Of a stretch of DNA of 64,000 nt, positions 1 to 64,000 are shown piece by piece. Both the position numbers and the translations under genes were made by a program. Under the pieces are notes generated by a model. It saw only the letters and a program-made list of their open reading frames with translations, did not search any database and was not told the origin of the DNA. The DNA comes from Verrucomicrobiota bacterium. Lineage in GTDB: Bacteria; Verrucomicrobiota; Verrucomicrobiia; Opitutales; Seribacteraceae. The first letter of the stretch is position 1, and each line of letters opens with the position of its first letter. The stretch spans positions 32,001 to 96,000 of the forward strand of contig JAQBYT010000007.1 of the NCBI GenBank assembly GCA_027622665.1, read 5' to 3'.

Positions 1-563
1 TTGCGCGGCAAGCCATTCGGAGGCATTTGCGTGGGTGGCGTCCAGGGAGGTGTGAGCTGCCTCGTGGACGAGGGTTTCCTCGAGTATCCCGTCTGCCGAG
101 TACTGCTCGGCTTGCCCGGTGTGTATCAATAGGTTTTCGTTACCCCCACCGAAGGGGTTGTTGCCCAAGTGAATCCAGACGGTCTCGACGTCCTTTCGCA
201 AGCACTTGGGCAAGCGGCCGATGACGGGCGCGTACTTCAAGGCTTCCGCCCGGGCCGTGTGGACATCGCCGAACTCCGGGTTCACTTGTATTTCTATGTC
301 CGGTCCGTCGCTGAAACTTGCATTGAACAAGAAAGCGTTCAAGTCCACCCAGTCCGCTCTGCGGTCGTACATACTTCGTTGGCCTCGACCGGCATCGGTA
401 AGCTTTTGGTAAGCGGTCGGATCGGACTCGGTGATTACGTCCGGATCGAGAAAAATCGTGCCTCCGAACGGTGGGGTTCCCTGATCATTGAAACGATGAA
501 GGTTTCTGCAACGAGAATTAATGAAATGACGGCCAATAGTCTCTTTCCCTTGTCGTTCTTCAC
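1..563 (-). pseudogene. HEXXH-containing putative secreted zinc metallopeptidase-like protein, frameshifted near 481-490, 3' end runs off the window
   Basis: Manual translation, not in the ORF track. The frame ending at base 1 reads GTPPFGGTIFLDPDVIT...NPEFG...IGRLP...ETVWIH...GILEETLVHEAAHTSLD. It has no start codon upstream of GTPP before a TAA at 567-565. A signal-peptide-like MKNDKGKRLLAVISLILVAE begins at GTG 563 in another frame. Confidence 0.6.
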
Positions 564-632
564 TTTAAAAAGACTAGAGTAATTTTGTTTCTAAGGCAAA
601 GACAGGAGTAATATAGGGTTGGTGGCCGGTAG

Positions 633-1619
633 TCACTGTGCAAGTGCCATGACTGCCCAGCAGGTGGCGCTGATCGAGATGAACTGGTCTTTCCCGTGGG
701 GAAACGAGCTCTCGAAATACTTTTGGATGGGTTTGCTACGGGTTTTTACGCGCCAGGAACCATCGGGTTCTTGGTGGCCGAGCAGCCATTTTACGCCGGA
801 TTTGTATTGGGGAGAATGGGCAGGCAGGGCACCGCTTCGCATCAAGGCCGAAAGGGCTAGCCCGGTGGCGTAGGCGTCGCTGTTCATGTCGGGCGTTTGG
901 GACCAACCTCCGTCCGAGGATTGTAGGTCGAGGAGGGACTTGGCCGCTGTCTGCTTTTCGTCAGCTCTCTCGTCGCCCCAATGAAGGCCGAAAACCTTGA
1001 AGGCGTGGTCCTCGGTCGATTTCAGCTCCGTTTTCTTCAGCCATGCCAAGGCCCGCTTGATGGGTTCGGCTTTCTCGGTGGGTTCAGCGAATTCGGCGAT
1101 ACCTTTGATCGCCAATGCGGTGGCCGTGAAGTGGCTGTCCTCGAGGGGAGGTCTATGGGTGCGGATGCGCCAACCGCCGTCCTCGTGCTCGGTTTTCAAT
1201 AAGTATTGGACGAGTGCTTTCGTGACCTCGCTCGGCGGAGTTCCCGCCGCAGCCAATCCCGTTAGGGCGTAGCCCGCATTATAGGCCCCGCCGGGCACGC
1301 CTTCTCCTTTTAATAGACGTTTTCGTCGATCTCCGAAGTATTCCAAGGCGAACTGCACCTGCACGGAGAGGGAATCGGGCTGAAGTTCGATGCCCGAGAG
1401 CTCGGCCCGGCTCATCGCCATCATGGTGAGTGCCTGATGATGGCAGGAAAAGCATTCCCGCTTGTCGACGTAAGTGGCGGAGCTTTTCTCGATCAGTGAG
1501 ACGGCTAGCTCCACGGTGGCCCGAAGAGGGACGTCTTTGACCTGACTCGACGGTGGGAGCGCGGAGGCAGCCGTGAGGATGATGACGGTGAAGGCCAAAG
1601 TTGCCCGAATGGCGTTCAT
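633..1619 (-). CDS. Secreted prenyltransferase/squalene-hopene cyclase-like (QW-repeat) protein
   Basis: Signal peptide; CFSCHH motif; QW-like repeats EHEDGGW, QSSDGGW, QEPDGSW; C-terminal FPHGKDQFIS...WAVMAL. Confidence 0.75.
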   Translation of the reverse strand: MNAIRATLAFTVIILTAASALPPSSQVKDVPLRATVELAVSLIEKSSATYVDKRECFSCHHQALTMMAMSRAELSGIELQPDSLSVQVQFALEYFGDRRKRLLKGEGVPGGAYNAGYALTGLAAAGTPPSEVTKALVQYLLKTEHEDGGWRIRTHRPPLEDSHFTATALAIKGIAEFAEPTEKAEPIKRALAWLKKTELKSTEDHAFKVFGLHWGDERADEKQTAAKSLLDLQSSDGGWSQTPDMNSDAYATGLALSALMRSGALPAHSPQYKSGVKWLLGHQEPDGSWRVKTRSKPIQKYFESSFPHGKDQFISISATCWAVMALAQ

Positions 1620-1797
1620 CCCGTGAGCATAGAGTTGTCGGACACGCCGTCAACCTCGAGCTGACTCCTAGCGGTGGTTTTGGGATTGTGGAGTTTGGTT
1701 TAGAGCACGGAAGAGGTGAGACGACTTGACGGTGGTGATTTCGTTATCTAATGATTTTAAAACTTGCTTCCGCAAACCTCATCACAAATAACTAGTT

Positions 1798-2721
1798 ATG
1801 AATAAATCATTATGGATGACCTCTCTCGCTGTGTTTCTTCCGCTTGCTTCGATTGTTGCCAAGCCACTGAACTTGGAGCAGGTGGCTGATGACGCGAACT
1901 GGTTGATGCACGTAGATTTCGACACGGCCAGAGCTTCGAGCATCGGTTCCTTCATCATGGATGAAATCGAAAGCAAATCGGAAGCCGTTGAACGGATGGC
2001 CGAGGTGCGGGCATCTTACGGCGTAGACCCCAAGGGGTTCTCGGGCCTGACGATGTTTGGTAACGGTGAGCATAAAAAAGGCATAGCGATCATGTCCGGA
2101 GGCGTAGACCCCGCGAAGATGACAGCCTTTGCCCGTAAGAACGATACTTTTGAGACGATCAGGTCGGGGAAAGATGAAATCCATTCCCTGAATCAGGACA
2201 AGAGGCACCCGATGGCCTTCTCCACGCTGAAGAACGACGTCATCGTGGGCGGACCCGATGCCGATTACGTTAGACAGGGAATCAAGTTGGCCAAGGGAAA
2301 GGGAGCGTCAAGAGGTCCGATCGCCCTGTTGGGAGAACTTTGTCAAATCATAGATAATCCCGGGTTCATCGCCTACGTCGACTTGGCCAAGGCATCGGCC
2401 CACCATGATCTCGACAGACGCGGGATGGGCATGGCGAAGAAGATGAAATCCATGGGGATGGTGGTCGGGGAAGCCGACGGTTTGCTTAAAATGGTGGCGA
2501 TCGTGGTGGCTGAAGACGAGGAGACCGCCGCCCAAATGGAAGGCATGGCCAATGGCATGATGGCGATGGCCGCCTTGGGCAAGGACTCTACACATCGTCT
2601 GGCTAATCTGTTGAAAAGCCAGTCGGTGACTCGAACCGGCAATACGGTTACCTTACAGGTCGGGTTGGCCATCGATGTGATCGAGGATCACATCGAGAAG
2701 GAAATGCGGAAGCGCATTTAA
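1798..2721 (+). CDS. Hypothetical exported protein
   Basis: 307-aa ORF with a Sec-type signal peptide; no recognisable catalytic motif. Confidence 0.75.
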   Translation: MNKSLWMTSLAVFLPLASIVAKPLNLEQVADDANWLMHVDFDTARASSIGSFIMDEIESKSEAVERMAEVRASYGVDPKGFSGLTMFGNGEHKKGIAIMSGGVDPAKMTAFARKNDTFETIRSGKDEIHSLNQDKRHPMAFSTLKNDVIVGGPDADYVRQGIKLAKGKGASRGPIALLGELCQIIDNPGFIAYVDLAKASAHHDLDRRGMGMAKKMKSMGMVVGEADGLLKMVAIVVAEDEETAAQMEGMANGMMAMAALGKDSTHRLANLLKSQSVTRTGNTVTLQVGLAIDVIEDHIEKEMRKRI

Positions 2722-2859
2722 GGCGATTGCCCCGGATCTGTAAGATTTTCTTGGGCGACGTTATCGCCATAGAGTGTGAGGAGGACATTTTCCTCTTTTC
2801 TTTAATATTCTCCATTCCTCGTTTGACTTAAACACATTGGAAATATTTCCTCTGTTACC

Positions 2860-3840
2860 TTGAATAATTCATTTGATGCGAGTTTGCCGGAATTCCTGAG
2901 AGGTGGAAGAATCCTTTGGGTCGTAGCCGGAATATTAGTAATAGCGGGATTGGGATCCTCCATCTATACGGTGGAACCCGAATCCGAAGGGGTTGTCCTG
3001 CGGTTCGGCAAGCACCTCGACACCGTTCCTGCGGGCCTTCATTGGAAATTGCCGTTCGGTATCGACGACGTGTACGTGCTTCCGGTTAAGCGGCAACTGA
3101 AGCAGGAATTCGGTTTTGGGTCGGAGGGTGCAACCAATGACTCACAGGTTTCTTCCAGAAGGGAGCAAGACCAAGAACGCAGCATGGTCACGGGGGACCT
3201 GAACACCGCAGTCGTCGAATGGGTGGTGCAGTACCGAATCGTGCAACCCGATAAGTTTCTATTCAAGGTGCAGAACCCGGAAGATACCCTCCGAAACGTT
3301 TCGCAGGCTGTTATGCGGACTATGGTGGGTGATCGTACAGTGGACGAGGTGATTACAATCGGACGACAGGAAATCGAGGAACAAGCTCGTATAATGCTGG
3401 CGGAACAGGTGAACAATTATGAGCTCGGCATTCAGATAGACCTTATCCAGCTCCTCAACGTCAAGCCTCCTCCCCTCGTCGAACCTTCTTTCAACGAGGT
3501 GAATCAGGCGAAACAAGAGAAGAAGCGTATGATCAACGTTGCCGAGGGCAAGAAAGAGGAGGTCCGCAAGGCCGAGGGAGAAGCCCAGCAAAAGATTCAA
3601 GCGGCTGAAGGCTATGCGGAAAAGAGGGTAAATGAAGCCGAAGGAGACGTGTCTAGATTCAATGCGGTTTTCGATGAATACCTTAAGGCGCCGCAAGTGA
3701 CCAAGCAGCGTCTTTACCTAGAAACGATGAAAGAGGTCTTGCCTCAACTCGGGCGTAAGATCATTTTGGATCAAGAGCTCTCCCGAGTTCTTCCTCTTCT
3801 TCAACTGGAAACGGCGCTGGATGGAAGGAGTTCACGATGA
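2860..3840 (+). CDS. hflK: FtsH protease modulator HflK
   Basis: N-terminal TM, GVVLRFGK, GLHWKLPFGID, MVTGDLN, SPFH domain, APQVTKQRLYLETM; TTG start; overlaps hflC by 4 nt. Confidence 0.93.
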   Translation: MNNSFDASLPEFLRGGRILWVVAGILVIAGLGSSIYTVEPESEGVVLRFGKHLDTVPAGLHWKLPFGIDDVYVLPVKRQLKQEFGFGSEGATNDSQVSSRREQDQERSMVTGDLNTAVVEWVVQYRIVQPDKFLFKVQNPEDTLRNVSQAVMRTMVGDRTVDEVITIGRQEIEEQARIMLAEQVNNYELGIQIDLIQLLNVKPPPLVEPSFNEVNQAKQEKKRMINVAEGKKEEVRKAEGEAQQKIQAAEGYAEKRVNEAEGDVSRFNAVFDEYLKAPQVTKQRLYLETMKEVLPQLGRKIILDQELSRVLPLLQLETALDGRSSR

Positions 3841-4832
3841 AGAAAATGAACGCATTCTTTTTCCCTATTCTGTTCCTTGTGCCGATGGCGATATTCACTC
3901 TTTTTATGAGTGCCTATGTCGTACACGAGACAGAGCAGGTGATCATCACCCAGTTTGGCGAAATCGAGGGTGACCCCGTGACTGAACCAGGTTTGCATTT
4001 CAAGCTCCCCTTCGTGCAGAAGGTGAATCGGATCGAAAAGCGTTTTCTTCCTTGGGACGGACCCGCGAATGAAATGTCCACCAAGAAAAAGGACTACCTG
4101 ATCGTCGATACCTTTGCCCGTTGGAAAATAAGCGACCCCAAGCTGTATTTCACAAACCTTCGCGATGAACGCAGTGCGCTTTCTCGCCTGAACGATATCC
4201 TCGGCAGCGAAACCCGCAATGCCGTGGCGAAGCATGAAATCATCGAAATCATTCGCAGCAACAAGAATCGTGTGCCCGCCCGCGATGAAACCCTGTACGA
4301 GCTTAACGAGCGCAATGGAAGCGTATTCACTGATCTCAGTTTCGGGAGAGAAGACGTGGAGGCGCAGATTTTCGAAACCGCCGGCCCAAAGCTGAAAAAC
4401 CTCGGCATTGAATTGCTCGACATACGTTTCAAGCGCATAAACTACAATGAGACCGTGCGTCGGGAAATTTACGCCAGCATGATCAGTGAACGACAGGAAA
4501 TTGCGGCGCGATATCGTTTCGAGGGAGACGGAGAAGCGGCAAGAATAGAAGGCGAGAAGGAACGACGATTAGCAGTAGTTGCCTCCGAAGCTTACAGAAC
4601 CGTGGAGGAAATTCGCGGCAAGGCGGATGCCAGTGCCACCGCCATTTATGCCAAGGCTTACAACAAGACGCCCGAGGCGGCTAAGTTTTATGCCTTTCTA
4701 CAGACCTTGGAAACCTACAAGGTGATACTCGATCGTCAGTCTTCCTTAATACTCACGACCGATAGCCCCTTGTTCAATCTCTTCAAGAGCCTAAATGTTG
4801 AAGTTGAGGAAGTTGAAGAGCTTGCTCCCTAA
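3837..4832 (+). CDS. hflC: FtsH protease modulator HflC
   Basis: IITQFGE, EPGLHFKLPFVQ, VDTFARWKISDP, MISERQEIA, IRGKADA. Confidence 0.93.
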   Translation: MKKMNAFFFPILFLVPMAIFTLFMSAYVVHETEQVIITQFGEIEGDPVTEPGLHFKLPFVQKVNRIEKRFLPWDGPANEMSTKKKDYLIVDTFARWKISDPKLYFTNLRDERSALSRLNDILGSETRNAVAKHEIIEIIRSNKNRVPARDETLYELNERNGSVFTDLSFGREDVEAQIFETAGPKLKNLGIELLDIRFKRINYNETVRREIYASMISERQEIAARYRFEGDGEAARIEGEKERRLAVVASEAYRTVEEIRGKADASATAIYAKAYNKTPEAAKFYAFLQTLETYKVILDRQSSLILTTDSPLFNLFKSLNVEVEEVEELAP

Positions 4833-4855
4833 CCGGGTTTCCGTTTTGTTTGCCA

Positions 4856-5974
4856 CTAATCCGTTGGCGGGGTTCGAGCTTCTCCGGGCTTGACCGATTG
4901 CCCGGTCTCGGCGCTTTGAAGGGCGGCGAAGCAAAGCTCCAGTGATTGCAGGTTGTTTCTTGCGCTGTGGGAGGGTTCCCGGTTCTCCTCTATTGCGCAT
5001 AGCAGTTCGCCCATGGTTCCTTGAAAGCCCGACTCGAACCAGCTGCCGGTCAACGGAACCTGGACAAATCCTTCCTCAAGGTAAACTGCTATTTCGGTTT
5101 GGTCGTTGAGACCGGGTCCGCGTGATCGAAGAGTACCTTTAGTGCCGACGACGGTGGTGACGTCTTCCTCGCCTAGCTTTGTGTGGGCGTTGAAGCCCAT
5201 GCGAACCTGAGCCTCCGGATACTCGATGATTACCGAACCAAGGGCGGGTGGGCGATAGACCTGCTCGGAGTAACCGACGGCGGACGCGAATACCTTGCTC
5301 GGCGTTTGCCCAGTCATCAGGCAGCTAGTTATGTCGAACCAGTGAACGGCGAAATCGAACAGCACCATGTGCCCGATCCTTTCGAATCCCGGAATGCCCT
5401 TAATCCAAGTTTGGTCCCATTGCAGGGAGAAATCCACGGAGGTCACACGCCCGATCAGGCCCGATGCGATTGCCTTGCGAAGGTAACTGAAGTGGGGTGC
5501 CCATCGACCGTTTTGGTTGACGGCTATTTTTAGGTTTTTCTCTTCCGCCAAGGCGACGAGCTTTTCGCCTTCGTCGAGGTCGAGTACGAAAGGTTTTTGA
5601 CTGAGCACGTGCTTCCCCGCATCCAAGGACTCACGAAGGATGGGAAAGCGATCGGCGGGGTGGGGTGTCACGTCGACGACTTCGATATCCTCGACCTCGA
5701 GCAATTCTCGGTAATCCTCGAAGACGAGCGCGTCGGGGTAAAACTGATCCCGTTTTTCTTCGGCCTTTGATCGTGTGCGGTTGGCGATTGCCGTGACTTC
5801 GAATCCGCACGCCTTGTAGTTCTTGAGATGGAACTCGCTGATACCCCCGGCTCCGATCAAGCCGATCTTCGGGTTGTAGCTTTTCGGTTTCTTGGGAAGG
5901 TAGTCGACCGGCGGTGGATCGATCGTCTTTTCTACCTTTTCGGGACTCAGCCCATAGTCGTCGTCTTCCGACAT
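4856..5974 (-). CDS. Gfo/Idh/MocA family oxidoreductase
   Basis: IGLIGAGGIS Rossmann motif, HVLSQKP, VNQNGRW, DFAVHWFD. Confidence 0.9.
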   Translation of the reverse strand: MSEDDDYGLSPEKVEKTIDPPPVDYLPKKPKSYNPKIGLIGAGGISEFHLKNYKACGFEVTAIANRTRSKAEEKRDQFYPDALVFEDYRELLEVEDIEVVDVTPHPADRFPILRESLDAGKHVLSQKPFVLDLDEGEKLVALAEEKNLKIAVNQNGRWAPHFSYLRKAIASGLIGRVTSVDFSLQWDQTWIKGIPGFERIGHMVLFDFAVHWFDITSCLMTGQTPSKVFASAVGYSEQVYRPPALGSVIIEYPEAQVRMGFNAHTKLGEEDVTTVVGTKGTLRSRGPGLNDQTEIAVYLEEGFVQVPLTGSWFESGFQGTMGELLCAIEENREPSHSARNNLQSLELCFAALQSAETGQSVKPGEARTPPTD

Positions 5975-5986
5975 GTCGCGTTTCTT

Positions 5987-6812
5987 TTAGCTGCGAAGAC
6001 CTACCAGCTCCATCATTTCGGCTGTTGAGCGGTAGGCTTCCTCCACCCACTCGACGATCTTCGACGGATCCGGGGAGTACTCCAGTTCGAGTGAGATCGA
6101 ACCATCGAAATCGAGATCCTTGATGGCTTGCAGGTAAGGCGAGAACTTTACTACTCCTCTGCCGGGAGGAAGATCTCCGTGCACCTTGCCGTCGCAATCG
6201 CTAATGTGTACGTGGGTTGCCTTTCCCTTGAGGCTAGTCAACTCGGCCGGCGATACGTCGGCGAGGACGAGGTGGCTGACGTCGATGTTGGCCTTCACTC
6301 CGGGGTGGGCGCAGTCGTCGATGAACCTGACCATCTCCTTTACGTTGTTTAGCAAGCTCAGCCTGAATGGCTCGAGCTCGAGGGCAATTTCGATACCGCT
6401 CTGGCCCGCGTAGTCGGCAATTTTGCGGGTGTTCTCAATTGCCCATTGCCATTGCATCTCGGGAGGGATCACTTCGCGCTGCCAAATGTATTCGCCCAGT
6501 ACGAGAAGGAGGTTGTCGGACTTGAAACGAGCGGCGAGGTCCACGAATTTCTTGGCCCGTTCTACGTGAAAGAAAGTCGCGGACGGGGTCATTGAAGTCT
6601 ATCAACCCTGCTGCGACGACGACGACGGAAACGATGGGCAGGTTATTCTCGCCGCAGGTTGATTCAATGAGCTGAATCTCGTCTTCCCGTATGGTCATTG
6701 CCTCGGTGAAAACGTCGACCGAGTCGAAGGCGATGCGGGCTATGTGTTCCAAGCCGGTTTTAGTGTCTACACCGGCTTGATCGAAAGCGCTGTTGATGAT
6801 TCCAAGTTTCAT
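5987..6812 (-). pseudogene. Sugar phosphate isomerase/epimerase (xylose isomerase-like TIM barrel), frameshifted
   Basis: ORFs 6435-6812 (MKLGIINS...DFNDPVRDF) and 5987-6592 (HVERAKK...ELEPF...NIDVSH...HVHISD...LELE) join if a 4-bp duplication near 6570 (coding strand gacTTTCTTTCacgta) is removed. Confidence 0.85.
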
Positions 6813-6825
6813 AATATTGAAAGGA

Positions 6826-7665
6826 TTAAACGTTTAATTCTTCGAGGCTTTGGGCACTCTCGTCTTCCACCTTCAGGTCCGAGAACGAGACTTCCGAGCC
6901 TTTAGTATGCGCGTAACCGACTTCCAGCACCTTTTCGTCTTCCACTTTGTGAAGCTTGGTGTAGCGGGGGTGATGCGAGTCCTTATAGGGGTCGTTCGCG
7001 GCGGCGTTGTAACAACAGATCATGGCCCAGCGAGAATTTTCCGAATTATTGGCTGCCGAGCAGTGGAGCAAGTTCGGATGAAAGAACAAGGAGTCGCCGG
7101 GATCCAACACGACGTGCACGAGGTCGAGACGCTTTTTCGCTTCTTCGACCCGTTCCGAGTCGGCTCCCGCTTGATCGCCGGACAAGATGTGATTCACTCT
7201 GCCCATCTTGTGGGAATTCTTGAGAACTTGCAGGCAACCGTTTTCCTGGGTTGCGGCATCCACGGCGATCATGACGCTGCACAAGTCGGGAAAAAGAACT
7301 CCGTTCTGGTACCAATAACCGTAGTCCTGATGCCAAGCCCAAGCCCCTCCGATCTTTGCGTCCTTCAAGATCATTTTGGAATGGTAGTGGTATGCTTCGC
7401 CACCGAGCAATTGCTCGACCGATTCCACCACCCGTTTGCAGCGTGCGAACATACCGTAGATCCCATCACCGGGATGGTTCCACAAGGCGAGTCGCACCTC
7501 ATTGCCTTTGCCGTCGTCCATGGAGGAGGAAGCCTTGTCCATGGCGTTGTCGTGATCAGCCGTTGAGCGTAACACCTTTGTCTCTTCTTTGGAAAAAAGT
7601 CCTCGGACGATTACATAGCCGTCTTCCTCGTAGGAGGATATCTGTTCTGGTGTGAGTAGTGACAT
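6826..7665 (-). CDS. Fe(II)/2-oxoglutarate dioxygenase, PhyH family (proline 4-hydroxylase/ectoine hydroxylase-like)
   Basis: YHYHSKMILK, WAWHQDYGYW (HxD), FFHPNLLHCS (distal His), SRWAMICCY (2OG-binding Arg). Confidence 0.88.
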   Translation of the reverse strand: MSLLTPEQISSYEEDGYVIVRGLFSKEETKVLRSTADHDNAMDKASSSMDDGKGNEVRLALWNHPGDGIYGMFARCKRVVESVEQLLGGEAYHYHSKMILKDAKIGGAWAWHQDYGYWYQNGVLFPDLCSVMIAVDAATQENGCLQVLKNSHKMGRVNHILSGDQAGADSERVEEAKKRLDLVHVVLDPGDSLFFHPNLLHCSAANNSENSRWAMICCYNAAANDPYKDSHHPRYTKLHKVEDEKVLEVGYAHTKGSEVSFSDLKVEDESAQSLEELNV

Positions 7666-7830
7666 GGAAGGAGGGAGTTTAAGATTTATTGTTTGTTCGA
7701 TGCATCCGTCAAAGCCGAATTTTCGGTTGTCCGATAAATTTCCTCATCACCAAGCTAGGTTCGAAATCGGAGGAGTCAAATGGATTTTGTTCGTTGCTCC
7801 TCCGTCCTTAACCCTTAAAAGAATTAAGAC

Positions 7831-8898
7831 ATGAGGTTTAGTAACCCTAAATTAATCGTCACTCTAATTGCATTTGCCTTTTCTTGTGTAGGAGACGCGA
7901 GGACGAGAGCCGATCTCGTGCCCGAAGACACTTTGTTGATCGATCTTGTTACGGGCAGGGTAGTGATCGAAATGTTTCCCGCCGTCGCTCCCGGGCACGT
8001 TGCCCGCATTCGAGAACTTGCTCGGTCAGGTCTTTACGACGGGGTTGCTTTTCATCGGGTGATCGATGGTTTTATGGCGCAGACGGGAGATGTGAAATAC
8101 GGAAACGTAAAAAGTAACTACAACCCATCCCTCGTCGGCACGGGAAACTCCGACTTAGCCGATCTGGCCGCCGAGTTCAATGAGCTCAAGCATTTTCGAG
8201 GAACGGCATCGATGGCGAGGTCTCAAGATCCCAACAGTGCGAACAGTCAGTTCTTCATTTGTTTTTCCGATGCCACTTTTCTTGACGGACAATACACCGT
8301 TTGGGGGCAGGTGGTGGAGGGGATGGAGCATGTGGATAAGATTGAGCGAGGAGTTACCGGCAGCGGTGCCGTGGGGAATCCCGATTCGATGGTCAAGGTG
8401 ACGGTCGCCTCGGATACTGTTTTACGGATCGACGATAATGCTTCGGCAGGTGGCGACGGTACTTCGTGGTCCAAGGCGTTTACCACTTTGTCCGACGCAT
8501 TGGACGCGGCGGGCACCGGATTTGAGCTTTGGGTTGCAGAAGGAGAGTACCGTTTGACGGGATCTCTCGAGTCGCGTTTGAAGAACGAAGTAAAGTCTTT
8601 CGGAGGTTTCAAAGGGACTGAGCTGATTCGAACTCCCCTAGGCGAAGCCAATGCCACCCGGTTGGTGGATGCCCTGCCCATCCAGCCGGTGGATAGTAAC
8701 GCCTCACCTCATACTTACGGATGGTACTTCCAACCTGAGTGGGGCTGGATCTGGACCAGTGAGAAGACCTTCCCTTACGTTTATTTGGCGGGGGGCAATG
8801 GTCAGGGAGCCGGTTGGTTGATGTTTCGCGAAGGTTCGGCTGCCCCCGTTTACTTTTATAGTTTTGCCGAGAAAAAATGGGTGACTCTAGGAGAATAG
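7831..8898 (+). CDS. Secreted cyclophilin-type peptidyl-prolyl isomerase with C-terminal extension
   Basis: Signal peptide; FHRVIDGFMAQTGD, SMARSQDPNSANSQFFI, LDGQYTVWGQV; then a DGTSWSKAF...LWVAEGEY segment and an aromatic C-terminal module. Confidence 0.9.
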   Translation: MRFSNPKLIVTLIAFAFSCVGDARTRADLVPEDTLLIDLVTGRVVIEMFPAVAPGHVARIRELARSGLYDGVAFHRVIDGFMAQTGDVKYGNVKSNYNPSLVGTGNSDLADLAAEFNELKHFRGTASMARSQDPNSANSQFFICFSDATFLDGQYTVWGQVVEGMEHVDKIERGVTGSGAVGNPDSMVKVTVASDTVLRIDDNASAGGDGTSWSKAFTTLSDALDAAGTGFELWVAEGEYRLTGSLESRLKNEVKSFGGFKGTELIRTPLGEANATRLVDALPIQPVDSNASPHTYGWYFQPEWGWIWTSEKTFPYVYLAGGNGQGAGWLMFREGSAAPVYFYSFAEKKWVTLGE

Positions 8899-9093
8899 AA
8901 AGCCGAGTTTAATCGAGCGAGTCGCAAGCTCCAGAGGTGTAGAGGATTCAGCGAGAATTATAGATATTCATACTTGGAAATCCTACGAATATCCAAGGTA
9001 TGCAGGTTGACATTCAGGATTTACGCGCCCATCTCTTGGAGTAATTGGCAGGTTTACTCTCGCCACCATTCTCAACTTCCAAACATACGAATT

Positions 9094-9930
9094 ATGACTC
9101 GAAACCTATCAAGACCTATTTTAGGGTTCCTTACTATTGCTTTGTTTTTGAGCTCTCTCGCGGGTGCCACCAAGGTTCTTTACGTTACGCACGAACCTGG
9201 CAGGTGGCACAAGTACACCGCGCAAAAGAAAATTTTCGCCCAAATTGCCGAAAAGGCCGGCTGGGAACTGACCGTCATGACGGGCGAGCACGAACCGCAG
9301 ATTGCCAAACTGCGCACCCCCGACTTCGGCAAGGGATACGACGCCATTGTCTACAACTTCTGTTTCGCAAAGAGCAGGGATATTGAAGCTCAGGCCAATT
9401 TAGTTGCTCAGACTAGAGAACACGGAGTCCCCGCCATGCTCATCCACTGCGCCATGCACAGCTGGTGGCCCACTTACAGGGACGGCAAGCCGGGAGCAAT
9501 CGGCCCCGCTTACAAAGGGAATGCAAAGGCCGATCCCGCTCTTGTCGCCGAATGGAAAAAAAAGCATGGCGACAAGCCGTTTCCCGCATGGGGCGACTTT
9601 ACAGGTGTGGCTAGCGGCCGTCACGGTCCTCACCAGCCCATCAAGATGATCAAGGTGGGCAACCATGCTGCGACCAAGAGCTTTCCCCAGGAGTTCACCA
9701 CCGGTAAAACCGAGCTCTATAACAACATTTACAAGTTAGATGCAGTGGTTCCTCTCATCGAGGGCGTCCAAGGAAAAACCAAGGCCACCGTTATGTGGCT
9801 CTGTCCTCAAGGGAAGTCTCAAGTCATGGGACTGACCGTAGGGCACGACATGGGCGATTGGGCCACCAACGAGTATCGGGGGCTGATCACCGATGGCGTA
9901 AACTATCTGGTTCAGCACCCGAAACCATAA
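9094..9930 (+). CDS. ThuA-like (class I glutamine amidotransferase-like fold) exported protein
   Basis: Start moved to ATG 9094 (MTRNLSRP, signal peptide); KVLYVT, YDAIVYNFC, LIHCAMHS, ELYN, GLTVGHD. Confidence 0.75.
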   Translation: MTRNLSRPILGFLTIALFLSSLAGATKVLYVTHEPGRWHKYTAQKKIFAQIAEKAGWELTVMTGEHEPQIAKLRTPDFGKGYDAIVYNFCFAKSRDIEAQANLVAQTREHGVPAMLIHCAMHSWWPTYRDGKPGAIGPAYKGNAKADPALVAEWKKKHGDKPFPAWGDFTGVASGRHGPHQPIKMIKVGNHAATKSFPQEFTTGKTELYNNIYKLDAVVPLIEGVQGKTKATVMWLCPQGKSQVMGLTVGHDMGDWATNEYRGLITDGVNYLVQHPKP

Positions 9931-10020
9931 CTGGGTTGCGTCCTCTTGGACAACCCCTCCGCTGTTCTTCGGGGTTTACTCCAGCTTTTCTACTTATTCT
10001 AAACTCCTGCAATCATCCTC

Positions 10021-11325
10021 ATGAAAGATAACGAAACGCAGAAAACGAATCGTCTTCATTCATCAAGGCTTCAAGTACGGCCGTGGCCGCCAGTGGACTT
10101 GCCTTTCCCAGTGTGACTTTCGGCAAGCCGGATAGCCGTAAACTGAAGATCGGGTACATCGGGTGCGGTGGGCGTGGCACGGGAGCCGCCACGCAGGCGA
10201 TGAATGCCGACAGCAACGTCGAGCTATGGGCGATGGGCGATGTTTCACAGTCTCGTCTGGATAGCAGCTTTAAATCAGTCAAGGGCAGTCATGGCGACAA
10301 GGTGAACGTCGACCCAAAACGTCAATTCGTTGGTCTCGACGCCTAGAGCAAAGTGCTCGATAGCGGAATCGACTTGGCAATATTGACCACCCCGCCCGGC
10401 TTTCGCCCTCAGCATTTCAAGGCGGCAGTGAATGCGGGAATGCACGTCTTTCTCGAGAAGCCCATGGCGACCGATGCCCCCGGTTTGCGTTCGGTCATGG
10501 AATCCGCCGAGCTTGCAAAGAAAAAGGGGCTATCGGTGGTAGCCGGCTTTTGCTGGCGTTACCATGAGGCTCGCCGGGAGTTCTACAAACGTATTCATGC
10601 CGGAGAGATCGGCGACTTGCTTTCCGTTTACGGCACCTACTATACGGGGCCCGTCAAGCCTATGCCCGAGGACTCTTCTCGAAAGGAAGATTGGAGCGAC
10701 ATCGAATGGCAGGTGCGCAACTGGTATAACTTCGCTTGGTGTGGTGGCGATGGATTGATCGAGCAGGCCGTGCACAGTGTAGACAAATTAGGCTGGGCTA
10801 TGAAGGACAAGCCACCTGTCAGTTGTGTAGCCGTGGGCGGTCGGCAGATTCCCAACAATTCAGGAAATATATTCGATCACTTCGAGATCAATTATCTCAA
10901 CGACGAAGGTGTTCGGAGTTATCTAGGTTGTCGCCAGCAACGAGGTTGCCACAACGAGAACAACGACTACCAGCTCGGAACCGAGGGTAGGGCAGAGATC
11001 GCAGGTGGACGTTGTGTCATTCACCATCAGAAGGGTCGCTGGGATTACCGGGGACCTCAGCCGAACATGTATCAAGTGGAGCACGACGAGATGTACCTCG
11101 CGATTCGCAGAGGTGAGCCGATCAATGACGGCCAGCGCATGTGCACCAGTACCCATGATGGCTCTCATGGGAAGAATGGCTGCTTATACCGGCCGTCAGG
11201 TTAGTTGGGATATGGCCATGAATTCCCAAGAGGATCGTTTCCCAAAGGATTTGAACTGGAATACGGGCAAGCACGAGGTTCCGCCTCTGGCTACCCCTGG
11301 AATCAGTCAAACTAAGTGGGGCTGA
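10021..11325 (+). pseudogene. Tat-exported Gfo/Idh/MocA oxidoreductase with three lesions
   Basis: 1-nt deletion near 10054 in the RR of the Tat signal; in-frame TAG at 10344-10346 (GLDA*SKVLD); +1 frameshift near 11155. Fragments carry IGCGGRGTGA, TTPPGFRP, HVFLEKP, IEQAVH, GRMAAYTG. Confidence 0.85.
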
Positions 11326-11428
11326 GCCCTCGAACTGCTTTTCAGGCTACGCTCTAGGTCGCCGCGGAGTGACCCGAATGAGCCTGAATTGTAATTTTAG
11401 GCAAAAGGCTAAATACTCTTTTACCCAC

Positions 11429-11457
11429 TTGCCAATTGTGGGTTTGAGAGTTATATA
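11429..11457 (+). promoter_or_regulatory. Possible sigma70 promoter for typA (near-leaderless transcript)
   Basis: TTGCCA-17 nt-TATATA ending 8 nt before ATG 11466; pattern match only. Confidence 0.3.
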
Positions 11458-11465
11458 AGGATGGC

Positions 11466-13307
11466 ATGTCAGATAGCTCCATCACCTCGGATCGCATCCG
11501 AAATATTGCCATCATAGCGCATGTCGATCACGGCAAGACTACTCTCGTCGACCAAATGCTGAAGCATTCCGGAGCCTTCCGGGAAAATCAGGTATTGGAG
11601 GATCGAGCCATGGATTCGATGGACCAGGAGCGTGAGCGAGGCATTACCATCAAGGCAAAAAATACATCGGTGAGGTGGAAGGACCACCTCGTTAACATCG
11701 TAGATACTCCTGGTCATGCCGATTTCGGAGGAGAGGTGGAGCGTGTTATGAAGATGGTCGATGGCGTCATGCTAGTGGTCGACGCCTATGAAGGTCCGCA
11801 GGCTCAAACTCGATTTGTTTTGAAAAAAGCCTTGGCCGCTGGCCTTACCCCGATCGTCTTCGTAAACAAGATCGATCGACCCAACGCTCAACCGATCGAA
11901 GTACAGGATAAAGTTCTCGAGCTCTTTCTCGATCTTGATGCCAGCGATGAGCAATTTAATGCACCTTTTCTCTACGGCAGCGCCAGGGACGGTTTTACAG
12001 TCAAGCACCCGGATGATTCTCCCGAAGGTATGACGCTTCTTTTCGAGACCATTCTATCCACTATTCCCGCCCCCGCGATCGAAGAGGGTGGGGCATTCAA
12101 GATGCTTGTGTCGAATATCGATTGGTCCGACTACGTGGGCCGTATCGCAATTGGTAAGATCCTCTCCGGATCAGCTGTTATTGGTGATGCCGTTTGGCGT
12201 TTGCACTCTGACAGGGCTCCTCAGCGAGGAAAGATTTCAAAAGTATTCGAATACACTGCCCTTTCCTCTCAGGAAACATCCGAAGGCGTTGCGGGGAACA
12301 TCGTAGGAATTTCCGGTTTCGAAGACGTCGACATCGGTGAAACGATTGGAGGGAACGAGGAGATTGAACCCATACCTTTCGTCGAGATCGATCCTCCCAC
12401 GGTGATGATGTCCTTTTCGGTGAACGATGGTCCCTTCGCCGGATTGGAGGGTGCTCGCGTCACCTCACGTGAAATTCGCGAACGTTTAGTACGCGAAGCT
12501 CGCACAAACATTTCCATTAAGTTGGAAGACACCGACAATGCCGTAGAGTTCAAGGTCAGCGCGCGTGGGGCTATGCAGGTCGCGGTCGTTGTTGAAGAGA
12601 TGCGCAGGGAAGGTTTCGAGCTACTGGTCTCTCGTCCCACCGTCATCAAGAAGCAGATCAACGGCAAATGGCACGAACCTTTTGAAACCGTCTACTTGGA
12701 AGTCCCCGACGAAGCCGTCGGGGGATGCATGCAGGCACTGGCCAACCGTAAGGGGTTGGTTGAGAACATGTCTTCCAAGAATGACCGCACATCTCTTGAG
12801 GCGACGATTCCCACCCGCGGCTTGATTGGTTTCGAATTTGAACTGCTCAACCTCACCAGTGGAGAGGGAATCATGTCCCACTTGTTCAAGGAGTATCGCC
12901 CCGACAGCGGTGACATCCGTACTCGTCGCACAGGCACTTTGGTTTCCTTGGAGAAAGGCGAGTGCATGACGTACTCTTTGCACAACATGGAAACTCGCGG
13001 CAAACTTTTCATAGGCCCCGGCGACCAGGTGTACCCCGGCATGGTAGTGGGAGAAAATCCTCGCACCGAAGATCTTCCCGTCAATCCGACCAAAGCCAAG
13101 CACGTTACCAACCATCGGGCTGCAGGCAGCGACAACACCGTTACCCTTACGCCTCCCATCCGATTTTCCTTGGAACGCGCCATCGAGTACATCGCCCCCG
13201 ACGAACTGGTGGAAGTCACTCCCAAAAGTATTCGTCTTCGCAAACACCTTCTCGACTTCAACGAACGGAAAAGAGCCACCAAGCGAGCCGCTCTTGCGAC
13301 TGTTTGA
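11466..13307 (+). CDS. typA: Translational GTPase TypA/BipA
   Basis: [65 protein letters not shown]. Confidence 0.97.
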
Positions 13308-13538
13308 CTTGATGAACTGACTTCGTCTGTCAAGGGACCTCAAGTCCCACTCGACAGCCGTAAAGATATCTTCATTCTACCACCCTTCTCCTTTATCGAA
13401 TTCGCAGCCATATCGAATTTCCTATTTGTATTCTCCGTCTTTCGATATTTGATTTGGACAAACCGAGCCCGTGAATGTTCATCTTCAGCGGGCACGGCTT
13501 TTAGTCAGTAGTAATAATTCAAATTAGGAGGATCGAAT

Positions 13539-13889
13539 ATGGCTTGGTATGCATTGAAGACATTATTGACTGCAGGGATCGTCGTACTGGTTTCGGAAGT
13601 GGCTAAGCAAAAGGCGATCTTGGGCAGCTTGATTGCATCGTTACCCTTGGTTTCCGTTCTTGGAATGCTTTGGCTTTATGGTGAAACACAGGATTCGGAA
13701 AGGTTGATCAAGCATTCAGAGGGCACTTTCTGGTATGTTATTCCGTCCTTGCCGATGTTTCTGTTCCTTCCGTGGCTAATGCGGAAGGGAGTAGGGTTTT
13801 ACGGAGCCCTTGGGGCCGGTTTGGTTCTGACGCTGGCCCTTTATCTTTTGACGGCCAAGCTCATGTCCAAGTTCGGGATGAACCTGTGA
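13539..13889 (+). CDS. DUF3147-like small membrane protein
   Basis: VSEVAK...LIASLPLVSVLGMLWLY...TFWYVIPSLPMF; AGGAGG Shine-Dalgarno upstream. Confidence 0.8.
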   Translation: MAWYALKTLLTAGIVVLVSEVAKQKAILGSLIASLPLVSVLGMLWLYGETQDSERLIKHSEGTFWYVIPSLPMFLFLPWLMRKGVGFYGALGAGLVLTLALYLLTAKLMSKFGMNL

Positions 13890-14243
13890 TCAATCATCGA
13901 ACCATTCGTCTTCTTCGTCGAAGGCGGGTACAGGAACGTTTATGATCTTCAGCTTGCCCACTGCTCGGTGTCGGCATCCCGGCTTTATGAGGACAGCCGA
14001 TCCGGGGCTTACGGGAACGGACTCGCCGTCTAGCTCGAAGTTTCCTTCGCCCTCCAGCACATAGTATATTTCAGTCATTTTCTTGTGGTAGTGAACGCGA
14101 CTATTCTGGGAAATCTCCACGACGTGCATAGAGGCTACGGAATTATCGGGTGCGACGAATGCTCGTTTGGAAGTGCCGCAAGGGCAGGGCGTACCTTTGA
14201 TCGAAGCGAAGTCGGCAAGCTGGTAATTCTTTTCTTTGCTCAT
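13890..14243 (-). CDS. Cupin domain protein
   Basis: CPCG, HYHKKMTEIYYVLEGEG, PGCRHRA cupin motifs. Confidence 0.88.
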   Translation of the reverse strand: MSKEKNYQLADFASIKGTPCPCGTSKRAFVAPDNSVASMHVVEISQNSRVHYHKKMTEIYYVLEGEGNFELDGESVPVSPGSAVLIKPGCRHRAVGKLKIINVPVPAFDEEDEWFDD

Positions 14244-14333
14244 GAATGGTATTTCTTCTCTTAGCTCCTTCTCGGCGAGACTTTTATTGCTTTTGACTTC
14301 AGGTCTTCGCGTGAAGAGGCTAGTCTTGCCTTT

Positions 14334-14735
14334 ATGAAATATTTGTTCTTTGCGGCTGGATTATTGGGAGCTTCGGGTGTGCTTTTGGGAGCTCTTGCCG
14401 CTCATGGGTTGCGTGAGGTGTTCGAGGTCGACCCCAGAAAGGGAGAAGCTTTTGGGACTGCCGTGGATTATCACTTGCTGCATGCGGTGGGACTGTTAGC
14501 GCTTTCCGTTGCCGTCGGAAGTAAAAACGAAGTTTTTGCCAGACGGAGCAGAAAGGCGGGGTGGATCATGGTGATCGGAACCTGCCTGTTTTGCGGTACT
14601 ATCTACGCATGGGCTTTGGGCGGACCGAAGTGGTTGGTGCATGTTACGCCTTTGGGTGGAGTAACCTTGGTGGTATCATGGATAATGGTGGCTTGGGCGG
14701 GACTCGCATTGACTAGGGGAGGGAACTCTGTTTAA
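14334..14735 (+). CDS. DUF423 (YgdD/TMEM256) family membrane protein
   Basis: GALAAHGL, TAVDYHLLHA, GTCLFCGTIY, VTPLGG. Confidence 0.88.
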   Translation: MKYLFFAAGLLGASGVLLGALAAHGLREVFEVDPRKGEAFGTAVDYHLLHAVGLLALSVAVGSKNEVFARRSRKAGWIMVIGTCLFCGTIYAWALGGPKWLVHVTPLGGVTLVVSWIMVAWAGLALTRGGNSV

Positions 14736-14743
14736 ATCATCTT

Positions 14744-16063
14744 ATGTCTAACAAAATTCTGATTACCTCGATATGGGCAGCCAGCGTGGCTCTCGCCTAT
14801 TGGCTAGGACTTGAAGGTGGAAGCGAGTTCCCTGCCTCCAATGAGAAGTCGAAGGGTGGCGGAGAGATTGCCAGTGGGCCTCTTTCAACTGTGAAAAACA
14901 CACCCAAGTCGCCCTCTCCGACAGGCTTGAATGCTAGTACGATTGGCTCTCGACAGGAAGAAGTCTCCAAGGCACTGGCTTCAAGCCTTGTGACGGTCGA
15001 CGAACGCCTTGAGGTCGAGTCGAAGCAAAAGTCTTTGCTCAAGCGTCTCCGGTCTGGCAATCCCGTGGAGCGCCTAGCTGCATTCACCGAGGTTCTCAAC
15101 GATCCGACATCGGCCAATCTGTCGTCTGCAATAGACGCCTATAAAGCTTTGCCTGAAGGTCATACTCGTTTCAGTGAACTGCGCTTGCTCACTTATGCGT
15201 GGTCTCAAGTGGATCCTGCCGGAGCCTTGGAGTGGGTCGGGCAGTTGGAGCGTTTTGAAAAGCATATTGGTTCCAGTTCGGTTCTTGATGCTTGGTCCCG
15301 AAATGATCCCAATGCGGCCATCGAATGGGCGAAGAGCAATTACGAAGGAGACGACAACCCTTACTTTCCCGGTATTATTAGTGGAATGGCTGAAAAGGAT
15401 TTTGCCGGAGCAACTCAATTGATGGAGTCCATGCCCTATGGTCGAAATCGCGGAAGAGCCGCATCCATGATGTTGGAAAAAGTCTGGAACAAGGGAGAAG
15501 ATGCGGCCGTCAACTGGGCGAACGAACTGGAATCCGATAGCTTGAAGGAGTTTGCCGTCGGACGATTGGCCGAAAAGATTGCTCGCGAGGATCTGGATCG
15601 CGCCGCGGGTTGGGCAGGCCGGATGGAGGAGGGCGAAATAAAGCGTCGTGCAGTGGAGTCCGTCGCTGATCATTGGGCGGAAAAAGATCCTGTGGCTGCA
15701 GCTGAGTGGGTGGACGGATTACCTAAAGGTGCCAGTCGTTCGGAAGGGATGCAGGAAGTTGTTCGCGAATGGGCTCGCAAGGACCCCGCCGCTACCGCCG
15801 AGTGGTTGAACAAGTACCCGGCCGGTGTTGAGATGGATAAGCCAGTGGAGGCCTTTGTACGATCCGTGGCTCAGAAAGATCCTCAGAATGCCCTTACCTG
15901 GGCGGAGTCCATTTCGGATGAAAAAAGGCGCGAGGAGGTGGTCAAAGACGTGAATCGCGTGATTGAACGCCAGCAGGCTGCTGCTGCCGCAGGAGAAGCA
16001 CCTCGCTCCGACAACCGTGGGCGTGGCGGACGTGGCGGGCCTTCTTTCGGTTCTCCTCGCTGA
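14744..16063 (+). CDS. Membrane-anchored/exported helical repeat protein
   Basis: N-terminal hydrophobic anchor; about 8 repeats of ~37 aa with W-x3-DP-x2-A-x2-W; Arg/Gly-rich tail. Confidence 0.8.
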   Translation: MSNKILITSIWAASVALAYWLGLEGGSEFPASNEKSKGGGEIASGPLSTVKNTPKSPSPTGLNASTIGSRQEEVSKALASSLVTVDERLEVESKQKSLLKRLRSGNPVERLAAFTEVLNDPTSANLSSAIDAYKALPEGHTRFSELRLLTYAWSQVDPAGALEWVGQLERFEKHIGSSSVLDAWSRNDPNAAIEWAKSNYEGDDNPYFPGIISGMAEKDFAGATQLMESMPYGRNRGRAASMMLEKVWNKGEDAAVNWANELESDSLKEFAVGRLAEKIAREDLDRAAGWAGRMEEGEIKRRAVESVADHWAEKDPVAAAEWVDGLPKGASRSEGMQEVVREWARKDPAATAEWLNKYPAGVEMDKPVEAFVRSVAQKDPQNALTWAESISDEKRREEVVKDVNRVIERQQAAAAAGEAPRSDNRGRGGRGGPSFGSPR

Positions 16064-16177
16064 GTAATCCCTTCGGACGAAGCCCGTTCTGGTTTCGGCG
16101 TTGCAAATACGCCTGATACCGGCATTTCACATCCTTCACGTTCGTAGGCGAAAACCTGTTTTGAAATTGTCGCATAG

Positions 16178-16651
16178 ATGAAGTTCGAATTTACGCAGAA
16201 AGAGTACCGCACCCTGGTGGATATCCTCACGTTGTCGGGTATGATTTTAGATGCATATGGCCGGGGTGAAGATAGCTCCAGAAAAGGCTGCTTCGAGCTG
16301 GAGCAAAAGATTTACTCATATTTCGAGGACGTGGGATCTCGGGATTTGATTATGCGTGACCCGTCGACCGGTCAGTACGTTCGGAAATGGTCTAGTGATC
16401 GCAGTGAAACCATAGTGAAGATCCTCGACGAATACGTGGATGCTTCCTTTTGGGAAGAACTTATTGTTCGCATGGCGGAAAGAGATATGTTGGCCGACCT
16501 TGAACTCCAGGGCAAAGATCAATCCAAACTGACACTTGAAGAGCGTGAAACCTTGCTGCGGAAATACGGGGATCGTTACGATAGGGAGTTCCGGTCCAAT
16601 GGGCTGAAAAGCATAATTTCACGAAGCGAGTCTTCGGAAGGCACCAATTAA
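16178..16651 (+). CDS. Hypothetical protein
   Basis: 157-aa ORF co-oriented with its neighbours; acidic; FWEELIVRMAERD. Confidence 0.7.
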   Translation: MKFEFTQKEYRTLVDILTLSGMILDAYGRGEDSSRKGCFELEQKIYSYFEDVGSRDLIMRDPSTGQYVRKWSSDRSETIVKILDEYVDASFWEELIVRMAERDMLADLELQGKDQSKLTLEERETLLRKYGDRYDREFRSNGLKSIISRSESSEGTN

Positions 16652-16665
16652 TCAACCTTCCTCTA

Positions 16666-17457
16666 ATGAATGCTTCGAACAAGGTTCTGCTCGGTGCTAG
16701 CGGTCTTTCGGTGGAGCGAGACAGTTTGATCCTCCGCGACGTCGATTGGACGGTTCGGAAAGGAGAACACTGGGTTATCCTGGGCGCGAATGGATCCGGC
16801 AAGAGCACACTACTGAATGTCTTCAACGCTTTCATGGCTCCAACAACGGGCCGGCTTTTCGCCTTTGGCCGCGAGTACGGCGAGGACGACTGGAACGAGG
16901 TCAAGACGGGCATCGGATACGTAGGAAGTGAAATCAACCGCATGATCGAGCACGGGGAGTCAGCTCTCGACGTCATCGTCAGCGGAGCTCGGGCAATGAT
17001 CAATTTCTGGGGAGAAGTCGACCCCAAGGAGCAACGAGCGGCCTCTCACATTCTTCGCCAAATCGGTTGCGGTCATCTTCGTGAACGGCACTGGCAACAG
17101 TTTTCTCAAGGCGAACGCCAAAAACTTCTTTTCGGTCGCGCTCTCATGGCCAAGCCAAAGGCGCTCTTTCTCGATGAACCTTGCGCCGGACTCGATCCGG
17201 TCGCTCGCGCAAGCTACCTTGCCTTCATGGAAACTAACATGGCAAAGCCTAAAGGCCCTGCTCTTATTCTCGTGACCCATCACATCGAGGAGATCACTCC
17301 TGGCTTCACTCACGCCTTGCTCTTGCGCGAAGGGTCTGTCGTGGCTTCCGGTCCGAAAGGAGAAATCCTCACTTCCGCCAACCTTTCCGCAACCTTCGAC
17401 ACCTCTGTTCGTTTGCGCCGAAAGAACGATCGCTATTCGATGACTCTCGCAAAGTAG
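16666..17457 (+). CDS. ABC transporter ATP-binding protein (YlmA/ModF-like), no adjacent permease
   Basis: Walker A GANGSGKS, FSQGE signature variant, Walker B LFLDE, ILVTHH. Confidence 0.88.
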   Translation: MNASNKVLLGASGLSVERDSLILRDVDWTVRKGEHWVILGANGSGKSTLLNVFNAFMAPTTGRLFAFGREYGEDDWNEVKTGIGYVGSEINRMIEHGESALDVIVSGARAMINFWGEVDPKEQRAASHILRQIGCGHLRERHWQQFSQGERQKLLFGRALMAKPKALFLDEPCAGLDPVARASYLAFMETNMAKPKGPALILVTHHIEEITPGFTHALLLREGSVVASGPKGEILTSANLSATFDTSVRLRRKNDRYSMTLAK

Positions 17458-17558
17458 CGCTTTTTTGAAAGGTGATTCATCTAGTGTAGAGTCATGATTA
17501 TGATACCTGTTTTCTTTTCCATTGGACTCATTTTCTAGTATTCTTAGGATATTTCATC

Positions 17559-20500
17559 GTGTTTCCTTTTTGTTTTAGAAAGCTCTTTTTGATATCTGGC
17601 CTTGCCGCCACCGTTTATGGCGTGGATTTCAATCGTGAGGTTCGCCCTATCCTGTCGGAGCATTGCTTCCAGTGCCACGGGTTGGACCAACAAAAGAGCA
17701 AGCTGCGGCTTGACTTCGAGGAATTTGCCCACAAAGGCGGCAAGTCCGGCCTAGCGGCGGTGGCTCCCGGCAAGCCCGATCACAGCGAAATTATTCACCG
17801 CGTGACTGATCGAGACGAGGACCGAATGCCGCCGAAGGGGAAGGGTTTGTCCCAAGGACAGGTCGAGGTCTTGCGTCGCTGGATAGGGGAGGGCGGAAAG
17901 TACGACAAGCACTGGGCCTATGTTTTCCCAAAACGTTCGGTCTTGCCCACGGTCAAGGCCAAAGAGCGTGTTGCCAATGCCATCGATAATTTCACTTTGC
18001 GTCGTCTTGAGGAGCACGGCCTGACTTTTTCCGCACCTGCCGACAAGGCCCGCTGGCTTCGCCGCGCAAGCTTGGATCTGCTTGGATTGCCCCCCACGGT
18101 GGAACAATTAGACGCTTTCTTGGGCGACGATTCGGAAAACGCTCGCGAAAAGGTGGTGGATGCCTTGCAGCAGTCGCCTCGCTACGGTGAGCATTGGGCC
18201 AGACAATGGCTCGACCTGGCGCGCTACGCTGACTCCAACGGCTTTCAAGCCGATCAATTACGGGATAGCTGGGCCTTTCGCGACTGGGTGATCGATGCAA
18301 TGAACGACGACATGCCGTTCGACCAGTTCACTATCGAGCAAATCGCCGGCGACCTCCTGCCTAAGGCGACTTTTTCCCAAAAGGTGGCGACTGGGTTTCA
18401 CCGCACGCCTACCTGTAACGTGGAGGCAGGGGTGCATCCCGAGGAAAACCGCGTCAACCAAGTGGTCGACCGGGTTAACGCCACCGGCACCACTTGGCTG
18501 GGAACCACCATGGAGTGCGCCCAGTGCCACAGTCACAAGTACGATCCCGTTTCCCAGAAAGAGTATTACCAGCTCTTCGCCTTCTTCAACAACACGCCGC
18601 TCGAGGTGAAGGGCGGAGGGGTCAGCTTCGATTTTTGGGGTCCCACCATGGACTTGCCCTCCGACATGGTCCGCAACGGGAAAAAAAAGACCGCAGAGGC
18701 TGCACTGAAAGCCAAGAAAAAGGAACTGGTTGCCGCTAAAAAGGCTGCCGAGGCGAAATTCGAGGACTGGCTCGTTTCCCAACGCAAGAAACTGGGCAAG
18801 GAGAAGGGCTCATCCATTTGGGCGGTGCTCAAGCCGACCAAATGGAAGTCGAGCGGCAAGGAAACCTTCACCTTGCAGGACGACGACAGTTTGCTGGCTG
18901 GTGGCACATCCGGTGACAAGTCGATTTACGAGATCGAGACTGAGGCCCCTAAAGGTCGGTTGGCCTCCCTCCGCTTCGAAACCTTGCTCCATGACAGTTT
19001 GCCGAGTAAGGGCCCGGGCCGCAACCGGACCAATTCTAATCCCAACTTCGTGCTCAACGAGTTGACCGTTTCCCTGCTCGAGCCGGGCAAGAAACCCATG
19101 CCCCTCAAGCTGACCCGAGCCAAGGTCGACTTTTCCCAAGGCAACTTTTCGGCCAACGGCCTGATCGACGGCAAACGCGACCTCAGCAGCGCCTGGGCCA
19201 TTTCTCCCGAGTTCGGCAAGGCCCATTGGGCGACCATGGATCTGGCGAAGCCGGTTGAGCCGGCCCTCGGTTCCAAGCTGATCTTCAAGCTGGAGCACCT
19301 CTATGGGGGCGGTCGCAACGTGGGTCGGCCTCGTTTCTCCGCCTCCCCGGAACCCGCTCGGCAACCCGCTTTGCCCAAGGAGATCGCGGACCTCCTGCGG
19401 AAGCCCAAGCCGACCGACAGGGAAACAAAGAAACTGCTGGGCCGCTACCTCAAGAGCGACGACGAATTGGCCGAGCTGGAAAAAGTGCTGGCTGCGGCCA
19501 AGAAGAAGGTCGACGCGATCAAGCCGGCCACCACCTTGGTCATGGTAGAGATGGACAAGTCGCGCGAAACACGCGTCATGTCGCGAGGCAACTACCTAGA
19601 TCCCAAGCAAAAGGTGGCTCCGGGCACACCCGCCGCACTCCACCCGTGGAAGAAGGAATGGCCCGCCAACCGGCTTGGGTTCGCTCAATGGTTGGTGGAT
19701 CCCGCCAACCCGCTTGTGGCCCGCGTGACGGTGAATCGATGGTGGGGACAGTTCTTCGGGAGCGGCATCGTCTCGACCGAGGAAGATTTCGGTTCCCAAT
19801 GCGAACCACCAACGCACCCCGATTTGCTCGACTGGCTGGCGGTGGAGTTCATGGAGAACGGCTGGTCGATGAAGAAGCTGCACAAGACAATCGTTCTCAG
19901 CGCTACCTACGGACAGAGCTCGCGGGTCACTCCCAAGCTGTTGGAAAAAGACCCGAACAATTTGTGGTTCGCTCGCGGGCCGCGCTTCCGCCTGACCGCC
20001 GAAATGATTCGCGATAACGCCCTTCGTATTTCAGGCCTCTTGAGCGAAAAGATGGGTGGCTCCCCCATTTACCCCCCGCAACCCGACGGTCTTTGGCGGC
20101 AGACGGGGCGCAACGAGCCGAAATACGTCGCCGCCACAAACCAGGACCGCTTTCGTCGCGGCATATACGTCATTTGGAGGCGCGCCGCGCCTTATCCTAG
20201 TTTCGTCAATTTCGACGGACCCGACCGCTCTGCCTGTCATCCCAAGCGCAGTCGTACCAACACCCCCTTGCAGGCTCTCACCTTGCTTAACGACGAGGCT
20301 TACGTCGAGATGGCCTTGGGCCTCGCCGTTCGTGTATTGGAGGACAAGCCGAAGACGGACCTCGATGAACGCCTCCGCTACGCTTTCCGCCGTACCCTTG
20401 CCCGCGAGCCTGATGCCCGCGAGCTGGCCGTTTTGAGAGAACTGCACGCGGGCGAACTGTCACGTTTGAGCGAGGACAAGGTAGCGGCCAAGAAGTTGCT

Positions 20501-20615
20501 CGACGGGATAAAGGTGATCAAGTTCTCCGCCAAGCTCGATCCGAACCAGTTGGCGGCTTGGTTCTTCGTGGCGAACGCCTTGTTGAATCTAGACGAAACC
20601 GTGACTAAGGGATAA
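17559..20615 (+). CDS. Planctomycete cytochrome c + DUF1549/DUF1553 (PSD1) domain protein
   Basis: [20 protein letters not shown] (CxxCH), [61 protein letters not shown]. Confidence 0.92.
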
Positions 20616-20625
20616 AGGAGCTTTC

Positions 20626-22044
20626 ATGCACCCAATCGACACTTGGCAGCGCAACCTGACGCGGCGGCAATTGTTCCAGCGCGTGGGGATGGGCGTGGGC
20701 GGTTTGGCATTGGCCGACCTAATGGCCCACGACCTCGGAGCCTCGCCCGCCACCAACCAGGTTAGCCACTTTGCTCCGAAAGCCAAGAGCGTGATCTATT
20801 TTCACTTGGTGGGCGCTCCTTCGCACCTCGACCTCTTCGATTACAAACCGGAGCTGCAGAAGCGCAGCGGCGAGCTTTGCCCCGCCGAGATGTTCGAGGG
20901 CAAGCAACTGGCCTTCATCCGCAAGCGTCCGACCTTGCTCGGCACGAGCAAGGACTCCAAGTTCAAGTTTCGCCGCTGCGGGCAATCCGGCATCATGATG
21001 TCGAACCTTCTCCCTCACTTGCAGACCTGTGCCGACGAGATGTGCTTCGTCCGCTCCCTGCGTACCGATCATTTCAACCATGCCCCCGCCCAAATGTTCA
21101 TGCAGACGGGATTCGAGCGCTTTGGCCGTCCTAGCCTCGGGGCATGGGCCAATTACGGTCTCGGCACCCCAAATTCCGACTTGCCCGGCTTCGTGGTGAT
21201 GGTCACGGGGCAATACCCGGGAGCCGGCAACAGTGCCTTCGGCAGCGGTTTCCTTCCCTCCGTCTACCAAGGGGTCGAGTTTCGCGGATCCGGGGATCCC
21301 GTGCTCTTTCTTTCCAATCCCAAGGGCGTCGGTCCAAAGGAACGTCGTCGGGTAGTCGAAGCGGTCAACAAGTTGAACCAACGCCAACTGGCCGACGTCG
21401 GCGATCCCGAGATAGCCACCCGTATCAGCCAGTACGAAATGGCATACCGCATGCAGACCAGCGTGCCCGAGCTGAAGGACCTTTCACGAGAGCCCAAGCG
21501 CGTCCTCGAGTCCTACGGGGCCAAGGTGGGCGGCTCCGGGTTCGCCAACAATTGCCTGCTCGCCCGCCGCATGGTGGAGCGTGGCGTGCGATTCGTTCAA
21601 CTCTTCGATCAAGGTTGGGATCACCACGGAGGGGTTTTCAACAGCCTGCCAGGCAAGGCAAAGCAGGTAGATCAGCCTATCGCCGCCCTCATCAAGGACC
21701 TCAAGGAGCGTGGCCTATTGGACGAGACCTTGGTGGTTTGGAGCGCCGAGTTCGGGCGCACCCCCATGGCCCAGGGCGACCGCAAAAGCATCGGGCGAGA
21801 CCACCACAAGGAAGGATTCACCGTCTGGATGGCCGGCGGTGGTGTAAAGGGAGGCCATGACTTCGGATCGACCGACGAACTAGGTTATGCCCCCGCCGAG
21901 AATCCTGTCCACGTACATGACTTCAACGCCACTATTCTGCACCTCCTCGGCATCGACCACGAGCAACTGACTTACCGTTTCCAGGGGCGCAAGTTTCGCC
22001 TCACCGATGTCCACGGTCATGTCATCCGCGACCTGTTGACTTGA
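20626..22044 (+). CDS. DUF1501 domain protein (Tat signal)
   Basis: TRRQLF Tat motif, [52 protein letters not shown]. Confidence 0.93.
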
Positions 22045-22074
22045 GCGATAAGCTTGCAACTAATCTTCCTTCAA

Positions 22075-23334
22075 TCATTCTTTTCGGAGGGGGTGCCCGA
22101 TGGCGTGTTCTAGGGCGAGGTGAGCGGATTGAAATTGGTATCTGGCCTCGAGGAGTTTGCGACGGACTTCGAAGAGTCCGATGCGAAGCTGGTTTCGTGA
22201 GACAGGATCGATGCCTTGCCCATTGGGGCTTTCCTCGAGGGCAGGAGCAAGCTCGCTTTCGAGGTTTACAGAGGAGATTTCGTGCTCGGCGAGTTGCCGC
22301 GATGCGGCTCGGTAATCACGTAGAGCGCTGGCGAGTGTCAGTCGGAGGTCACGGCGAGCAAGGCGTTGGATAGCGAGATTTTCGTGTAATTCGGCGGTGG
22401 CGGCTTGAATGTCGGCCCGATGTCCCCACATGGGAATCTCTATACCGAGGAGGACGCCCCATTGGTCGGAGTCGGATGAGATGCGCCGATCATGTTCGAT
22501 ATTACCTTGAAAGAAGGAGAACCAAGGGATACGGCGAGCCTCGGCTTGTTGGATACGGGCTCGGGCGGCTTCACCTTCATGTTCGAGTGAGATTAGCTCG
22601 GGGCGTCCCAGAGTGGCAGTTGGAAATAGGTTATTTAGGGTGAGATTGGAGGTGTTTTCATCTGGTTTGGAGAAAGAGGTTACTAGATTTACGGGTGTGC
22701 CTTCGGGTTGGGCGAGGAGTGCGAGTAAGGTGGAAGAAACGCTTTCGTAGGTTCGATCAGCTTTGGAAGCCACGGCGAAAGTTTTGTAGGTCTCTAGTCG
22801 ACTTTCAAGAGCTTTTGGGAGGGTGAGTTGGCCTGCGGCGACAAGGATGTCGTGGGCTGTACGGATGGCCGCTTGGGTTTCGGCGATTTCGTGGGCGAGG
22901 AGTGCGTCTTTTTTTCGATAAAGAGTTTCAAAGTAAAGCCGCTTGACCTCGTAGGAAAGGATGTTTTCAGTCAGCTTGAGTTCTATGCGTGCGACTTCGA
23001 TTCGGGCTTGGCCTTCTTCCACCAGAGCCTTTGTTTCCCATGGGTTGTTCAGTCGAAAGCGTAGGGCATATTCTTGGCTGGATTCACCTGCGAGACGACC
23101 CTCGTCGTGGCTAAGCCGAAGCTCGGGGGCAGGCATGGCGCCGATGGCGCGAAGGCGGGCGCGGACGGATGCTATGCGGGTGCGAGGAGCATCAAGATTT
23201 TCGGTGTTATTCCTCGCCAGTTCGAGGGCTTGTTCAAGTGAAAGATTCCGAGATGCGTTGGCATCTTGGGCGTGACCGAGTGGTGCGGAAAAAATGAAGA
23301 ATGCGAAGATTGCTGCGTGTACGAGACCTTTCAT
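22075..23334 (-). CDS. TolC family outer-membrane efflux protein
   Basis: Start moved to ATG 23334 (MKGLVHAAIF..., signal peptide); LSLEQALELA, RPELI, QWGVLLGIEIPMW, LEHAIG; long helical segments. Confidence 0.8.
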   Translation of the reverse strand: MKGLVHAAIFAFFIFSAPLGHAQDANASRNLSLEQALELARNNTENLDAPRTRIASVRARLRAIGAMPAPELRLSHDEGRLAGESSQEYALRFRLNNPWETKALVEEGQARIEVARIELKLTENILSYEVKRLYFETLYRKKDALLAHEIAETQAAIRTAHDILVAAGQLTLPKALESRLETYKTFAVASKADRTYESVSSTLLALLAQPEGTPVNLVTSFSKPDENTSNLTLNNLFPTATLGRPELISLEHEGEAARARIQQAEARRIPWFSFFQGNIEHDRRISSDSDQWGVLLGIEIPMWGHRADIQAATAELHENLAIQRLARRDLRLTLASALRDYRAASRQLAEHEISSVNLESELAPALEESPNGQGIDPVSRNQLRIGLFEVRRKLLEARYQFQSAHLALEHAIGHPLRKE

Positions 23335-23342
23335 CAAAAGAT

Positions 23343-24461
23343 TCAGGAACCCCGGAGGAAGCCGAAAAAACCTATCGAGGTGGTTTCGATGACGACCCAT
23401 TCGCCGGGGACGAAGGCATCGTGATCTTGGCCCGTGATGGAGCGGAGTTGGATGTTGCGTCCGCGAGCCATGCGATTGGGGGCGTTGCGGACGCGCCCGG
23501 GGAAGTTGAGTATGTGAGGGGTAACGGAGACGACCTCCATTCGGATTTGGGCAGAAGGGTTGGTTTCCGAGTATACGACTAGTTCGTCGCCAACGGTGGG
23601 TTGAAGGTGGGCGAAACGTTCGGGTTGAAAGCCCATTACGCGTTTCACTTCCTTACCGTTGGCAGGATCGTACTCCTTAATAATAAGGCGGGCGATTGGT
23701 TCTCCGGCGGGCACGTTTTCGCCTCTTTGGAAGGAGAGTTCGGCTACTACGCCGTCGTTGGCGGCTTTGAGAAAGCAGTGCTCACGACGTTGCTCTAGGA
23801 GAGCGAGGCGGTTGTTGCCGGGTCGTTCGATTGTGTGTACTTCAGCGAGGCGTGCGATGGAATCTTCCAGGTCTGCCTTTACTTTAGAGATGAGCGAGGG
23901 ATGCATATCCCCTCGCTTTGCTAGGACGGCGATCTTGGCCTCGAGTTCACTCACGATTTCTCGGTCCACTAATCCTCGCTCAAGCAATCCTTTCAGCCGT
24001 TCGAGTTGACGGGATAATATGGCTATTTCGGCGGAATCGGAGGCTTGGTCCATGAGAAGTTCGCTAACATCTACGCGAGTGCTTTGGACGGCCGAGGTGA
24101 AGCGACGATCGCGATCGAGACGGTCGAGCTCTAGTTCTTCCTTGATTGAGGCGATTTGTTTATCGATAAGGCTTGTGTCGAGGACGATGAGGAGATCTCC
24201 GCGAGTTATCTTCTGGCCGATTGCGACCTTTATGTCCTCGATGCGTCCCACTTCGCGACTAGAAATGGACTCGAAGTCAAATTCTACGGTTCCGTTTAGT
24301 TCATAATATCCGCCCCCAAATTCGTAAAGGGCGAAGAGTGCGGGAATGAATAGAAGCCAAACGAAAAGAGGCCACTTCCTGCCGATGCGTCCGAGGCTAC
24401 TGCCGCGGTGACGTTTCGGGGCAGGTTTTAGAGATACTGAAGCCGTTCGTTCGTCAGGCAT
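23343..24461 (-). CDS. HlyD-like membrane fusion (periplasmic adaptor) protein
   Basis: Single N-terminal TM, half-lipoyl motifs GRIEDIKVAIGQKITRGDLL and LKAANDGVV...GENVPAGEPI flanking a coiled coil. Confidence 0.82.
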   Translation of the reverse strand: MPDERTASVSLKPAPKRHRGSSLGRIGRKWPLFVWLLFIPALFALYEFGGGYYELNGTVEFDFESISSREVGRIEDIKVAIGQKITRGDLLIVLDTSLIDKQIASIKEELELDRLDRDRRFTSAVQSTRVDVSELLMDQASDSAEIAILSRQLERLKGLLERGLVDREIVSELEAKIAVLAKRGDMHPSLISKVKADLEDSIARLAEVHTIERPGNNRLALLEQRREHCFLKAANDGVVAELSFQRGENVPAGEPIARLIIKEYDPANGKEVKRVMGFQPERFAHLQPTVGDELVVYSETNPSAQIRMEVVSVTPHILNFPGRVRNAPNRMARGRNIQLRSITGQDHDAFVPGEWVVIETTSIGFFGFLRGS

Positions 24462-24464
24462 GGC

Positions 24465-25148
24465 TCAAATTTCCACGGTGGAGCGTTGCATGACCATGCT
24501 CACATCCTCGATTCCCTCGATGGCTTCGAGATCGACGATTAGGTCGGGTTTTCCGGACGGATCCAGCAGGCGAACATGGTAGGAGTACTCAACAGCCTCT
24601 CCCTGAATGGCTTCCCGCATGGCGACCATGTTGACGGACGAAGTGTGGCGTTCAAAGACCTCGCGGGTGAGTGCTTCACCAGATTCTCCCTTGGGCAAGA
24701 TGAAGCGAAGCAGACCCTCGAAAGAACGGCGAGAGGCAAAGGGTGAGTAGTGCAGAAAGAGGACGGCGAAACAGAAGAAGAGCGACCCTATTATGGCGAC
24801 GTCAACAACTTGAGCCCCAGCGGCGATGCCCGTGGCGAGACTTGCGAAGAGGAAAATAATGTCGCGAGGATCGCGGATGGGGGTGCGAAAGCGAATGAGG
24901 GCTAGGGCGCCGAGAATGCCGAGCCCGCGAGCTAGGTTGTTGCCTATTGCTATGATCATTATGCAGGCTACGATAGCGGCGAGGGCAATGGTTTGCACGA
25001 AAGTCCGAGAGTAGGAATACCCCGTGTGCGTACGCTGATAGACTGCGGCTAACAACAGCGACATGACAAAACTGAGCAGGAGGGAGAAGAGAATCTGCAG
25101 CGGACTGAACGCCCGAGCGGGTCCCAATGCGTTAAAAATCGCTTCCAT
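24465..25148 (-). CDS. DUF4956 (MgtC-like) membrane protein
   Basis: IGNNLARGLGILGALALIRFRTPIRDPRDIIFLF...GIAAG signature, several TM helices, soluble C-terminal domain; likely start ATG 25148 (track gives 25175). Confidence 0.88.
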   Translation of the reverse strand: MEAIFNALGPARAFSPLQILFSLLLSFVMSLLLAAVYQRTHTGYSYSRTFVQTIALAAIVACIMIIAIGNNLARGLGILGALALIRFRTPIRDPRDIIFLFASLATGIAAGAQVVDVAIIGSLFFCFAVLFLHYSPFASRRSFEGLLRFILPKGESGEALTREVFERHTSSVNMVAMREAIQGEAVEYSYHVRLLDPSGKPDLIVDLEAIEGIEDVSMVMQRSTVEI

Positions 25149-25938
25149 TTTCGTATGAACAGTTTTCCGAGACATCAGAATAAGTACTGCCTCGAAATAG
25201 GGATTCCAATCTCATAGCAGCTGAATACTTGCAAAATCCGGTGTTCACGAGATCAAAACGTTCAACCATCTCTGCCATCCATTCGGGGAATTCGGTTTCG
25301 GCCTTCAGTTCTAGAATCTGGCCAGGGTATTCGCGGCACAAGGATGTTTGGGTGTCCATCGAGTACCAACGAGCGGATTGGCATGGAAATGTCCAAGAAC
25401 CTCGAGCGGGTCTATAGCGAAGGCGGCGATCAATGGTTACACGGGCATAGCGTTCGCTAATACCCTTGTAGGATTCCCTGACGTAGTTGATGTAGACAAA
25501 TGGTCTTGCGCCTATCTCCCGCACGAGCCGAACGAACTCAAGATAATTCATGTTCTCGGCTTCGTTCACAAAAGGGATAATACTTGTGGGATGCAAAATG
25601 TTTTCCTTTGAATAGTCTTTAGGTTGCAACACTGCACGACTCTTCAGAATCATGATATTAATCTTTCGCTTGATCTCTAGAAAGTAGGGGCATTCGTTGC
25701 CCGTTCCGTATGTGCGTATCCGTAATTTAAAACGGTTTCTAGCCTTGCGTTCTTTTGCGAAATGGAGGGTGGCGTTTGAGGCATCTAGTTGAAGAGTGGT
25801 GACAAGGTATTCGGGGATATCCCCGACAGTGTGCTCATCCTCGTACACGAATGGGCGAATAAACCGTCGGATTTCCGGAACTTGCTTTGGAACGACCACG
25901 TATTTGTACTCGTAGCGATCGATTTGTCGGTCGCTTAT
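25132..25938 (-). CDS. VTC (polyphosphate polymerase, CYTH/TTM fold) domain protein; start codon uncertain
   Basis: RYEYKY upstream of the track's GTG 25899, RFKLRIRTY, FLEIKRK, YVRESY, RVTIDR, ILELK, FCKY; only ATA 25938 or ATC codons are available as a start that includes the ExK motif. Confidence 0.82.
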   Translation of the reverse strand: MSDRQIDRYEYKYVVVPKQVPEIRRFIRPFVYEDEHTVGDIPEYLVTTLQLDASNATLHFAKERKARNRFKLRIRTYGTGNECPYFLEIKRKINIMILKSRAVLQPKDYSKENILHPTSIIPFVNEAENMNYLEFVRLVREIGARPFVYINYVRESYKGISERYARVTIDRRLRYRPARGSWTFPCQSARWYSMDTQTSLCREYPGQILELKAETEFPEWMAEMVERFDLVNTGFCKYSAAMRLESLFRGSTYSDVSENCSYENGSDF

Positions 25939-26097
25939 TGGGAGAGATGCCTGTAGAGTGCTGATAGTAGGAGTTTTGTGCTAAAGTTGTAGATTTCAAA
26001 CGAGTAACCAGGGATTGCCAAATTTCTCTCAAGGTCACAAACTAATTTCCAAAAATGATATTACATGGAAACATATGAGGTTTCTCAAGCAAATCGC

Positions 26098-26126
26098 TTG
26101 TTTTATTCAAAGTCTGTGCCTATAAC
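26098..26126 (+). promoter_or_regulatory. Possible sigma70 promoter for the giant protein
   Basis: TTGTTT-17 nt-TATAAC in the AT-rich divergent intergenic region; pattern match only. Confidence 0.3.
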
Positions 26127-26173
26127 TTCATGCGAGTCTACCAAATCACGAACCAGTCTATCGTCTATCCCTC

Positions 26174-29100
26174 TTGAATAAAACATCAAATAGTTGGATT
26201 CGAAGGCTAATAGTCGTTCTGGCATGTGCGTCTACGCTGATTCCCCGTTTGTCCTTCGGCGAGGCGATGCTGCAATACTTCAACACCAGTTGGGCGGAGA
26301 TCACTAACCGGATGCCCGAATTGGCGGAAGCGGGGTACTCTTCGCTTTGGCTACCTCCGCCGACGAAGGGAAGCGGGCGACTCTCGGTCGGTTACGACCT
26401 GTGGGACCCGTTCGACCTCGGGGGACGGGAGCAACGAGGCACTTTCCAGACGCGATATGGTACTGAGGCGGAACTGCATCGCTTGATAGAGATGGCCCAC
26501 AGGTTCGGCATTCGTGTCTATTTCGACAATATCATGAATCACCGTGCTTTCGACGTTCCCGGTTACAACGAGCACGCTCCCGAAGACTTATACCCGGGAA
26601 TGCGTCCCGAGGATTTTCACATTAGACGAACCTCTGACGGGCTTTACCGCAAATGGGATAATGTTCGCGAGTGGTGGAGCGAGTGGCAGGTACAAAATCT
26701 CGGACTTTCCGATCTTATAGATATTGCAGCAGAACCTGGAACAACCAACCGAAACTTCGGCGACCGGGAAGGTGCCACGGCGGAGAAGATTAAGTTCCTT
26801 CGACACCCCGACAATCCGGAATTCTATTGTTACGATGCAAACGGCAGCTACGTCGGATTTGGGCAGGACAACGGGCTCACGGTTGAATACCTCGCGCAAA
26901 ACGAGGCCTTTTACTCCGAATACGTTGAGGTTTATCTAAATCGAGCGGCGCGTTGGCTTCTAGACCGTACAAAGGCCGATGGTTTGCGATTGGATGCCGT
27001 AAAGCATATCCCGGCCGATTTTTTCGGCGCCACCTTTGGCGCAGATAGAGATCGTAGCAATTACGGTTACCTCGGGCAGGCTCAGGAGCAATTCAACCTT
27101 ACGCGAGGTTTTTCGGATTGGGACAACCATCGCGATACCGTCTTCGATACCGAGCGTCCGAGAGATGACGCCATGATGTTCGGCGAACACCTGGGGTCAC
27201 CGCCGGCGGTCGATGATTACATCAATGCAGGCATGCGTCTTCTTGATAATGACCTTCGCCATCACCTAAATAGCCAACTTGGTAATCCATTCGGCACCTT
27301 AGCCGGAATGGATGCATCTGGTAGCCATGGCTTTGCTCCCGGTTCTTCAGTTATGCATGCCCAAAGCCACGATAGCGATTATGCTGCCCGACGTGAGTTG
27401 CAACATGCTCTCTACCTGACTCGTGGAGGAATCGGAATAATTTATTCGGACGGCAACCATAAGGCGGGAATTCTCAAAGAGAGCGGAGGAGCTTTTCCAC
27501 GCCATGCAAACACCAATTTCCTTGGTCAATTCGGGGACAATCGCATTCCTAACCTGCTATATTTTCACGAACACTTTGTGAGGGGGTTCCAAGTGGGTCG
27601 CTGGAGCGACGGCGACGTAGTGGTTTACGAACGAGTGGACAAGCGAGACAACCCCGGCATGTCCGATGCGGCAGGTACGGTCGGACTCGTTATGATTAAC
27701 GACAATTACTCGAGTGGTCAGGCACGTGGATTTACCACAGGATTTCTCGCTGAAGGCGGAACGGACAATGACGTTTACCTCTATAATTATTCATCCTATG
27801 GCGGAGGTTTTTTCAAGTATGCCAGCCAGTTAAACCAGGTGGTGATTCCTGCAGGAGGCTATTTCCTGTTTTCATGGAGGAGCCCGGAGCCCTCGGACCT
27901 GTGGGGATTGGCGGGAGGGCATCCTTTGAGCATTTTACAAGATGGGGAAGAGGTGGAAACCATCTCGGTGAGGAGAACTGACGGGCCTGATGGCGATCCA
28001 GCTTTCAATCCTTATGGCGTATCCGATGCCAACCAAACGGACTTTTCTTATTTATGGAAAATCCCAAGGGTAACTAGTGGGAAGAACTTGAAGTTCGTCG
28101 TTCGTGCCGATGGTTCGGCTGAGAACATGTTGCTCAATATCGACGGAGGTATAGATGTTAATGGCAACGGTAAACGGGACAATCCGCCTGCATTTTCCTC
28201 CGATGTTTACCTTGGGTTCGAGCAAATGGATTTCGTCGGAAGGCAAGGGCCGGAGAAATTCGCCGCCGGCGACACAAGTCGCAATATGATAGGATCCGCA
28301 GGGGCAGAAACTTATTGGTGGTCTGCCGATAACGGTTCCTTCTTCACCGTGAACGGTGGTTCCGGAGATGATTCCTATGAAGATGAGACCGCCCACTGGG
28401 CGTATCACGCTCCAGAGCAAAACAATGACCAAGGGGAAAAGCAGTTCAAGGTTGCGGAAAGCTCGGCGACTGTCTGGGTGAAAGTAGGCTACAACCTTGA
28501 GGTGAATCAAGCTCGGCTTTACCATGTGATCGACGGCAGTAATCCCGAAGGGGCGGGGGGGGGCGGTATCGGCACGACGCAAGTTACCTCGTTTGCCTTT
28601 TCCCACTCCGATGGACAAGAGCCCACCGTCGATTGGTGGAAAGCCACCGTTCCTTTGCCGGACTCAGGAATCTTCAAATACAAGATCGGTGTGTATCGCA
28701 ACGAATTGAACGGTGCTTCACTGGCCAGCGTTTTTCCGAAAAACGAGTCCGCTGTGGCTCTCAAAAAGAAGATGCTAACCAGCTTCGAAATAGACGGTTT
28801 CGATGCCGAAGCCATTGAGTATTATCCGCACCGCGACTACGGCGACAAGGTAACTGGTCTGAAGGAGGGTTTCCACTTTGTGAAGGCACGGGCTTTCCTG
28901 AGCCGATTAGGCGAAGCTTCCATCTACAATACCTTTTCGCGTACCTTGTACTACGATACCAAGCGTCCCGAGGGTACGGTCAACTTTCCCGGAAGAGATG
29001 GCGAGGAATTGTTTGGTTCCGAATACGGGTTCGTTGTCCGCACCGATTCCAGCGTGACCGAGGTGCTTTTCCACATTGATGATGACGACCCGACTAACGA

Positions 29101-32100
29101 TGATGGTCAGATTGGCGCCCTCAACGGCAACGGGGAAACCGGCGACGGAAATTCAAGTGCTTGGGCATCCGCCGTGGAAATCACCTCGCGACAAAACCTA
29201 GGAGTCGGTTTTCCGAAGGAATGGCGGTTCAGTTACCGTAATGTGCCCTCGGGCGGGGGTGAGGCCACCGTGCGCATCGCTTTGCGGGAGGCTTCCTCGT
29301 CAACCGACCTGACGCTCAACGAAGAGGAGGGTCACTTCCGCATCCTAGACCGAAAGGTGAAGACTAGCGGTCCCAGTCATCGACTCTTCGTGACTTGGCC
29401 ACAACAGGACGGTGAGAAGGTCGGGCAGGATTACCTCATGAAAACCTACCTCAGTTCAGGACTCGTCGACGGGCGGAGCGATGCGGAGGTAATCGCCAAC
29501 TTAACCGTCAGCATCGACGACTCCGTAACCCAAGAGGCTCCCTATGCTCCCGCCGTAGCCCAAGACATTTCGAGCGCATGGGTGGAGCGAAACGTGACTC
29601 CTGGTTTGGCAGCCCTCGCCTACAAACTTCCCATTTTGCGGAATCCTGCCGGGGCTCCGGACGATTTCAGGCAGACCATTATCGTGGACTACCAGGATTC
29701 CGTGGCGGGCGTCGATCTGCGCACCATCCGCACCGTCGCCACGGATTTCGTAAGTCACGGATCAGCCAACCCCATCCTCACGGTCAACGGGGTTCCCGCC
29801 GACTACACCACGACCAACTTTTTCGTGGATGAGGTTAAGGGAGACGAGGAAACCTTGGAGATTGTTCTCGAGGCTCCCCATGTAATAGTGGCGGAAGTCT
29901 ACACCAACCTGAACAACCGTGATCTCGCTACGGGTGACTCGAACGAAGACGGCATCGAGGACGGTATTCAGCCACCGAACCGCAATTCAGTTTCTCTGGA
30001 TAATAACGCCGGTTACTATAAAGTCCATGCCATGACCCTCGATCCCGCTCGCGGTGAGGCTGGCGCTTGGGTTTGCCAATTGAAGGCCCGCAAGACGGGA
30101 GCCTACCGTTTGACCGCCCGCTTCAAGCTGAAGGACGATGCCGATGTCTGGCACTGGTACACGAGTGAAGGGCGTCGCGATCATGCGGTCGTTGTTACTC
30201 CGAAGGCGGCCCGCGAGGCCATCATGTACGAACTGAACCCTCTCTCTGTCGATGCGACAGGAGACACCTTCGCGACCCGAAGCACCTTCGAGGACCTGCA
30301 CGACGAGAATCGATGGAACCTCGAATACCTGAAGGGAATTGGCGCAAATTGGCTCTGGTTCCAGCCCATCCACCCCCGTGGGATTGACGGACGTGAAATC
30401 GTGAACGGTCAACCCTATGACCCCGGCAGTCCCTACGCGGTAAAGAACTTCTTCGAGGTGATGCCACAACTGAGCGAGGCAAACACTAGACCCGCCGCCA
30501 TGCAGGCCTTTCAGGATTTCGTGATGGCGGCCGACTCCGAGGGAATCGGTGTCATGGTTGATGCTCCCTTCAATCATGTTGCGTGGGATGCGGAACTGGA
30601 TGAAGAGGGTGTAGCAATCTTCGAAACGGGCGTCCCGGACGACGAAATCCGCAAGACGCTTCCTGGATTCTTTTCCCGTAAAGACGACTATGGCCTACCC
30701 GCACGCGACGAAAACGAAATCGCCACGGCTCCCGACCGCGACGACTTCGGTAAGTGGGAGGACGTCAAGGATGTCTACTTTGGTAACTACTCGGCCCTCG
30801 TCCGGGGTAATGACCCCGCCGAACGTAACCCCCATCAGAATGAGGAGGATGTCTTCGACTACGCCGGCGAAGGCTGGAACGACCAGACCCGGAGGACTTG
30901 GAGGTACTTCGCCTCCTATGTTCCCTACTGGTTGGAGAAGACGGGCCTGCCCGCAGGACAGCCAGCCAGCGTTCAAGCCCAAACGGGTATCGATGGCCTG
31001 CGGGCTGACTTCGGTCAAGGCCTTCCTCCCCAGCTCTGGGAGTACGTTATCAATGTGGCTCGCTCCCGCAAGTGGAGCTTCGTCTTCATGTCGGAGGCGC
31101 TGGACGGCGGGGCAGTCACCTACCGCTCGAGTCGGCATTTCGACGTATTGAACGAAAATCTTGTCTTTGCTCAGCAGTCTTTGACAACGCCGGATGGCTA
31201 TCGCTCGGCTTTCGAAAACAGGCGTTCGGCCTATGGACAGAGCCTCCTGTTGCTCAATAATGTTTCTCACGACGAGGAAAACTACCAAGACCCGTGGCAG
31301 GCTTTCATCCGCTACGCCTCTTCCAGTGTCAACGATGGTGTCCCTATGCTTTTTATGGGTCAGGAATTGGGCATCTCTCGGACTTACGGTTTTACCCACT
31401 ACGAAACCAATATGGGCAAGCAGATACCCCACTTCAAGATTCATAACTCGATGCAACCCATCTGGGACAACGGGGACTTTGGGTTAGACCAACTTTACAA
31501 AGCTTACGCGAGTATAGGGCGTGCGCGTTCGGCTAGTCCCGCCCTGAGCTCCTCTTATCGCTATTTCCTTAACGAAATAATCACCAATGCGCCGCACGAT
31601 AAAATCAACGCAACTGCTAAGTGGGAGAACTCCGTTTCCTCGCCCAGTACGTCCGACCTCGTCCTTGCCTTCGTTAATCTGGACCGCGACAATCAGCAGT
31701 CGGGTGCCTTCGACTTAAGTCCGAGTGGAGACGAGGCGCTCCTCGGTCTCGAGAAGGACCACCTTTACAATGTCTCCAATCTCGCCGCCTTTCAGACCGA
31801 GGCAAAGGATGTGTTCCTCTGGCCGCAGGCTCGTTCCGGACATGACTTGCTGGAGAACGGCATCTTCGTTCTCTTAAACCCGGTGCCCCCGGATGCAGGG
31901 GGTTGGACAAATGCTCCCTACGAGGCCCAGTTCCTGAAGGTGCACGACCTTTCCGTTCCCCTGCTTGAAATGAACGCTAGTACAGGAGGGAGCACCAAAG
32001 GTTCTGGAAGTTACTCATACGGCAGTCATGTAAACATTGAGGCTACTGCGGAACCGGGATACGCCTTCGACGGGTGGCTTGGGGGCGGAGTGGTTAACCC

Positions 32101-35100
32101 GTCCGCTACCCACACGACCATATCCATGACTGAACCTCGTTCCGTCACCGCCACTTTTCGTTATGTCGGAGACCCGGGGAACATGCCGACCATTTCGGAA
32201 TTTATGGCATCGAACGACAAGACCCTATTTTCCGCTTCGGGAGATTCGGATGACTGGATTGAGATTCACAATCCCGGAACAAATTCTATAGACTTGAGCG
32301 ATTGGTACCTGACCAACGACCCCGCCAACCGAACTATGTGGCGCTTCCCGGATGAAACCACTCTCGGCGGGAACGATCGTCTCGTTGTCTTCGCCTCGGG
32401 TTTAGGGTCAGCGGCAAACGCAGGTGGGTCGTTAACTCGCGCCTCCGACCTCCTTGCTCATTGGTCCTTCGACGAGGGAAGCGGTACGCTCGCCGCTGAC
32501 CAGAGCGGCAACAACCACGACATCACAAGCATCGGTGGGGCTACATGGACCGACGGAAAGTTCGGCAAGGCGTTTTCCTACGATGGAGGTTCGACTGCTC
32601 TGCCCTTGGCTGCACATCCTCCCGCCTCGGGGACCGAATTCTCCATATCGTTCTGGAGTTACGGTGACCCTGCAAAATTGCCGGGCAAGAATACCAGTAT
32701 CATCGAATCCAGCGGGCCGAGTGGACGTATCTTGAATATCCATTTCCCTTGGAGCAATGGCAATGTCTACTGGGACGCAGGGAATGGTGGCAGCGACCGC
32801 ATCAACACAGCCATTGCGGACAACTACCTCTGGGGAAACTGGTCGCATTGGGTATTCGTGCACAACCGGACTACGGGAGATCAGAAATATTACCTTAACG
32901 GTTCGGCAAAAATGTCAGCTTCGGGCAGAACTCGACAACTCGGGACTGTAGATCGATGGTATCTTGGATCCGACCGTAACGGAAACAGTTCCTATTGGTA
33001 CGGCAAGGTGGATGACCTTCGGGTGTACGGGGTGGAACTTTCCGGTTCCGACGTCGAGTCAATCTATCGAGAGAACCCTTGGCGTACGCATACAACCTTC
33101 AAGCTCGATGCTTCAGGGGGGTATCTCGCACTCATCAAGGGCGACGGGACAGTTGGCAAGATTGTCAACTATCCAAAACAGGAAGAGGACTACTCCTACG
33201 GCATGCCTTCCAATCAGGTTATTCCTTCGGACTCCTATCTTAAGTTGGCAACACCTGGGAAGGAGAACGAAGAGGGATTCCTCGGTTTCGTTGCAGACAC
33301 CAAGTTCAATGTAGATCGAGGATTCTTCGAAACCCCTTTCACCCTTTCAATAACTACAGCCACTTCTGGAGCCACTATTCGTTACACTACCGATGGTTCC
33401 GCTCCGTCCGCTTCTTACGGGAATGTATACGTTGCCCCCTTCGCAATCAGCACCACCACCATAGTACGGGTCATTGCCTCCAAGCCGGACTATGTTACGA
33501 CCGACGTGGATACCCAGAGTTATTTCTTTCCCGAAGATGTTATTCGCCAGTCAGCCGACGGCTTTACTCCAGTGGGATGGCCCGCCACTGGTGCAGTCAA
33601 CAACCAGCAGATGGTCTACGGTATGGATCCCGACATCGTAACTGGGTTTAATACTCCGGTGGAAGTGAAAGAAGCTCTCCTTGCTCTTCCCACGCTATCT
33701 ATTGCCACCGAGTTGGATAATTTGTTCGGGCAATCGAACGGAATCTATGTGAACGCAGGTAATGATGGTCGATCTTGGGAAAGGCCAATGTCCCTGGAAC
33801 TTATTAATCCGGATGGAAGTAAAGGATTCCAAATCGATGCAGGGATGCGAATCAGAGGCGGATACAGTCGAAGCACTAGTAATCCGAAGCATTCCTTTCG
33901 TATCTTCTTTCGTAGCGAATATGGCCAAAGTAATCTACATTACCCCATGTTCGAGGATGAGGGTGTGGAGGAGTTCGACAAGTTCGACCTGCGCACTTCG
34001 CAGAACTACTCGTGGGCCTTCGGCGGGCCCGCGAACAATACCATGGTCCGTGAGGTCTGGAGCCGCGATACCCAGTCCGCCATGGGGCACCCCTATACGC
34101 GAAGTCGCTACTATCATCTTTACCTTAACGGAGTTTATTGGGGAATCTATATGACACAAGAGCGTGTCAGCGGTACCCTCGGAGAATCCTACCTTGGCGG
34201 CGATAAGGACGACTACGACACCGTTCACCAAGACAATTCCAAGCAAATTAACGCCACGGGAGGGAATCTCGAGGCTTATGACCGCCTTTGGCAGCGAACC
34301 ATTGATGGATGGACGGACAACGATGATTATTTCCAAGCCCAAGGTCTTGATGTCGATGGCAAGGCCAGTAACCCTGACTTTGAGAACCTTCTGGATGTCG
34401 ACAACCTCATCGACTACATGCTTATTGTCTACTACAATGGCGATCGAGACGGTCCTGCCTCCCGCTACACTACTCCCCGGGTGAACAACTATTACGCCTT
34501 TTACAACAGGGCCAACCCCGATGGCTGGAAGTTTCCCGCCCACGACATGGAGCACTCTCTGGGGCGAGGCGAGAACAACATGGTCACTCCACTGGCCAGC
34601 GACCATCAAGACCGAGACGAAAAAAAGTACTTTACCGCTCACTTTCTTCACGAACAACTTACCTCCAATCAGGAATACGTTATTCGTTTTGCCGACCGCT
34701 TTTATCTGAGACATTTCAACGATGGGGTCTTGTCGGAAGAAAATGCAAAAGCCCGAATTGCGTTTCGTTCGTCCCAAATCGACAAGGCTATCATCGCAGA
34801 ATCCGCCCGCTGGGGAGACACCAAGTCCGGCATCCCAAAGAATCGCAATGACTGGGTGAACAACGTGAAAATGGTCACGAACTGGATGACGGGCCGTAAC
34901 GCCGTCGTCCTGAATCAACTACGTACTACACGGATCAACGCGAGTTCCTCCTTTTGGTACCCGAGCATCGATCCACCGGGTTTCAGTCAACACGGCGGAC
35001 AAGTGGGCTCCTCCTTCCGCCTCAGTATGGCTGATCCCAACATGGCTCCAGTCGCCATCCATTATACTCTCGACGGATCCGATCCCCGACTCGTTGGGGG

Positions 35101-38100
35101 TACCATTTCGCCTGTGGCTCAAGTGGCCCAATCCAGTGGAATACAGAACACTCTCCTGCTTGATGCCGGTGTCCCCGCCAAGGCCTTCGTACCGACGAAT
35201 GATTCATGGGGGTCCGCTTGGTACCAACCTGGTTTCGACGATTCCGCATGGCAGTCTGGGTCGTCTGGCGTGGGTTACGATACTGCGACCACTTACCGTT
35301 CTCTCTTCGGCATCGATGTTTTATCCTCTATGCTGAACAAGAACACGAGTGTGTATTGTCGGGTTCCTTTCATCGCTACCAATTCCACGGAATTCACGAA
35401 TCTTACGCTCAAGATGAAGTATGACGATGGGTTCGTTGCCTATCTCAACGGCACAAAGGTTGCTTCTGCAAATGCTCCCTCAAACCCTGCATGGAATGGG
35501 AAATCCACCTCCAGTCATAGTGATTCCGCCGCCCAGCAATACATCTCCTTCGATCTGACGCCACATCTTGCCCATTTGCGCGAAGGCGTTAACATACTGG
35601 CCGTTCACGGACTAAACGTATCGACGGATAGTTCCGACATGCTTATCGTTCCCAGGCTCGAGGCAAGCAGACTCGTGGGCGGAACGGAAATCGCCCTACC
35701 TCACCATCTTACCCATGTGAAGGCACGCACCCGCACCACTTTGGGCGAATGGAGTGCCCTCCACGAAGCGACCTTCCAAGTGGACGTCGTACCCGCCGCG
35801 GGCGACAATCTATTAATTTCAGAAATCATGTACAATCCATCCGGGACGGGAGGTTCCGAGTATGTCGAGGTTCGTAATGTAGGACCTTTCCGTATCGACC
35901 TAACTGGAGTTACCTTGGGCGGAGCCTTCGACGATTTTACCTTCGGTTCTCTTACCCTCGCTTCAGGCGAGAGCGCCGTTGTCGTCCAAGATGTCGCCGG
36001 CTTCAACGCCCGATACCTCGACCCCGTCTCTCCTTATTACGCCCCTGGCATCGTGGTGGCCGGCCAATGGCCGGAAGGCAAGTTGAACAATGGAGGAGAA
36101 ATGATCGCCTTGACCGACGTGAAGGGGGCAGATATCCTCACCTTTCAGTACGACGACGGAGGGAATTGGCCAAATCGCACCGACGGACGAGGTAGTTCGC
36201 TCATCCTGCCGAATCCTACCAGCCTTGCCGGCATGACTCTCGCCGAACGCAACGTTTATCTTGCCGACGGCGACAATTGGAAATCCTCCACGGGCTTCCA
36301 CGGGAATCCCGGCACCGCCGAAGTAACCGGCACCGGAACCCCGCCAGTTCTAATCAGCGAAATTCTCACACACACGGATTCTCCCCTTGTTGATGCTATC
36401 GAACTGCACAATCCAAGTTCCCAACCCGTCGACTTGAGTGGCTGGCGCCTCACCGAATCGTCTTCAAGTCTGCAGGGCTTTCGTATCCCCGACGGCACTG
36501 TCATTGCGCCTAGCGGTTACCTTGTTTTTGATGAAACCGACTTTAATCCCAATGGCCTTTGGAATCCCAACGCCGGGCCTCGTGGTTCCGATGAATTCGC
36601 TCTCAGCGGTGCCCGCGGTGGAGACATCTGGCTCATCGAGGCTGATGGTGCTGGCAACCTGCTTGCCTTCGTTGACCATGTTGAGTTCGGGGCTTCGTTA
36701 AACGGTGTTTCATTCGGGCGTTGGCCGAACGGTTCCGCGGGAAAACTCTATCCGATGAAGGAGCGTTCCCTCTTTGATGAAGCCACAGGTACCTACCCAC
36801 CCCAAAAACGTGGTGGTCCGAATCCCGGAGCCATGCGGGGGCAGATAATGATAAGCGAAATTATGTACAATCCACCTGACGGGAATGTGGATTTGGAGTT
36901 CGTTGAATTGTACAACTCCAGTAATTCCTCAGTATCCCTTTCGGGTTGGGATTTAGACAGGGGCGTAGATTTTACCTTTTCCGCCGGAACCTTGCTTAAG
37001 CCCGGACAATCTCTCGTGGTGGTCGGCTTCGATCTCAATGCCACCGAAAAACTTACAGCCTTCCGGCTCGCCTATGGCATCGGTCCCGAAGTTGTTCTCG
37101 TCGGAGGTTGGCAGGGCAAACTTAACAACGGAGGCGAAACCATTTCCCTCCTTCGGCCTGATGCACCGCCAGCCGACGATCCCACTTACACACCAATGGT
37201 TATTGAAGAAAGCGTCACCTATTCGAACCTTCCCCCGTGGCCCATCCAAGCTGATGGCAACGGAACTTCTCTCGTTCGCAGCAAGCGGGACAGTTGGTCG
37301 GACGATGTGCAAAGCTGGGCAAATTCAACAGGAACTCCCTCTCCGGGACCTTCGTCAAGTCTCAATAATCCGCCTACCTTTACGAGCGAATTCCCGACCG
37401 CGAAGATAGCTGTCGGAGCGTTGTTCAGCCACCGATTCGTCGCCTCTGACCCCGATGGGAATATCCTCAGCTTCTCCTCGCCTTCCACTCCCTTTTGGCT
37501 GAACTTTAGGGACGAGGCTAACGGTTCGGCCATCCTTTGGGGCAACCCGCCACCCTATGTGGTTGGGGCTCACACTGTTGTTGTTGAAGTTTCCGATGGC
37601 ATCGCGGACCCCATCGAGAAAATCTTCGTTTTGACGGTAGAGGACCAGACCTCGCCAATTCTCACATTGCGGGGGGCCGCTAACCTCGTGCACGAAGCGG
37701 GCACTCTCTATGTCGATCCCGGAGTTATTGCCGTGGATGCGGTCGACGGTGACTTGTCGACTAAGGTAAAGGTCGTCAACCCCGTGAACATAAGTAATCC
37801 GGGAACCTATGTCGTTAGTTACTCGGTGAGTGACCAAGTGGGCAATGAAGCGATGGCGCTCTCGAGAACCGTGGTCGTTGCCGATACGAAACCGCCTGTT
37901 ATGGATTTGATCGGAGGTGTCGCTCTAACGCACGAAGGAGCTATCACTTTTACCGACCCCGGAGCTTATGCCTTTGATATTCTTGATGGAAACCTCACCA
38001 CAAAGATTACCGTTACGGGTGTAGTCGATGTAAATGTCACGGGGACGTACCAGCTGACATATGGAGCTATTGATGATGCAAATAATTCGGCAACGCCTGT

Positions 38101-41100
38101 GATCCGGACGATTGCCGTGGTCGATACCACGCCCCCCATTCTAGCTCTCATAGGCTCGCCCTCCGTTCAGCTCTTTCTCGGTTCAACTTTCATTGATCCC
38201 GGAACCGTCGCAGTTGATGCTTTGGATGGCAATCTTACGAACGACGTAGTTATTTCTGGCGTGGTGGATATAGACGTAGCTGGATTCTACTCGCTTCATT
38301 ACAATGTAAACGATGCCTCGGGGAACGGAGCTCAGACGGTTTCTCGAACCGTTACAGTTGTTGGCATCCCGCCGCCTGTTATCACCTTGCGGGGCGGGGC
38401 TACAGTTGTTCTTGACGAGGGCGAACCATATGCAGAATTAGGTTTTTTCGCCGAAGATTCACTGGACGGTAATCTGACTGCGACCGTTGTGGTTGGCGGG
38501 GACACGGTGGATGCAAACCGACCCGGTTCCTATTTCGTGACCTACGACGTGATGAATTCTAGGGCAGTAGGCGCCACCGAAGCCATCCGCAAGGTGATCG
38601 TGCGTGACGTCACAGCGCCAGTTCTCACTTTGTCAGGTTCGGACGCAATCGTTCACGAGGTAGTTACCCCTTTCTTTGACCCTGGAGCCATCGCCAACGA
38701 TGTTACCGATGGAAACCTGACTGGGATCATTATTGTAGGAGGTGATATTGTGGACAGCAACCATTTAGGTCTCTACACTATCACCTACGATGCTTCCGAC
38801 AAGGCGGGCAACTTTGCCGCAACTCTAACCCGTACCGTAACGGTCAGGGATGGCGCCGCTCCCGTGGTTACCCTCCTCGGTGAGTCGAACGCCACCCATG
38901 AAGCCGGAACACCCTACCATGACTTTGGAGCAACCGCCTACGACGCCTTCAATGGAGATCTTTCCGACGCCATAAGTGTTTCAGGGGATGTCAATGCATT
39001 CCAGCCTGGACTCTATTTTCTCACCTACTCCGTTTCGGATCCGGCGGGCAACGTCGGGCAAGTCGTTAGAGTGGTTAATGTTGTCGACACCATGCCGCCC
39101 GTCCTCAAGTTGCTCGGCGAACTTAATGCGACTTTCGAGGCTGGGTTCGGTCTAGGATCCCTCGATTTCAGTGCTGTTGCTCAAGACATTTTGGATGGGA
39201 ACCTAACAGATTTAATCATCGTTTCGAGCAATGTGAATGACCATGTCCAAGGAGATTATGTTATCGGTTACTCAGTTTTCGATAAGGCGGGCAATGCTGC
39301 TCTCCCTCGGGAACGTATCGTTCGTATTAGGGATACTCTACCTCCTGTCCTTAGCATCTTTGGGGGAGAGGAGATCACCCTCCAACCAGGTTCCCTCTGG
39401 ATCGACCCCGGCGTGGCAGCCTTCGACCTTGCGGACGGCAACTTAGCCGACAATATTCTCGTTCTTGGCGCGGTGAACGTAAATAGCATCGGTGACTACG
39501 AGCTAAGCTACTCGGTCTCCGATAAAGCGGGGAACGCCGCGTTCACTCTCACTCGTCTCGTCAAGGTTCTCAGCTTGGCATCACCCGTCATTACCCTGCT
39601 CGGGCCCGATACGGTTACCCTCGACCAAGGCACTGCCTTTGTGGATCCCGGATTCATCGCCCAAGATCCGTTCGACGGCAACCTCACCCACCTTGTCCGA
39701 TCCTACGACAATCTCGACGTGAGCGTGCCCGGCATCCATCATATCGCTTATTTCGTGACCAACGCTTCCGGACTTTCCTCTGAGGAAGCTGTTCGCACGA
39801 TTATCATAAATGATCTTAATGACGCACCAGCAACCAATGGCGTCGAAGCCTTCTTCTCCCCGATACGCGAAGACATAGGAAGTGGAGCCGAAAATACCGG
39901 CGATACGGTATCCTCTCTTGTTGAAGGTATAACAGATCTCGACTCCAATGCAGTTTTCGGCTTCGCCCTTGTCGCAATCGATGATTCCAACGGTACTTGG
40001 CAATACTCTCTCGACGGAGGCAAAGCTTATTTCTCAGTCGACGACATTACTCAAGCCAACGCCCTCCTTCTACATGCAGACGATCCAAAGACTCTTCTTC
40101 GGTTCGTACCACGGAGCGAATTTTTTGGTACAGCCTCACTCACCTTCCGAGCTTGGGACCAAACCGTAGGTGCCAATGGAGAACGTTTTACTATAGTTGA
40201 AACTGGTGGTCATTCCGCATTCAGTTCGGATGTTGCTCTTGCTGCTATCAAGATCGAGCCTTCGCCTGACTCACCTTTCTTCACTACTCACCCCATTCTG
40301 CGCGGCAAGGCTCTTTCGAACTACTCCTACACTGTTACTGTCATTCATCCGGACGGCGAAGACTTCAGCCTTCATGCCGTCGCCTTGCCCCAATGGCTCT
40401 CCTTCGAGTTAAACGCAGACGGTTCAGCTACTCTTACTGGTATACCCGCGGTTGGAGACGTGGGTGCTCATGCCGTTATCCTGAAAGCTACCGATGCATC
40501 GGGCAAATTTTCGGAGCAAAGCTTTGCCATCGCCGTGTCCTCAGGCAAAGTCTTCGATCTCGAATATGGTTGGAATGGGCTCGACTGGTTCGGGCAGTTC
40601 TACGTGTCTTCCAAAACTTGGATCTACCATCCCAACCACGGTTGGCTTTTCCCCGGAGAAAAAGCAGGAAGCAATGAAGAGGGCATCTGGTTTTGGTCGG
40701 AAAGCCTTGGCTGGCACTGGACCCGCGAGGACGTGTACCCCTATCTCTATATTCGCCGCAGACAACGTTCTGCCCAAGACGTATATCGTACCGACGAACT
40801 CTTTACCGCATTTGGCTGGTTCTTTTATCAACGGGAATCTCATCACCCCCGCTTATTCTTCGACTACGAGATACACGATTGGATGGCGGAATCGCGCTTT
40901 GCTCCAGTCCTTGTAAATGCCAATCTTAACGACTCTCGCGGTGGCATTGTGACAGGTGCCGGTTATCATGGACACGGAGATGCAGTCACTCTCGTTGCCG
41001 AGGCGAATTCAGGCTATAAGTTCTTGAATTGGAATGGGGCGATACAAGGCGAATCCCCCTCCCTCACTTTTACCATTACACGAAACATTTCCCTGACTGC

Positions 41101-41152
41101 CAACTTCGAGAAACTTTCCGATGAGGAAATTCTTGAAGGGGTTTTCGATTAA
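26174..41152 (+). CDS. Giant secreted multidomain protein: 2x GH13 alpha-amylase, InlB-B-like repeat, LTD, LamG, CotH kinase, 3 more LTD, Ig-like domains incl. 9 DUF5011-like repeats, aromatic C-terminal module
   Basis: Uninterrupted 4992-aa ORF with signal peptide. GH13 motifs DGLRLDAVKH/FGEH/QSHD and DGLRADFGQG/MSEA/VSHDE. LTD starts ISEFMASN, ISEIMYNP (x2), ISEILTH. LamG LLAHWSFDEG...GKVDDLRVY. CotH RIRGGYSR...LYLNGVYWGIY...DNLIDY...NNYY...HDMEHSL. Confidence 0.92.
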   Translation: MNKTSNSWIRRLIVVLACASTLIPRLSFGEAMLQYFNTSWAEITNRMPELAEAGYSSLWLPPPTKGSGRLSVGYDLWDPFDLGGREQRGTFQTRYGTEAELHRLIEMAHRFGIRVYFDNIMNHRAFDVPGYNEHAPEDLYPGMRPEDFHIRRTSDGLYRKWDNVREWWSEWQVQNLGLSDLIDIAAEPGTTNRNFGDREGATAEKIKFLRHPDNPEFYCYDANGSYVGFGQDNGLTVEYLAQNEAFYSEYVEVYLNRAARWLLDRTKADGLRLDAVKHIPADFFGATFGADRDRSNYGYLGQAQEQFNLTRGFSDWDNHRDTVFDTERPRDDAMMFGEHLGSPPAVDDYINAGMRLLDNDLRHHLNSQLGNPFGTLAGMDASGSHGFAPGSSVMHAQSHDSDYAARRELQHALYLTRGGIGIIYSDGNHKAGILKESGGAFPRHANTNFLGQFGDNRIPNLLYFHEHFVRGFQVGRWSDGDVVVYERVDKRDNPGMSDAAGTVGLVMINDNYSSGQARGFTTGFLAEGGTDNDVYLYNYSSYGGGFFKYASQLNQVVIPAGGYFLFSWRSPEPSDLWGLAGGHPLSILQDGEEVETISVRRTDGPDGDPAFNPYGVSDANQTDFSYLWKIPRVTSGKNLKFVVRADGSAENMLLNIDGGIDVNGNGKRDNPPAFSSDVYLGFEQMDFVGRQGPEKFAAGDTSRNMIGSAGAETYWWSADNGSFFTVNGGSGDDSYEDETAHWAYHAPEQNNDQGEKQFKVAESSATVWVKVGYNLEVNQARLYHVIDGSNPEGAGGGGIGTTQVTSFAFSHSDGQEPTVDWWKATVPLPDSGIFKYKIGVYRNELNGASLASVFPKNESAVALKKKMLTSFEIDGFDAEAIEYYPHRDYGDKVTGLKEGFHFVKARAFLSRLGEASIYNTFSRTLYYDTKRPEGTVNFPGRDGEELFGSEYGFVVRTDSSVTEVLFHIDDDDPTNDDGQIGALNGNGETGDGNSSAWASAVEITSRQNLGVGFPKEWRFSYRNVPSGGGEATVRIALREASSSTDLTLNEEEGHFRILDRKVKTSGPSHRLFVTWPQQDGEKVGQDYLMKTYLSSGLVDGRSDAEVIANLTVSIDDSVTQEAPYAPAVAQDISSAWVERNVTPGLAALAYKLPILRNPAGAPDDFRQTIIVDYQDSVAGVDLRTIRTVATDFVSHGSANPILTVNGVPADYTTTNFFVDEVKGDEETLEIVLEAPHVIVAEVYTNLNNRDLATGDSNEDGIEDGIQPPNRNSVSLDNNAGYYKVHAMTLDPARGEAGAWVCQLKARKTGAYRLTARFKLKDDADVWHWYTSEGRRDHAVVVTPKAAREAIMYELNPLSVDATGDTFATRSTFEDLHDENRWNLEYLKGIGANWLWFQPIHPRGIDGREIVNGQPYDPGSPYAVKNFFEVMPQLSEANTRPAAMQAFQDFVMAADSEGIGVMVDAPFNHVAWDAELDEEGVAIFETGVPDDEIRKTLPGFFSRKDDYGLPARDENEIATAPDRDDFGKWEDVKDVYFGNYSALVRGNDPAERNPHQNEEDVFDYAGEGWNDQTRRTWRYFASYVPYWLEKTGLPAGQPASVQAQTGIDGLRADFGQGLPPQLWEYVINVARSRKWSFVFMSEALDGGAVTYRSSRHFDVLNENLVFAQQSLTTPDGYRSAFENRRSAYGQSLLLLNNVSHDEENYQDPWQAFIRYASSSVNDGVPMLFMGQELGISRTYGFTHYETNMGKQIPHFKIHNSMQPIWDNGDFGLDQLYKAYASIGRARSASPALSSSYRYFLNEIITNAPHDKINATAKWENSVSSPSTSDLVLAFVNLDRDNQQSGAFDLSPSGDEALLGLEKDHLYNVSNLAAFQTEAKDVFLWPQARSGHDLLENGIFVLLNPVPPDAGGWTNAPYEAQFLKVHDLSVPLLEMNASTGGSTKGSGSYSYGSHVNIEATAEPGYAFDGWLGGGVVNPSATHTTISMTEPRSVTATFRYVGDPGNMPTISEFMASNDKTLFSASGDSDDWIEIHNPGTNSIDLSDWYLTNDPANRTMWRFPDETTLGGNDRLVVFASGLGSAANAGGSLTRASDLLAHWSFDEGSGTLAADQSGNNHDITSIGGATWTDGKFGKAFSYDGGSTALPLAAHPPASGTEFSISFWSYGDPAKLPGKNTSIIESSGPSGRILNIHFPWSNGNVYWDAGNGGSDRINTAIADNYLWGNWSHWVFVHNRTTGDQKYYLNGSAKMSASGRTRQLGTVDRWYLGSDRNGNSSYWYGKVDDLRVYGVELSGSDVESIYRENPWRTHTTFKLDASGGYLALIKGDGTVGKIVNYPKQEEDYSYGMPSNQVIPSDSYLKLATPGKENEEGFLGFVADTKFNVDRGFFETPFTLSITTATSGATIRYTTDGSAPSASYGNVYVAPFAISTTTIVRVIASKPDYVTTDVDTQSYFFPEDVIRQSADGFTPVGWPATGAVNNQQMVYGMDPDIVTGFNTPVEVKEALLALPTLSIATELDNLFGQSNGIYVNAGNDGRSWERPMSLELINPDGSKGFQIDAGMRIRGGYSRSTSNPKHSFRIFFRSEYGQSNLHYPMFEDEGVEEFDKFDLRTSQNYSWAFGGPANNTMVREVWSRDTQSAMGHPYTRSRYYHLYLNGVYWGIYMTQERVSGTLGESYLGGDKDDYDTVHQDNSKQINATGGNLEAYDRLWQRTIDGWTDNDDYFQAQGLDVDGKASNPDFENLLDVDNLIDYMLIVYYNGDRDGPASRYTTPRVNNYYAFYNRANPDGWKFPAHDMEHSLGRGENNMVTPLASDHQDRDEKKYFTAHFLHEQLTSNQEYVIRFADRFYLRHFNDGVLSEENAKARIAFRSSQIDKAIIAESARWGDTKSGIPKNRNDWVNNVKMVTNWMTGRNAVVLNQLRTTRINASSSFWYPSIDPPGFSQHGGQVGSSFRLSMADPNMAPVAIHYTLDGSDPRLVGGTISPVAQVAQSSGIQNTLLLDAGVPAKAFVPTNDSWGSAWYQPGFDDSAWQSGSSGVGYDTATTYRSLFGIDVLSSMLNKNTSVYCRVPFIATNSTEFTNLTLKMKYDDGFVAYLNGTKVASANAPSNPAWNGKSTSSHSDSAAQQYISFDLTPHLAHLREGVNILAVHGLNVSTDSSDMLIVPRLEASRLVGGTEIALPHHLTHVKARTRTTLGEWSALHEATFQVDVVPAAGDNLLISEIMYNPSGTGGSEYVEVRNVGPFRIDLTGVTLGGAFDDFTFGSLTLASGESAVVVQDVAGFNARYLDPVSPYYAPGIVVAGQWPEGKLNNGGEMIALTDVKGADILTFQYDDGGNWPNRTDGRGSSLILPNPTSLAGMTLAERNVYLADGDNWKSSTGFHGNPGTAEVTGTGTPPVLISEILTHTDSPLVDAIELHNPSSQPVDLSGWRLTESSSSLQGFRIPDGTVIAPSGYLVFDETDFNPNGLWNPNAGPRGSDEFALSGARGGDIWLIEADGAGNLLAFVDHVEFGASLNGVSFGRWPNGSAGKLYPMKERSLFDEATGTYPPQKRGGPNPGAMRGQIMISEIMYNPPDGNVDLEFVELYNSSNSSVSLSGWDLDRGVDFTFSAGTLLKPGQSLVVVGFDLNATEKLTAFRLAYGIGPEVVLVGGWQGKLNNGGETISLLRPDAPPADDPTYTPMVIEESVTYSNLPPWPIQADGNGTSLVRSKRDSWSDDVQSWANSTGTPSPGPSSSLNNPPTFTSEFPTAKIAVGALFSHRFVASDPDGNILSFSSPSTPFWLNFRDEANGSAILWGNPPPYVVGAHTVVVEVSDGIADPIEKIFVLTVEDQTSPILTLRGAANLVHEAGTLYVDPGVIAVDAVDGDLSTKVKVVNPVNISNPGTYVVSYSVSDQVGNEAMALSRTVVVADTKPPVMDLIGGVALTHEGAITFTDPGAYAFDILDGNLTTKITVTGVVDVNVTGTYQLTYGAIDDANNSATPVIRTIAVVDTTPPILALIGSPSVQLFLGSTFIDPGTVAVDALDGNLTNDVVISGVVDIDVAGFYSLHYNVNDASGNGAQTVSRTVTVVGIPPPVITLRGGATVVLDEGEPYAELGFFAEDSLDGNLTATVVVGGDTVDANRPGSYFVTYDVMNSRAVGATEAIRKVIVRDVTAPVLTLSGSDAIVHEVVTPFFDPGAIANDVTDGNLTGIIIVGGDIVDSNHLGLYTITYDASDKAGNFAATLTRTVTVRDGAAPVVTLLGESNATHEAGTPYHDFGATAYDAFNGDLSDAISVSGDVNAFQPGLYFLTYSVSDPAGNVGQVVRVVNVVDTMPPVLKLLGELNATFEAGFGLGSLDFSAVAQDILDGNLTDLIIVSSNVNDHVQGDYVIGYSVFDKAGNAALPRERIVRIRDTLPPVLSIFGGEEITLQPGSLWIDPGVAAFDLADGNLADNILVLGAVNVNSIGDYELSYSVSDKAGNAAFTLTRLVKVLSLASPVITLLGPDTVTLDQGTAFVDPGFIAQDPFDGNLTHLVRSYDNLDVSVPGIHHIAYFVTNASGLSSEEAVRTIIINDLNDAPATNGVEAFFSPIREDIGSGAENTGDTVSSLVEGITDLDSNAVFGFALVAIDDSNGTWQYSLDGGKAYFSVDDITQANALLLHADDPKTLLRFVPRSEFFGTASLTFRAWDQTVGANGERFTIVETGGHSAFSSDVALAAIKIEPSPDSPFFTTHPILRGKALSNYSYTVTVIHPDGEDFSLHAVALPQWLSFELNADGSATLTGIPAVGDVGAHAVILKATDASGKFSEQSFAIAVSSGKVFDLEYGWNGLDWFGQFYVSSKTWIYHPNHGWLFPGEKAGSNEEGIWFWSESLGWHWTREDVYPYLYIRRRQRSAQDVYRTDELFTAFGWFFYQRESHHPRLFFDYEIHDWMAESRFAPVLVNANLNDSRGGIVTGAGYHGHGDAVTLVAEANSGYKFLNWNGAIQGESPSLTFTITRNISLTANFEKLSDEEILEGVFD
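37645..39810 (+). repeat. Nine tandem ~80-aa DUF5011/HYR-like Ig repeats within the giant protein
   Basis: Repeating P-x-I/L-T-L-x-G...DPG-x2-A-x-D-x2-DG(N/D)L(T/S)...G-x-Y-x3-Y-x-V-x-D-x2-GN...R-x-V-x-V. Confidence 0.85.
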
Positions 41153-41441
41153 AAGGGTTGACATGGTTTTTCGTTTCAATGCATCCTCTCCTTGAGGACA
41201 ATTGCTTTTGTCACGGTAAAAACACGGCTTTGCTAATTGAGTCTACTGCTATTTCCCAATGGGTGAGCATTTGGGCATTATAAAATTGGCTCCTTCTTGT
41301 AATAGCCAAATCCTCTTGATTTAGATATCATGGTAATATTCAGACAACGAATCACTGTACGCTTTGCCCATATGCTTTAACATATTGAAAAAAATCCAAT
41401 AATTTCAGAAGTTCACTCGTAAGTATTTTCCGAGAGTTGTC

Positions 41442-42764
41442 ATGCAGATTTACATTCATAAGGATGGTCGCAAAAGCGGACCATTCACCCTCGAACAACT
41501 ACGAGAGAAAGTTCTCCAAGGTTCTTTTACCGAGCAGGATTATGCCTGTCACGATCATCGGAACTGGGTAACTATTGGCCAAGTCCCCGGATATGTTCTC
41601 GGAGTTCAATCACACCAGCAGCAACAAGATGCACTTGGTACGGAAGCTCAAGGTGGGAATGTTCGGTCTGTCGGTGCGAGCCTAGATTCACGAAGGAAGG
41701 ATTTGTGCTCAGTTCCTTCGATGGGGAAGGCCATTCGCAGCACAACCAACAACAAAAAGCCGAAGAGACATCAGCTTGTCTTTTCGGGATCAGGTTCCGA
41801 ATTTTTCGGCATCTGGATCGTCAACACCTTGCTCAGCATCGTTACTCTTGGGATTTACTCGGCTTGGGCCAAAGTGCGGACGACAAACTATTTCTACGGG
41901 AGCACCAGCCTAGCCGGTTCCTCCTTCGCCTATGTGGCGAATCCGGTGGCTATTCTGAAGGGTCGTATAATCGCATTCGTTTTCTTCCTTCTCTACATGC
42001 TCCTTTCTCAGGTGGAACCACTTCTGGTTATCCCTCTGATGCTACTGATCTTTTTCTTGGCCCCTGTGATTATCGTTCGCTCCCTTCGGTTCAGAATGCG
42101 GAACACGGAATACCGGGGTCTGCGTTTCGGTTTCGCGGGCACGACCGGGGAATCGTACGGGGTATTCGTCGGCGGTCTCCTGTTGTCCTATATAACCGCG
42201 GGCATTCTGTTCCCTTGGTTTTACATGCGACAAAAGCAGTTTTACATCGGCAACGTCCAGTTTGGTGGCTCGCAGTTTCTGTGCATGCCGAGGACGGGAC
42301 ACTTTTATGCCTGTGTAGGCATTTGCTTTGCGATGGTCTTTGGCGCGGCTCTGTTCTTTGTCGTCGTGGCCGTCGCCTTTGAAGCCATTACTTCCGGCAC
42401 AGGTCTGCTTTTCACCACCTTGGTGCCTTTGTGCATTTATCCCATGATGGGTGTAGTCAGTGCCTACTGGCATGCAAACACGACCAACCACGTCATCACT
42501 TCCAGTCGACTGGAAGATATCACCTTCGAAAGTCGGTTGACCACAGGAGGCCTCATCGGTTTGTGGGTGACCAATATCTTGTTGCTGGTCTTTACCTTAG
42601 GTCTGGCCACGCCTTGGGTCATGATCCGCAATGCCCGTTACCGCATCTCTTGCACCTCGATCATAGCTCACGACCTAGATTCTTTCGTCGCCGAGAAGAT
42701 CGATTCCACTTCCGCTCTCGGGAACGAACTGAGCGAGGCTTTCGACGTCGACTTGGCGATATGA
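41442..42764 (+). CDS. YjgN/DUF898 family membrane protein with N-terminal GYF-like (DUF4339) domain
   Basis: IYIHKDGRKSGPFTLEQL...W; FSGSGSEFFGIWIVNTLLSIVTLGIYSAWAKVR; FTLGLATPW; C-terminal LSEAFDVDLAI. Confidence 0.88.
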   Translation: MQIYIHKDGRKSGPFTLEQLREKVLQGSFTEQDYACHDHRNWVTIGQVPGYVLGVQSHQQQQDALGTEAQGGNVRSVGASLDSRRKDLCSVPSMGKAIRSTTNNKKPKRHQLVFSGSGSEFFGIWIVNTLLSIVTLGIYSAWAKVRTTNYFYGSTSLAGSSFAYVANPVAILKGRIIAFVFFLLYMLLSQVEPLLVIPLMLLIFFLAPVIIVRSLRFRMRNTEYRGLRFGFAGTTGESYGVFVGGLLLSYITAGILFPWFYMRQKQFYIGNVQFGGSQFLCMPRTGHFYACVGICFAMVFGAALFFVVVAVAFEAITSGTGLLFTTLVPLCIYPMMGVVSAYWHANTTNHVITSSRLEDITFESRLTTGGLIGLWVTNILLLVFTLGLATPWVMIRNARYRISCTSIIAHDLDSFVAEKIDSTSALGNELSEAFDVDLAI

Positions 42765-43780
42765 ACGAGACGATCGCCGGCCAACATCTTCCGGGTGGGA
42801 CATCGCTCGCCATCGATGCTTACTTGCACCTGGACGGTGGCGAGTTGGTGGTGACGGATGAAGCGGGGGGAGAATTATCCCGCGCCAATATTCGTGAGGC
42901 CGAGATTTCTTCGCGCTTGGGCAACGTGCCCCGTCGCATCCAGTTCCCGGACCAATCGAACTTCGAGACCGAAGCCAACGACGTCGTCGACGAATGGCTC
43001 CGCACGGTAGGCAAGTCAAAGGGCATCGTTCCCACCTTGGAGGGCAAGCTGCGGTATGTCTTGCCCTTCACTGCAGTAACCATCCTCGTTACCTGGGCTT
43101 TCGTTGCCTTCGGGCTACCGGCGCTGGCGGGGATCGCGGCTCGGAATCTGCCGCAAGACATCTTGGACGGCGCCGCCGAATCCACTCTCGCTTTCCTCGA
43201 TAAAGTCGCCTTGGAGCCCACTGGCCTTGCGCCGGAACGCAGGCGCGAGATCGAGACTCTCATCCGGCGTACTTTTCCGCCCAAGGAAGCTCTCGTATAC
43301 GAAGTCGTTTTTCGTAGAGGAGGCACACTCGGTGCCAACGCCTTCGCCCTGCCGGACGGTACCATCGTCTTTACGGACGAACTTGTTGAATTGCTCCCGT
43401 CGGACGAGGAAATCCTTGCCGTCTTCGCTCATGAACTTGGGCACGTCGCCGAACGTCACTCCCTACGCCAGCTTCTGCAGGACACGAGCATCGCCGTGCT
43501 TTCCTACCTTGTGATAGGGGAGGCCACCGATACGCTTCAGGAAGCCCTCAACGCCCTGCCGGCAATCCTCATGCACGACGCTTATTCCAGGGAATTCGAG
43601 AGCGAGGCGGACGACTATGCCATCCGATTGTTGCGGGAAGCCGGCATTTCCCCTCAGCGTCTCGCCGACGCCCTCAACCGTCTCTCCCACGAACACGGCG
43701 GCGAAGAAGGATTGAAGTACCTATCTTCGCACCCTCCATCCAAGGAGCGTGTACGGAAAGCGGAGGAAGCCAGCCAATAG
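42761..43780 (+). CDS. M48 family zinc metalloprotease
   Basis: Start at ATG 42761 overlapping the yjgN-like stop; NAFALPDG, HELGH (HEXXH), YSREFESEAD, LSSHP. Confidence 0.9.
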   Translation: MNETIAGQHLPGGTSLAIDAYLHLDGGELVVTDEAGGELSRANIREAEISSRLGNVPRRIQFPDQSNFETEANDVVDEWLRTVGKSKGIVPTLEGKLRYVLPFTAVTILVTWAFVAFGLPALAGIAARNLPQDILDGAAESTLAFLDKVALEPTGLAPERRREIETLIRRTFPPKEALVYEVVFRRGGTLGANAFALPDGTIVFTDELVELLPSDEEILAVFAHELGHVAERHSLRQLLQDTSIAVLSYLVIGEATDTLQEALNALPAILMHDAYSREFESEADDYAIRLLREAGISPQRLADALNRLSHEHGGEEGLKYLSSHPPSKERVRKAEEASQ

Positions 43781-43805
43781 TCGAGGCTGTGCTTGCTAGA
43801 GCAGA

Positions 43806-44855
43806 TTACTCGGAGTCCTTGGTTCGATCGTCGGTGAAGACGGGTTGAACCCAGGCGTAGTATTCGATTAGGTCTCCGTCTTTTTGCTTTATGCGTCGGG
43901 TCACCTTGCAGCGCAGGTAAGGCAGGTTGACGGGGCATGATGCCTTTGTCTCCACACTCGATTCGATGACTTTGCCCTTTGGGCCGATGAACTCGACGAG
44001 GTAGCCGGGTTTGCCTTTCTTCACCTTGTGCCCGATGAGGATGGGTGAGGCGAGTTCCTTGTCGGTGGCTTCCTCGTCCACCTCGATCTCGATGCGCTTC
44101 GGTCCGCGAACCACTTTCTTTAGCATCACGCCGGAGGATGCATAGAAGTCGCCTCGAGTCATGGCCTCCGTGATGGTGTCGGAAGTGAGCTCCTTGGTCC
44201 GTACCATGACCCAACCCCGGCCAGGATTGGATTTGCCGGGGTTCCATTGGCCGAAGTGGTGGGCATCGTCGGAACTTACGCCATAGATCGTCATGCCTTG
44301 AGTGAGGAGGTCGTCCCACAGCTGCTCGGTCGAAGGGTGGCGGTGGTCGCCGAAATTACGCACGGAGGGGTGGCCGTTGTAGAGCTCGAAGAGGTAGAGC
44401 TTCTTGACCGGCAGCATGTCCTTGGCTTGCACCGCCCAGCCGAAGTTGGGATGATTGAGGATGGTGGCGCCACCGGCCTTGATGGTTTCGTCGACGTGCT
44501 TTTGTATGATCTTGGAGCGATGCTCGTGGTCGAAGTGCCAAGGCACGAGGCGGTTCACGTTCATGGCCGTACTGTGTACCGTTTTGCGTCCCGTGACCTC
44601 TTCCCCTGGAAGGAGTAGGAAATCCTCGCGAATTTCACCCTTCAATTTAACCGTCTTGGGGTCGATGAACTTGTTGTGCTCGCTCAGAATTGCGAAGTGG
44701 TATCCGTGGTCGTGGTACCATTGGGCTACCACGGAGGGAGTGGAGTCGGCATGGCCGCACAAGGTGGTGTGAGCGTGGGTGTTTCCCTTGTACCAATGAC
44801 TGGTTTCGCCAAGGCAAGGCAGGGTGATGATGATGGCGAGAAAAGTAATTTTCAT
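43806..44855 (-). CDS. Exported PHP-domain metallohydrolase (CehA/McbA-like)
   Basis: Signal peptide; WYKGNTHAHT, SEHN, GEEVT, ILNHP, SSDDAH, GDFYASSG. Confidence 0.82.
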   Translation of the reverse strand: MKITFLAIIITLPCLGETSHWYKGNTHAHTTLCGHADSTPSVVAQWYHDHGYHFAILSEHNKFIDPKTVKLKGEIREDFLLLPGEEVTGRKTVHSTAMNVNRLVPWHFDHEHRSKIIQKHVDETIKAGGATILNHPNFGWAVQAKDMLPVKKLYLFELYNGHPSVRNFGDHRHPSTEQLWDDLLTQGMTIYGVSSDDAHHFGQWNPGKSNPGRGWVMVRTKELTSDTITEAMTRGDFYASSGVMLKKVVRGPKRIEIEVDEEATDKELASPILIGHKVKKGKPGYLVEFIGPKGKVIESSVETKASCPVNLPYLRCKVTRRIKQKDGDLIEYYAWVQPVFTDDRTKDSE

Positions 44856-44932
44856 AAAGGTCTTTCGGTTGCTATGAGAATCTAGTTCGAATGAGAGTTT
44901 CCAAGCTTGCGGGGACAGTCAAGGCAGTACCC

Positions 44933-45466
44933 TTACATTGTGGCAAAATACCAAGAGTAGAACGCAATCCAGACAGCTGTCAGGACGAATGCCTTTTGTC
45001 TTGTCTGTAGCTTGGTCAAAAGCTTGCTTGCTACCCACCAAGTGATCCAAGTAAGCAGTATGAAACGCAGAAGGCGAGCGGGGATGCTGACGAGCAGGAA
45101 GCTCGGGAAACTAATGTCTTTGGCACCTGCGTAAACCGCGTAGATCTTGTAGGGTCGACCGGCCATAGGGCCGAAGAAGGTTGCCTTCACTCCGTCATCA
45201 TCGATCTGCTGCTCGACCTTATTGAGCAGTTCTTCATCTATTGCAGGGACTTGAGCCAAGAAGCCTTCAGCGCCTTTCGGATCGTAGTGTCCCCAACAAA
45301 ACATTGCGGTTCCTCCGACCAATGCTCCAACCAATGTCCATATACAGGCTTTCGTTGCCCGCCTTGGGTCTTTGAGCGCCAAGTAGGTTAACAGAACATC
45401 GGGAACGATGAAGAAGACGGTCGCTTCGGCCAGTCCCCAAGCGATTGCTAGAAGCTTTACTCCCAA
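44933..45466 (-). CDS. YqaA/DedA-like membrane protein
   Basis: WGLAEATVFFIVPDVLL, PYKIY, SIPARLLRF. Confidence 0.65.
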   Translation of the reverse strand: MGVKLLAIAWGLAEATVFFIVPDVLLTYLALKDPRRATKACIWTLVGALVGGTAMFCWGHYDPKGAEGFLAQVPAIDEELLNKVEQQIDDDGVKATFFGPMAGRPYKIYAVYAGAKDISFPSFLLVSIPARLLRFILLTWITWWVASKLLTKLQTRQKAFVLTAVWIAFYSWYFATM

Positions 45467-46098
45467 GGAGAGAAATTCCCCTCCTCAGCGAGTTCCTTTA
45501 TTTGCTGCGTCAACTGCTCCATAAATGCCGTTTTGTCTCCACTCCAAGTGAGGGTTTCTCCTATGAAAACATCTAGAAAGAAGGGGACTAGGAGGGCCTC
45601 TCCTTTCGGCAGGGCTTTTCCCAGACCGTGCATGTAGATGGGGATTATCGGGACCTCGGGGTTTTTCTTTGCGATGTGCGCGATGCCTGCTTTCATTTCG
45701 CCCAACTGCTCGGGTGCTCCGCGGGAACCTTCGGGAAACACGATGACAATGTCGTTTTGACCGAGAGATTCGTCGATGCCGGCGAGGGGGTGCCGGCGCT
45801 TCGACTTCACTTTTCGGTCAAGTGGCAGGATTCCCATTATATTTAGGGCAAACCATTTTAACAAAGGGTTGCGGAAAAAATAATCTTGAGCGGCAACAGG
45901 TCGCAACTTGTGGAGTATCCCAAGTGGAAACAGGCTCATCAGAGTGACCGCGTCGAGGTGACTGTTGTGATTAGCCACTAGAACTGCGGGGCCTTTGGCG
46001 GGCAATCCTTCTCGGCGACGGACGTTCAGTCCGAGGAAGACCAGCATGATGGGGCGCACCAATAGCGCGAAGAAAAGCAAGCGGCAGAGCTTGTTCAT
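45457..46098 (-). CDS. Lysophospholipid (PlsC-like) acyltransferase
   Basis: ANHNSHLD (HX4D), VFPEGSR, VPIIPI. Confidence 0.9.
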   Translation of the reverse strand: MNKLCRLLFFALLVRPIMLVFLGLNVRRREGLPAKGPAVLVANHNSHLDAVTLMSLFPLGILHKLRPVAAQDYFFRNPLLKWFALNIMGILPLDRKVKSKRRHPLAGIDESLGQNDIVIVFPEGSRGAPEQLGEMKAGIAHIAKKNPEVPIIPIYMHGLGKALPKGEALLVPFFLDVFIGETLTWSGDKTAFMEQLTQQIKELAEEGNFSPWE

Positions 46099-47073
46099 TT
46101 ATTGCGCTATGCTCGTGCCGAAGGTCTGGAAGTCATACAGCCAATAAACGTAGTGAAAGAAGAGGGGCGCGGTATAGGTGAGGCTGTCCACTCGATCGAG
46201 TATGCCACCGTGACCCGGAAGTAGACTGCCGCTGTCCTTGACCTGCAGGTCGCGTTTCAAAGCCGAGAGGTTCACGTCACCTACGAATCCTCCGACCCCT
46301 ATTATCAATCCGGCCACGGCGGATTGCCATTCGTTGAGCATGGTGAGGAATGGCCCCGCCTGCCACGCGATGACGGTCGTGGTGGACACTCCTCCCAGAA
46401 AGCCCGCCCAAGTCTTTCCGGGACTGACCTTAGGCAGTATTTTCCGGCGCCCGAGTGATTTTCCCCAAATGAACTGGCAGACGTCGTTTAGCTGGGTAAG
46501 CACGACTAGAAAGAGAACGAGACCCGGTCCGGGGAATGAATGAGGTGCCTTGGATTCCTGAAGAACCAGCATGAAGGCAGTGTGACTGAGGCAAAAAACC
46601 GTCAGCATTAGCCCCCAATGGATGGTTCCTGCCGCACGGACATATCCTTTTGTTTGGCCAATTGTGACCATCCGGAGCGGCAACAACAGGAACATGTAAA
46701 CGGGAATAAAAATAATGAACATCCCGTACCATTCCAAGTGTACAAAGTAAAATTGGAGTGGAATCGCCAAGTACGCCCAAAACAATACCCGCCGATCCGC
46801 CCGTCTTGTTGGAATAAGGGATAGGAATTCCTTGAGGGCCAGGAAACTGATGAATGCAAAGAAGAGGATCGATACGTTTCGGCTAAGGGTCATGGCCAGA
46901 GAAAATACCGTGACCATCACCCACCAAGAGTTCACTCTCTGGCGGAGGTTGGAAAAATCTCCGGACGGCTTAAGGCGAGTAAGCGCTTGAACGATTACGG
47001 TTGAGAGTACGAGAGCTCCGAATATTGCAGCGAGACTCCATCGAACGGATGGATCGAGCGTCATGAAGTTCAT
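46099..47073 (-). CDS. Phosphatidate cytidylyltransferase (YnbB/CdsA-like)
   Basis: Start moved to ATG 47073; RVNSWW, LNDVCQFIWGK, VSPGKTWAG, KRDLQVKDSG..LPGHGGILDRVDSL. Confidence 0.9.
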   Translation of the reverse strand: MNFMTLDPSVRWSLAAIFGALVLSTVIVQALTRLKPSGDFSNLRQRVNSWWVMVTVFSLAMTLSRNVSILFFAFISFLALKEFLSLIPTRRADRRVLFWAYLAIPLQFYFVHLEWYGMFIIFIPVYMFLLLPLRMVTIGQTKGYVRAAGTIHWGLMLTVFCLSHTAFMLVLQESKAPHSFPGPGLVLFLVVLTQLNDVCQFIWGKSLGRRKILPKVSPGKTWAGFLGGVSTTTVIAWQAGPFLTMLNEWQSAVAGLIIGVGGFVGDVNLSALKRDLQVKDSGSLLPGHGGILDRVDSLTYTAPLFFHYVYWLYDFQTFGTSIAQ

Positions 47074-47678
47074 TCTTTCACCTCCTGCAAGGCGCGTTTG
47101 GCTCTGTTGAAGATCGTGACCAGTAGCAGAATAAGTATGACGCCAAGGGCAATCTCGAGCCAAGGTTCTACCGGTACGCCGCAACCAAGTAAAAGGCAGA
47201 TCAATCCGAAGGCGAGGGCGCGATCGCTTTTCCCCATGGGACCTTCGTAGCGACGACTCGCCCCGATTTGCACGGCCACGACTCCGGTCATTTCACTGAT
47301 TACGGAAAGTAGCACGATGGCGACAATCAGTTCGGGGCGAAAACCAGGCAGAAGGGCCAAGGGCAAATACAAGGCGGAGTCCGATACGACGTCTCCGATT
47401 TCATTGAGCACTGCTCCCAGATCGGACTTCATGTCATGTTCGCGAGCCAGCATGCCGTCGATCGCGTTCAATGCCATACGAACGAACAACATACCCGGAA
47501 TCATGAGCAAGGGCCACTTCTCAGTTGGCCAAATAGTAAGGCAAGCTCCTGCTCCGATGGATAAGACTGCGGCAAAAACAGTTACTTGGTTTGCGGTGAC
47601 GCCAAGATTAACCAAACTTCTCGTAATCGGTCGCAATAGACCTTGAAATTTTGGCTTTAGGTCGTAAATGCTCGGCAT
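47070..47678 (-). CDS. CDP-alcohol phosphatidyltransferase (YnbA-like)
   Basis: Start ATG 47678 MPSIYDLKPKFQ; TANQVT, RMALNAIDGMLAR, LNEIGDVVSD, GPMGKSDRA. Confidence 0.9.
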   Translation of the reverse strand: MPSIYDLKPKFQGLLRPITRSLVNLGVTANQVTVFAAVLSIGAGACLTIWPTEKWPLLMIPGMLFVRMALNAIDGMLAREHDMKSDLGAVLNEIGDVVSDSALYLPLALLPGFRPELIVAIVLLSVISEMTGVVAVQIGASRRYEGPMGKSDRALAFGLICLLLGCGVPVEPWLEIALGVILILLLVTIFNRAKRALQEVKE

Positions 47679-47732
47679 AATTACCATACTTTCTACAGTT
47701 CGTGGCCAGTGCAAGCGATATAATTGAGTCCT

Positions 47733-48398
47733 TTATTCCTCGGATTGGAGATCGTTTCCCTTCGTTTGCTTATGACTGAGTGAGCTTCCGAATAGTTTAT
47801 TTCTGAAAGCTTGGAGGCAGGAGCAAAAAAAGAGTAGTAGGTGAAGGCAGGTGGGCAGAGCGGCGGATACGCCCATGATGATTCCGAAGTAGATGTTCTT
47901 GGCGTTTTCGCGTCCCGTGGGATCCTGGAGGGCTTGGACGGCCCGAGTGGTGTATTTCTCGCCGCGGAGTGTCAGTTCTTCCGGCACGGTCTCGAACAGG
48001 CTTATGAACCAGCCGCCCGAGGTGAAGACGAAGAGCACCCAAAAAGTCGCGATCATTGCGATTACCAAGTCCAGCGAGAGGTGCATTACGTATTCAGCAG
48101 TGCTTTTGGCGGTGAGGGCTCTGCGAATAATCCAGATTGTTACAAAGAAGGACAGGCTGTCGAAAAGGGCCCCGAGGATTCCTACGGGGAACTGGAGTTT
48201 TAGGTAGTGGTTCGCCTCGTGGGTAAGCATGTATTGCGGGAAGGCGGTGAATATTCCCCACCAATAGCAACCCACGTTCAGGAAAACGAAGAAGAGAAAT
48301 AGGAGCGGAAAGAATATTCTTAGCGGACCGCGACGTCGTTCATAGATGTCGAGGATCGTGTGAAGTGAATCTCGCCAAATCGCGACGATGCGGGCCAT
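47733..48398 (-). CDS. Hypothetical membrane protein
   Basis: Four hydrophobic segments; co-oriented with and 13 nt from the upstream gene. Confidence 0.7.
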   Translation of the reverse strand: MARIVAIWRDSLHTILDIYERRRGPLRIFFPLLFLFFVFLNVGCYWWGIFTAFPQYMLTHEANHYLKLQFPVGILGALFDSLSFFVTIWIIRRALTAKSTAEYVMHLSLDLVIAMIATFWVLFVFTSGGWFISLFETVPEELTLRGEKYTTRAVQALQDPTGRENAKNIYFGIIMGVSAALPTCLHLLLFFCSCLQAFRNKLFGSSLSHKQTKGNDLQSEE

Positions 48399-48411
48399 GA
48401 TCGATTCGGAA

Positions 48412-49371
48412 TTATTCGATGACGACGTGACGTTCCTCTTCGACGGAGGTTTCGCAGGCTTCGATGATCTTCATGCAGGTCACGGCATCGTCCAAAGTAG
48501 AAAGTGGCTCTTCGCCAAGCCCGACCACTTTTTCAATGAAATGCTTGCCTGTTGCCCGGATGGTATAGGGGTAGGCGGAATAGGTTTGCGAATGGACTAC
48601 GGCGGGTGTGTTTTCGACCCAGTCTCGGTAGCTGTAGCGAGTGGCTCCCTTGGTGCCGATCACCTTGATCATGAAGGTCCAGGGATCGCTCGCATGGTCG
48701 TCGGCGGCGAAACTGGCGCAAAGGTGGGAGAGGGCCCCGTTCTTCATTTTCAAGGTGGCCATGGCAATGTTTTCCTGAGGAACGGAACCGTCGTTGACAG
48801 TGGCTTTCATGCAGGAAACCTTTTCCGGTTCTCCCACTGCGTAGAGGGTACAGTAGGCATGGTGAGTGAGGATTTGTCGAATTACGCCCGGATATCGCGC
48901 TGCCACCTCTTCGGGATGGTGGATGTTGTAGAGAACGTATACGGCGACCAAGTCGCCCAGTTTTCCACTTTCAATTAGATCCTTGGCCCGCATGACGCTT
49001 GGCTCGTATATGTAGTTGTGTACGGGAGCGATCTTTACGCCCTTGGCGGCGGCGGCTTCCTTCATCTCGAGGATTTCGTCAATGGTGATGGCTGTCGGCT
49101 TTTCCACGAGTACGTGACAACCACGTTCGATAGCCATCAGGGAATATTCGTGATGAGTCTCCATGTTCGTGAGTACGTAGACAACGTCCACGGCTTCCAT
49201 GAGGGATTCGGGAGAGTCGAACACTTGGCAGCCGAACAAGGCGGCCTTCTCGTCTGCTCGCGAACGAGTGCGGTTCCAGATGCCGACCAGTTCGGCTCCG
49301 CGCGTTTCCTTGACCCCCTCGGCGTGCAACAGCGAGATATCTCCCGCACCAATGAATCCTACCTTTGTCAT
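48412..49371 (-). CDS. Gfo/Idh/MocA family oxidoreductase
   Basis: Start moved to ATG 49371 MTKVGFIGAGDIS; HVLVEKP, PVHNY. Confidence 0.88.
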   Translation of the reverse strand: MTKVGFIGAGDISLLHAEGVKETRGAELVGIWNRTRSRADEKAALFGCQVFDSPESLMEAVDVVYVLTNMETHHEYSLMAIERGCHVLVEKPTAITIDEILEMKEAAAAKGVKIAPVHNYIYEPSVMRAKDLIESGKLGDLVAVYVLYNIHHPEEVAARYPGVIRQILTHHAYCTLYAVGEPEKVSCMKATVNDGSVPQENIAMATLKMKNGALSHLCASFAADDHASDPWTFMIKVIGTKGATRYSYRDWVENTPAVVHSQTYSAYPYTIRATGKHFIEKVVGLGEEPLSTLDDAVTCMKIIEACETSVEEERHVVIE

Positions 49372-49479
49372 AATGGAACTTTCATTTTGTAAAACGTTAG
49401 CCATAATGGATTTTCTCGTCAAAGGAAGTAAACTCTTTTGTCTTTCCACTCTTCCTCCATCGCGCATCGTGCAAATGAC

Positions 49480-52041
49480 ATGAGTGACAAGGAACTCAAT
49501 ACTTCGCGTTTCAGGAGAGTTTGCCTACGGCTTCTTCTCGGCATCTTCCTATTGCTGGTATGCGGTTTGTCGATCCTATGGTGGCGTTTGCCGAGATTGC
49601 TCGAGCATTATACTGCGAAAGAGGCTGAAGAGGTGGGTTTTCATGAGCCGACAGTCGTTATCGAGCAAGTCGATGTTTCACCTAAGGGTTCTTCCATAAC
49701 GGGTCTTCGCTTGTCGGATGATAAAACGGACCTGACTTTAGCCAGACTGGCTGTTGCCTACGATTTGGATAAAGTCCTCGATGGAGTGGTCGAAAAACTG
49801 GAATTGTTCGACCTTCGCCTTGTATTGGATATGCAAGCGTGGGTCGAAGAGTTGACCGAACCTTCCTTAACCGATGAAACCATCGAGGAACAAATTCGTT
49901 TGTTTTTGGAGCAGCCCGCCTTCCGGGATCTCCAACTTCATGACGCGAACGTTACCTTGAATTATGGCGATTCTCAAGGTCGTGCTCGGGTCGATGCACG
50001 CCTGTCGGCAGGATCGAGTTCAATCAGCCTAGACATCAATGGTTCTATCGGAGAGGCGCCTATTTCCGTTCTGGCCGGCTTTGTTGCTGACGAGAATGCT
50101 ACTTCGTTGAGTTCTCATTTTGGTTTTGCCGACCTAGTCGCCTTGAAAAAGGCAATGGCTACGTGGTCATTGCCATACGAGCTTGATGGATTTTCGCTTT
50201 TGAGCGGTTTCGCTTTGATCGAAGGCAAGGCAGGCATTCGTGGCGATTCCCTGGTCTCTCCCTCATTCGACGTAAATGCCGGCGACCTTTCTCTTACGGC
50301 ACTGGGGCAAACCCTGCGAATCCCCCACTTGTTTATATCCGCCTCGGAAACCGGTGACGGGAAGTGGAAAATAGATGCAAATGGGACAACCGAGGCAAAC
50401 GCCACGGGCATAGGCGAGAACTGGGCTGTCGAGGCTTTCCTTGATTCCAATGCCTGTGAAGCTACTCTCAGCGTGGATCAATTTCATACATTTGCCCCCT
50501 TGCCGACAATGACCTTGAGCCAACTGCGTCTGCCCCCATGGCGAATTTTATATGCCGATCCTACTCGACTTCCTCTCGGCGAAAGTAAAACCCTTCGGTT
50601 TGACGACTTCTCTTTCACCGAGGGAGACTTTGTCTTCAATCTCTACGAGGGGGAGCTTACCGTTGCTTTTCCCGAGAGTGGGGAAGCCTTTGGCGTGCAA
50701 CTCGCTCCTACTGATGCAGTCCTTCCTCTGCAAGGCGTCGTTTTTCGTAACTTTTCCTACACGGGAGTGGTCGAACCTTTCCGCGAACCCTACCTGTCTT
50801 TTCCGCAAAGAATTAAGGGTGACAGCATCATTCTTGGAGAGGAATCGCTCGTCTCCAACGTTGCGTTGTCGTTTCACCTCCTTGACCTGAGCAAGGGGTT
50901 CGTTGATTCGTTGGCTTTCACTTTCGACGGTTCCGTCTACGAACTGAATCCTGCCAAGCTCACCATTGAGCAATTCGAGAATGGAAGCGTGTCCATCGAC
51001 CTTAATGCTACCACCTTCCATATTCCCGACCTTCCCGTAAAAGTGGAAGGTGTTAGGGGCGAAATCACCCTCTCAGCCATTGATCCCCTTTCGACTTCAG
51101 GTTTTCAAGAATTGTGTTTCGACGCCGTTCACTACGGGGATAGCGAGGAAGCTCTCGTTTCCGATGTTGCGTTGTCGTTTCACCTCCTTGACCTAAGCAA
51201 GGCTATGGTTGATTCGTTGGCTTTCACTTTCGACGATTCCTCCTACGAACTGAATCCTGCCAAGATCACCATTGAGCAATTCGAGAATAGGAGCGTGTCC
51301 ATCGACATTAACGCTTCCACCTTCAATGTACCCGATCTCTCCGTAAAAGCGGAAGGTATTAGGAGCACAATTACTCTCTCTTCCCTTGATCCAGTTGTTA
51401 CTGCGGGTTCTCAAGAATTGCGTTTCGACGCTATTCGCTATGGAGACCTTTCCCTCCTCGACGTTCGCCTCCTGTTTTCTCTCGAAGCCAATGGAACCTT
51501 CGCACTCCATGACGGGAATGCCAGCTTATTTGGCGGCGAAGTCGTTTTCGAACCGACTCGCTTTAAGTTGGAGGACAAAGAAAAGAAATTGGCCATTCGC
51601 TTGCGTGACGTCGACGGCAGTCGAGTTGTCGCTCTCCTCAAGAAGTTCGACGGTGAAATCGAAGGAAAATTCTCAGGGCTGATCCCTCTGAGCAATCGAG
51701 ACGGAGCATGGGATTACGTCGGAGGTTATCTCGAACTTAATCCGGGGACTCCCGGCCGTCTTCGCTACCGTTCGGATGGCATTCTTACTTCCGACATGAA
51801 ACCGGGGTCAGCCGAATTCAAACGATTGCGGCAAGTTGAGGTGGCGCTTAAGGACTTGGACGTGAAATATCTTCGGCTTGATTTTCTGCTTGAAGATGAG
51901 CAGAGGCGAATCTTGGGCGACGTTCAAGGCAAATCTCAGATCGATAAAAAAACGACTATAAACCTTGATTACCGTCCCAAGATTCTTGCCGGATTCGATG
52001 AACTTCTTCAATTGGACTCCAAGGCTTTCGGGCTGGATTGA
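49480..52041 (+). CDS. YdbH-like intermembrane lipid transport (AsmA-like) protein
   Basis: N-terminal TM, long beta-rich periplasmic region, C-terminal LFGG...IEGKFSGLIPL...GRLRY...ALKDL...INLDY; followed by YnbE- and YdbL-like genes. Confidence 0.72.
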   Translation: MSDKELNTSRFRRVCLRLLLGIFLLLVCGLSILWWRLPRLLEHYTAKEAEEVGFHEPTVVIEQVDVSPKGSSITGLRLSDDKTDLTLARLAVAYDLDKVLDGVVEKLELFDLRLVLDMQAWVEELTEPSLTDETIEEQIRLFLEQPAFRDLQLHDANVTLNYGDSQGRARVDARLSAGSSSISLDINGSIGEAPISVLAGFVADENATSLSSHFGFADLVALKKAMATWSLPYELDGFSLLSGFALIEGKAGIRGDSLVSPSFDVNAGDLSLTALGQTLRIPHLFISASETGDGKWKIDANGTTEANATGIGENWAVEAFLDSNACEATLSVDQFHTFAPLPTMTLSQLRLPPWRILYADPTRLPLGESKTLRFDDFSFTEGDFVFNLYEGELTVAFPESGEAFGVQLAPTDAVLPLQGVVFRNFSYTGVVEPFREPYLSFPQRIKGDSIILGEESLVSNVALSFHLLDLSKGFVDSLAFTFDGSVYELNPAKLTIEQFENGSVSIDLNATTFHIPDLPVKVEGVRGEITLSAIDPLSTSGFQELCFDAVHYGDSEEALVSDVALSFHLLDLSKAMVDSLAFTFDDSSYELNPAKITIEQFENRSVSIDINASTFNVPDLSVKAEGIRSTITLSSLDPVVTAGSQELRFDAIRYGDLSLLDVRLLFSLEANGTFALHDGNASLFGGEVVFEPTRFKLEDKEKKLAIRLRDVDGSRVVALLKKFDGEIEGKFSGLIPLSNRDGAWDYVGGYLELNPGTPGRLRYRSDGILTSDMKPGSAEFKRLRQVEVALKDLDVKYLRLDFLLEDEQRRILGDVQGKSQIDKKTTINLDYRPKILAGFDELLQLDSKAFGLD
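50839..51447 (+). repeat. Tandem in-frame 306-bp (102-aa) duplication inside the YdbH-like gene
   Basis: Copies start at 50839 and 51145 and share long identical stretches such as gttgcgttgtcgtttcacctccttgacct and gttgattcgttggctttcactttcgacg. Confidence 0.95.
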
Positions 52042-52107
52042 ACAACATTCTGTTTTTTTCCAAAATCCAGTTGCGCGGAAGCCTCTTCCACGAGTAAGTT
52101 TTATTCC

Positions 52108-52311
52108 ATGCTATCAACTACGCGATTGTCTTTCATTTTTGCTGTCCTCGCATTCGTGGGTTGCACGACCATTAAGACTGAACACCACATTACCCTCGAC
52201 CACAACATCACCATCAAGATCGAAAAGGAAGTGAACAGTTTCTTGGACGACCTTTATGGGGATTTAGATACTGAGGAAAACAATGCCGAAAACGGCAAAA
52301 AACCGGAGTGA
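52108..52311 (+). CDS. YnbE-like small lipoprotein
   Basis: Lipobox FVGC; ITLDHNITIKIEKEVNSFLDDL; position between ydbH-like and ydbL-like genes. Confidence 0.75.
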   Translation: MLSTTRLSFIFAVLAFVGCTTIKTEHHITLDHNITIKIEKEVNSFLDDLYGDLDTEENNAENGKKPE

Positions 52312-52315
52312 GACC

Positions 52316-52687
52316 ATGAGACAAGTCCTAGAATTAATTTATTTTGCTGCATGCCTGCTAATGTTTGCCGGAACTAGTTTCGGCAAATCCGATCTCAAGG
52401 ATCGCATGAAGGAACGATTGCCGGAAGTCCTCGCGGCAAAGAAAGCCGGTACGGTGGGAGAGGGGAGTGATGGTCGAGTTCATGTCCGTCCATCCGCCGG
52501 TGACGTTGAGGTCAAACTAGCCAAGGCCGAGAATGCCGATCGATCCACTTACTTTATTGAAACGGCGAAGGCAGACAAGGAGATCTCTCCCTCGGACATA
52601 GCCAAACTGTTCGCTAAGGGAATGTGGGCCAAAGGTAGTAAAGGCCATTGGTATCGCAGTTCGAAAGGCAGTTGGTCGCAGAAGTGA
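52316..52687 (+). CDS. YdbL-like (DUF1318) protein
   Basis: Start ATG 52316; signal peptide; KKAGTVGEGSDG, AENADR, GHWY...GSWSQK. Confidence 0.8.
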   Translation: MRQVLELIYFAACLLMFAGTSFGKSDLKDRMKERLPEVLAAKKAGTVGEGSDGRVHVRPSAGDVEVKLAKAENADRSTYFIETAKADKEISPSDIAKLFAKGMWAKGSKGHWYRSSKGSWSQK

Positions 52688-53223
52688 CCACGAGAGCGGT
52701 AAATCGAAAAGTTGCAATATCATCGGCTTTTTTTCTTCTGTTAGGGTTCGGTTGCCGCAATTCTCCTTATGAGCAGTTTGCCTTTGGCGAGCCCGTCGTC
52801 TTGAGAGAAGACGCCCCTTTAGTTCGTGAAAACCTAACTGACACTCAATCCATTCTTAACGATTCTCGCCGCGAGGTGGATATGGCCCGTTTGCGGGTGG
52901 AATGGCTTTCCGCAGAAAAAAACTTGGCCGATGCCCAACTGGTCGCAGCCGAGACTCGAGAGCGGCAAGACGGTTTAGCCGTTAAATATGCTCGATTCCT
53001 TGAACTGGATGCCCGTGTTCCGGGCGACAAAGGGCCTGTAGCTCCCGAAGTCATGTCGGTGTGGGAGAACAAGCTTCGTCAATATGCGGCCCAAACGGCT
53101 CGTAGCGAGGCAAAGGTGCGTTTGTCCTTGCGTCGAGTCAAACCTCTGCGCCAAAAAGCTATGGTTGCAGGACTTCTTGCGGATAGGCCGCAAACCGTTC
53201 CGCTAGAAGAAAACGAACCTTAG
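52684..53223 (+). CDS. Hypothetical lipoprotein
   Basis: GTG 52684 overlapping the upstream stop; lipobox LLGFGC; coiled-coil body. Confidence 0.65.
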   Translation: MTTRAVNRKVAISSAFFLLLGFGCRNSPYEQFAFGEPVVLREDAPLVRENLTDTQSILNDSRREVDMARLRVEWLSAEKNLADAQLVAAETRERQDGLAVKYARFLELDARVPGDKGPVAPEVMSVWENKLRQYAAQTARSEAKVRLSLRRVKPLRQKAMVAGLLADRPQTVPLEENEP

Positions 53224-53258
53224 GACTTTTCTTCGGGAGTGCTGGCGGGAGTTGTACA

Positions 53259-53546
53259 ATGGACGAGGTGTGGGAAATCATTAATCACATAGGGCAGGAA
53301 CCACTCCTGCTCTGGTCTGCTGCAGTGTTGTCTGTCTTTCTTCTCGTGGGTATTTTGAAGCGAGTGCTTTCCATTATTGTTTCTTGTGCGATTTTGATCA
53401 TTCTATACCTCGTGTACCTTACTTATTTTGAGGAAGAGTTCCCCCTGCCCGAGGCAGACGTTGGCGAATGGATAAAGATCGGTGAGAATTGGCTCGACTC
53501 CAAACCCGAGCGGGTTCTCGACGACAACGAGACCACTTCCGAGTGA
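53259..53546 (+). CDS. Hypothetical small membrane protein
   Basis: Two TM segments and an acidic C-terminus. Confidence 0.65.
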   Translation: MDEVWEIINHIGQEPLLLWSAAVLSVFLLVGILKRVLSIIVSCAILIILYLVYLTYFEEEFPLPEADVGEWIKIGENWLDSKPERVLDDNETTSE

Positions 53547-53583
53547 ACAACTGCCGGACCAATAGCTCATCTTTACAGGCCAA

Positions 53584-55200
53584 ATGAAGTTACCTTGGGC
53601 TTTTTATCTTTCTTGGAAGCATCTGTTTCCTACGGGACGAGGTGTTTCTTTCTTTTCGGTTCTTTCCGTTTTTGGAGTGGCCTTGGGGGTAAACGTCATG
53701 ATCGTCGTTGTCGCCTTCATGAATGGGTTTCAGGATAAGTTCCGCACCGACATAATCGATTCCCAAGGACATGCCCGGGCGGAAATGTCATACGGTTCCT
53801 CCGGCGACTGGAAAGACGACATGGCGAAACTGGAGTCTCAACCTAAGGTGCAAGCCGTAGCCCCTTATCTAAATGGACACTTGCTCTTGGAGCATTTTGG
53901 CAATCGCGCCGTCCCCCTTGCCATGGGTGTGGATCCGATTCGAGGAGATGCGGTGATACCCGTTTCAGAATTTCTAGCAGAGGGTTCTCCCAAGATGCTG
54001 GCCGAGGAAGCTTTCCAAATCACCCCTCTTCCTGTTGTCGACGACCTCCAAGACGACGTCGTATTCCTGAGCCGACAGGCTGCGCATAAATTGGGAGCCC
54101 ATCCCGCCGCAGCCATTTTGACTGTCGATCACAATTCCAGTTCGATCAGGGCGGGCAACGGAACAATCGTTCTTCGTAAGCTTGACCCTTTTGTTGAATC
54201 GGGAACTTGGCAAGTGCGTTTTGAAGACAATGCAAGTTATCGCATTACTGATCCCTATGATGAGGAATGGGAAGATCTTTTTTTAGTGACGGAGAAAAAC
54301 GAGAATCTTGGGGAAGGGATTCCCGTATTCGAGATCACGCCCGGTTCGACTCCCTTTGCCAAGGGCGACCTGTTCACCTTTGAGATATTCGGGGCCTCCG
54401 TCATCGACGTATACTCTCCCGCCATGTTGCAGAAAGCAAAGAACGATGAATTGTTGCCTCCGCGTCAAGTGAGAGTCGGCGGCATTTTCGAGGTCCCGTG
54501 GCAAGGCTTTCACTTGGATGCCCTGTTCGGTACACTTCGGTTCATGCAGGAAATGAACGACCAAGCGGGCGTTGTTCACGGGTTCAATCTCAAGTTTGTC
54601 CCCGAGGTTGCATCCGACACGCAAGCGTTGGCCGATGCCTGCATGAACATCCGCTCCTCCTTGGGCGAGAATTGGAGTGTGGTTCCATGGTTCGTGGAGA
54701 ATGCCTGGTTTTTTGATCTTCTAAAATTCGAGGAGTACCTCATGGTGCTGATCATGGTTCCCATTGGTTTGGTCGCAGCCTTCGCGATAGCTATAGCTCT
54801 TATGACTTCCGTTGTCCGCAAGACCCGTGAAATCGGTTTGCTCGTGGCCATGGGTGGTTCTCGTCTTTCGGTCGGAACGGTCTTTACCATGCAGGGATTC
54901 GTCATCGGACTGTTGGGGACTGTCGTCGGTTGGGGGATGGCCCTGCTCTTCATTTGCTACAGGGATACTCTCATGAGCTTCATCGTGCGCAACATTGCCG
55001 GTGAGGAAGGCGGTGCAGGGGTGGCTCAGTTCTATGACTTCTACAGCTTGAACGTTCCCTATCCGTGGGATTCCGCCGATAGTTTGCAGAACTTCCTTAT
55101 ATTTGGAGCCTTTGCGGTGGGGGTCTCCACCTTGGCTGGGTTTTTACCTGCTTGGAAAGCGGCTCGCCTCAACCCTTCGGAGGCTTTGCGAAGTGAGTGA
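53584..55200 (+). CDS. LolC/E family lipoprotein-releasing ABC permease with periplasmic insertion
   Basis: SVFGVALGV...FMNGF, VRKTREIGLLVAMG, PAWKAARLNPSEALRSE; 538 aa is longer than the usual ~400 aa. Confidence 0.88.
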   Translation: MKLPWAFYLSWKHLFPTGRGVSFFSVLSVFGVALGVNVMIVVVAFMNGFQDKFRTDIIDSQGHARAEMSYGSSGDWKDDMAKLESQPKVQAVAPYLNGHLLLEHFGNRAVPLAMGVDPIRGDAVIPVSEFLAEGSPKMLAEEAFQITPLPVVDDLQDDVVFLSRQAAHKLGAHPAAAILTVDHNSSSIRAGNGTIVLRKLDPFVESGTWQVRFEDNASYRITDPYDEEWEDLFLVTEKNENLGEGIPVFEITPGSTPFAKGDLFTFEIFGASVIDVYSPAMLQKAKNDELLPPRQVRVGGIFEVPWQGFHLDALFGTLRFMQEMNDQAGVVHGFNLKFVPEVASDTQALADACMNIRSSLGENWSVVPWFVENAWFFDLLKFEEYLMVLIMVPIGLVAAFAIAIALMTSVVRKTREIGLLVAMGGSRLSVGTVFTMQGFVIGLLGTVVGWGMALLFICYRDTLMSFIVRNIAGEEGGAGVAQFYDFYSLNVPYPWDSADSLQNFLIFGAFAVGVSTLAGFLPAWKAARLNPSEALRSE

Positions 55201-55891
55201 GGATAAGGAACGGTTCGTTTTGGAAGCGAAAGGTTTGGCCAAGACCTTTCCTTACGGAGAAGAGCGTATAAAGGTCTTGGTCGATGCCGACTTGAGTGTC
55301 GTTGTAGGTCGTTCCATCAGTATCCGAGGTGAGTCGGGTTGCGGAAAAACTACGCTTCTCAACCTGTTGGCGAGATTAGACTTTGCGGATACGGGGGAAC
55401 TTTATTGGAACGGCGAATTCCATGATCCGAAGTTGCCGCCGGGACCACGAGATGCCGCACGGCGAGCCTGCCTTATCGGTGTCGTGTATCAAGCCTATTA
55501 CCTCATTCCCGAGATGAACGTTTTGGAAAACGTATTGTTGGCCGCCCGACTAGCCGGATCAATGGGCAAGGATGCCAAGCAACGAGCTCGCGAACTTTTG
55601 GATCGCGTGGGGGTAAGCAACCGTGAACGACAATTACCTCAGAAACTCTCAGGCGGCGAACGTCAGCGTGTGGCCATCGCCCGTGCCTTGCTCAATCGCC
55701 CCAAGGTGATTATGGCCGACGAACCCACGGGCAACTTGGACGAGCGTTCCGCCGGCGACGTCATGGAACTTCTCTTGGAAGCGTGTCGTGAAGAGGAGGC
55801 TGGTCTTGTTCTCGTCACCCATAACCCGTCCTTCGCTAAGGCAACCGACGAGGCTTTTAACCTAGTAAAGGGCGAGCTGAGTCCCGCATGA
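55193..55891 (+). CDS. lolD: LolD-like ABC ATP-binding protein
   Basis: GTG 55193; GESGCGKTT, LSGGERQRVAIARAL, ADEPTGNLD, VTHN; follows lolC/E. Confidence 0.82.
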   Translation: MSEDKERFVLEAKGLAKTFPYGEERIKVLVDADLSVVVGRSISIRGESGCGKTTLLNLLARLDFADTGELYWNGEFHDPKLPPGPRDAARRACLIGVVYQAYYLIPEMNVLENVLLAARLAGSMGKDAKQRARELLDRVGVSNRERQLPQKLSGGERQRVAIARALLNRPKVIMADEPTGNLDERSAGDVMELLLEACREEEAGLVLVTHNPSFAKATDEAFNLVKGELSPA

Positions 55892-55898
55892 AAATTCA

Positions 55899-56846
55899 AT
55901 GACTGTTCACGAAAACATTTCTAATCCCCTGCGTTGCGGTGTCGTGGGCGTCGGGTATCTTGGCAGGCATCACGCTCGCATCTATAACGATCTCGAAGAT
56001 TGCGAGCTGGTTGGCATCCTCGACACTAACGACGAGGCCGCAGTCGAAGCTTGCGAGAAGTACGGTTGCAAGCGATTCGAGAGTCTAGAAGAGATGGGTG
56101 CTGCCTGCGAAGCCGTCAGCGTGGTAGCGCCGACCGACCTTCACGCCGAGGTGGCTCTGCCCTTGCTTGAGGCGGGTTGCCATCTTTTGGTCGAAAAACC
56201 TCTTTGCACTTCTACCGAGGAAGCCGAAGCCATCGTGAACAAGGCGGAGGAACATGATCGCATCGTACAAGTAGGGCACATCGAGCACTACAACCCCGTC
56301 ATGGCTTTTCTAGAGGAGGCGGTTTGCTCCCCACGATATTTGACCGTCGAAAGATTGGCGCCTTTTCAGTCTCGCGGGACCGAGGTCGGCGTGGTGCTAG
56401 ATCTTATGATCCACGATGTCGGGATCGCCATGGCTTTGGTCGATTCAACCATTGATCGCATCGAGGCCATCGGCGTCAAGGTGCTCTCTCCGACAGAGGA
56501 TATTGCGAATGCTCGTATCACCTTCGTCAATGGTTGCGTGGCCAACCTGAATGCCAGCCGGGTGAGTGAAAAGAAGGCTCGCGAGATTCGCGTGTTTCAG
56601 GAAAGCGGATATCTTTCCCTCGATTTCATGAACCAGAAGGGGCATCTTATCGAAAAGGCTGCGACCGGCCTTGAAAAAAAAGACGTGCCCGTGGAACAAG
56701 GAGAACCCCTCGCAATCGAACTCGCTGAATTCGTTCGCTGCGTTAACCTTGCCGACAAGCCGAAAACCGACGTCCACTTCGGCAAATCGGCCCTCGCGGT
56801 CGCTTTGGAAATCACAAAGCTCATCCGCGATGGTTGGGACAAGTGA
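55899..56846 (+). CDS. Gfo/Idh/MocA oxidoreductase, GnnA-like (putative UDP-GlcNAc 3-dehydrogenase)
   Basis: GVVGVGYLGRHHARIY, LLVEKP, QVGHIE, VVLDLMIHD, DIANARI, ASRVS; 10 nt upstream of lpxB. Confidence 0.8.
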   Translation: MTVHENISNPLRCGVVGVGYLGRHHARIYNDLEDCELVGILDTNDEAAVEACEKYGCKRFESLEEMGAACEAVSVVAPTDLHAEVALPLLEAGCHLLVEKPLCTSTEEAEAIVNKAEEHDRIVQVGHIEHYNPVMAFLEEAVCSPRYLTVERLAPFQSRGTEVGVVLDLMIHDVGIAMALVDSTIDRIEAIGVKVLSPTEDIANARITFVNGCVANLNASRVSEKKAREIRVFQESGYLSLDFMNQKGHLIEKAATGLEKKDVPVEQGEPLAIELAEFVRCVNLADKPKTDVHFGKSALAVALEITKLIRDGWDK

Positions 56847-56856
56847 GGAATGATCC

Positions 56857-58026
56857 ATGTTTTCGGTATCGCCTGATGCTTCCTACGACCTGCTGATTAT
56901 TGCGGGTGAAGCTTCCGGCGACGAGCATGCTGCCCGGCTCTTGGACGACCTTCGGGTGAACCGACCGGACCTGAAGGTAGCCGCCATCGGCGGCCCGAAA
57001 CTTCGAGATGCGGGGGCAAATCTTCTTTTCGACCTTACGCGCCACGCGGTCGTCGGCATATTCGAAGTTCTCAAGAACTACGGGTTCTTCAAGAAACTCA
57101 TGTCGGATTCCTTGATCTGGATCGGGAAAGTGAGGCCCAAAGCCGTGCTGTTCGTTGATTATCCGGGTTTCAATTTACGTCTTGCCTCTTCGTTGCTTGA
57201 CCAAGGAATTGCTAATAAGGGCGGGGGAGAGGTAAAGCTCTTGCAGTACGTCAGCCCTCAACTCTGGGCATGGAAGCCGAAACGCCGATTCAAGATGGCT
57301 CGTACCTTGGATGCCCTCGGCGTCATCTTTCCCTTCGAGGTCGAAACCTATGCCGACGTCGATCTCCCGGTCCGTTTCGTTGGTCATCCCTTTATTCGTG
57401 AGGATTACGAGCCGCACTTGCGTTACGATCCTGAGGCACCCGTTCTTCTCTTGCCGGGTAGTCGTCGTCAACCAGTCGCTCGTATCTTGCCCGTTTTACT
57501 GGAGTCTTTTGCACATGTGTCCGGTAAGCGTCTTGGTTTGCGTGCGAAGATAGTAAGTCCTGCCGGCGAAGTCGGCGAACTGGCCCGGGAAATCCTGAAC
57601 CGTTTTTCCGAGCTGAAGGGACAGGTGAAAATTTTTTCCAACGATAAGGTCGCGAGCGGTTGTGCCGTCCTTACCAGTTCGGGCACCATGTCCCTCGCTT
57701 GCGCCTTGGCGGGTATTCCCGGAGCCATCGTCTATCGCGCCCATCCCATGACCTATTTGCTGGGACGGTTTCTCGTCAAGGTTCCATACCTCGGCATGGC
57801 CAACCTGCTCTTGCCGAAGTCTCCTCCCTATCCCGAGTTCATTCAGGGAGCGGCCCGGCCGTATACTCTGGCGAAACGCCTGGAGTCCTGTCTCGACGAC
57901 AATGACGAAGCGGAAAAGGCTATGGAAGCTTCCGCTTCGCTACGAAAGGTACTCTCTCAGCCTTCCGATGTTTCGGCGGTGGACTGGCTTCTTCAGGCAG
58001 GCGGGTTCGAGGAAAAGAGCAGTTGA
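56857..58026 (+). CDS. lpxB: Lipid-A-disaccharide synthase LpxB
   Basis: IAGEASGD, VDYPGFNLR, YVSPQLWAW, FVGHP, LLPGSR, SSGT, PEFIQ. Confidence 0.95.
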   Translation: MFSVSPDASYDLLIIAGEASGDEHAARLLDDLRVNRPDLKVAAIGGPKLRDAGANLLFDLTRHAVVGIFEVLKNYGFFKKLMSDSLIWIGKVRPKAVLFVDYPGFNLRLASSLLDQGIANKGGGEVKLLQYVSPQLWAWKPKRRFKMARTLDALGVIFPFEVETYADVDLPVRFVGHPFIREDYEPHLRYDPEAPVLLLPGSRRQPVARILPVLLESFAHVSGKRLGLRAKIVSPAGEVGELAREILNRFSELKGQVKIFSNDKVASGCAVLTSSGTMSLACALAGIPGAIVYRAHPMTYLLGRFLVKVPYLGMANLLLPKSPPYPEFIQGAARPYTLAKRLESCLDDNDEAEKAMEASASLRKVLSQPSDVSAVDWLLQAGGFEEKSS

Positions 58027-59039
58027 TTCCAAATTAGCCCCGCCCTTTTCTCCAGAGCTTCACGGCACTTAGCCACTTCGGCCTGTCGACTTTTTAGGTT
58101 TTCGTTCGCTATGGCGGAGACGTCGTCCAGGTTGTAGAGGTACACGCTTTCCAGATCGCCCACGCTTTGCTCCACGTCTCGAGGCATCGAGACGTCGATC
58201 AGAAAGAGTGGACGCGCCGGGCGCTTGGCGATCGCTTTTCGAACGGCTTCCCGAGTAAGGATGGGGTCTTTCCCTGAGGTGGAACAGAGCACCACGTCGA
58301 ACAAGTGAAGAGATTCCCGAAAGGAATCGAACCCGAGCACTGAACCTTTCGACTTCTCGGCCAGTTCGCGGGCTTTTTCATAGGTGCGTCCCGTTACCGT
58401 TATGGCTCTCGCTCCCCGTGATCCGAATGCATCCAACGCCATCTCGGCCACTTCGCCCGAGCCGACTACCAGAAAACGACAGGCGGATACGTCGCCGAAT
58501 ATGCGGCGAGCCAATTCGCAGATGACGTTGCCGAGGTTTACTTGGCCACGAGAAATTCCCGTGTGGGTGCGGACCCACTTTGCGGCCTGAAAACTCTTTT
58601 GAAAGACTCGATTCAGGACTTTCCCCGTGCTTTCTCGGTTTAGGGCATCGTCGTAGGCTTCCTTCACCTGCCCGAGAATCTCGGTTTCGCCGACCATTTG
58701 GGAATCGATGCCCGAGGTTACTTCGAAGGCGTGCTTGACTACCGCTTCGCCCTGTCGCCGATAGGTGTGTTTTTCCAGGAATGCATTCTCCAGTTTGCGA
58801 AAGTTCATCAGGTATTCGCTCACCGGACCAAGCGGGGGCGAACCATTCCCGGAAACGTATATTTCCGTTCGGTTGCAGGTGTTCAGCACGAGGCTCTCCT
58901 TTAGGCCGGGCAGCGCCTGTAGACCCTTGTAGAAGTCGTCGATCGAATCGGCGGGCAGGCTTATTCGTTCCCGCTCCTCCAGCGAGGCTACGCGATGGGA
59001 GCTGCCGAGCAGGAATAGGTTTGGCGGTTCAGTTGGCAT
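57993..59039 (-). CDS. hemA: Glutamyl-tRNA reductase HemA (short form)
   Basis: Start ATG 59039; LNTCNRTE, GIDSQMVGETEILGQVK, VVGSGEVA, IDVSMPRDV, LYNLDD. Confidence 0.93.
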   Translation of the reverse strand: MPTEPPNLFLLGSSHRVASLEERERISLPADSIDDFYKGLQALPGLKESLVLNTCNRTEIYVSGNGSPPLGPVSEYLMNFRKLENAFLEKHTYRRQGEAVVKHAFEVTSGIDSQMVGETEILGQVKEAYDDALNRESTGKVLNRVFQKSFQAAKWVRTHTGISRGQVNLGNVICELARRIFGDVSACRFLVVGSGEVAEMALDAFGSRGARAITVTGRTYEKARELAEKSKGSVLGFDSFRESLHLFDVVLCSTSGKDPILTREAVRKAIAKRPARPLFLIDVSMPRDVEQSVGDLESVYLYNLDDVSAIANENLKSRQAEVAKCREALEKRAGLIWNQLLFSSNPPA

Positions 59040-59895
59040 CTTCGAACGATGGTTGAGGGGCAGTCTCCTGTCGTTGTGGAGCCGAGCGCACGAAACCGAG
59101 TGAAAGTATGGCCAACGCGAAAAGAGCGATACAGGCATTGGCAAACTTTTTACCGTATAACTTTTGACGAAAGTGAAGATACCAGAGTCCGCAGTAGGCG
59201 ATCCACAGCCCGATCGTCACCCACAGCTTGACCGAGCTAATGGAAGCGGGAGATCGCGTCCAGTGCATGGAACCGACCACGATGGAAGCCGTAAGGAAAA
59301 TGACCCCTACGAGCAGTAGGCGTTGGCCCGCCGTCTCCAGTTGATGAATGGAGGGTAGGTGGGCTCCGAGCGCCCCCGTCCGTTTGGCTTGCAGGGCCTT
59401 TTGTTGAACCAAGTACATGACGCTCACGACTGCCAGCAAGGCAAACAGGCCGTAGCTGAAGATAGCCACCGAGGCGTGCAGTTCGATCCACGGTCCCGAA
59501 AAGAGTCGTTTGTAGCTGGGTTCCAGCCAGTAGTTTGAGTCTAAGCCCGGACTGAGAAGGGAAAGAGCCCCGCCTATGCCGGCCAGACCCGCGGCAAAAG
59601 ATCCAAGTAGATTCAGACGAAACAGTATTCGCATGATCAGGTACCCCGTGACCACCGACCAGAGGATGAATTGGATGCGCTCCATTCCGTTGCCGAGCGG
59701 GCACCCGTGAACATCCAGTCCTCTGAAGTACAGACCGCGCGTGTGGCCCGCGAAGGCGAATAGAATAAGGACGAACGGAACCATCGAGGGCAATCTCCGT
59801 TCCTTAGAGGCCAACGATAGCCCAGCTATCAAGGCCGCTCCGTAGAGGGCGGAGGCCAACCAGAGAAGCGTTCTAGCGTCGTTCAAGTCCATCAA
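59029..59895 (-). CDS. Cytochrome c biogenesis CcsA/HemX-like membrane protein
   Basis: About 8 TM helices, WIELHASVA, LPSIHQLE, GSMHW; immediately upstream of hemA. Confidence 0.8.
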   Translation of the reverse strand: MMDLNDARTLLWLASALYGAALIAGLSLASKERRLPSMVPFVLILFAFAGHTRGLYFRGLDVHGCPLGNGMERIQFILWSVVTGYLIMRILFRLNLLGSFAAGLAGIGGALSLLSPGLDSNYWLEPSYKRLFSGPWIELHASVAIFSYGLFALLAVVSVMYLVQQKALQAKRTGALGAHLPSIHQLETAGQRLLLVGVIFLTASIVVGSMHWTRSPASISSVKLWVTIGLWIAYCGLWYLHFRQKLYGKKFANACIALFALAILSLGFVRSAPQRQETAPQPSFEDAN

Positions 59896-60179
59896 TTACG
59901 AAGAAATACCGGTAGTTTCGAGTGAGTGCGAGGAGCACGCTACCCAGCGAGGGTAGCGTTTCACGGCAGCAACCGAGGTGGAGTCGGGCGAGCCTGATTG
60001 TATCAGTGGAATTGCTTTCTTCGACATAGAGTATATAAGAGGATAATCATACCTCATGGCGGAATAAAGTCAAAGAGGGAAGGGGATGTGATCGAAAACC
60101 TTTTTGGGGATTCTGGCGAAAAGGCTTGCCCACTCTCGATTGGACTACAACCTCGGCAAACTTTACTTATTACCTGTTC

Positions 60180-61373
60180 ATGAACATACACGAATACCAA
60201 GCTAAACAACTTTTTGATGCAGCCGGCGTGGCTGTACCTGCGGGTGCCGTGGCCCAGAGCCCCGATGAGTTCGACACCGCCATCGCCTCTCTGCCCGAGG
60301 GTTCCGCCTTAGTGGTCAAGGCCCAGATTCATGCCGGTGGTCGCGGTAAGGGCACCTTCAAGGACGGTTTTCAAGGCGGCGTTCATGTCGTGGACTCTCG
60401 CGAGATCGCTAAGGAAAAGGCCGCCGCTATGCTCGGCAACGTTCTCGTCACCAAGCAGACGGGCGAAGTTGGTCGCGAGGTGCGCACCGTGTATTTTACC
60501 GAGGCGGTTGACATCGCCAAGGAGTTCTACCTTGCCATTCTCATGGATCGGGCCACCTCCAAACCGGTGATTATCGCCTCCTTGGAAGGTGGGGTCGACA
60601 TCGAGGAAGTGGCCGAGAATTCTCCCGAGAAGATTATCAAGGTCACCATCGAGCCGACCCTCGGTCTACGCTCCTACCAAGCTCGCGAAATCGCATTCGG
60701 GTTACAATTGACGGGCGACTCGTTCAAGCAATGCGTAAAGCTGCTCAACAAACTCTATGCCTTCTTCTGGACCAAGGATTGCTCGCAAGTGGAGGTCAAT
60801 CCCCTTATCATCACCACGGACGGGGACGTCGTCGCTCTCGACGCCAAGGTGAATTTTGATTCCAACGCCCTCTTTCGCCATCCCGACATAGTCGAACTCC
60901 GAGACGAATCGGAGGAAGACCCACGCGAGGTGGAGGCCTCCAAGTTCGACCTCAACTACATTGCCCTCGACGGGGACGTGGCATGCATGGTGAACGGGGC
61001 AGGCCTAGCTATGGCCACCATGGACATCATCAAGCACTACGGCGGATCACCCGCCAACTTCCTCGACGTCGGCGGCGGAGCTACCGAGGCGCAGGTCGAA
61101 AACGCCTTTCGCATTCTCGTTTCCGATCCCGCCGTCAAGGCCATTCTCGTGAACATCTTCGGAGGCATCATGAAGTGTGACGTCATCGCGACTGGTATCG
61201 TGAACGCAGCCAAGAACCTTGAGCTTACCCTGCCTCTCGTCGTTCGCCTCGAAGGCACCAACGTCGAGGCAGGCAAGCGTATACTGAGCGAAAGCGGCCT
61301 TGCCCTCGAGTCCGCCGAATCTCTGGCCGAAGCCGCCGATAAGGTGGTCAAGCTAGCCGCGGCCGCTTCTTAA
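60180..61373 (+). CDS. sucC: Succinyl-CoA ligase beta subunit
   Basis: MNIHEYQAK at ATG 60180, [41 protein letters not shown]. Confidence 0.97.
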
Positions 61374-61427
61374 GCCTTCAACCTTTATCCAACCACACTT
61401 TACGAACATCCCAACCGCCTTTCATTC

Positions 61428-62303
<876 letters not shown>

Positions 62304-62384
62304 TACGGGTTCTGTTCGATTACGCCTGACGGCTGTCGGGTGGAGAACTTTTCGTCTTGTCGCCTTGGTTGCCCTACGTGTCCG

Positions 62385-62614
62385 CTGGATTGCCGTGTCG
62401 GGGGCTTCCCCTCCTCGCAATGACAAGGTGTGAAGTGACGGGCGTTGTGGTTCATCACGGTTTAGGGATTCCTTAAACTCCACGCTGTCATTGCGAGCCC
62501 GTCAGGGCGTGGCAATCCAGTCGGGATCGTAGGTAGGCTGCTTGGGCGATGCGGTTGGTTGCCCAATGGTTCCGCTGGATTGCCGCGTCAGGAACTTTGC
62601 CCCTCCTCGCGATG
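62385..62614. repeat. Cluster of three palindromic REP/MITE-like half-elements between convergent sucD and rsmG
   Basis: CTGGATTGCCG...CTCGCAATGAC (62385-62424), its inverse TGTCATTGCGAG...GGCAATCCAG (62486-62520), and CTGGATTGCCG...CCTCGCGATG (62575-62614). Confidence 0.8.
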
Positions 62615-62633
62615 GGAGGGGTTGAAGAGTCGC

Positions 62634-63284
62634 CTAGATTTTGAAGTGGACGAGGTACTTTTCCTCCAAGCCGGCTTCGGGCAAGTGTTCCGCGAGATCC
62701 CATACCCGAGCGGGGCTGAGGCGAGAGGTTGCCAATTCCTCCGAGAAGTCGCCGCCTTTCCAGTAAAGGATTCCGTTGGCGGGCGCATGCTGGGAGCCTT
62801 TGCGTATCTTGTTGCGGATCCGGCGGTAGAAGACGGACAGGTCTCCGACGGCTCGCCCGAGGATGAAGTCGTAGGACCTTTTGGCGGGAAGCTCCTCGGC
62901 TCGCCCTCGAATAACCGTTACGTTCTTGAGCCCGAGGCGGGCGACCATGTCCTCGACGGCGACGATTTTCTTGGCGATGGAGTCGATGAGCGTGAAGTTG
63001 GCCGCCGGGTAGCAGATTGCTAGCGGTATGCCGGGCAGACCGCCTCCGGTGCCGACGTCGAGCAAACTTGCCTTGGGCATGAGGCGAAGGAACTTTGTGG
63101 CGATGAGACAATGGGCAAGGTGCTTGATCTCTATGCGTTCGGTGTCCTTGCGTGAGACGAGGTTTATCTTGGCATTCCACTCGCGGAGAAGCTCGGTGTA
63201 GGCGGCCAAGCCTTCCCATGCTTCCTTGGCAATCTCGGGAAACCACCGAGGGAGGGTTGTCCATGGATCTTCTTCCGGGTTCAC
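62634..63284 (-). CDS. rsmG: 16S rRNA m7G527 methyltransferase RsmG (GidB)
   Basis: WNAKINLVSR, LLDVGTGGGLPGIPLAI, LIDSIAKK, RAEE, GRAV, WKG. Confidence 0.93.
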   Translation of the reverse strand: MNPEEDPWTTLPRWFPEIAKEAWEGLAAYTELLREWNAKINLVSRKDTERIEIKHLAHCLIATKFLRLMPKASLLDVGTGGGLPGIPLAICYPAANFTLIDSIAKKIVAVEDMVARLGLKNVTVIRGRAEELPAKRSYDFILGRAVGDLSVFYRRIRNKIRKGSQHAPANGILYWKGGDFSEELATSRLSPARVWDLAEHLPEAGLEEKYLVHFKI

Positions 63285-63320
63285 TAGATCGGGTCAGGTT
63301 TTACTGAACGAAACTGTAAC

Positions 63321-64000
<680 letters not shown>

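Follow-up and report, generated by a model that had tools for sequence, protein, structure and literature searches.

Sequon-bearing proteins of the window

The window, meaning the whole 64,000-nucleotide stretch of DNA analysed here, encodes a series of exported and membrane proteins that carry D/E-x-N-x-S/T, the extended sequon, and these are listed in Table 1 together with the cytoplasmic TypA/BipA. Every extended sequon named in a previous, sequence-only reading of this DNA was present, as was its count for the YdbH-like protein, in which one of the ten sites (ELNTS, residue 7) lies N-terminal of the membrane anchor and is probably cytoplasmic, leaving 9/12 as plausible acceptors. That reading had also described TypA as holding N-x-S/T sites, none of them acidic at -2, which is what we find. 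In the exported cyclophilin all three sequons lie C-terminal of the PPIase domain (residues 41-190), and the C-terminal end of the protein is a Trp-rich domain common to 35 proteins of the genome. Both sequons of the LolC/E-type permease fall within some 95 residues inserted on the periplasmic side, a segment missing from the 19 non-family homologues, and a Pfam scan of the two-helix protein at 53259..53546 returned no match. The giant protein contains amylase, LamG, LTD and CotH domains and nine Ig-like repeats; the "about 18" sequons first ascribed to it are 19 by our count, and their placement mostly in the C-terminal stalk stands, with 14 of the 19 in residues 3500-4700.

Table 1. Proteins of the window with their extended sequons and the share of N-x-S/T sites that are acidic at -2
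Protein	Position	Strand	Extended sequons	Acidic -2 / all N-x-S/T
HflC (Band 7) protein	3837..4832	+	ERNGS 4308-4322	1/3
Exported cyclophilin	7831..8898	+	DDNAS 8431-8445; EANAT 8644-8658; DSNAS 8692-8706	3/3
TypA/BipA, cytoplasmic control	11466..13307	+		0/4
TolC-family outer-membrane efflux protein	22075..23334	-	DANAS 23251-23265; DENTS 22648-22662	2/5
HlyD-like membrane-fusion protein (weak Pfam hits)	23343..24461	-	ELNGT 24288-24302	1/1
Giant 4992-aa surface protein	26174..41152	+		19/57
YdbH-like intermembrane lipid-transport protein	49480..52041	+	within 49492-51525	10/13
Small predicted lipoprotein (termed YnbE-like from its gene order and from the sequence-only reading)	52108..52311	+	DHNIT 52198-52212	1/1
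95-aa two-helix membrane protein	53259..53546	+	DDNET 53520-53534 (C-terminal tail)	1/1
LolC/E-type ABC permease	53584..55200	+	DHNSS 54127-54141; EDNAS 54223-54237	2/4

Enrichment and distribution of the extended sequon

Within the window, the 23 exported or membrane proteins hold 38 extended sequons against 7.3 +- 2.8 expected from local (25-residue) shuffles, a number reached in 0/500 of them, and the 17 cytoplasmic proteins hold 1 against 2.3 expected, the export classes being those of our own hydrophobicity heuristic rather than of SignalP. Across the genome the observed/expected ratio is 1.87 for exported, 2.80 for membrane and 1.02 for cytoplasmic proteins when incomplete ORFs and those below 200 or above 1500 aa are dropped from all classes alike. 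As the sequence-only reading anticipated, exported and membrane proteins are therefore enriched over composition-matched shuffles and complete cytoplasmic proteins are not (190 observed, 185.6 expected). The ratio is 2.78 in lipoprotein-like proteins and rises to 6.2 in the 35 proteins longer than 1500 aa. A 1.9-fold "cytoplasmic" excess in a first pass was discarded, as more than half of its sites (245/454) came from 15 proteins, for the most part fragments of giant surface proteins cut at contig edges. Two small motif-defined sets gave 9 sites against 9.3 expected (45 cytoplasmic P-loop proteins) and 10 against 4.5 (25 Rossmann-motif "cytoplasmic" proteins, a set that includes Tat-type proteins). 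At least one site is carried by 258/1076 exported or membrane proteins (about 24%) and by 158/1032 cytoplasmic ones.

Position -2 of N-x-S/T is D/E in 20.4% of cases, compared with 10-12% at the eight other offsets, and no acidic peak at -2 appears around Q, D, H or G centres; the excess is specific to Asn, the -2 position and S/T at +2. At -1 and +1 of the sequon Asn, Ala is favoured and Pro is halved. Non-acidic N-x-S/T is not enriched genome-wide (1873 observed, 2034 expected), nor is the extended sequon in 115 Tat-motif proteins (23 against 21.4) or in exported-class proteins beside pglB (28 against 33.4). Clusters of sequons, mostly in predicted periplasmic parts, occur in SecG, SecDF, YidC, MotA/ExbB, NfeD, LptA and an FKBP.

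The sequon is selected as a unit: where orthologues from other genera keep the Asn, the S/T is kept in 41/43 cases against 57/85 controls and the D/E in 41/43 against 88/112 controls. Conservation of the sequon Asn itself does not exceed that of Asn elsewhere. Among exported proteins conserved outside the family (44 pairs) there is no enrichment, with 2 sites here and 5 in the relatives.

The sequence belongs to Ca. Seribacteraceae, which we take to be the family of Ca. Chordibacter and the same as the MB11C04 family. The STT3/PglB homologue that a glycosylation system would call for is present in this genome and, more widely, PglB was matched in 31/36 genomes of this marine Opitutales family and in none of 24 other Opitutales families. 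Sequon enrichment reaches 2.7-2.8 in the family's other genera; 19 of the 24 other families were sampled and show none, the ratio in the stretches of these 19 non-family genomes being 0.7-0.8. A second verrucomicrobial family has PglB in 21/31 genomes and, by DNA patterns, the sequon signature too. Its DANAT:ADNAT coding patterns number 106:36, those of Seribacteraceae 100:8 and those of 21 control genomes 42:49, these being counts of DNA patterns blind to reading frame and localisation, with DANAT picked after seeing the preference of this genome and a five-genome pilot, and with 5 genomes lacking a PglB match included in the family sets. In genus g187 DANAT patterns are few, at 0-2 per genome, and LolC/E is without sites. 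As kin are not independent, the comparison between genomes amounts to a contrast of two lineages. A PF02516 search of 400 genomes of the phylum gave 28 mostly weak matches; since a tblastn comparison linked none of these loci to our PglB and three of them carry WWDNG instead, they were not counted as PglB.

A PglB homologue outside the window

The window lacks an oligosaccharyltransferase gene, as had been stated from the sequence alone, and pglB lies on a different contig at G000:C43:2660-5920(-). Its product of 1086 aa has both the STT3 membrane domain and the periplasmic core domain (PF02516, 71.9 bits, cut-off 24.5; PF21436, 74.7 bits, cut-off 23), and scores 196.6 bits against the NCBIfam PglB equivalog NF050801, below its cut-off of 1300. 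The only PDB entries matched by sequence are Campylobacter PglB, that of C. lari being closest, and an AlphaFold model (pLDDT 92.5) best matches 5OGL, 6GXC and 3RCE with E about 1e-30 and TM 0.71-0.73 by target. The catalytic and metal motifs are intact (THD123, YYD225TD227, TIRE451, R529 and WWDYG630-634), as aligned to C. lari except for the EL5 stretch, which was placed via a 148-row alignment. D123, R218, D225, D227, E451, R463, R529 and WWD are kept in 90/90 family-like rows of the alignment. R463, 12 residues past E451, is also found in 55/58 other rows, and its column and spacing point to it as the likely equivalent of C. lari R331, which contacts the -2 acid. The PglB of D. gigas keeps this Arg yet has relaxed -2 specificity (PMC4894442), so retention of the Arg is not enough to ensure a requirement for an acid at -2. 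A C-x-C-x-x-C insertion follows the Arg in about 69/90 family-like rows and in 0/58 others, and a C-terminal extension holds a LysM-like segment, Pfam LysM being over cut-off in one relative (35% identity to ours). In an unrooted tree a branch with 100/100 support groups the family's PglB with Limisphaerales- and Pedosphaera-labelled proteins, against Arcobacter- and Myxococcales-labelled rows; a metagenome scan (80 loci) served two identity checks only.

The gene adjoins two membrane-protein genes, and its conserved neighbours at 61 loci, judged mostly by eye with two upstream genes profile-scanned, include no recognised glycosyltransferase or other glycan gene; pglB is thus not part of one pgl locus that also holds glycosyltransferases and PglK. 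Elsewhere the genome has several loci of LPS/EPS type, and it encodes three phosphoglycosyl transferases. As to a diNAcBac-initiated glycan (PglF, E, D and C), genes for a dehydratase, for a LegC-family aminotransferase and for a small phosphoglycosyl transferase cluster at G000:C13:36.6-40.2 kb, in what looks like a surface-polysaccharide locus. Just 8/20 family genomes gave a match to the small PglC-like gene (frames of 209-234 aa).

Proposed model and known systems

We propose a model in which, given an encoded PglB and the enrichment of the sequon in exported and membrane proteins, the enzyme moves a lipid-linked glycan onto the Asn of D/E-x-N-x-S/T in these proteins in a Campylobacter-like manner, and on this genomic evidence we regard such glycosylation as very likely. 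Genes at other places in the genome would direct assembly of the glycan on undecaprenyl pyrophosphate; after flipping, PglB would attach it in the periplasm, its conserved Arg463 being predicted to hold the acid at -2. Acceptors would mainly be chains leaving the Sec translocon, a route suggested because the Tat-motif proteins show no excess. In this model selection has placed new acceptors in loops and insertions of such envelope machines as YdbH, LolC/E, SecG, SecDF, YidC, LptA, TolC and PPIases, and by tens in giant surface proteins, where they would make up a dense glycan coat. The sequence-only reading proposed a general N-linked glycosylation system for the lineage; this is supported, within the limit that sites occur in only about 24% of the exported or membrane proteins.

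An active PglB might instead serve mainly a few giant surface proteins, in the manner of an S-layer glycosylation system, with the sites in envelope machines largely incidental. The 35 proteins above 1500 aa hold 590 sites, the gene immediately downstream of pglB encodes a repeat protein with 43 sites, 818/1076 exported or membrane proteins have no site and the conserved exported orthologues are not enriched. Proteins of up to 1500 aa nevertheless hold about twice their expectation (560 sites, 249 expected), YdbH has 4-10 sites in 12/12 family sequences against 0-1 in 6 distant non-family homologues, and sequons cluster in SecG, SecDF, YidC and the other proteins named with them above, which makes such a restriction quite improbable. 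It is quite improbable, in turn, that the signature is a relic, or that PglB attaches something other than a dedicated N-glycan, for example O-antigen or capsule repeat units, so that no general pgl-like pathway exists. The missing pgl cluster, the LPS/EPS-type loci with three phosphoglycosyl transferases and the patchy PglC-like gene would fit this, but the catalytic residues are invariant in 90 family-like sequences, the pglB reading frame is intact in nearly all family genomes, and RNA-library contigs from four studies (4/4 runs, low depth) cover parts of pglB, a weak point as DNA carry-over is possible; a borrowed donor would be N-glycosylation all the same.

Alternatively, the motif could be a structural or compositional by-product of Asx turns, the Ig motif or acidic low-complexity linkers, unrelated to glycosylation. 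Six of the 14 stalk sites of the giant protein are indeed DGNLT on the Ig-fold motif D-x-x-D-G-[D/N]-L-T, which has N in 38/180 occurrences (21%) among 52 distant homologues, themselves slightly enriched overall (104 sites, 83 expected). The giant protein, however, has N in 6/7 of these motifs, its stalk retains 8 sites without DGNLT (1.3 expected for all sites), the genome without any D-G-N site retains 488 against 237, and the excess, which non-family genomes lack, goes together with PglB in two families. As the main cause this explanation is largely refuted and we consider it extremely improbable; within Ig repeats it does account for some sites, a minority of the total.

A family-wide system would bring PglB N-glycosylation into the PVC group and into plankton associated with blooms. 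More tentatively, and with somewhat less than even confidence, we suggest that the PglB enzymes of a clade associated with Verrucomicrobiota, which here possess a Cys cluster and a LysM-like cell-wall module, give the giant surface proteins a mucin-like coat of N-glycans. Each of these proteins has 15-80 acceptor sites, some of them in tandem DGNFTDPG arrays, and at the C-terminus many share an uncharacterised Trp-rich domain, for which an ESM Atlas search gave only clusters <0.9. On this tentative view widespread marine glycan degraders would rank among the most heavily N-glycosylated bacteria known, and sequon excess would allow active N-glycosylation in uncultured lineages to be recognised from the genome alone. 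The divergent PglB with its extra modules could be of use for glycoengineering, and since sister families lack both enzyme and sites the family offers a natural experiment on N-glycan roles in envelope machines. N-glycosylation is testable now, as MB11C04-family proteins were detected in the public North Sea metaproteome PXD019294 (PMC8857213).

Our literature search found no paper on N-glycosylation in these bacteria, and the characterised bacterial PglBs, as far as the consulted parts of PMC6025236 and PMC12229607 list them, come from Campylobacterota, Desulfovibrio and Deferribacter. The proposed system resembles Campylobacter pgl in placing D/E-x-N-x-S/T on periplasmic and membrane proteins, here as a statistical signature only. 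It differs in its phylum, in the missing pgl cluster, in surface proteins with up to 80 sites, and in an enzyme of 1086 rather than about 710 aa, with 22-23% identity to 3RCE, 5OGL and 6GXC in structural alignment and with the added C-x-C-x-x-C insertion and LysM-like extension. A pglB away from glycan genes recalls the scattered or orphan pglB of H. pullorum, Desulfovibrio, vent Campylobacterota and Deferribacter; in H. pullorum the pgl genes occupy five loci (PMC6025236). Several Desulfovibrio PglBs have relaxed -2 specificity (PMC4894442, PMC12229607), whereas here non-acidic N-x-S/T is not enriched. Archaeal AglB and eukaryotic STT3 share the fold superfamily, and dense modification of surface proteins is a predicted further likeness; they are more distant (10-15% identity, E 1e-7 to 1e-11, against 1e-30 for PglB) and use the short N-x-S/T sequon, which shows no enrichment in this genome.

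Extended sequons in the window and its genome

The window spans positions 32001-96000 of contig C22 in a genome of 4.5 Mb that is 93.5% complete. We regard the extended sequons (D/E-x-N-x-S/T) of the window and this source genome as very probably a genuine, well-controlled sign of a system for PglB-type N-glycosylation. All extended sequons listed in the sequence-only reading, which had proposed such a system from their abundance in exported proteins, are present: the YdbH-like protein carries D/E at -2 in 10 of its 13 N-x-S/T, as claimed, the first of the ten preceding the membrane anchor; 19 of 57 N-x-S/T in the giant protein are extended; and TypA has an acidic -2 residue in 0 of 4. The 23 exported or membrane proteins of the window contain 38 sites, where local shuffles give 7.3 ± 2.8 and 0 of 500 shuffles reach the observed number; the window's 17 cytoplasmic proteins contain 1, with 2.3 expected.

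For the whole genome, genes were called with a hexamer model (3448 genes) and classed by a hydrophobicity heuristic. A first-pass excess of 1.9-fold in 'cytoplasmic' proteins (exported, 2.9-fold) came from contig-end fragments of giant surface proteins, and the final test was limited to complete ORFs of 200-1500 aa. Here the predicted enrichment over shuffles is borne out for exported (396 sites, 211.7 expected; 859 proteins) and membrane proteins (77, 27.5 expected; 217 proteins) and is absent, as anticipated, from cytoplasmic ones (190, 185.6 expected; 1032 proteins). Among exported and membrane proteins, S/T stands at +2 of Asn in 500/2474 cases with D/E at -2 versus 1958/16448 otherwise (odds ratio 1.87, p = 2e-27), the cytoplasmic counts being 212/1583 and 1462/11783 (p = 0.27). 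The D/E peak is confined to position -2 and to Asn centres; Ala flanks the sequon Asn at 2.4 (-1) and 3.0 (+1) times background, and Pro is roughly halved.

Lipoprotein-like proteins hold 47 sites (16.9 expected) and proteins above 1500 aa hold 590 (95.1 expected). Tat-motif proteins, as defined by our own regular expression, have 23 (21.4 expected), c-heme proteins 45 (50.4 expected), and the 55 sulfatase-motif proteins of the genome fewer than expected (4 versus 11.2), as if selection removed accidental sites. Sites are carried by just 258 of the 1076 proteins classed as exported or membrane.

The sites might instead be a by-product of the Ig-repeat fold motif D-x-x-D-G-[D/N]-L-T, which carries Asn in 38 of 180 occurrences among 52 distant homologues. 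In the giant protein, however, Asn is found in 6 of 7 such motifs, and when all D-G-N sites are removed 488 remain genome-wide against 237 expected, so that the Ig motif accounts for a minority of sites.

PglB and its distribution

The expected STT3/PglB homologue was recovered by a PF02516 search as one gene encoding 1086 aa. Its PDB sequence matches are Campylobacter PglB only, and its AlphaFold model (pLDDT 92.5, pTM 0.91; 148-row alignment) gives structural matches to C. lari PglB (E about 1e-30) and to STT3/AglB (1e-7 to 1e-11); its sequence score falls far below the NCBIfam PglB equivalog cut-off. D123, R218, D225, D227, E451, R463, R529 and WWD are kept in 90/90 family-like alignment rows. 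As the R463 column is Arg in 55/58 other PglBs, we infer that R463 is the counterpart of C. lari R331 and would bind the -2 acid. In the relevant passages of PMC4894442 and PMC12229607, R331 contacts this acid in PglB, and a conserved Arg alone is insufficient to impose the -2 rule. Two peculiarities set the family's PglBs apart: the Arg is followed by a C-x-C-x-x-C insertion, and the C-terminus is extended and includes a LysM-like segment. Some database records label these proteins STT3-domain or glycosyltransferase protein. In four studies, contigs from RNA libraries map onto parts of pglB, which lends weak support to its transcription.

PglB matches occur in 31/36 other genomes of the family (marine Opitutales, Ca. 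Seribacteraceae), in all five genera, and in 0/24 genomes of other Opitutales families. A genome scan gave 61 pglB loci labelled Opitutales, Opitutia or Verrucomicrobia, one being Ca. Chordibacter forsetii, which NCBI places in this family. The PglB profile found three weak matches among 400 phylum genomes and two strong ones among 400 class genomes, both from a second verrucomicrobial family with matches in 21/31 genomes; one of the two strong matches shares 82% identity with a cluster that includes proteins labelled Limisphaerales and Verrucomicrobiales. An unrooted tree (37 rows) places the family PglBs, Limisphaerales- and Pedosphaera-labelled rows and ten others on one side of a 100/100 branch, with Arcobacter- and Myxococcales-labelled rows beyond it. 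Some second-family PglBs (G521:C36:67162-70563, G749:C4, G768:C157) are encoded in open frames 1604-2429 aa long, the match interrupted by long inserts, and one genome (G763) has two full-length copies. In one genus of another class (loci L004, L005 and L006, from genomes G359, G077 and G155), an STT3-like protein with WWDNG and no match to family-type PglB represents another type of oligosaccharyltransferase within the phylum.

The 573-aa and 764-aa genes upstream of pglB are kept in 57/61 and 51/61 loci respectively, and their products are possible partners of PglB. Exported-class proteins flanking pglB show no enrichment (28 sites, 33.4 expected). The DGNFTDPG repeat at the end of contig C43 also begins a contig-end fragment (L263) of C57, so the two contigs may adjoin in the genome. 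At the place of the array, one relative from the same genus carries a DDGGYQS repeat free of sequons.

Features of the window and source genome (G000; C, contig; L, locus)
Feature	Position	Remarks
pglB	G000:C43:2660-5920(-)	
FG-GAP repeat protein	L002:3-2435(-) (G000:C43)	directly downstream of pglB; ends in long tandem DGNFTDPG array, 43 sites up to contig end
Two genes upstream of pglB	L002:5979-9984(-)	573-aa coiled-coil membrane protein; 764-aa polytopic protein (~2-4 sequons)
LolC/E	window 53584-55200	periplasmic insertion of ~95 residues in all family sequences, 0/19 other Opitutales
Trp/Tyr-rich domain, ~50 residues	window 8720-8895 (cyclophilin); about 40690-40885 (giant protein)	usually C-terminal
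Giant surface protein	window 26174-41152	alpha-amylase, LamG, LTD and CotH kinase domains and Ig repeats in one chain
Gfo/Idh/MocA-like oxidoreductase	window 10083-11325	apparently divided among three ORFs
YidC	L342:170-2263 (G000:C55)	C-terminal DnaJ-like domain (Pfam, at cut-off)

Signature and enzyme across genomes

The signature co-occurs with PglB in two families, and the three sequon residues are co-conserved. Other genera of the family (20 stretches, 9 genomes) show 2.73-fold exported, 2.83-fold membrane and 1.13-fold cytoplasmic ratios, against 0.79, 0.78 and 0.69 in non-family genomes (40 stretches, 19 genomes). DANAT:ADNAT DNA patterns, counted irrespective of reading frame and in related, non-independent genomes, stand at 100:8 in 11 family genomes, 106:36 in 14 second-family genomes and 42:49 in 21 controls. 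Where orthologues from other genera keep the Asn, S/T is kept at 41/43 sites versus 57/85 controls (p = 3e-4) and D/E at 41/43 versus 88/112 (p = 0.015), and 32/39 retained sequons show a difference at one or more positions; with a relative from the same genus, significance is reached for S/T but not for D/E.

YdbH orthologues carry 4-10 sites at shifting positions in 12/12 family sequences, and six distant non-family homologues have one extended site among 23 N-x-S/T. Both LolC/E sites of the window fall inside the family-specific insertion; 8/13 family versus 2/19 non-family sequences have a site, and in g187, a genus of the family, the insertion is kept and the sequons are absent. Exported proteins conserved outside the family show no enrichment (2 sites versus 5 in relatives; 44 pairs). 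Divergent loops, insertions and proteins specific to the family are where the sites are concentrated.

Among the proteins rich in sites are SecG (in its C-terminal tail), SecDF, YidC, MotA/ExbB, NfeD, LptA, an FKBP and an M16 peptidase; surface proteins of the cadherin/Ig/RCC1 kind have up to 80 sites. The Trp/Tyr-rich domain, found in 35 proteins genome-wide, terminates many sequon-dense surface proteins; Pfam gave no match in the proteins scanned, its ESM Atlas neighbours are unnamed clusters under 0.9, and it is a candidate surface-anchoring or sorting signal.

Proposed model and known systems

The enzyme motifs are intact, and the signature is specific and restricted to exported proteins. 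We propose a model in which PglB would act on extended sequons with an undecaprenyl-linked glycan as donor; a phosphoglycosyl transferase is present in 20/20 family genomes searched, as it is in most bacteria. Transfer would take place during Sec export, because the Tat-motif class, set by our own regular expression, is flat, and the N-glycans may stabilise or shield proteins.

A full-text literature search, covering few subscription papers, returned no report of STT3-dependent N-linked glycosylation in Verrucomicrobiota, and among the matches listed in a broader search none names these taxa. The passages of PMC4973528 that were retrieved, and its section 14, describe no verrucomicrobial PglB, and 'glycosylation' is absent from the accessible part of PMC8857213. 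The signature thus falls in a phylum for which this search found no described PglB-type system. Campylobacter glycoproteins, in the part of PMC9816155 that lists them, comprise periplasmic, inner-membrane, lipoprotein, outer-membrane and efflux classes, which overlap with the site-rich classes of the window genome. In its working the system very probably resembles the Campylobacter pgl system, but it stands outside strict membership.

Follow-up and report, generated by a model that had tools for sequence, protein, structure and literature searches.

Pairs of a periplasmic adaptor and a TolC-like protein are export devices, known to work with ABC, RND or MFS pumps. HlyBD-TolC, MacAB-TolC, AcrAB-TolC and EmrAB-TolC each combine a membrane-anchored adaptor with an outer-membrane factor, and the same two parts are present in the four-gene cassette described here from the window, a 64,000-nt stretch of a verrucomicrobial contig. 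Unlike these tripartite exporters, however, the cassette has no linked ABC, RND or MFS subunit; a 227-aa DUF4956 protein and an enzyme are found instead. That enzyme has the tunnel fold and catalytic residues in common with the eukaryotic VTC complex (yeast Vtc4/Vtc3/Vtc1; 3g3q, 3g3r, 7ytj, 8i6v), in which, according to PMC9911596, synthesis of polyphosphate (polyP) is coupled to its passage through the membrane, a logic that we propose for the cassette too. Whereas the eukaryotic complex has SPX and membrane helices on its catalytic subunit, the cassette VTC is a stand-alone catalytic domain, the MgtC-like, ACT-domain-bearing DUF4956 is its proposed partner in the membrane, and an adaptor and a TolC-like protein are added. 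The cassette belongs neither to the eukaryotic VTC complex nor to the ABC/RND/MFS exporters, and probably works like a hybrid of both.

Tripolyphosphatases of the TTM/CYTH type (AtTTM3, E. coli YgiF) likewise have the tunnel fold, the metal-binding Glu and one Glu of the acidic patch seen in the cassette VTC, although the latter gives lower fold scores against them (Z 12-14) and is basic at three patch positions. MgtC/SapB proteins resemble DUF4956 in combining a membrane domain with an ACT domain; by contrast, the cassette protein falls into Pfam DUF4956 and not MgtC, carries an invariant R-F-R motif and is encoded in a tight operon with VTC. The three families CotH, VTC and DUF4956 that are found in the cassette neighborhood also occur together among the accessory genes of Gram-positive pel loci (cotH, poly-phosphate polymerase, DUF4956), for which the accessible parts of the sources give no function (PMC7112168; bioRxiv 2024.04.20.589940). 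The second of these sources suggests that polyP stays cytoplasmic in Streptococcus (bioRxiv 2024.04.20.589940) and reports the trio as not found outside pel operons. The cassette differs from the pel trio in the added adaptor and TolC-like protein and in its CotH, here a giant secreted protein, and no Pel-type family was identified among the 15 ORFs scanned around it. No description of a duct-bearing cassette was found in the literature searched, which lay largely outside subscription journals and supplements.

The genes for VTC, DUF4956, the adaptor and the TolC-like protein are four tightly packed ORFs on the minus strand, divergent from a 4992-aa ORF on the plus strand (Table 1). With starts at ATG 25148, ATG 24461 and ATG 23334, their junctions are a 17-nt overlap followed by gaps of 3 and 8 nt, and the packing claimed in the original prediction proved exact when the junctions were recomputed. 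The same prediction held that a secreted CotH protein is transcribed divergently, as the plus-strand ORF bears out, and that no ABC, RND or MFS transporter accompanies the operon; in agreement, a scan of the 15 ORFs between 14.7 and 47.2 kb found no membrane subunit of an RND, MFS or ABC exporter. The sole ABC match in this interval is a lone ModF-like ATPase (16666-17457) on the opposite strand, two genes off. DUF4956, VTC and CotH each occur in one copy in the 4.5-Mb genome, all at this locus, so their clustering is not a matter of chance. Within the divergent intergenic region no sigma-70-like site was detected, and promoter and terminator scans remained at chance level. Contigs of four seawater RNA runs cover the locus thinly and evenly, including the intergenic region, and hence give no sign of expression. 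A nearby plus-strand gene (14744-16063) encodes a protein of 439 aa that is made of helical repeats, is anchored at its N-terminus and matches nothing in Pfam or NCBIfam; proteins resembling it occur near two other loci (L147 and L153).

Table 1. Features of the cassette and of the divergent giant gene, in window coordinates
Feature	Coordinates	Strand	Basis
VTC-domain triphosphate-tunnel enzyme (Vtc4-like), cytoplasmic	25132..25965	-	Pfam VTC E 4e-26; probable ATC start 25965
DUF4956, five-helix membrane domain and C-terminal ACT-fold domain	24465..25148	-	Pfam E 3e-12; model
Periplasmic adaptor (membrane fusion protein), dedicated family	23343..24461	-	HlyD/biotinyl-lipoyl weak in Pfam; NCBIfam EmrA-type 1e-12
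TolC/OEP-family outer-membrane factor, dedicated clade, signal peptide	22075..23334	-	Pfam OEP E 5e-20
Divergent intergenic region, 208 bp	25966..26173	.	Junction coordinates
Secreted surface protein, 4992 aa	26174..41152	+	Signal peptide, two GH13, LTDs, LamG, CotH, Ig repeats, recurrent C-terminal motif
First GH13 domain	26258..27973	+	D/E/D catalytic-type motifs aa 273-278, 336-340, 398-402
Second GH13 domain	30194..31963	+	Motifs at aa 1610, 1639, 1698
CotH kinase domain	33848..34903	+	Pfam E 5e-23; 5jd9/5jda profile E 5e-4
C-terminal region, candidate surface-sorting motif	40544..41152	+	tblastn matches on ~20 contigs of same genome

The called start of VTC, GTG 25899, excludes the R-x-E-x-K tunnel motif (25917-25903), and the reading frame is open up to 25980. 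An ATC at 25965 aligns with ATC in four close relatives, and two more distant ones have ATG in that region. Judged from this alignment, VTC probably starts upstream of the called GTG, at ATC 25965. Such a non-canonical start (25965-25963, minus strand) may hold the polymerase level low.

Conservation of the cassette was assessed in two samples. For the first, GTDB was scanned with an alignment of 13 DUF4956 sequences, broad alignments having no conserved seed for a locus scan; the top 80 relatives out of 238 were kept, all near the query clade. Among these best 80 of 238 relatives, VTC lies immediately upstream of DUF4956 in 77 of 77 assessable loci, the adaptor immediately downstream in 79 of 79, and a TolC-like gene next after the adaptor in 44 of 66. 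The prediction that the adaptor is kept beside VTC-DUF4956 thus holds, like the other genomic predictions examined. The dedicated TolC is missing from all nine genomes of a second adaptor subclade, which keeps the adaptor (0/9). The second sample comprised 401 evenly drawn Verrucomicrobiota genomes; it may overlap the GTDB set, and its counts are kept separate. DUF4956 occurs in 63 of these genomes at 72 places, with a cassette-type adaptor directly downstream at 35, an adaptor and TolC relocated elsewhere in the genome at two, and CotH adjacent at 26, while four were left unsorted. Because the adaptor-linked VTC-DUF4956 pairs make a single clade (68/90 sequences, support 1.0), the high linkage counts reflect one origin, not many independent events. 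Adaptor linkage is kept down to 25% DUF4956 identity. Mirror-tree correlations over 60 loci were high (r 0.82-0.95), as expected for linked genes, and are not counted as co-evolution. Beyond Verrucomicrobiota, coverage consisted of one plasmid, 55 metagenomic loci and atlas taxa. The plasmid, NZ_CP111047.1 of Chondrinema litorale (Bacteroidota), carries DUF4956, an HlyD-family adaptor and a weakly TolC-like gene (L335:8893-11833), and no VTC was found on the replicon, which counts against the coupled reading.

Several loci depart from the standard arrangement. The adaptor and dedicated TolC occur without DUF4956 at L074, L075, L085 and L086. In two of these genomes they are second copies, lying on opposite strands with a few genes in between, and in the other two the operon is split. 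Some assemblies (L084, L087, L088) show a broken or shifted frame for the adaptor or TolC, which may be real or an assembly error. DUF4956 and VTC are accompanied by a 910-930-aa beta-helix protein amid polysaccharide/LPS biosynthesis-like genes at L016-L018 and L188; the L016 protein has a weak CotH match, and L017 carries a tandem duplication. In a sister clade (L255, L259, L263, L265), a prepilin-type N-methylation protein of ~250 aa directly follows DUF4956.

The VTC ORF spans at most 282 codons and encodes the VTC domain only, with no hydrophobic segment, SPX domain or membrane helix. Its profile matches only Vtc4/Vtc2/Vtc3 in the PDB (E 6e-20), and its model (pLDDT 91.5) aligns to Vtc4 (3g3r) with Z 21.8 and rmsd 2.8 over 234 residues; fold scores to Vtc proteins are Z 18-22, as opposed to at most 14.4 to other tunnel enzymes (12-14 for hydrolases). 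All 91 VTC sequences compared share the residues equivalent to Vtc4 R264, R266, K281, E426, K428 and K458, and that of K200 is kept in 88 of 88 ungapped rows. R264, R266 and E426 make up a catalytic mutant of Vtc4 (PMC9911596), K458 is catalytic (PMC4641920), and hydrolases are described with four acidic-patch glutamates where Vtc4 has basic residues (PMC4641920). One of these four positions is acidic in the cassette VTC (E10) and the others are basic (R8, K212, K99 or R101), with the mapping inferred from motif register and fold ranges and not from residue-level superposition. These features of profile, modeled fold and catalytic residues make VTC look polymerase-like rather than hydrolase-like, in line with the function first assigned to it. 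E10, however, a hydrolase glutamate absent from Vtc4, is kept in 87 of 87 ungapped rows and counts against a polymerase. In addition, residue conservation is not proof of polymerase activity, because AtTTM3 is described as a hydrolase despite the same tunnel arrangement (PMC4641920). No assay of any bacterial VTC protein was found in the literature searched, to which subscription journals and supplements contributed little. On the basis of fold and residues, we consider VTC likely to be a polymerase.

The DUF4956 model (pLDDT 82) has five membrane-length helices and an ACT domain, and the ACT fold gives matches at Z 9-11, including the C-terminal domain of MgtC (Z 9.4). Fold searches with the whole protein return ACT-domain matches alone, and a PDB profile search with DUF4956 gave nothing significant. 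A Streptococcus homolog likewise has membrane helices and an ACT domain, according to the preprint (bioRxiv 2024.04.20.589940). Y37, G77, R86, F87 and R88 are invariant in 91 of 91 sequences, across adaptor-, CotH- and porin-linked classes. In the model, R86 and R88 end a glycine-rich helix at what would be the cytoplasmic face, with the ACT domain inside, and a ring of such arginines is plausible as an entry for a polyanion. It is quite probable that DUF4956 is the inner-membrane partner of the adaptor. A predicted complex of three DUF4956 chains with VTC gave ipSAE 0.01 twice, in runs made without controls, and is counted neither way. DUF2490 is presumably an outer-membrane barrel. A Bacteroides thetaiotaomicron DUF4956 is listed beside DUF2490 in a table of PMC10434189.

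From the observed gene order and its conservation, the identity of families and folds, the conserved residues and the co-occurrence of genes, we propose that polyP synthesis is coupled to export through DUF4956, the adaptor and TolC, a reading to which we assign a probability of about 0.5. A cytoplasmic Vtc4-type enzyme would use ATP to build polyP on the inner side of a channel made of DUF4956 oligomers, where the invariant R-F-R arginines would receive the chain. DUF4956 would thus replace the ABC, RND or MFS pump, with polymer growth as the driving force, and the adaptor and the dedicated TolC-like protein would take the product through the periplasm and outer membrane to the surface. Secreted CotH-type kinases would act there, where the product arrives.

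A link to CotH, also part of the original prediction, is borne out at the level of genomes: CotH is present in 59 of the 63 DUF4956 genomes and in 28 of the 338 others, counts that cover Verrucomicrobiota and in which kin are not independent. CotH is also found in 35 of the 37 genomes with an adaptor-type cassette, and lies inside the locus in only 15 of 80 GTDB loci (best 80 of 238), or 13 of the 54 loci of at least 12 kb. The CotH domain in the window has its motif residues at Lys 2572, Glu 2627, catalytic Asp 2759, Asn 2772 and metal-binding Asp 2791. The roles of CotH D228/D251, and the use of ATP by Bacillus subtilis CotH in vitro, are reported in PMC7821199; the latter counts against polyP as the donor. 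Where VTC-DUF4956 has no duct, the adjacent CotH has a tail of at most 180 aa (31/32) and mostly an anchor-like N-terminus (by eye), whereas the CotH found next to a duct is rich in LTDs and has a cleavable-looking signal and a tail of at least 286 aa (13/13). This pattern fits a product that needs the duct only if the kinase lies outside the outer membrane. It is conceivable, if rather doubtful, that CotH uses the exported polymer as its phosphoryl donor, directly or via ATP regeneration at the surface. Against a strict donor role stand the 28 genomes with CotH and no VTC, as none of the CotH-positive, DUF4956-negative genomes has VTC (0/28). A catalytically dead CotH in such genomes was considered and is unsupported, given that the 20 domains sampled from them are surface-type and mostly retain the catalytic aspartates.

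The same trans-envelope machine might instead carry a small phosphoryl donor for CotH (ATP, PPPi, short polyP or another nucleotide) that VTC makes or regenerates. The dependence on CotH (59/63) and the ATP-dependence of that kinase speak for such a cargo, and the compartment pattern of CotH would suit any donor. The character of the duct also favors it, and counts against export of long polyP: the adaptor family averages -2.0 charges per 100 aa, conserved basic residues are scarce in the TolC clade, and no continuous basic conduit can thus be recognized. The retention in VTC of the basic positions that guide the chain in Vtc4 argues against a small cargo, as does the persistence of CotH without VTC, and we regard this alternative as rather unlikely.

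VTC-DUF4956 loci without a duct have either a membrane-anchored CotH or a gene of the phosphate-porin family. A Porin_O_P gene directly follows DUF4956 at 5 of the 72 places, and among metagenomic loci of the porin-linked clade it takes the next position in 10 of the 41 that could be assessed. Where such a barrel comes straight after VTC-DUF4956 (L180-L184, L239-L249, L287), it has conserved arginines, and one of these loci runs on into PhoH; PhoH and PhoD genes lie near one locus each. The match spans only ~150 of the 370 Pfam positions, and the porin profile has no match in the PDB. The porin class suggests that a solute of the phosphate type passes the outer membrane, although the match is partial and says nothing on direction. 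OprO/P are uptake porins, which favors a reversal of the scheme in which porin or duct, together with DUF4956, would take in polyP or triphosphate and VTC would hydrolyze it or transfer it to ADP. The porin in the third slot of one clade, the retained E10 of VTC and the nearby PhoH and PhoD genes could all be accommodated by such scavenging. On the other hand, adaptor-TolC pairs are export devices, the VTC fold and three of the acidic-patch positions are polymerase-like, and uptake leaves the near-obligate CotH unexplained. We therefore consider import unlikely, and outward transport the probable direction.

Returning to coupled synthesis and export, a broader form can be tentatively suggested, in which VTC-DUF4956 is a bacterial polyP synthase-translocase that powers phosphorylation outside the cytoplasm. 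It might act alone for a periplasmic or wall CotH anchored in the inner membrane, and with a phosphate-type porin or an adaptor-TolC pair for a giant surface CotH that would use polyP and not ATP.

A membrane helix (W-P-x-x-V-W) lies at the N-terminus of the adaptor. This helix (W30, P31, W35), as expected if the protein docks on a specific membrane partner, and an R-G-R motif both fall in its best-conserved part. Its relatives were collected with HMMER (189 at 1e-10; a word search of the protein database returned only 11). Scores exceed 190 bits for full-length adaptors of the main clade, and the second subclade, at 115-146 bits, overlaps generic adaptors. The TolC-like protein matches CusC/OprJ/TolC in the PDB (E 1e-22 to 1e-16), and its clade is separated by a clear gap from generic proteins (>170 bits versus ≤116). 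Among 25 main-clade genomes without a local copy, 16 have the dedicated TolC unlinked and the other nine are without it, in assemblies that are incomplete; none of the 16 genomes whose DUF4956 has no adaptor has it (0/16). The assignment of the TolC-like gene to the cassette is thus upheld by a dedicated clade, often unlinked when not local.

It is possible to see DUF4956 as an MgtC-like regulator, with polyP staying in the cytoplasm and the adaptor-TolC pair serving an unlinked pump. The ACT domain matches the C-terminal fold of MgtC, the closest solved relative of the adaptor is the MFS partner EmrA (4tko, E 3e-30), and the genome has nine MFS_1 matches. Yet no EmrB exceeds the cut-off in this genome, its three RND pumps each lie beside their own adaptor or outer-membrane factor, and in the 79 loci assessed (best 80 of 238) the adaptor is never away from DUF4956. 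A conserved pump is likewise missing from the surroundings of the cassette in relatives, as the original prediction would have it: in 116 cassette loci, 68 of them flanked by 2.5 kb or more on each side, a same-strand ABC/MacB match within 2.5 kb occurs in four, and a protein with at least eight membrane helices within that distance also in four (one same-strand). Two of the four ABC matches look like LptB, a label that we assign from motifs, and another is a distinct MacB-type pump that has an adaptor to itself. No pump was found among 14 neighbors of the unlinked dedicated TolC, taken from 10 of 16 loci. Finally, the genome encodes its own PPK1, so VTC is not needed for cytoplasmic polyP stores. 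A regulator with a distant pump is, in our view, quite unlikely.

The divergent giant was predicted to be tied to the operon as a CotH-amylase, and this holds for CotH but not for the amylase, which elsewhere, among the places listed, is unfused and unlinked. The GH13 half is a member of a family whose proteins, of ~2800 aa, occur in 48 of the 401 Verrucomicrobiota genomes, with ORFs mostly of 2800-3000 aa, and the motifs of its two domains presumably have catalytic roles. The secreted double-GH13 family (26258-31963; L324-L334) is 55-69% identical and is fused to the CotH giant here. The amylase was rejected as a part of the system, since among the places listed this family lies at a DUF4956 locus only here; near three other loci (L070, L186, L190) there are only related GH13 giants, and at L028 two separate genes, one for the amylase and one for the CotH giant, flank the cassette. 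The amylase-CotH fusion is local to this lineage, and its amylase part is incidental. The C-terminal motif of the giant is Trp/Tyr-rich, occurs in many proteins of the genome and has no Pfam match save an InlB-type repeat. Type I secretion of the giant through the adaptor and TolC, for which the divergent adjacency here and in the genus would speak, is extremely unlikely, considering the giant's signal-peptide-like N-terminus (by eye and hydropathy), its lack of RTX motifs (0), the three ABC_membrane matches of the genome, with ORFs of ~600 aa, that are unlinked to the cassette, and the presence of similar giants in genomes that lack the cassette.

If a polymerase-type enzyme and a small DUF4956 protein indeed serve a conserved duct, the exporter would differ in kind from those that rely on pumps. 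Should the broader form with CotH be true, the cassette would represent a further class of tripartite exporter, energized by polymer synthesis instead of a pump, and would explain the source of the phosphoryl donor used by bacterial kinases outside the cell. Translocation coupled to VTC would then have its counterpart in bacteria, and marine and sediment bacteria a way of bringing polyphosphate to the outside.
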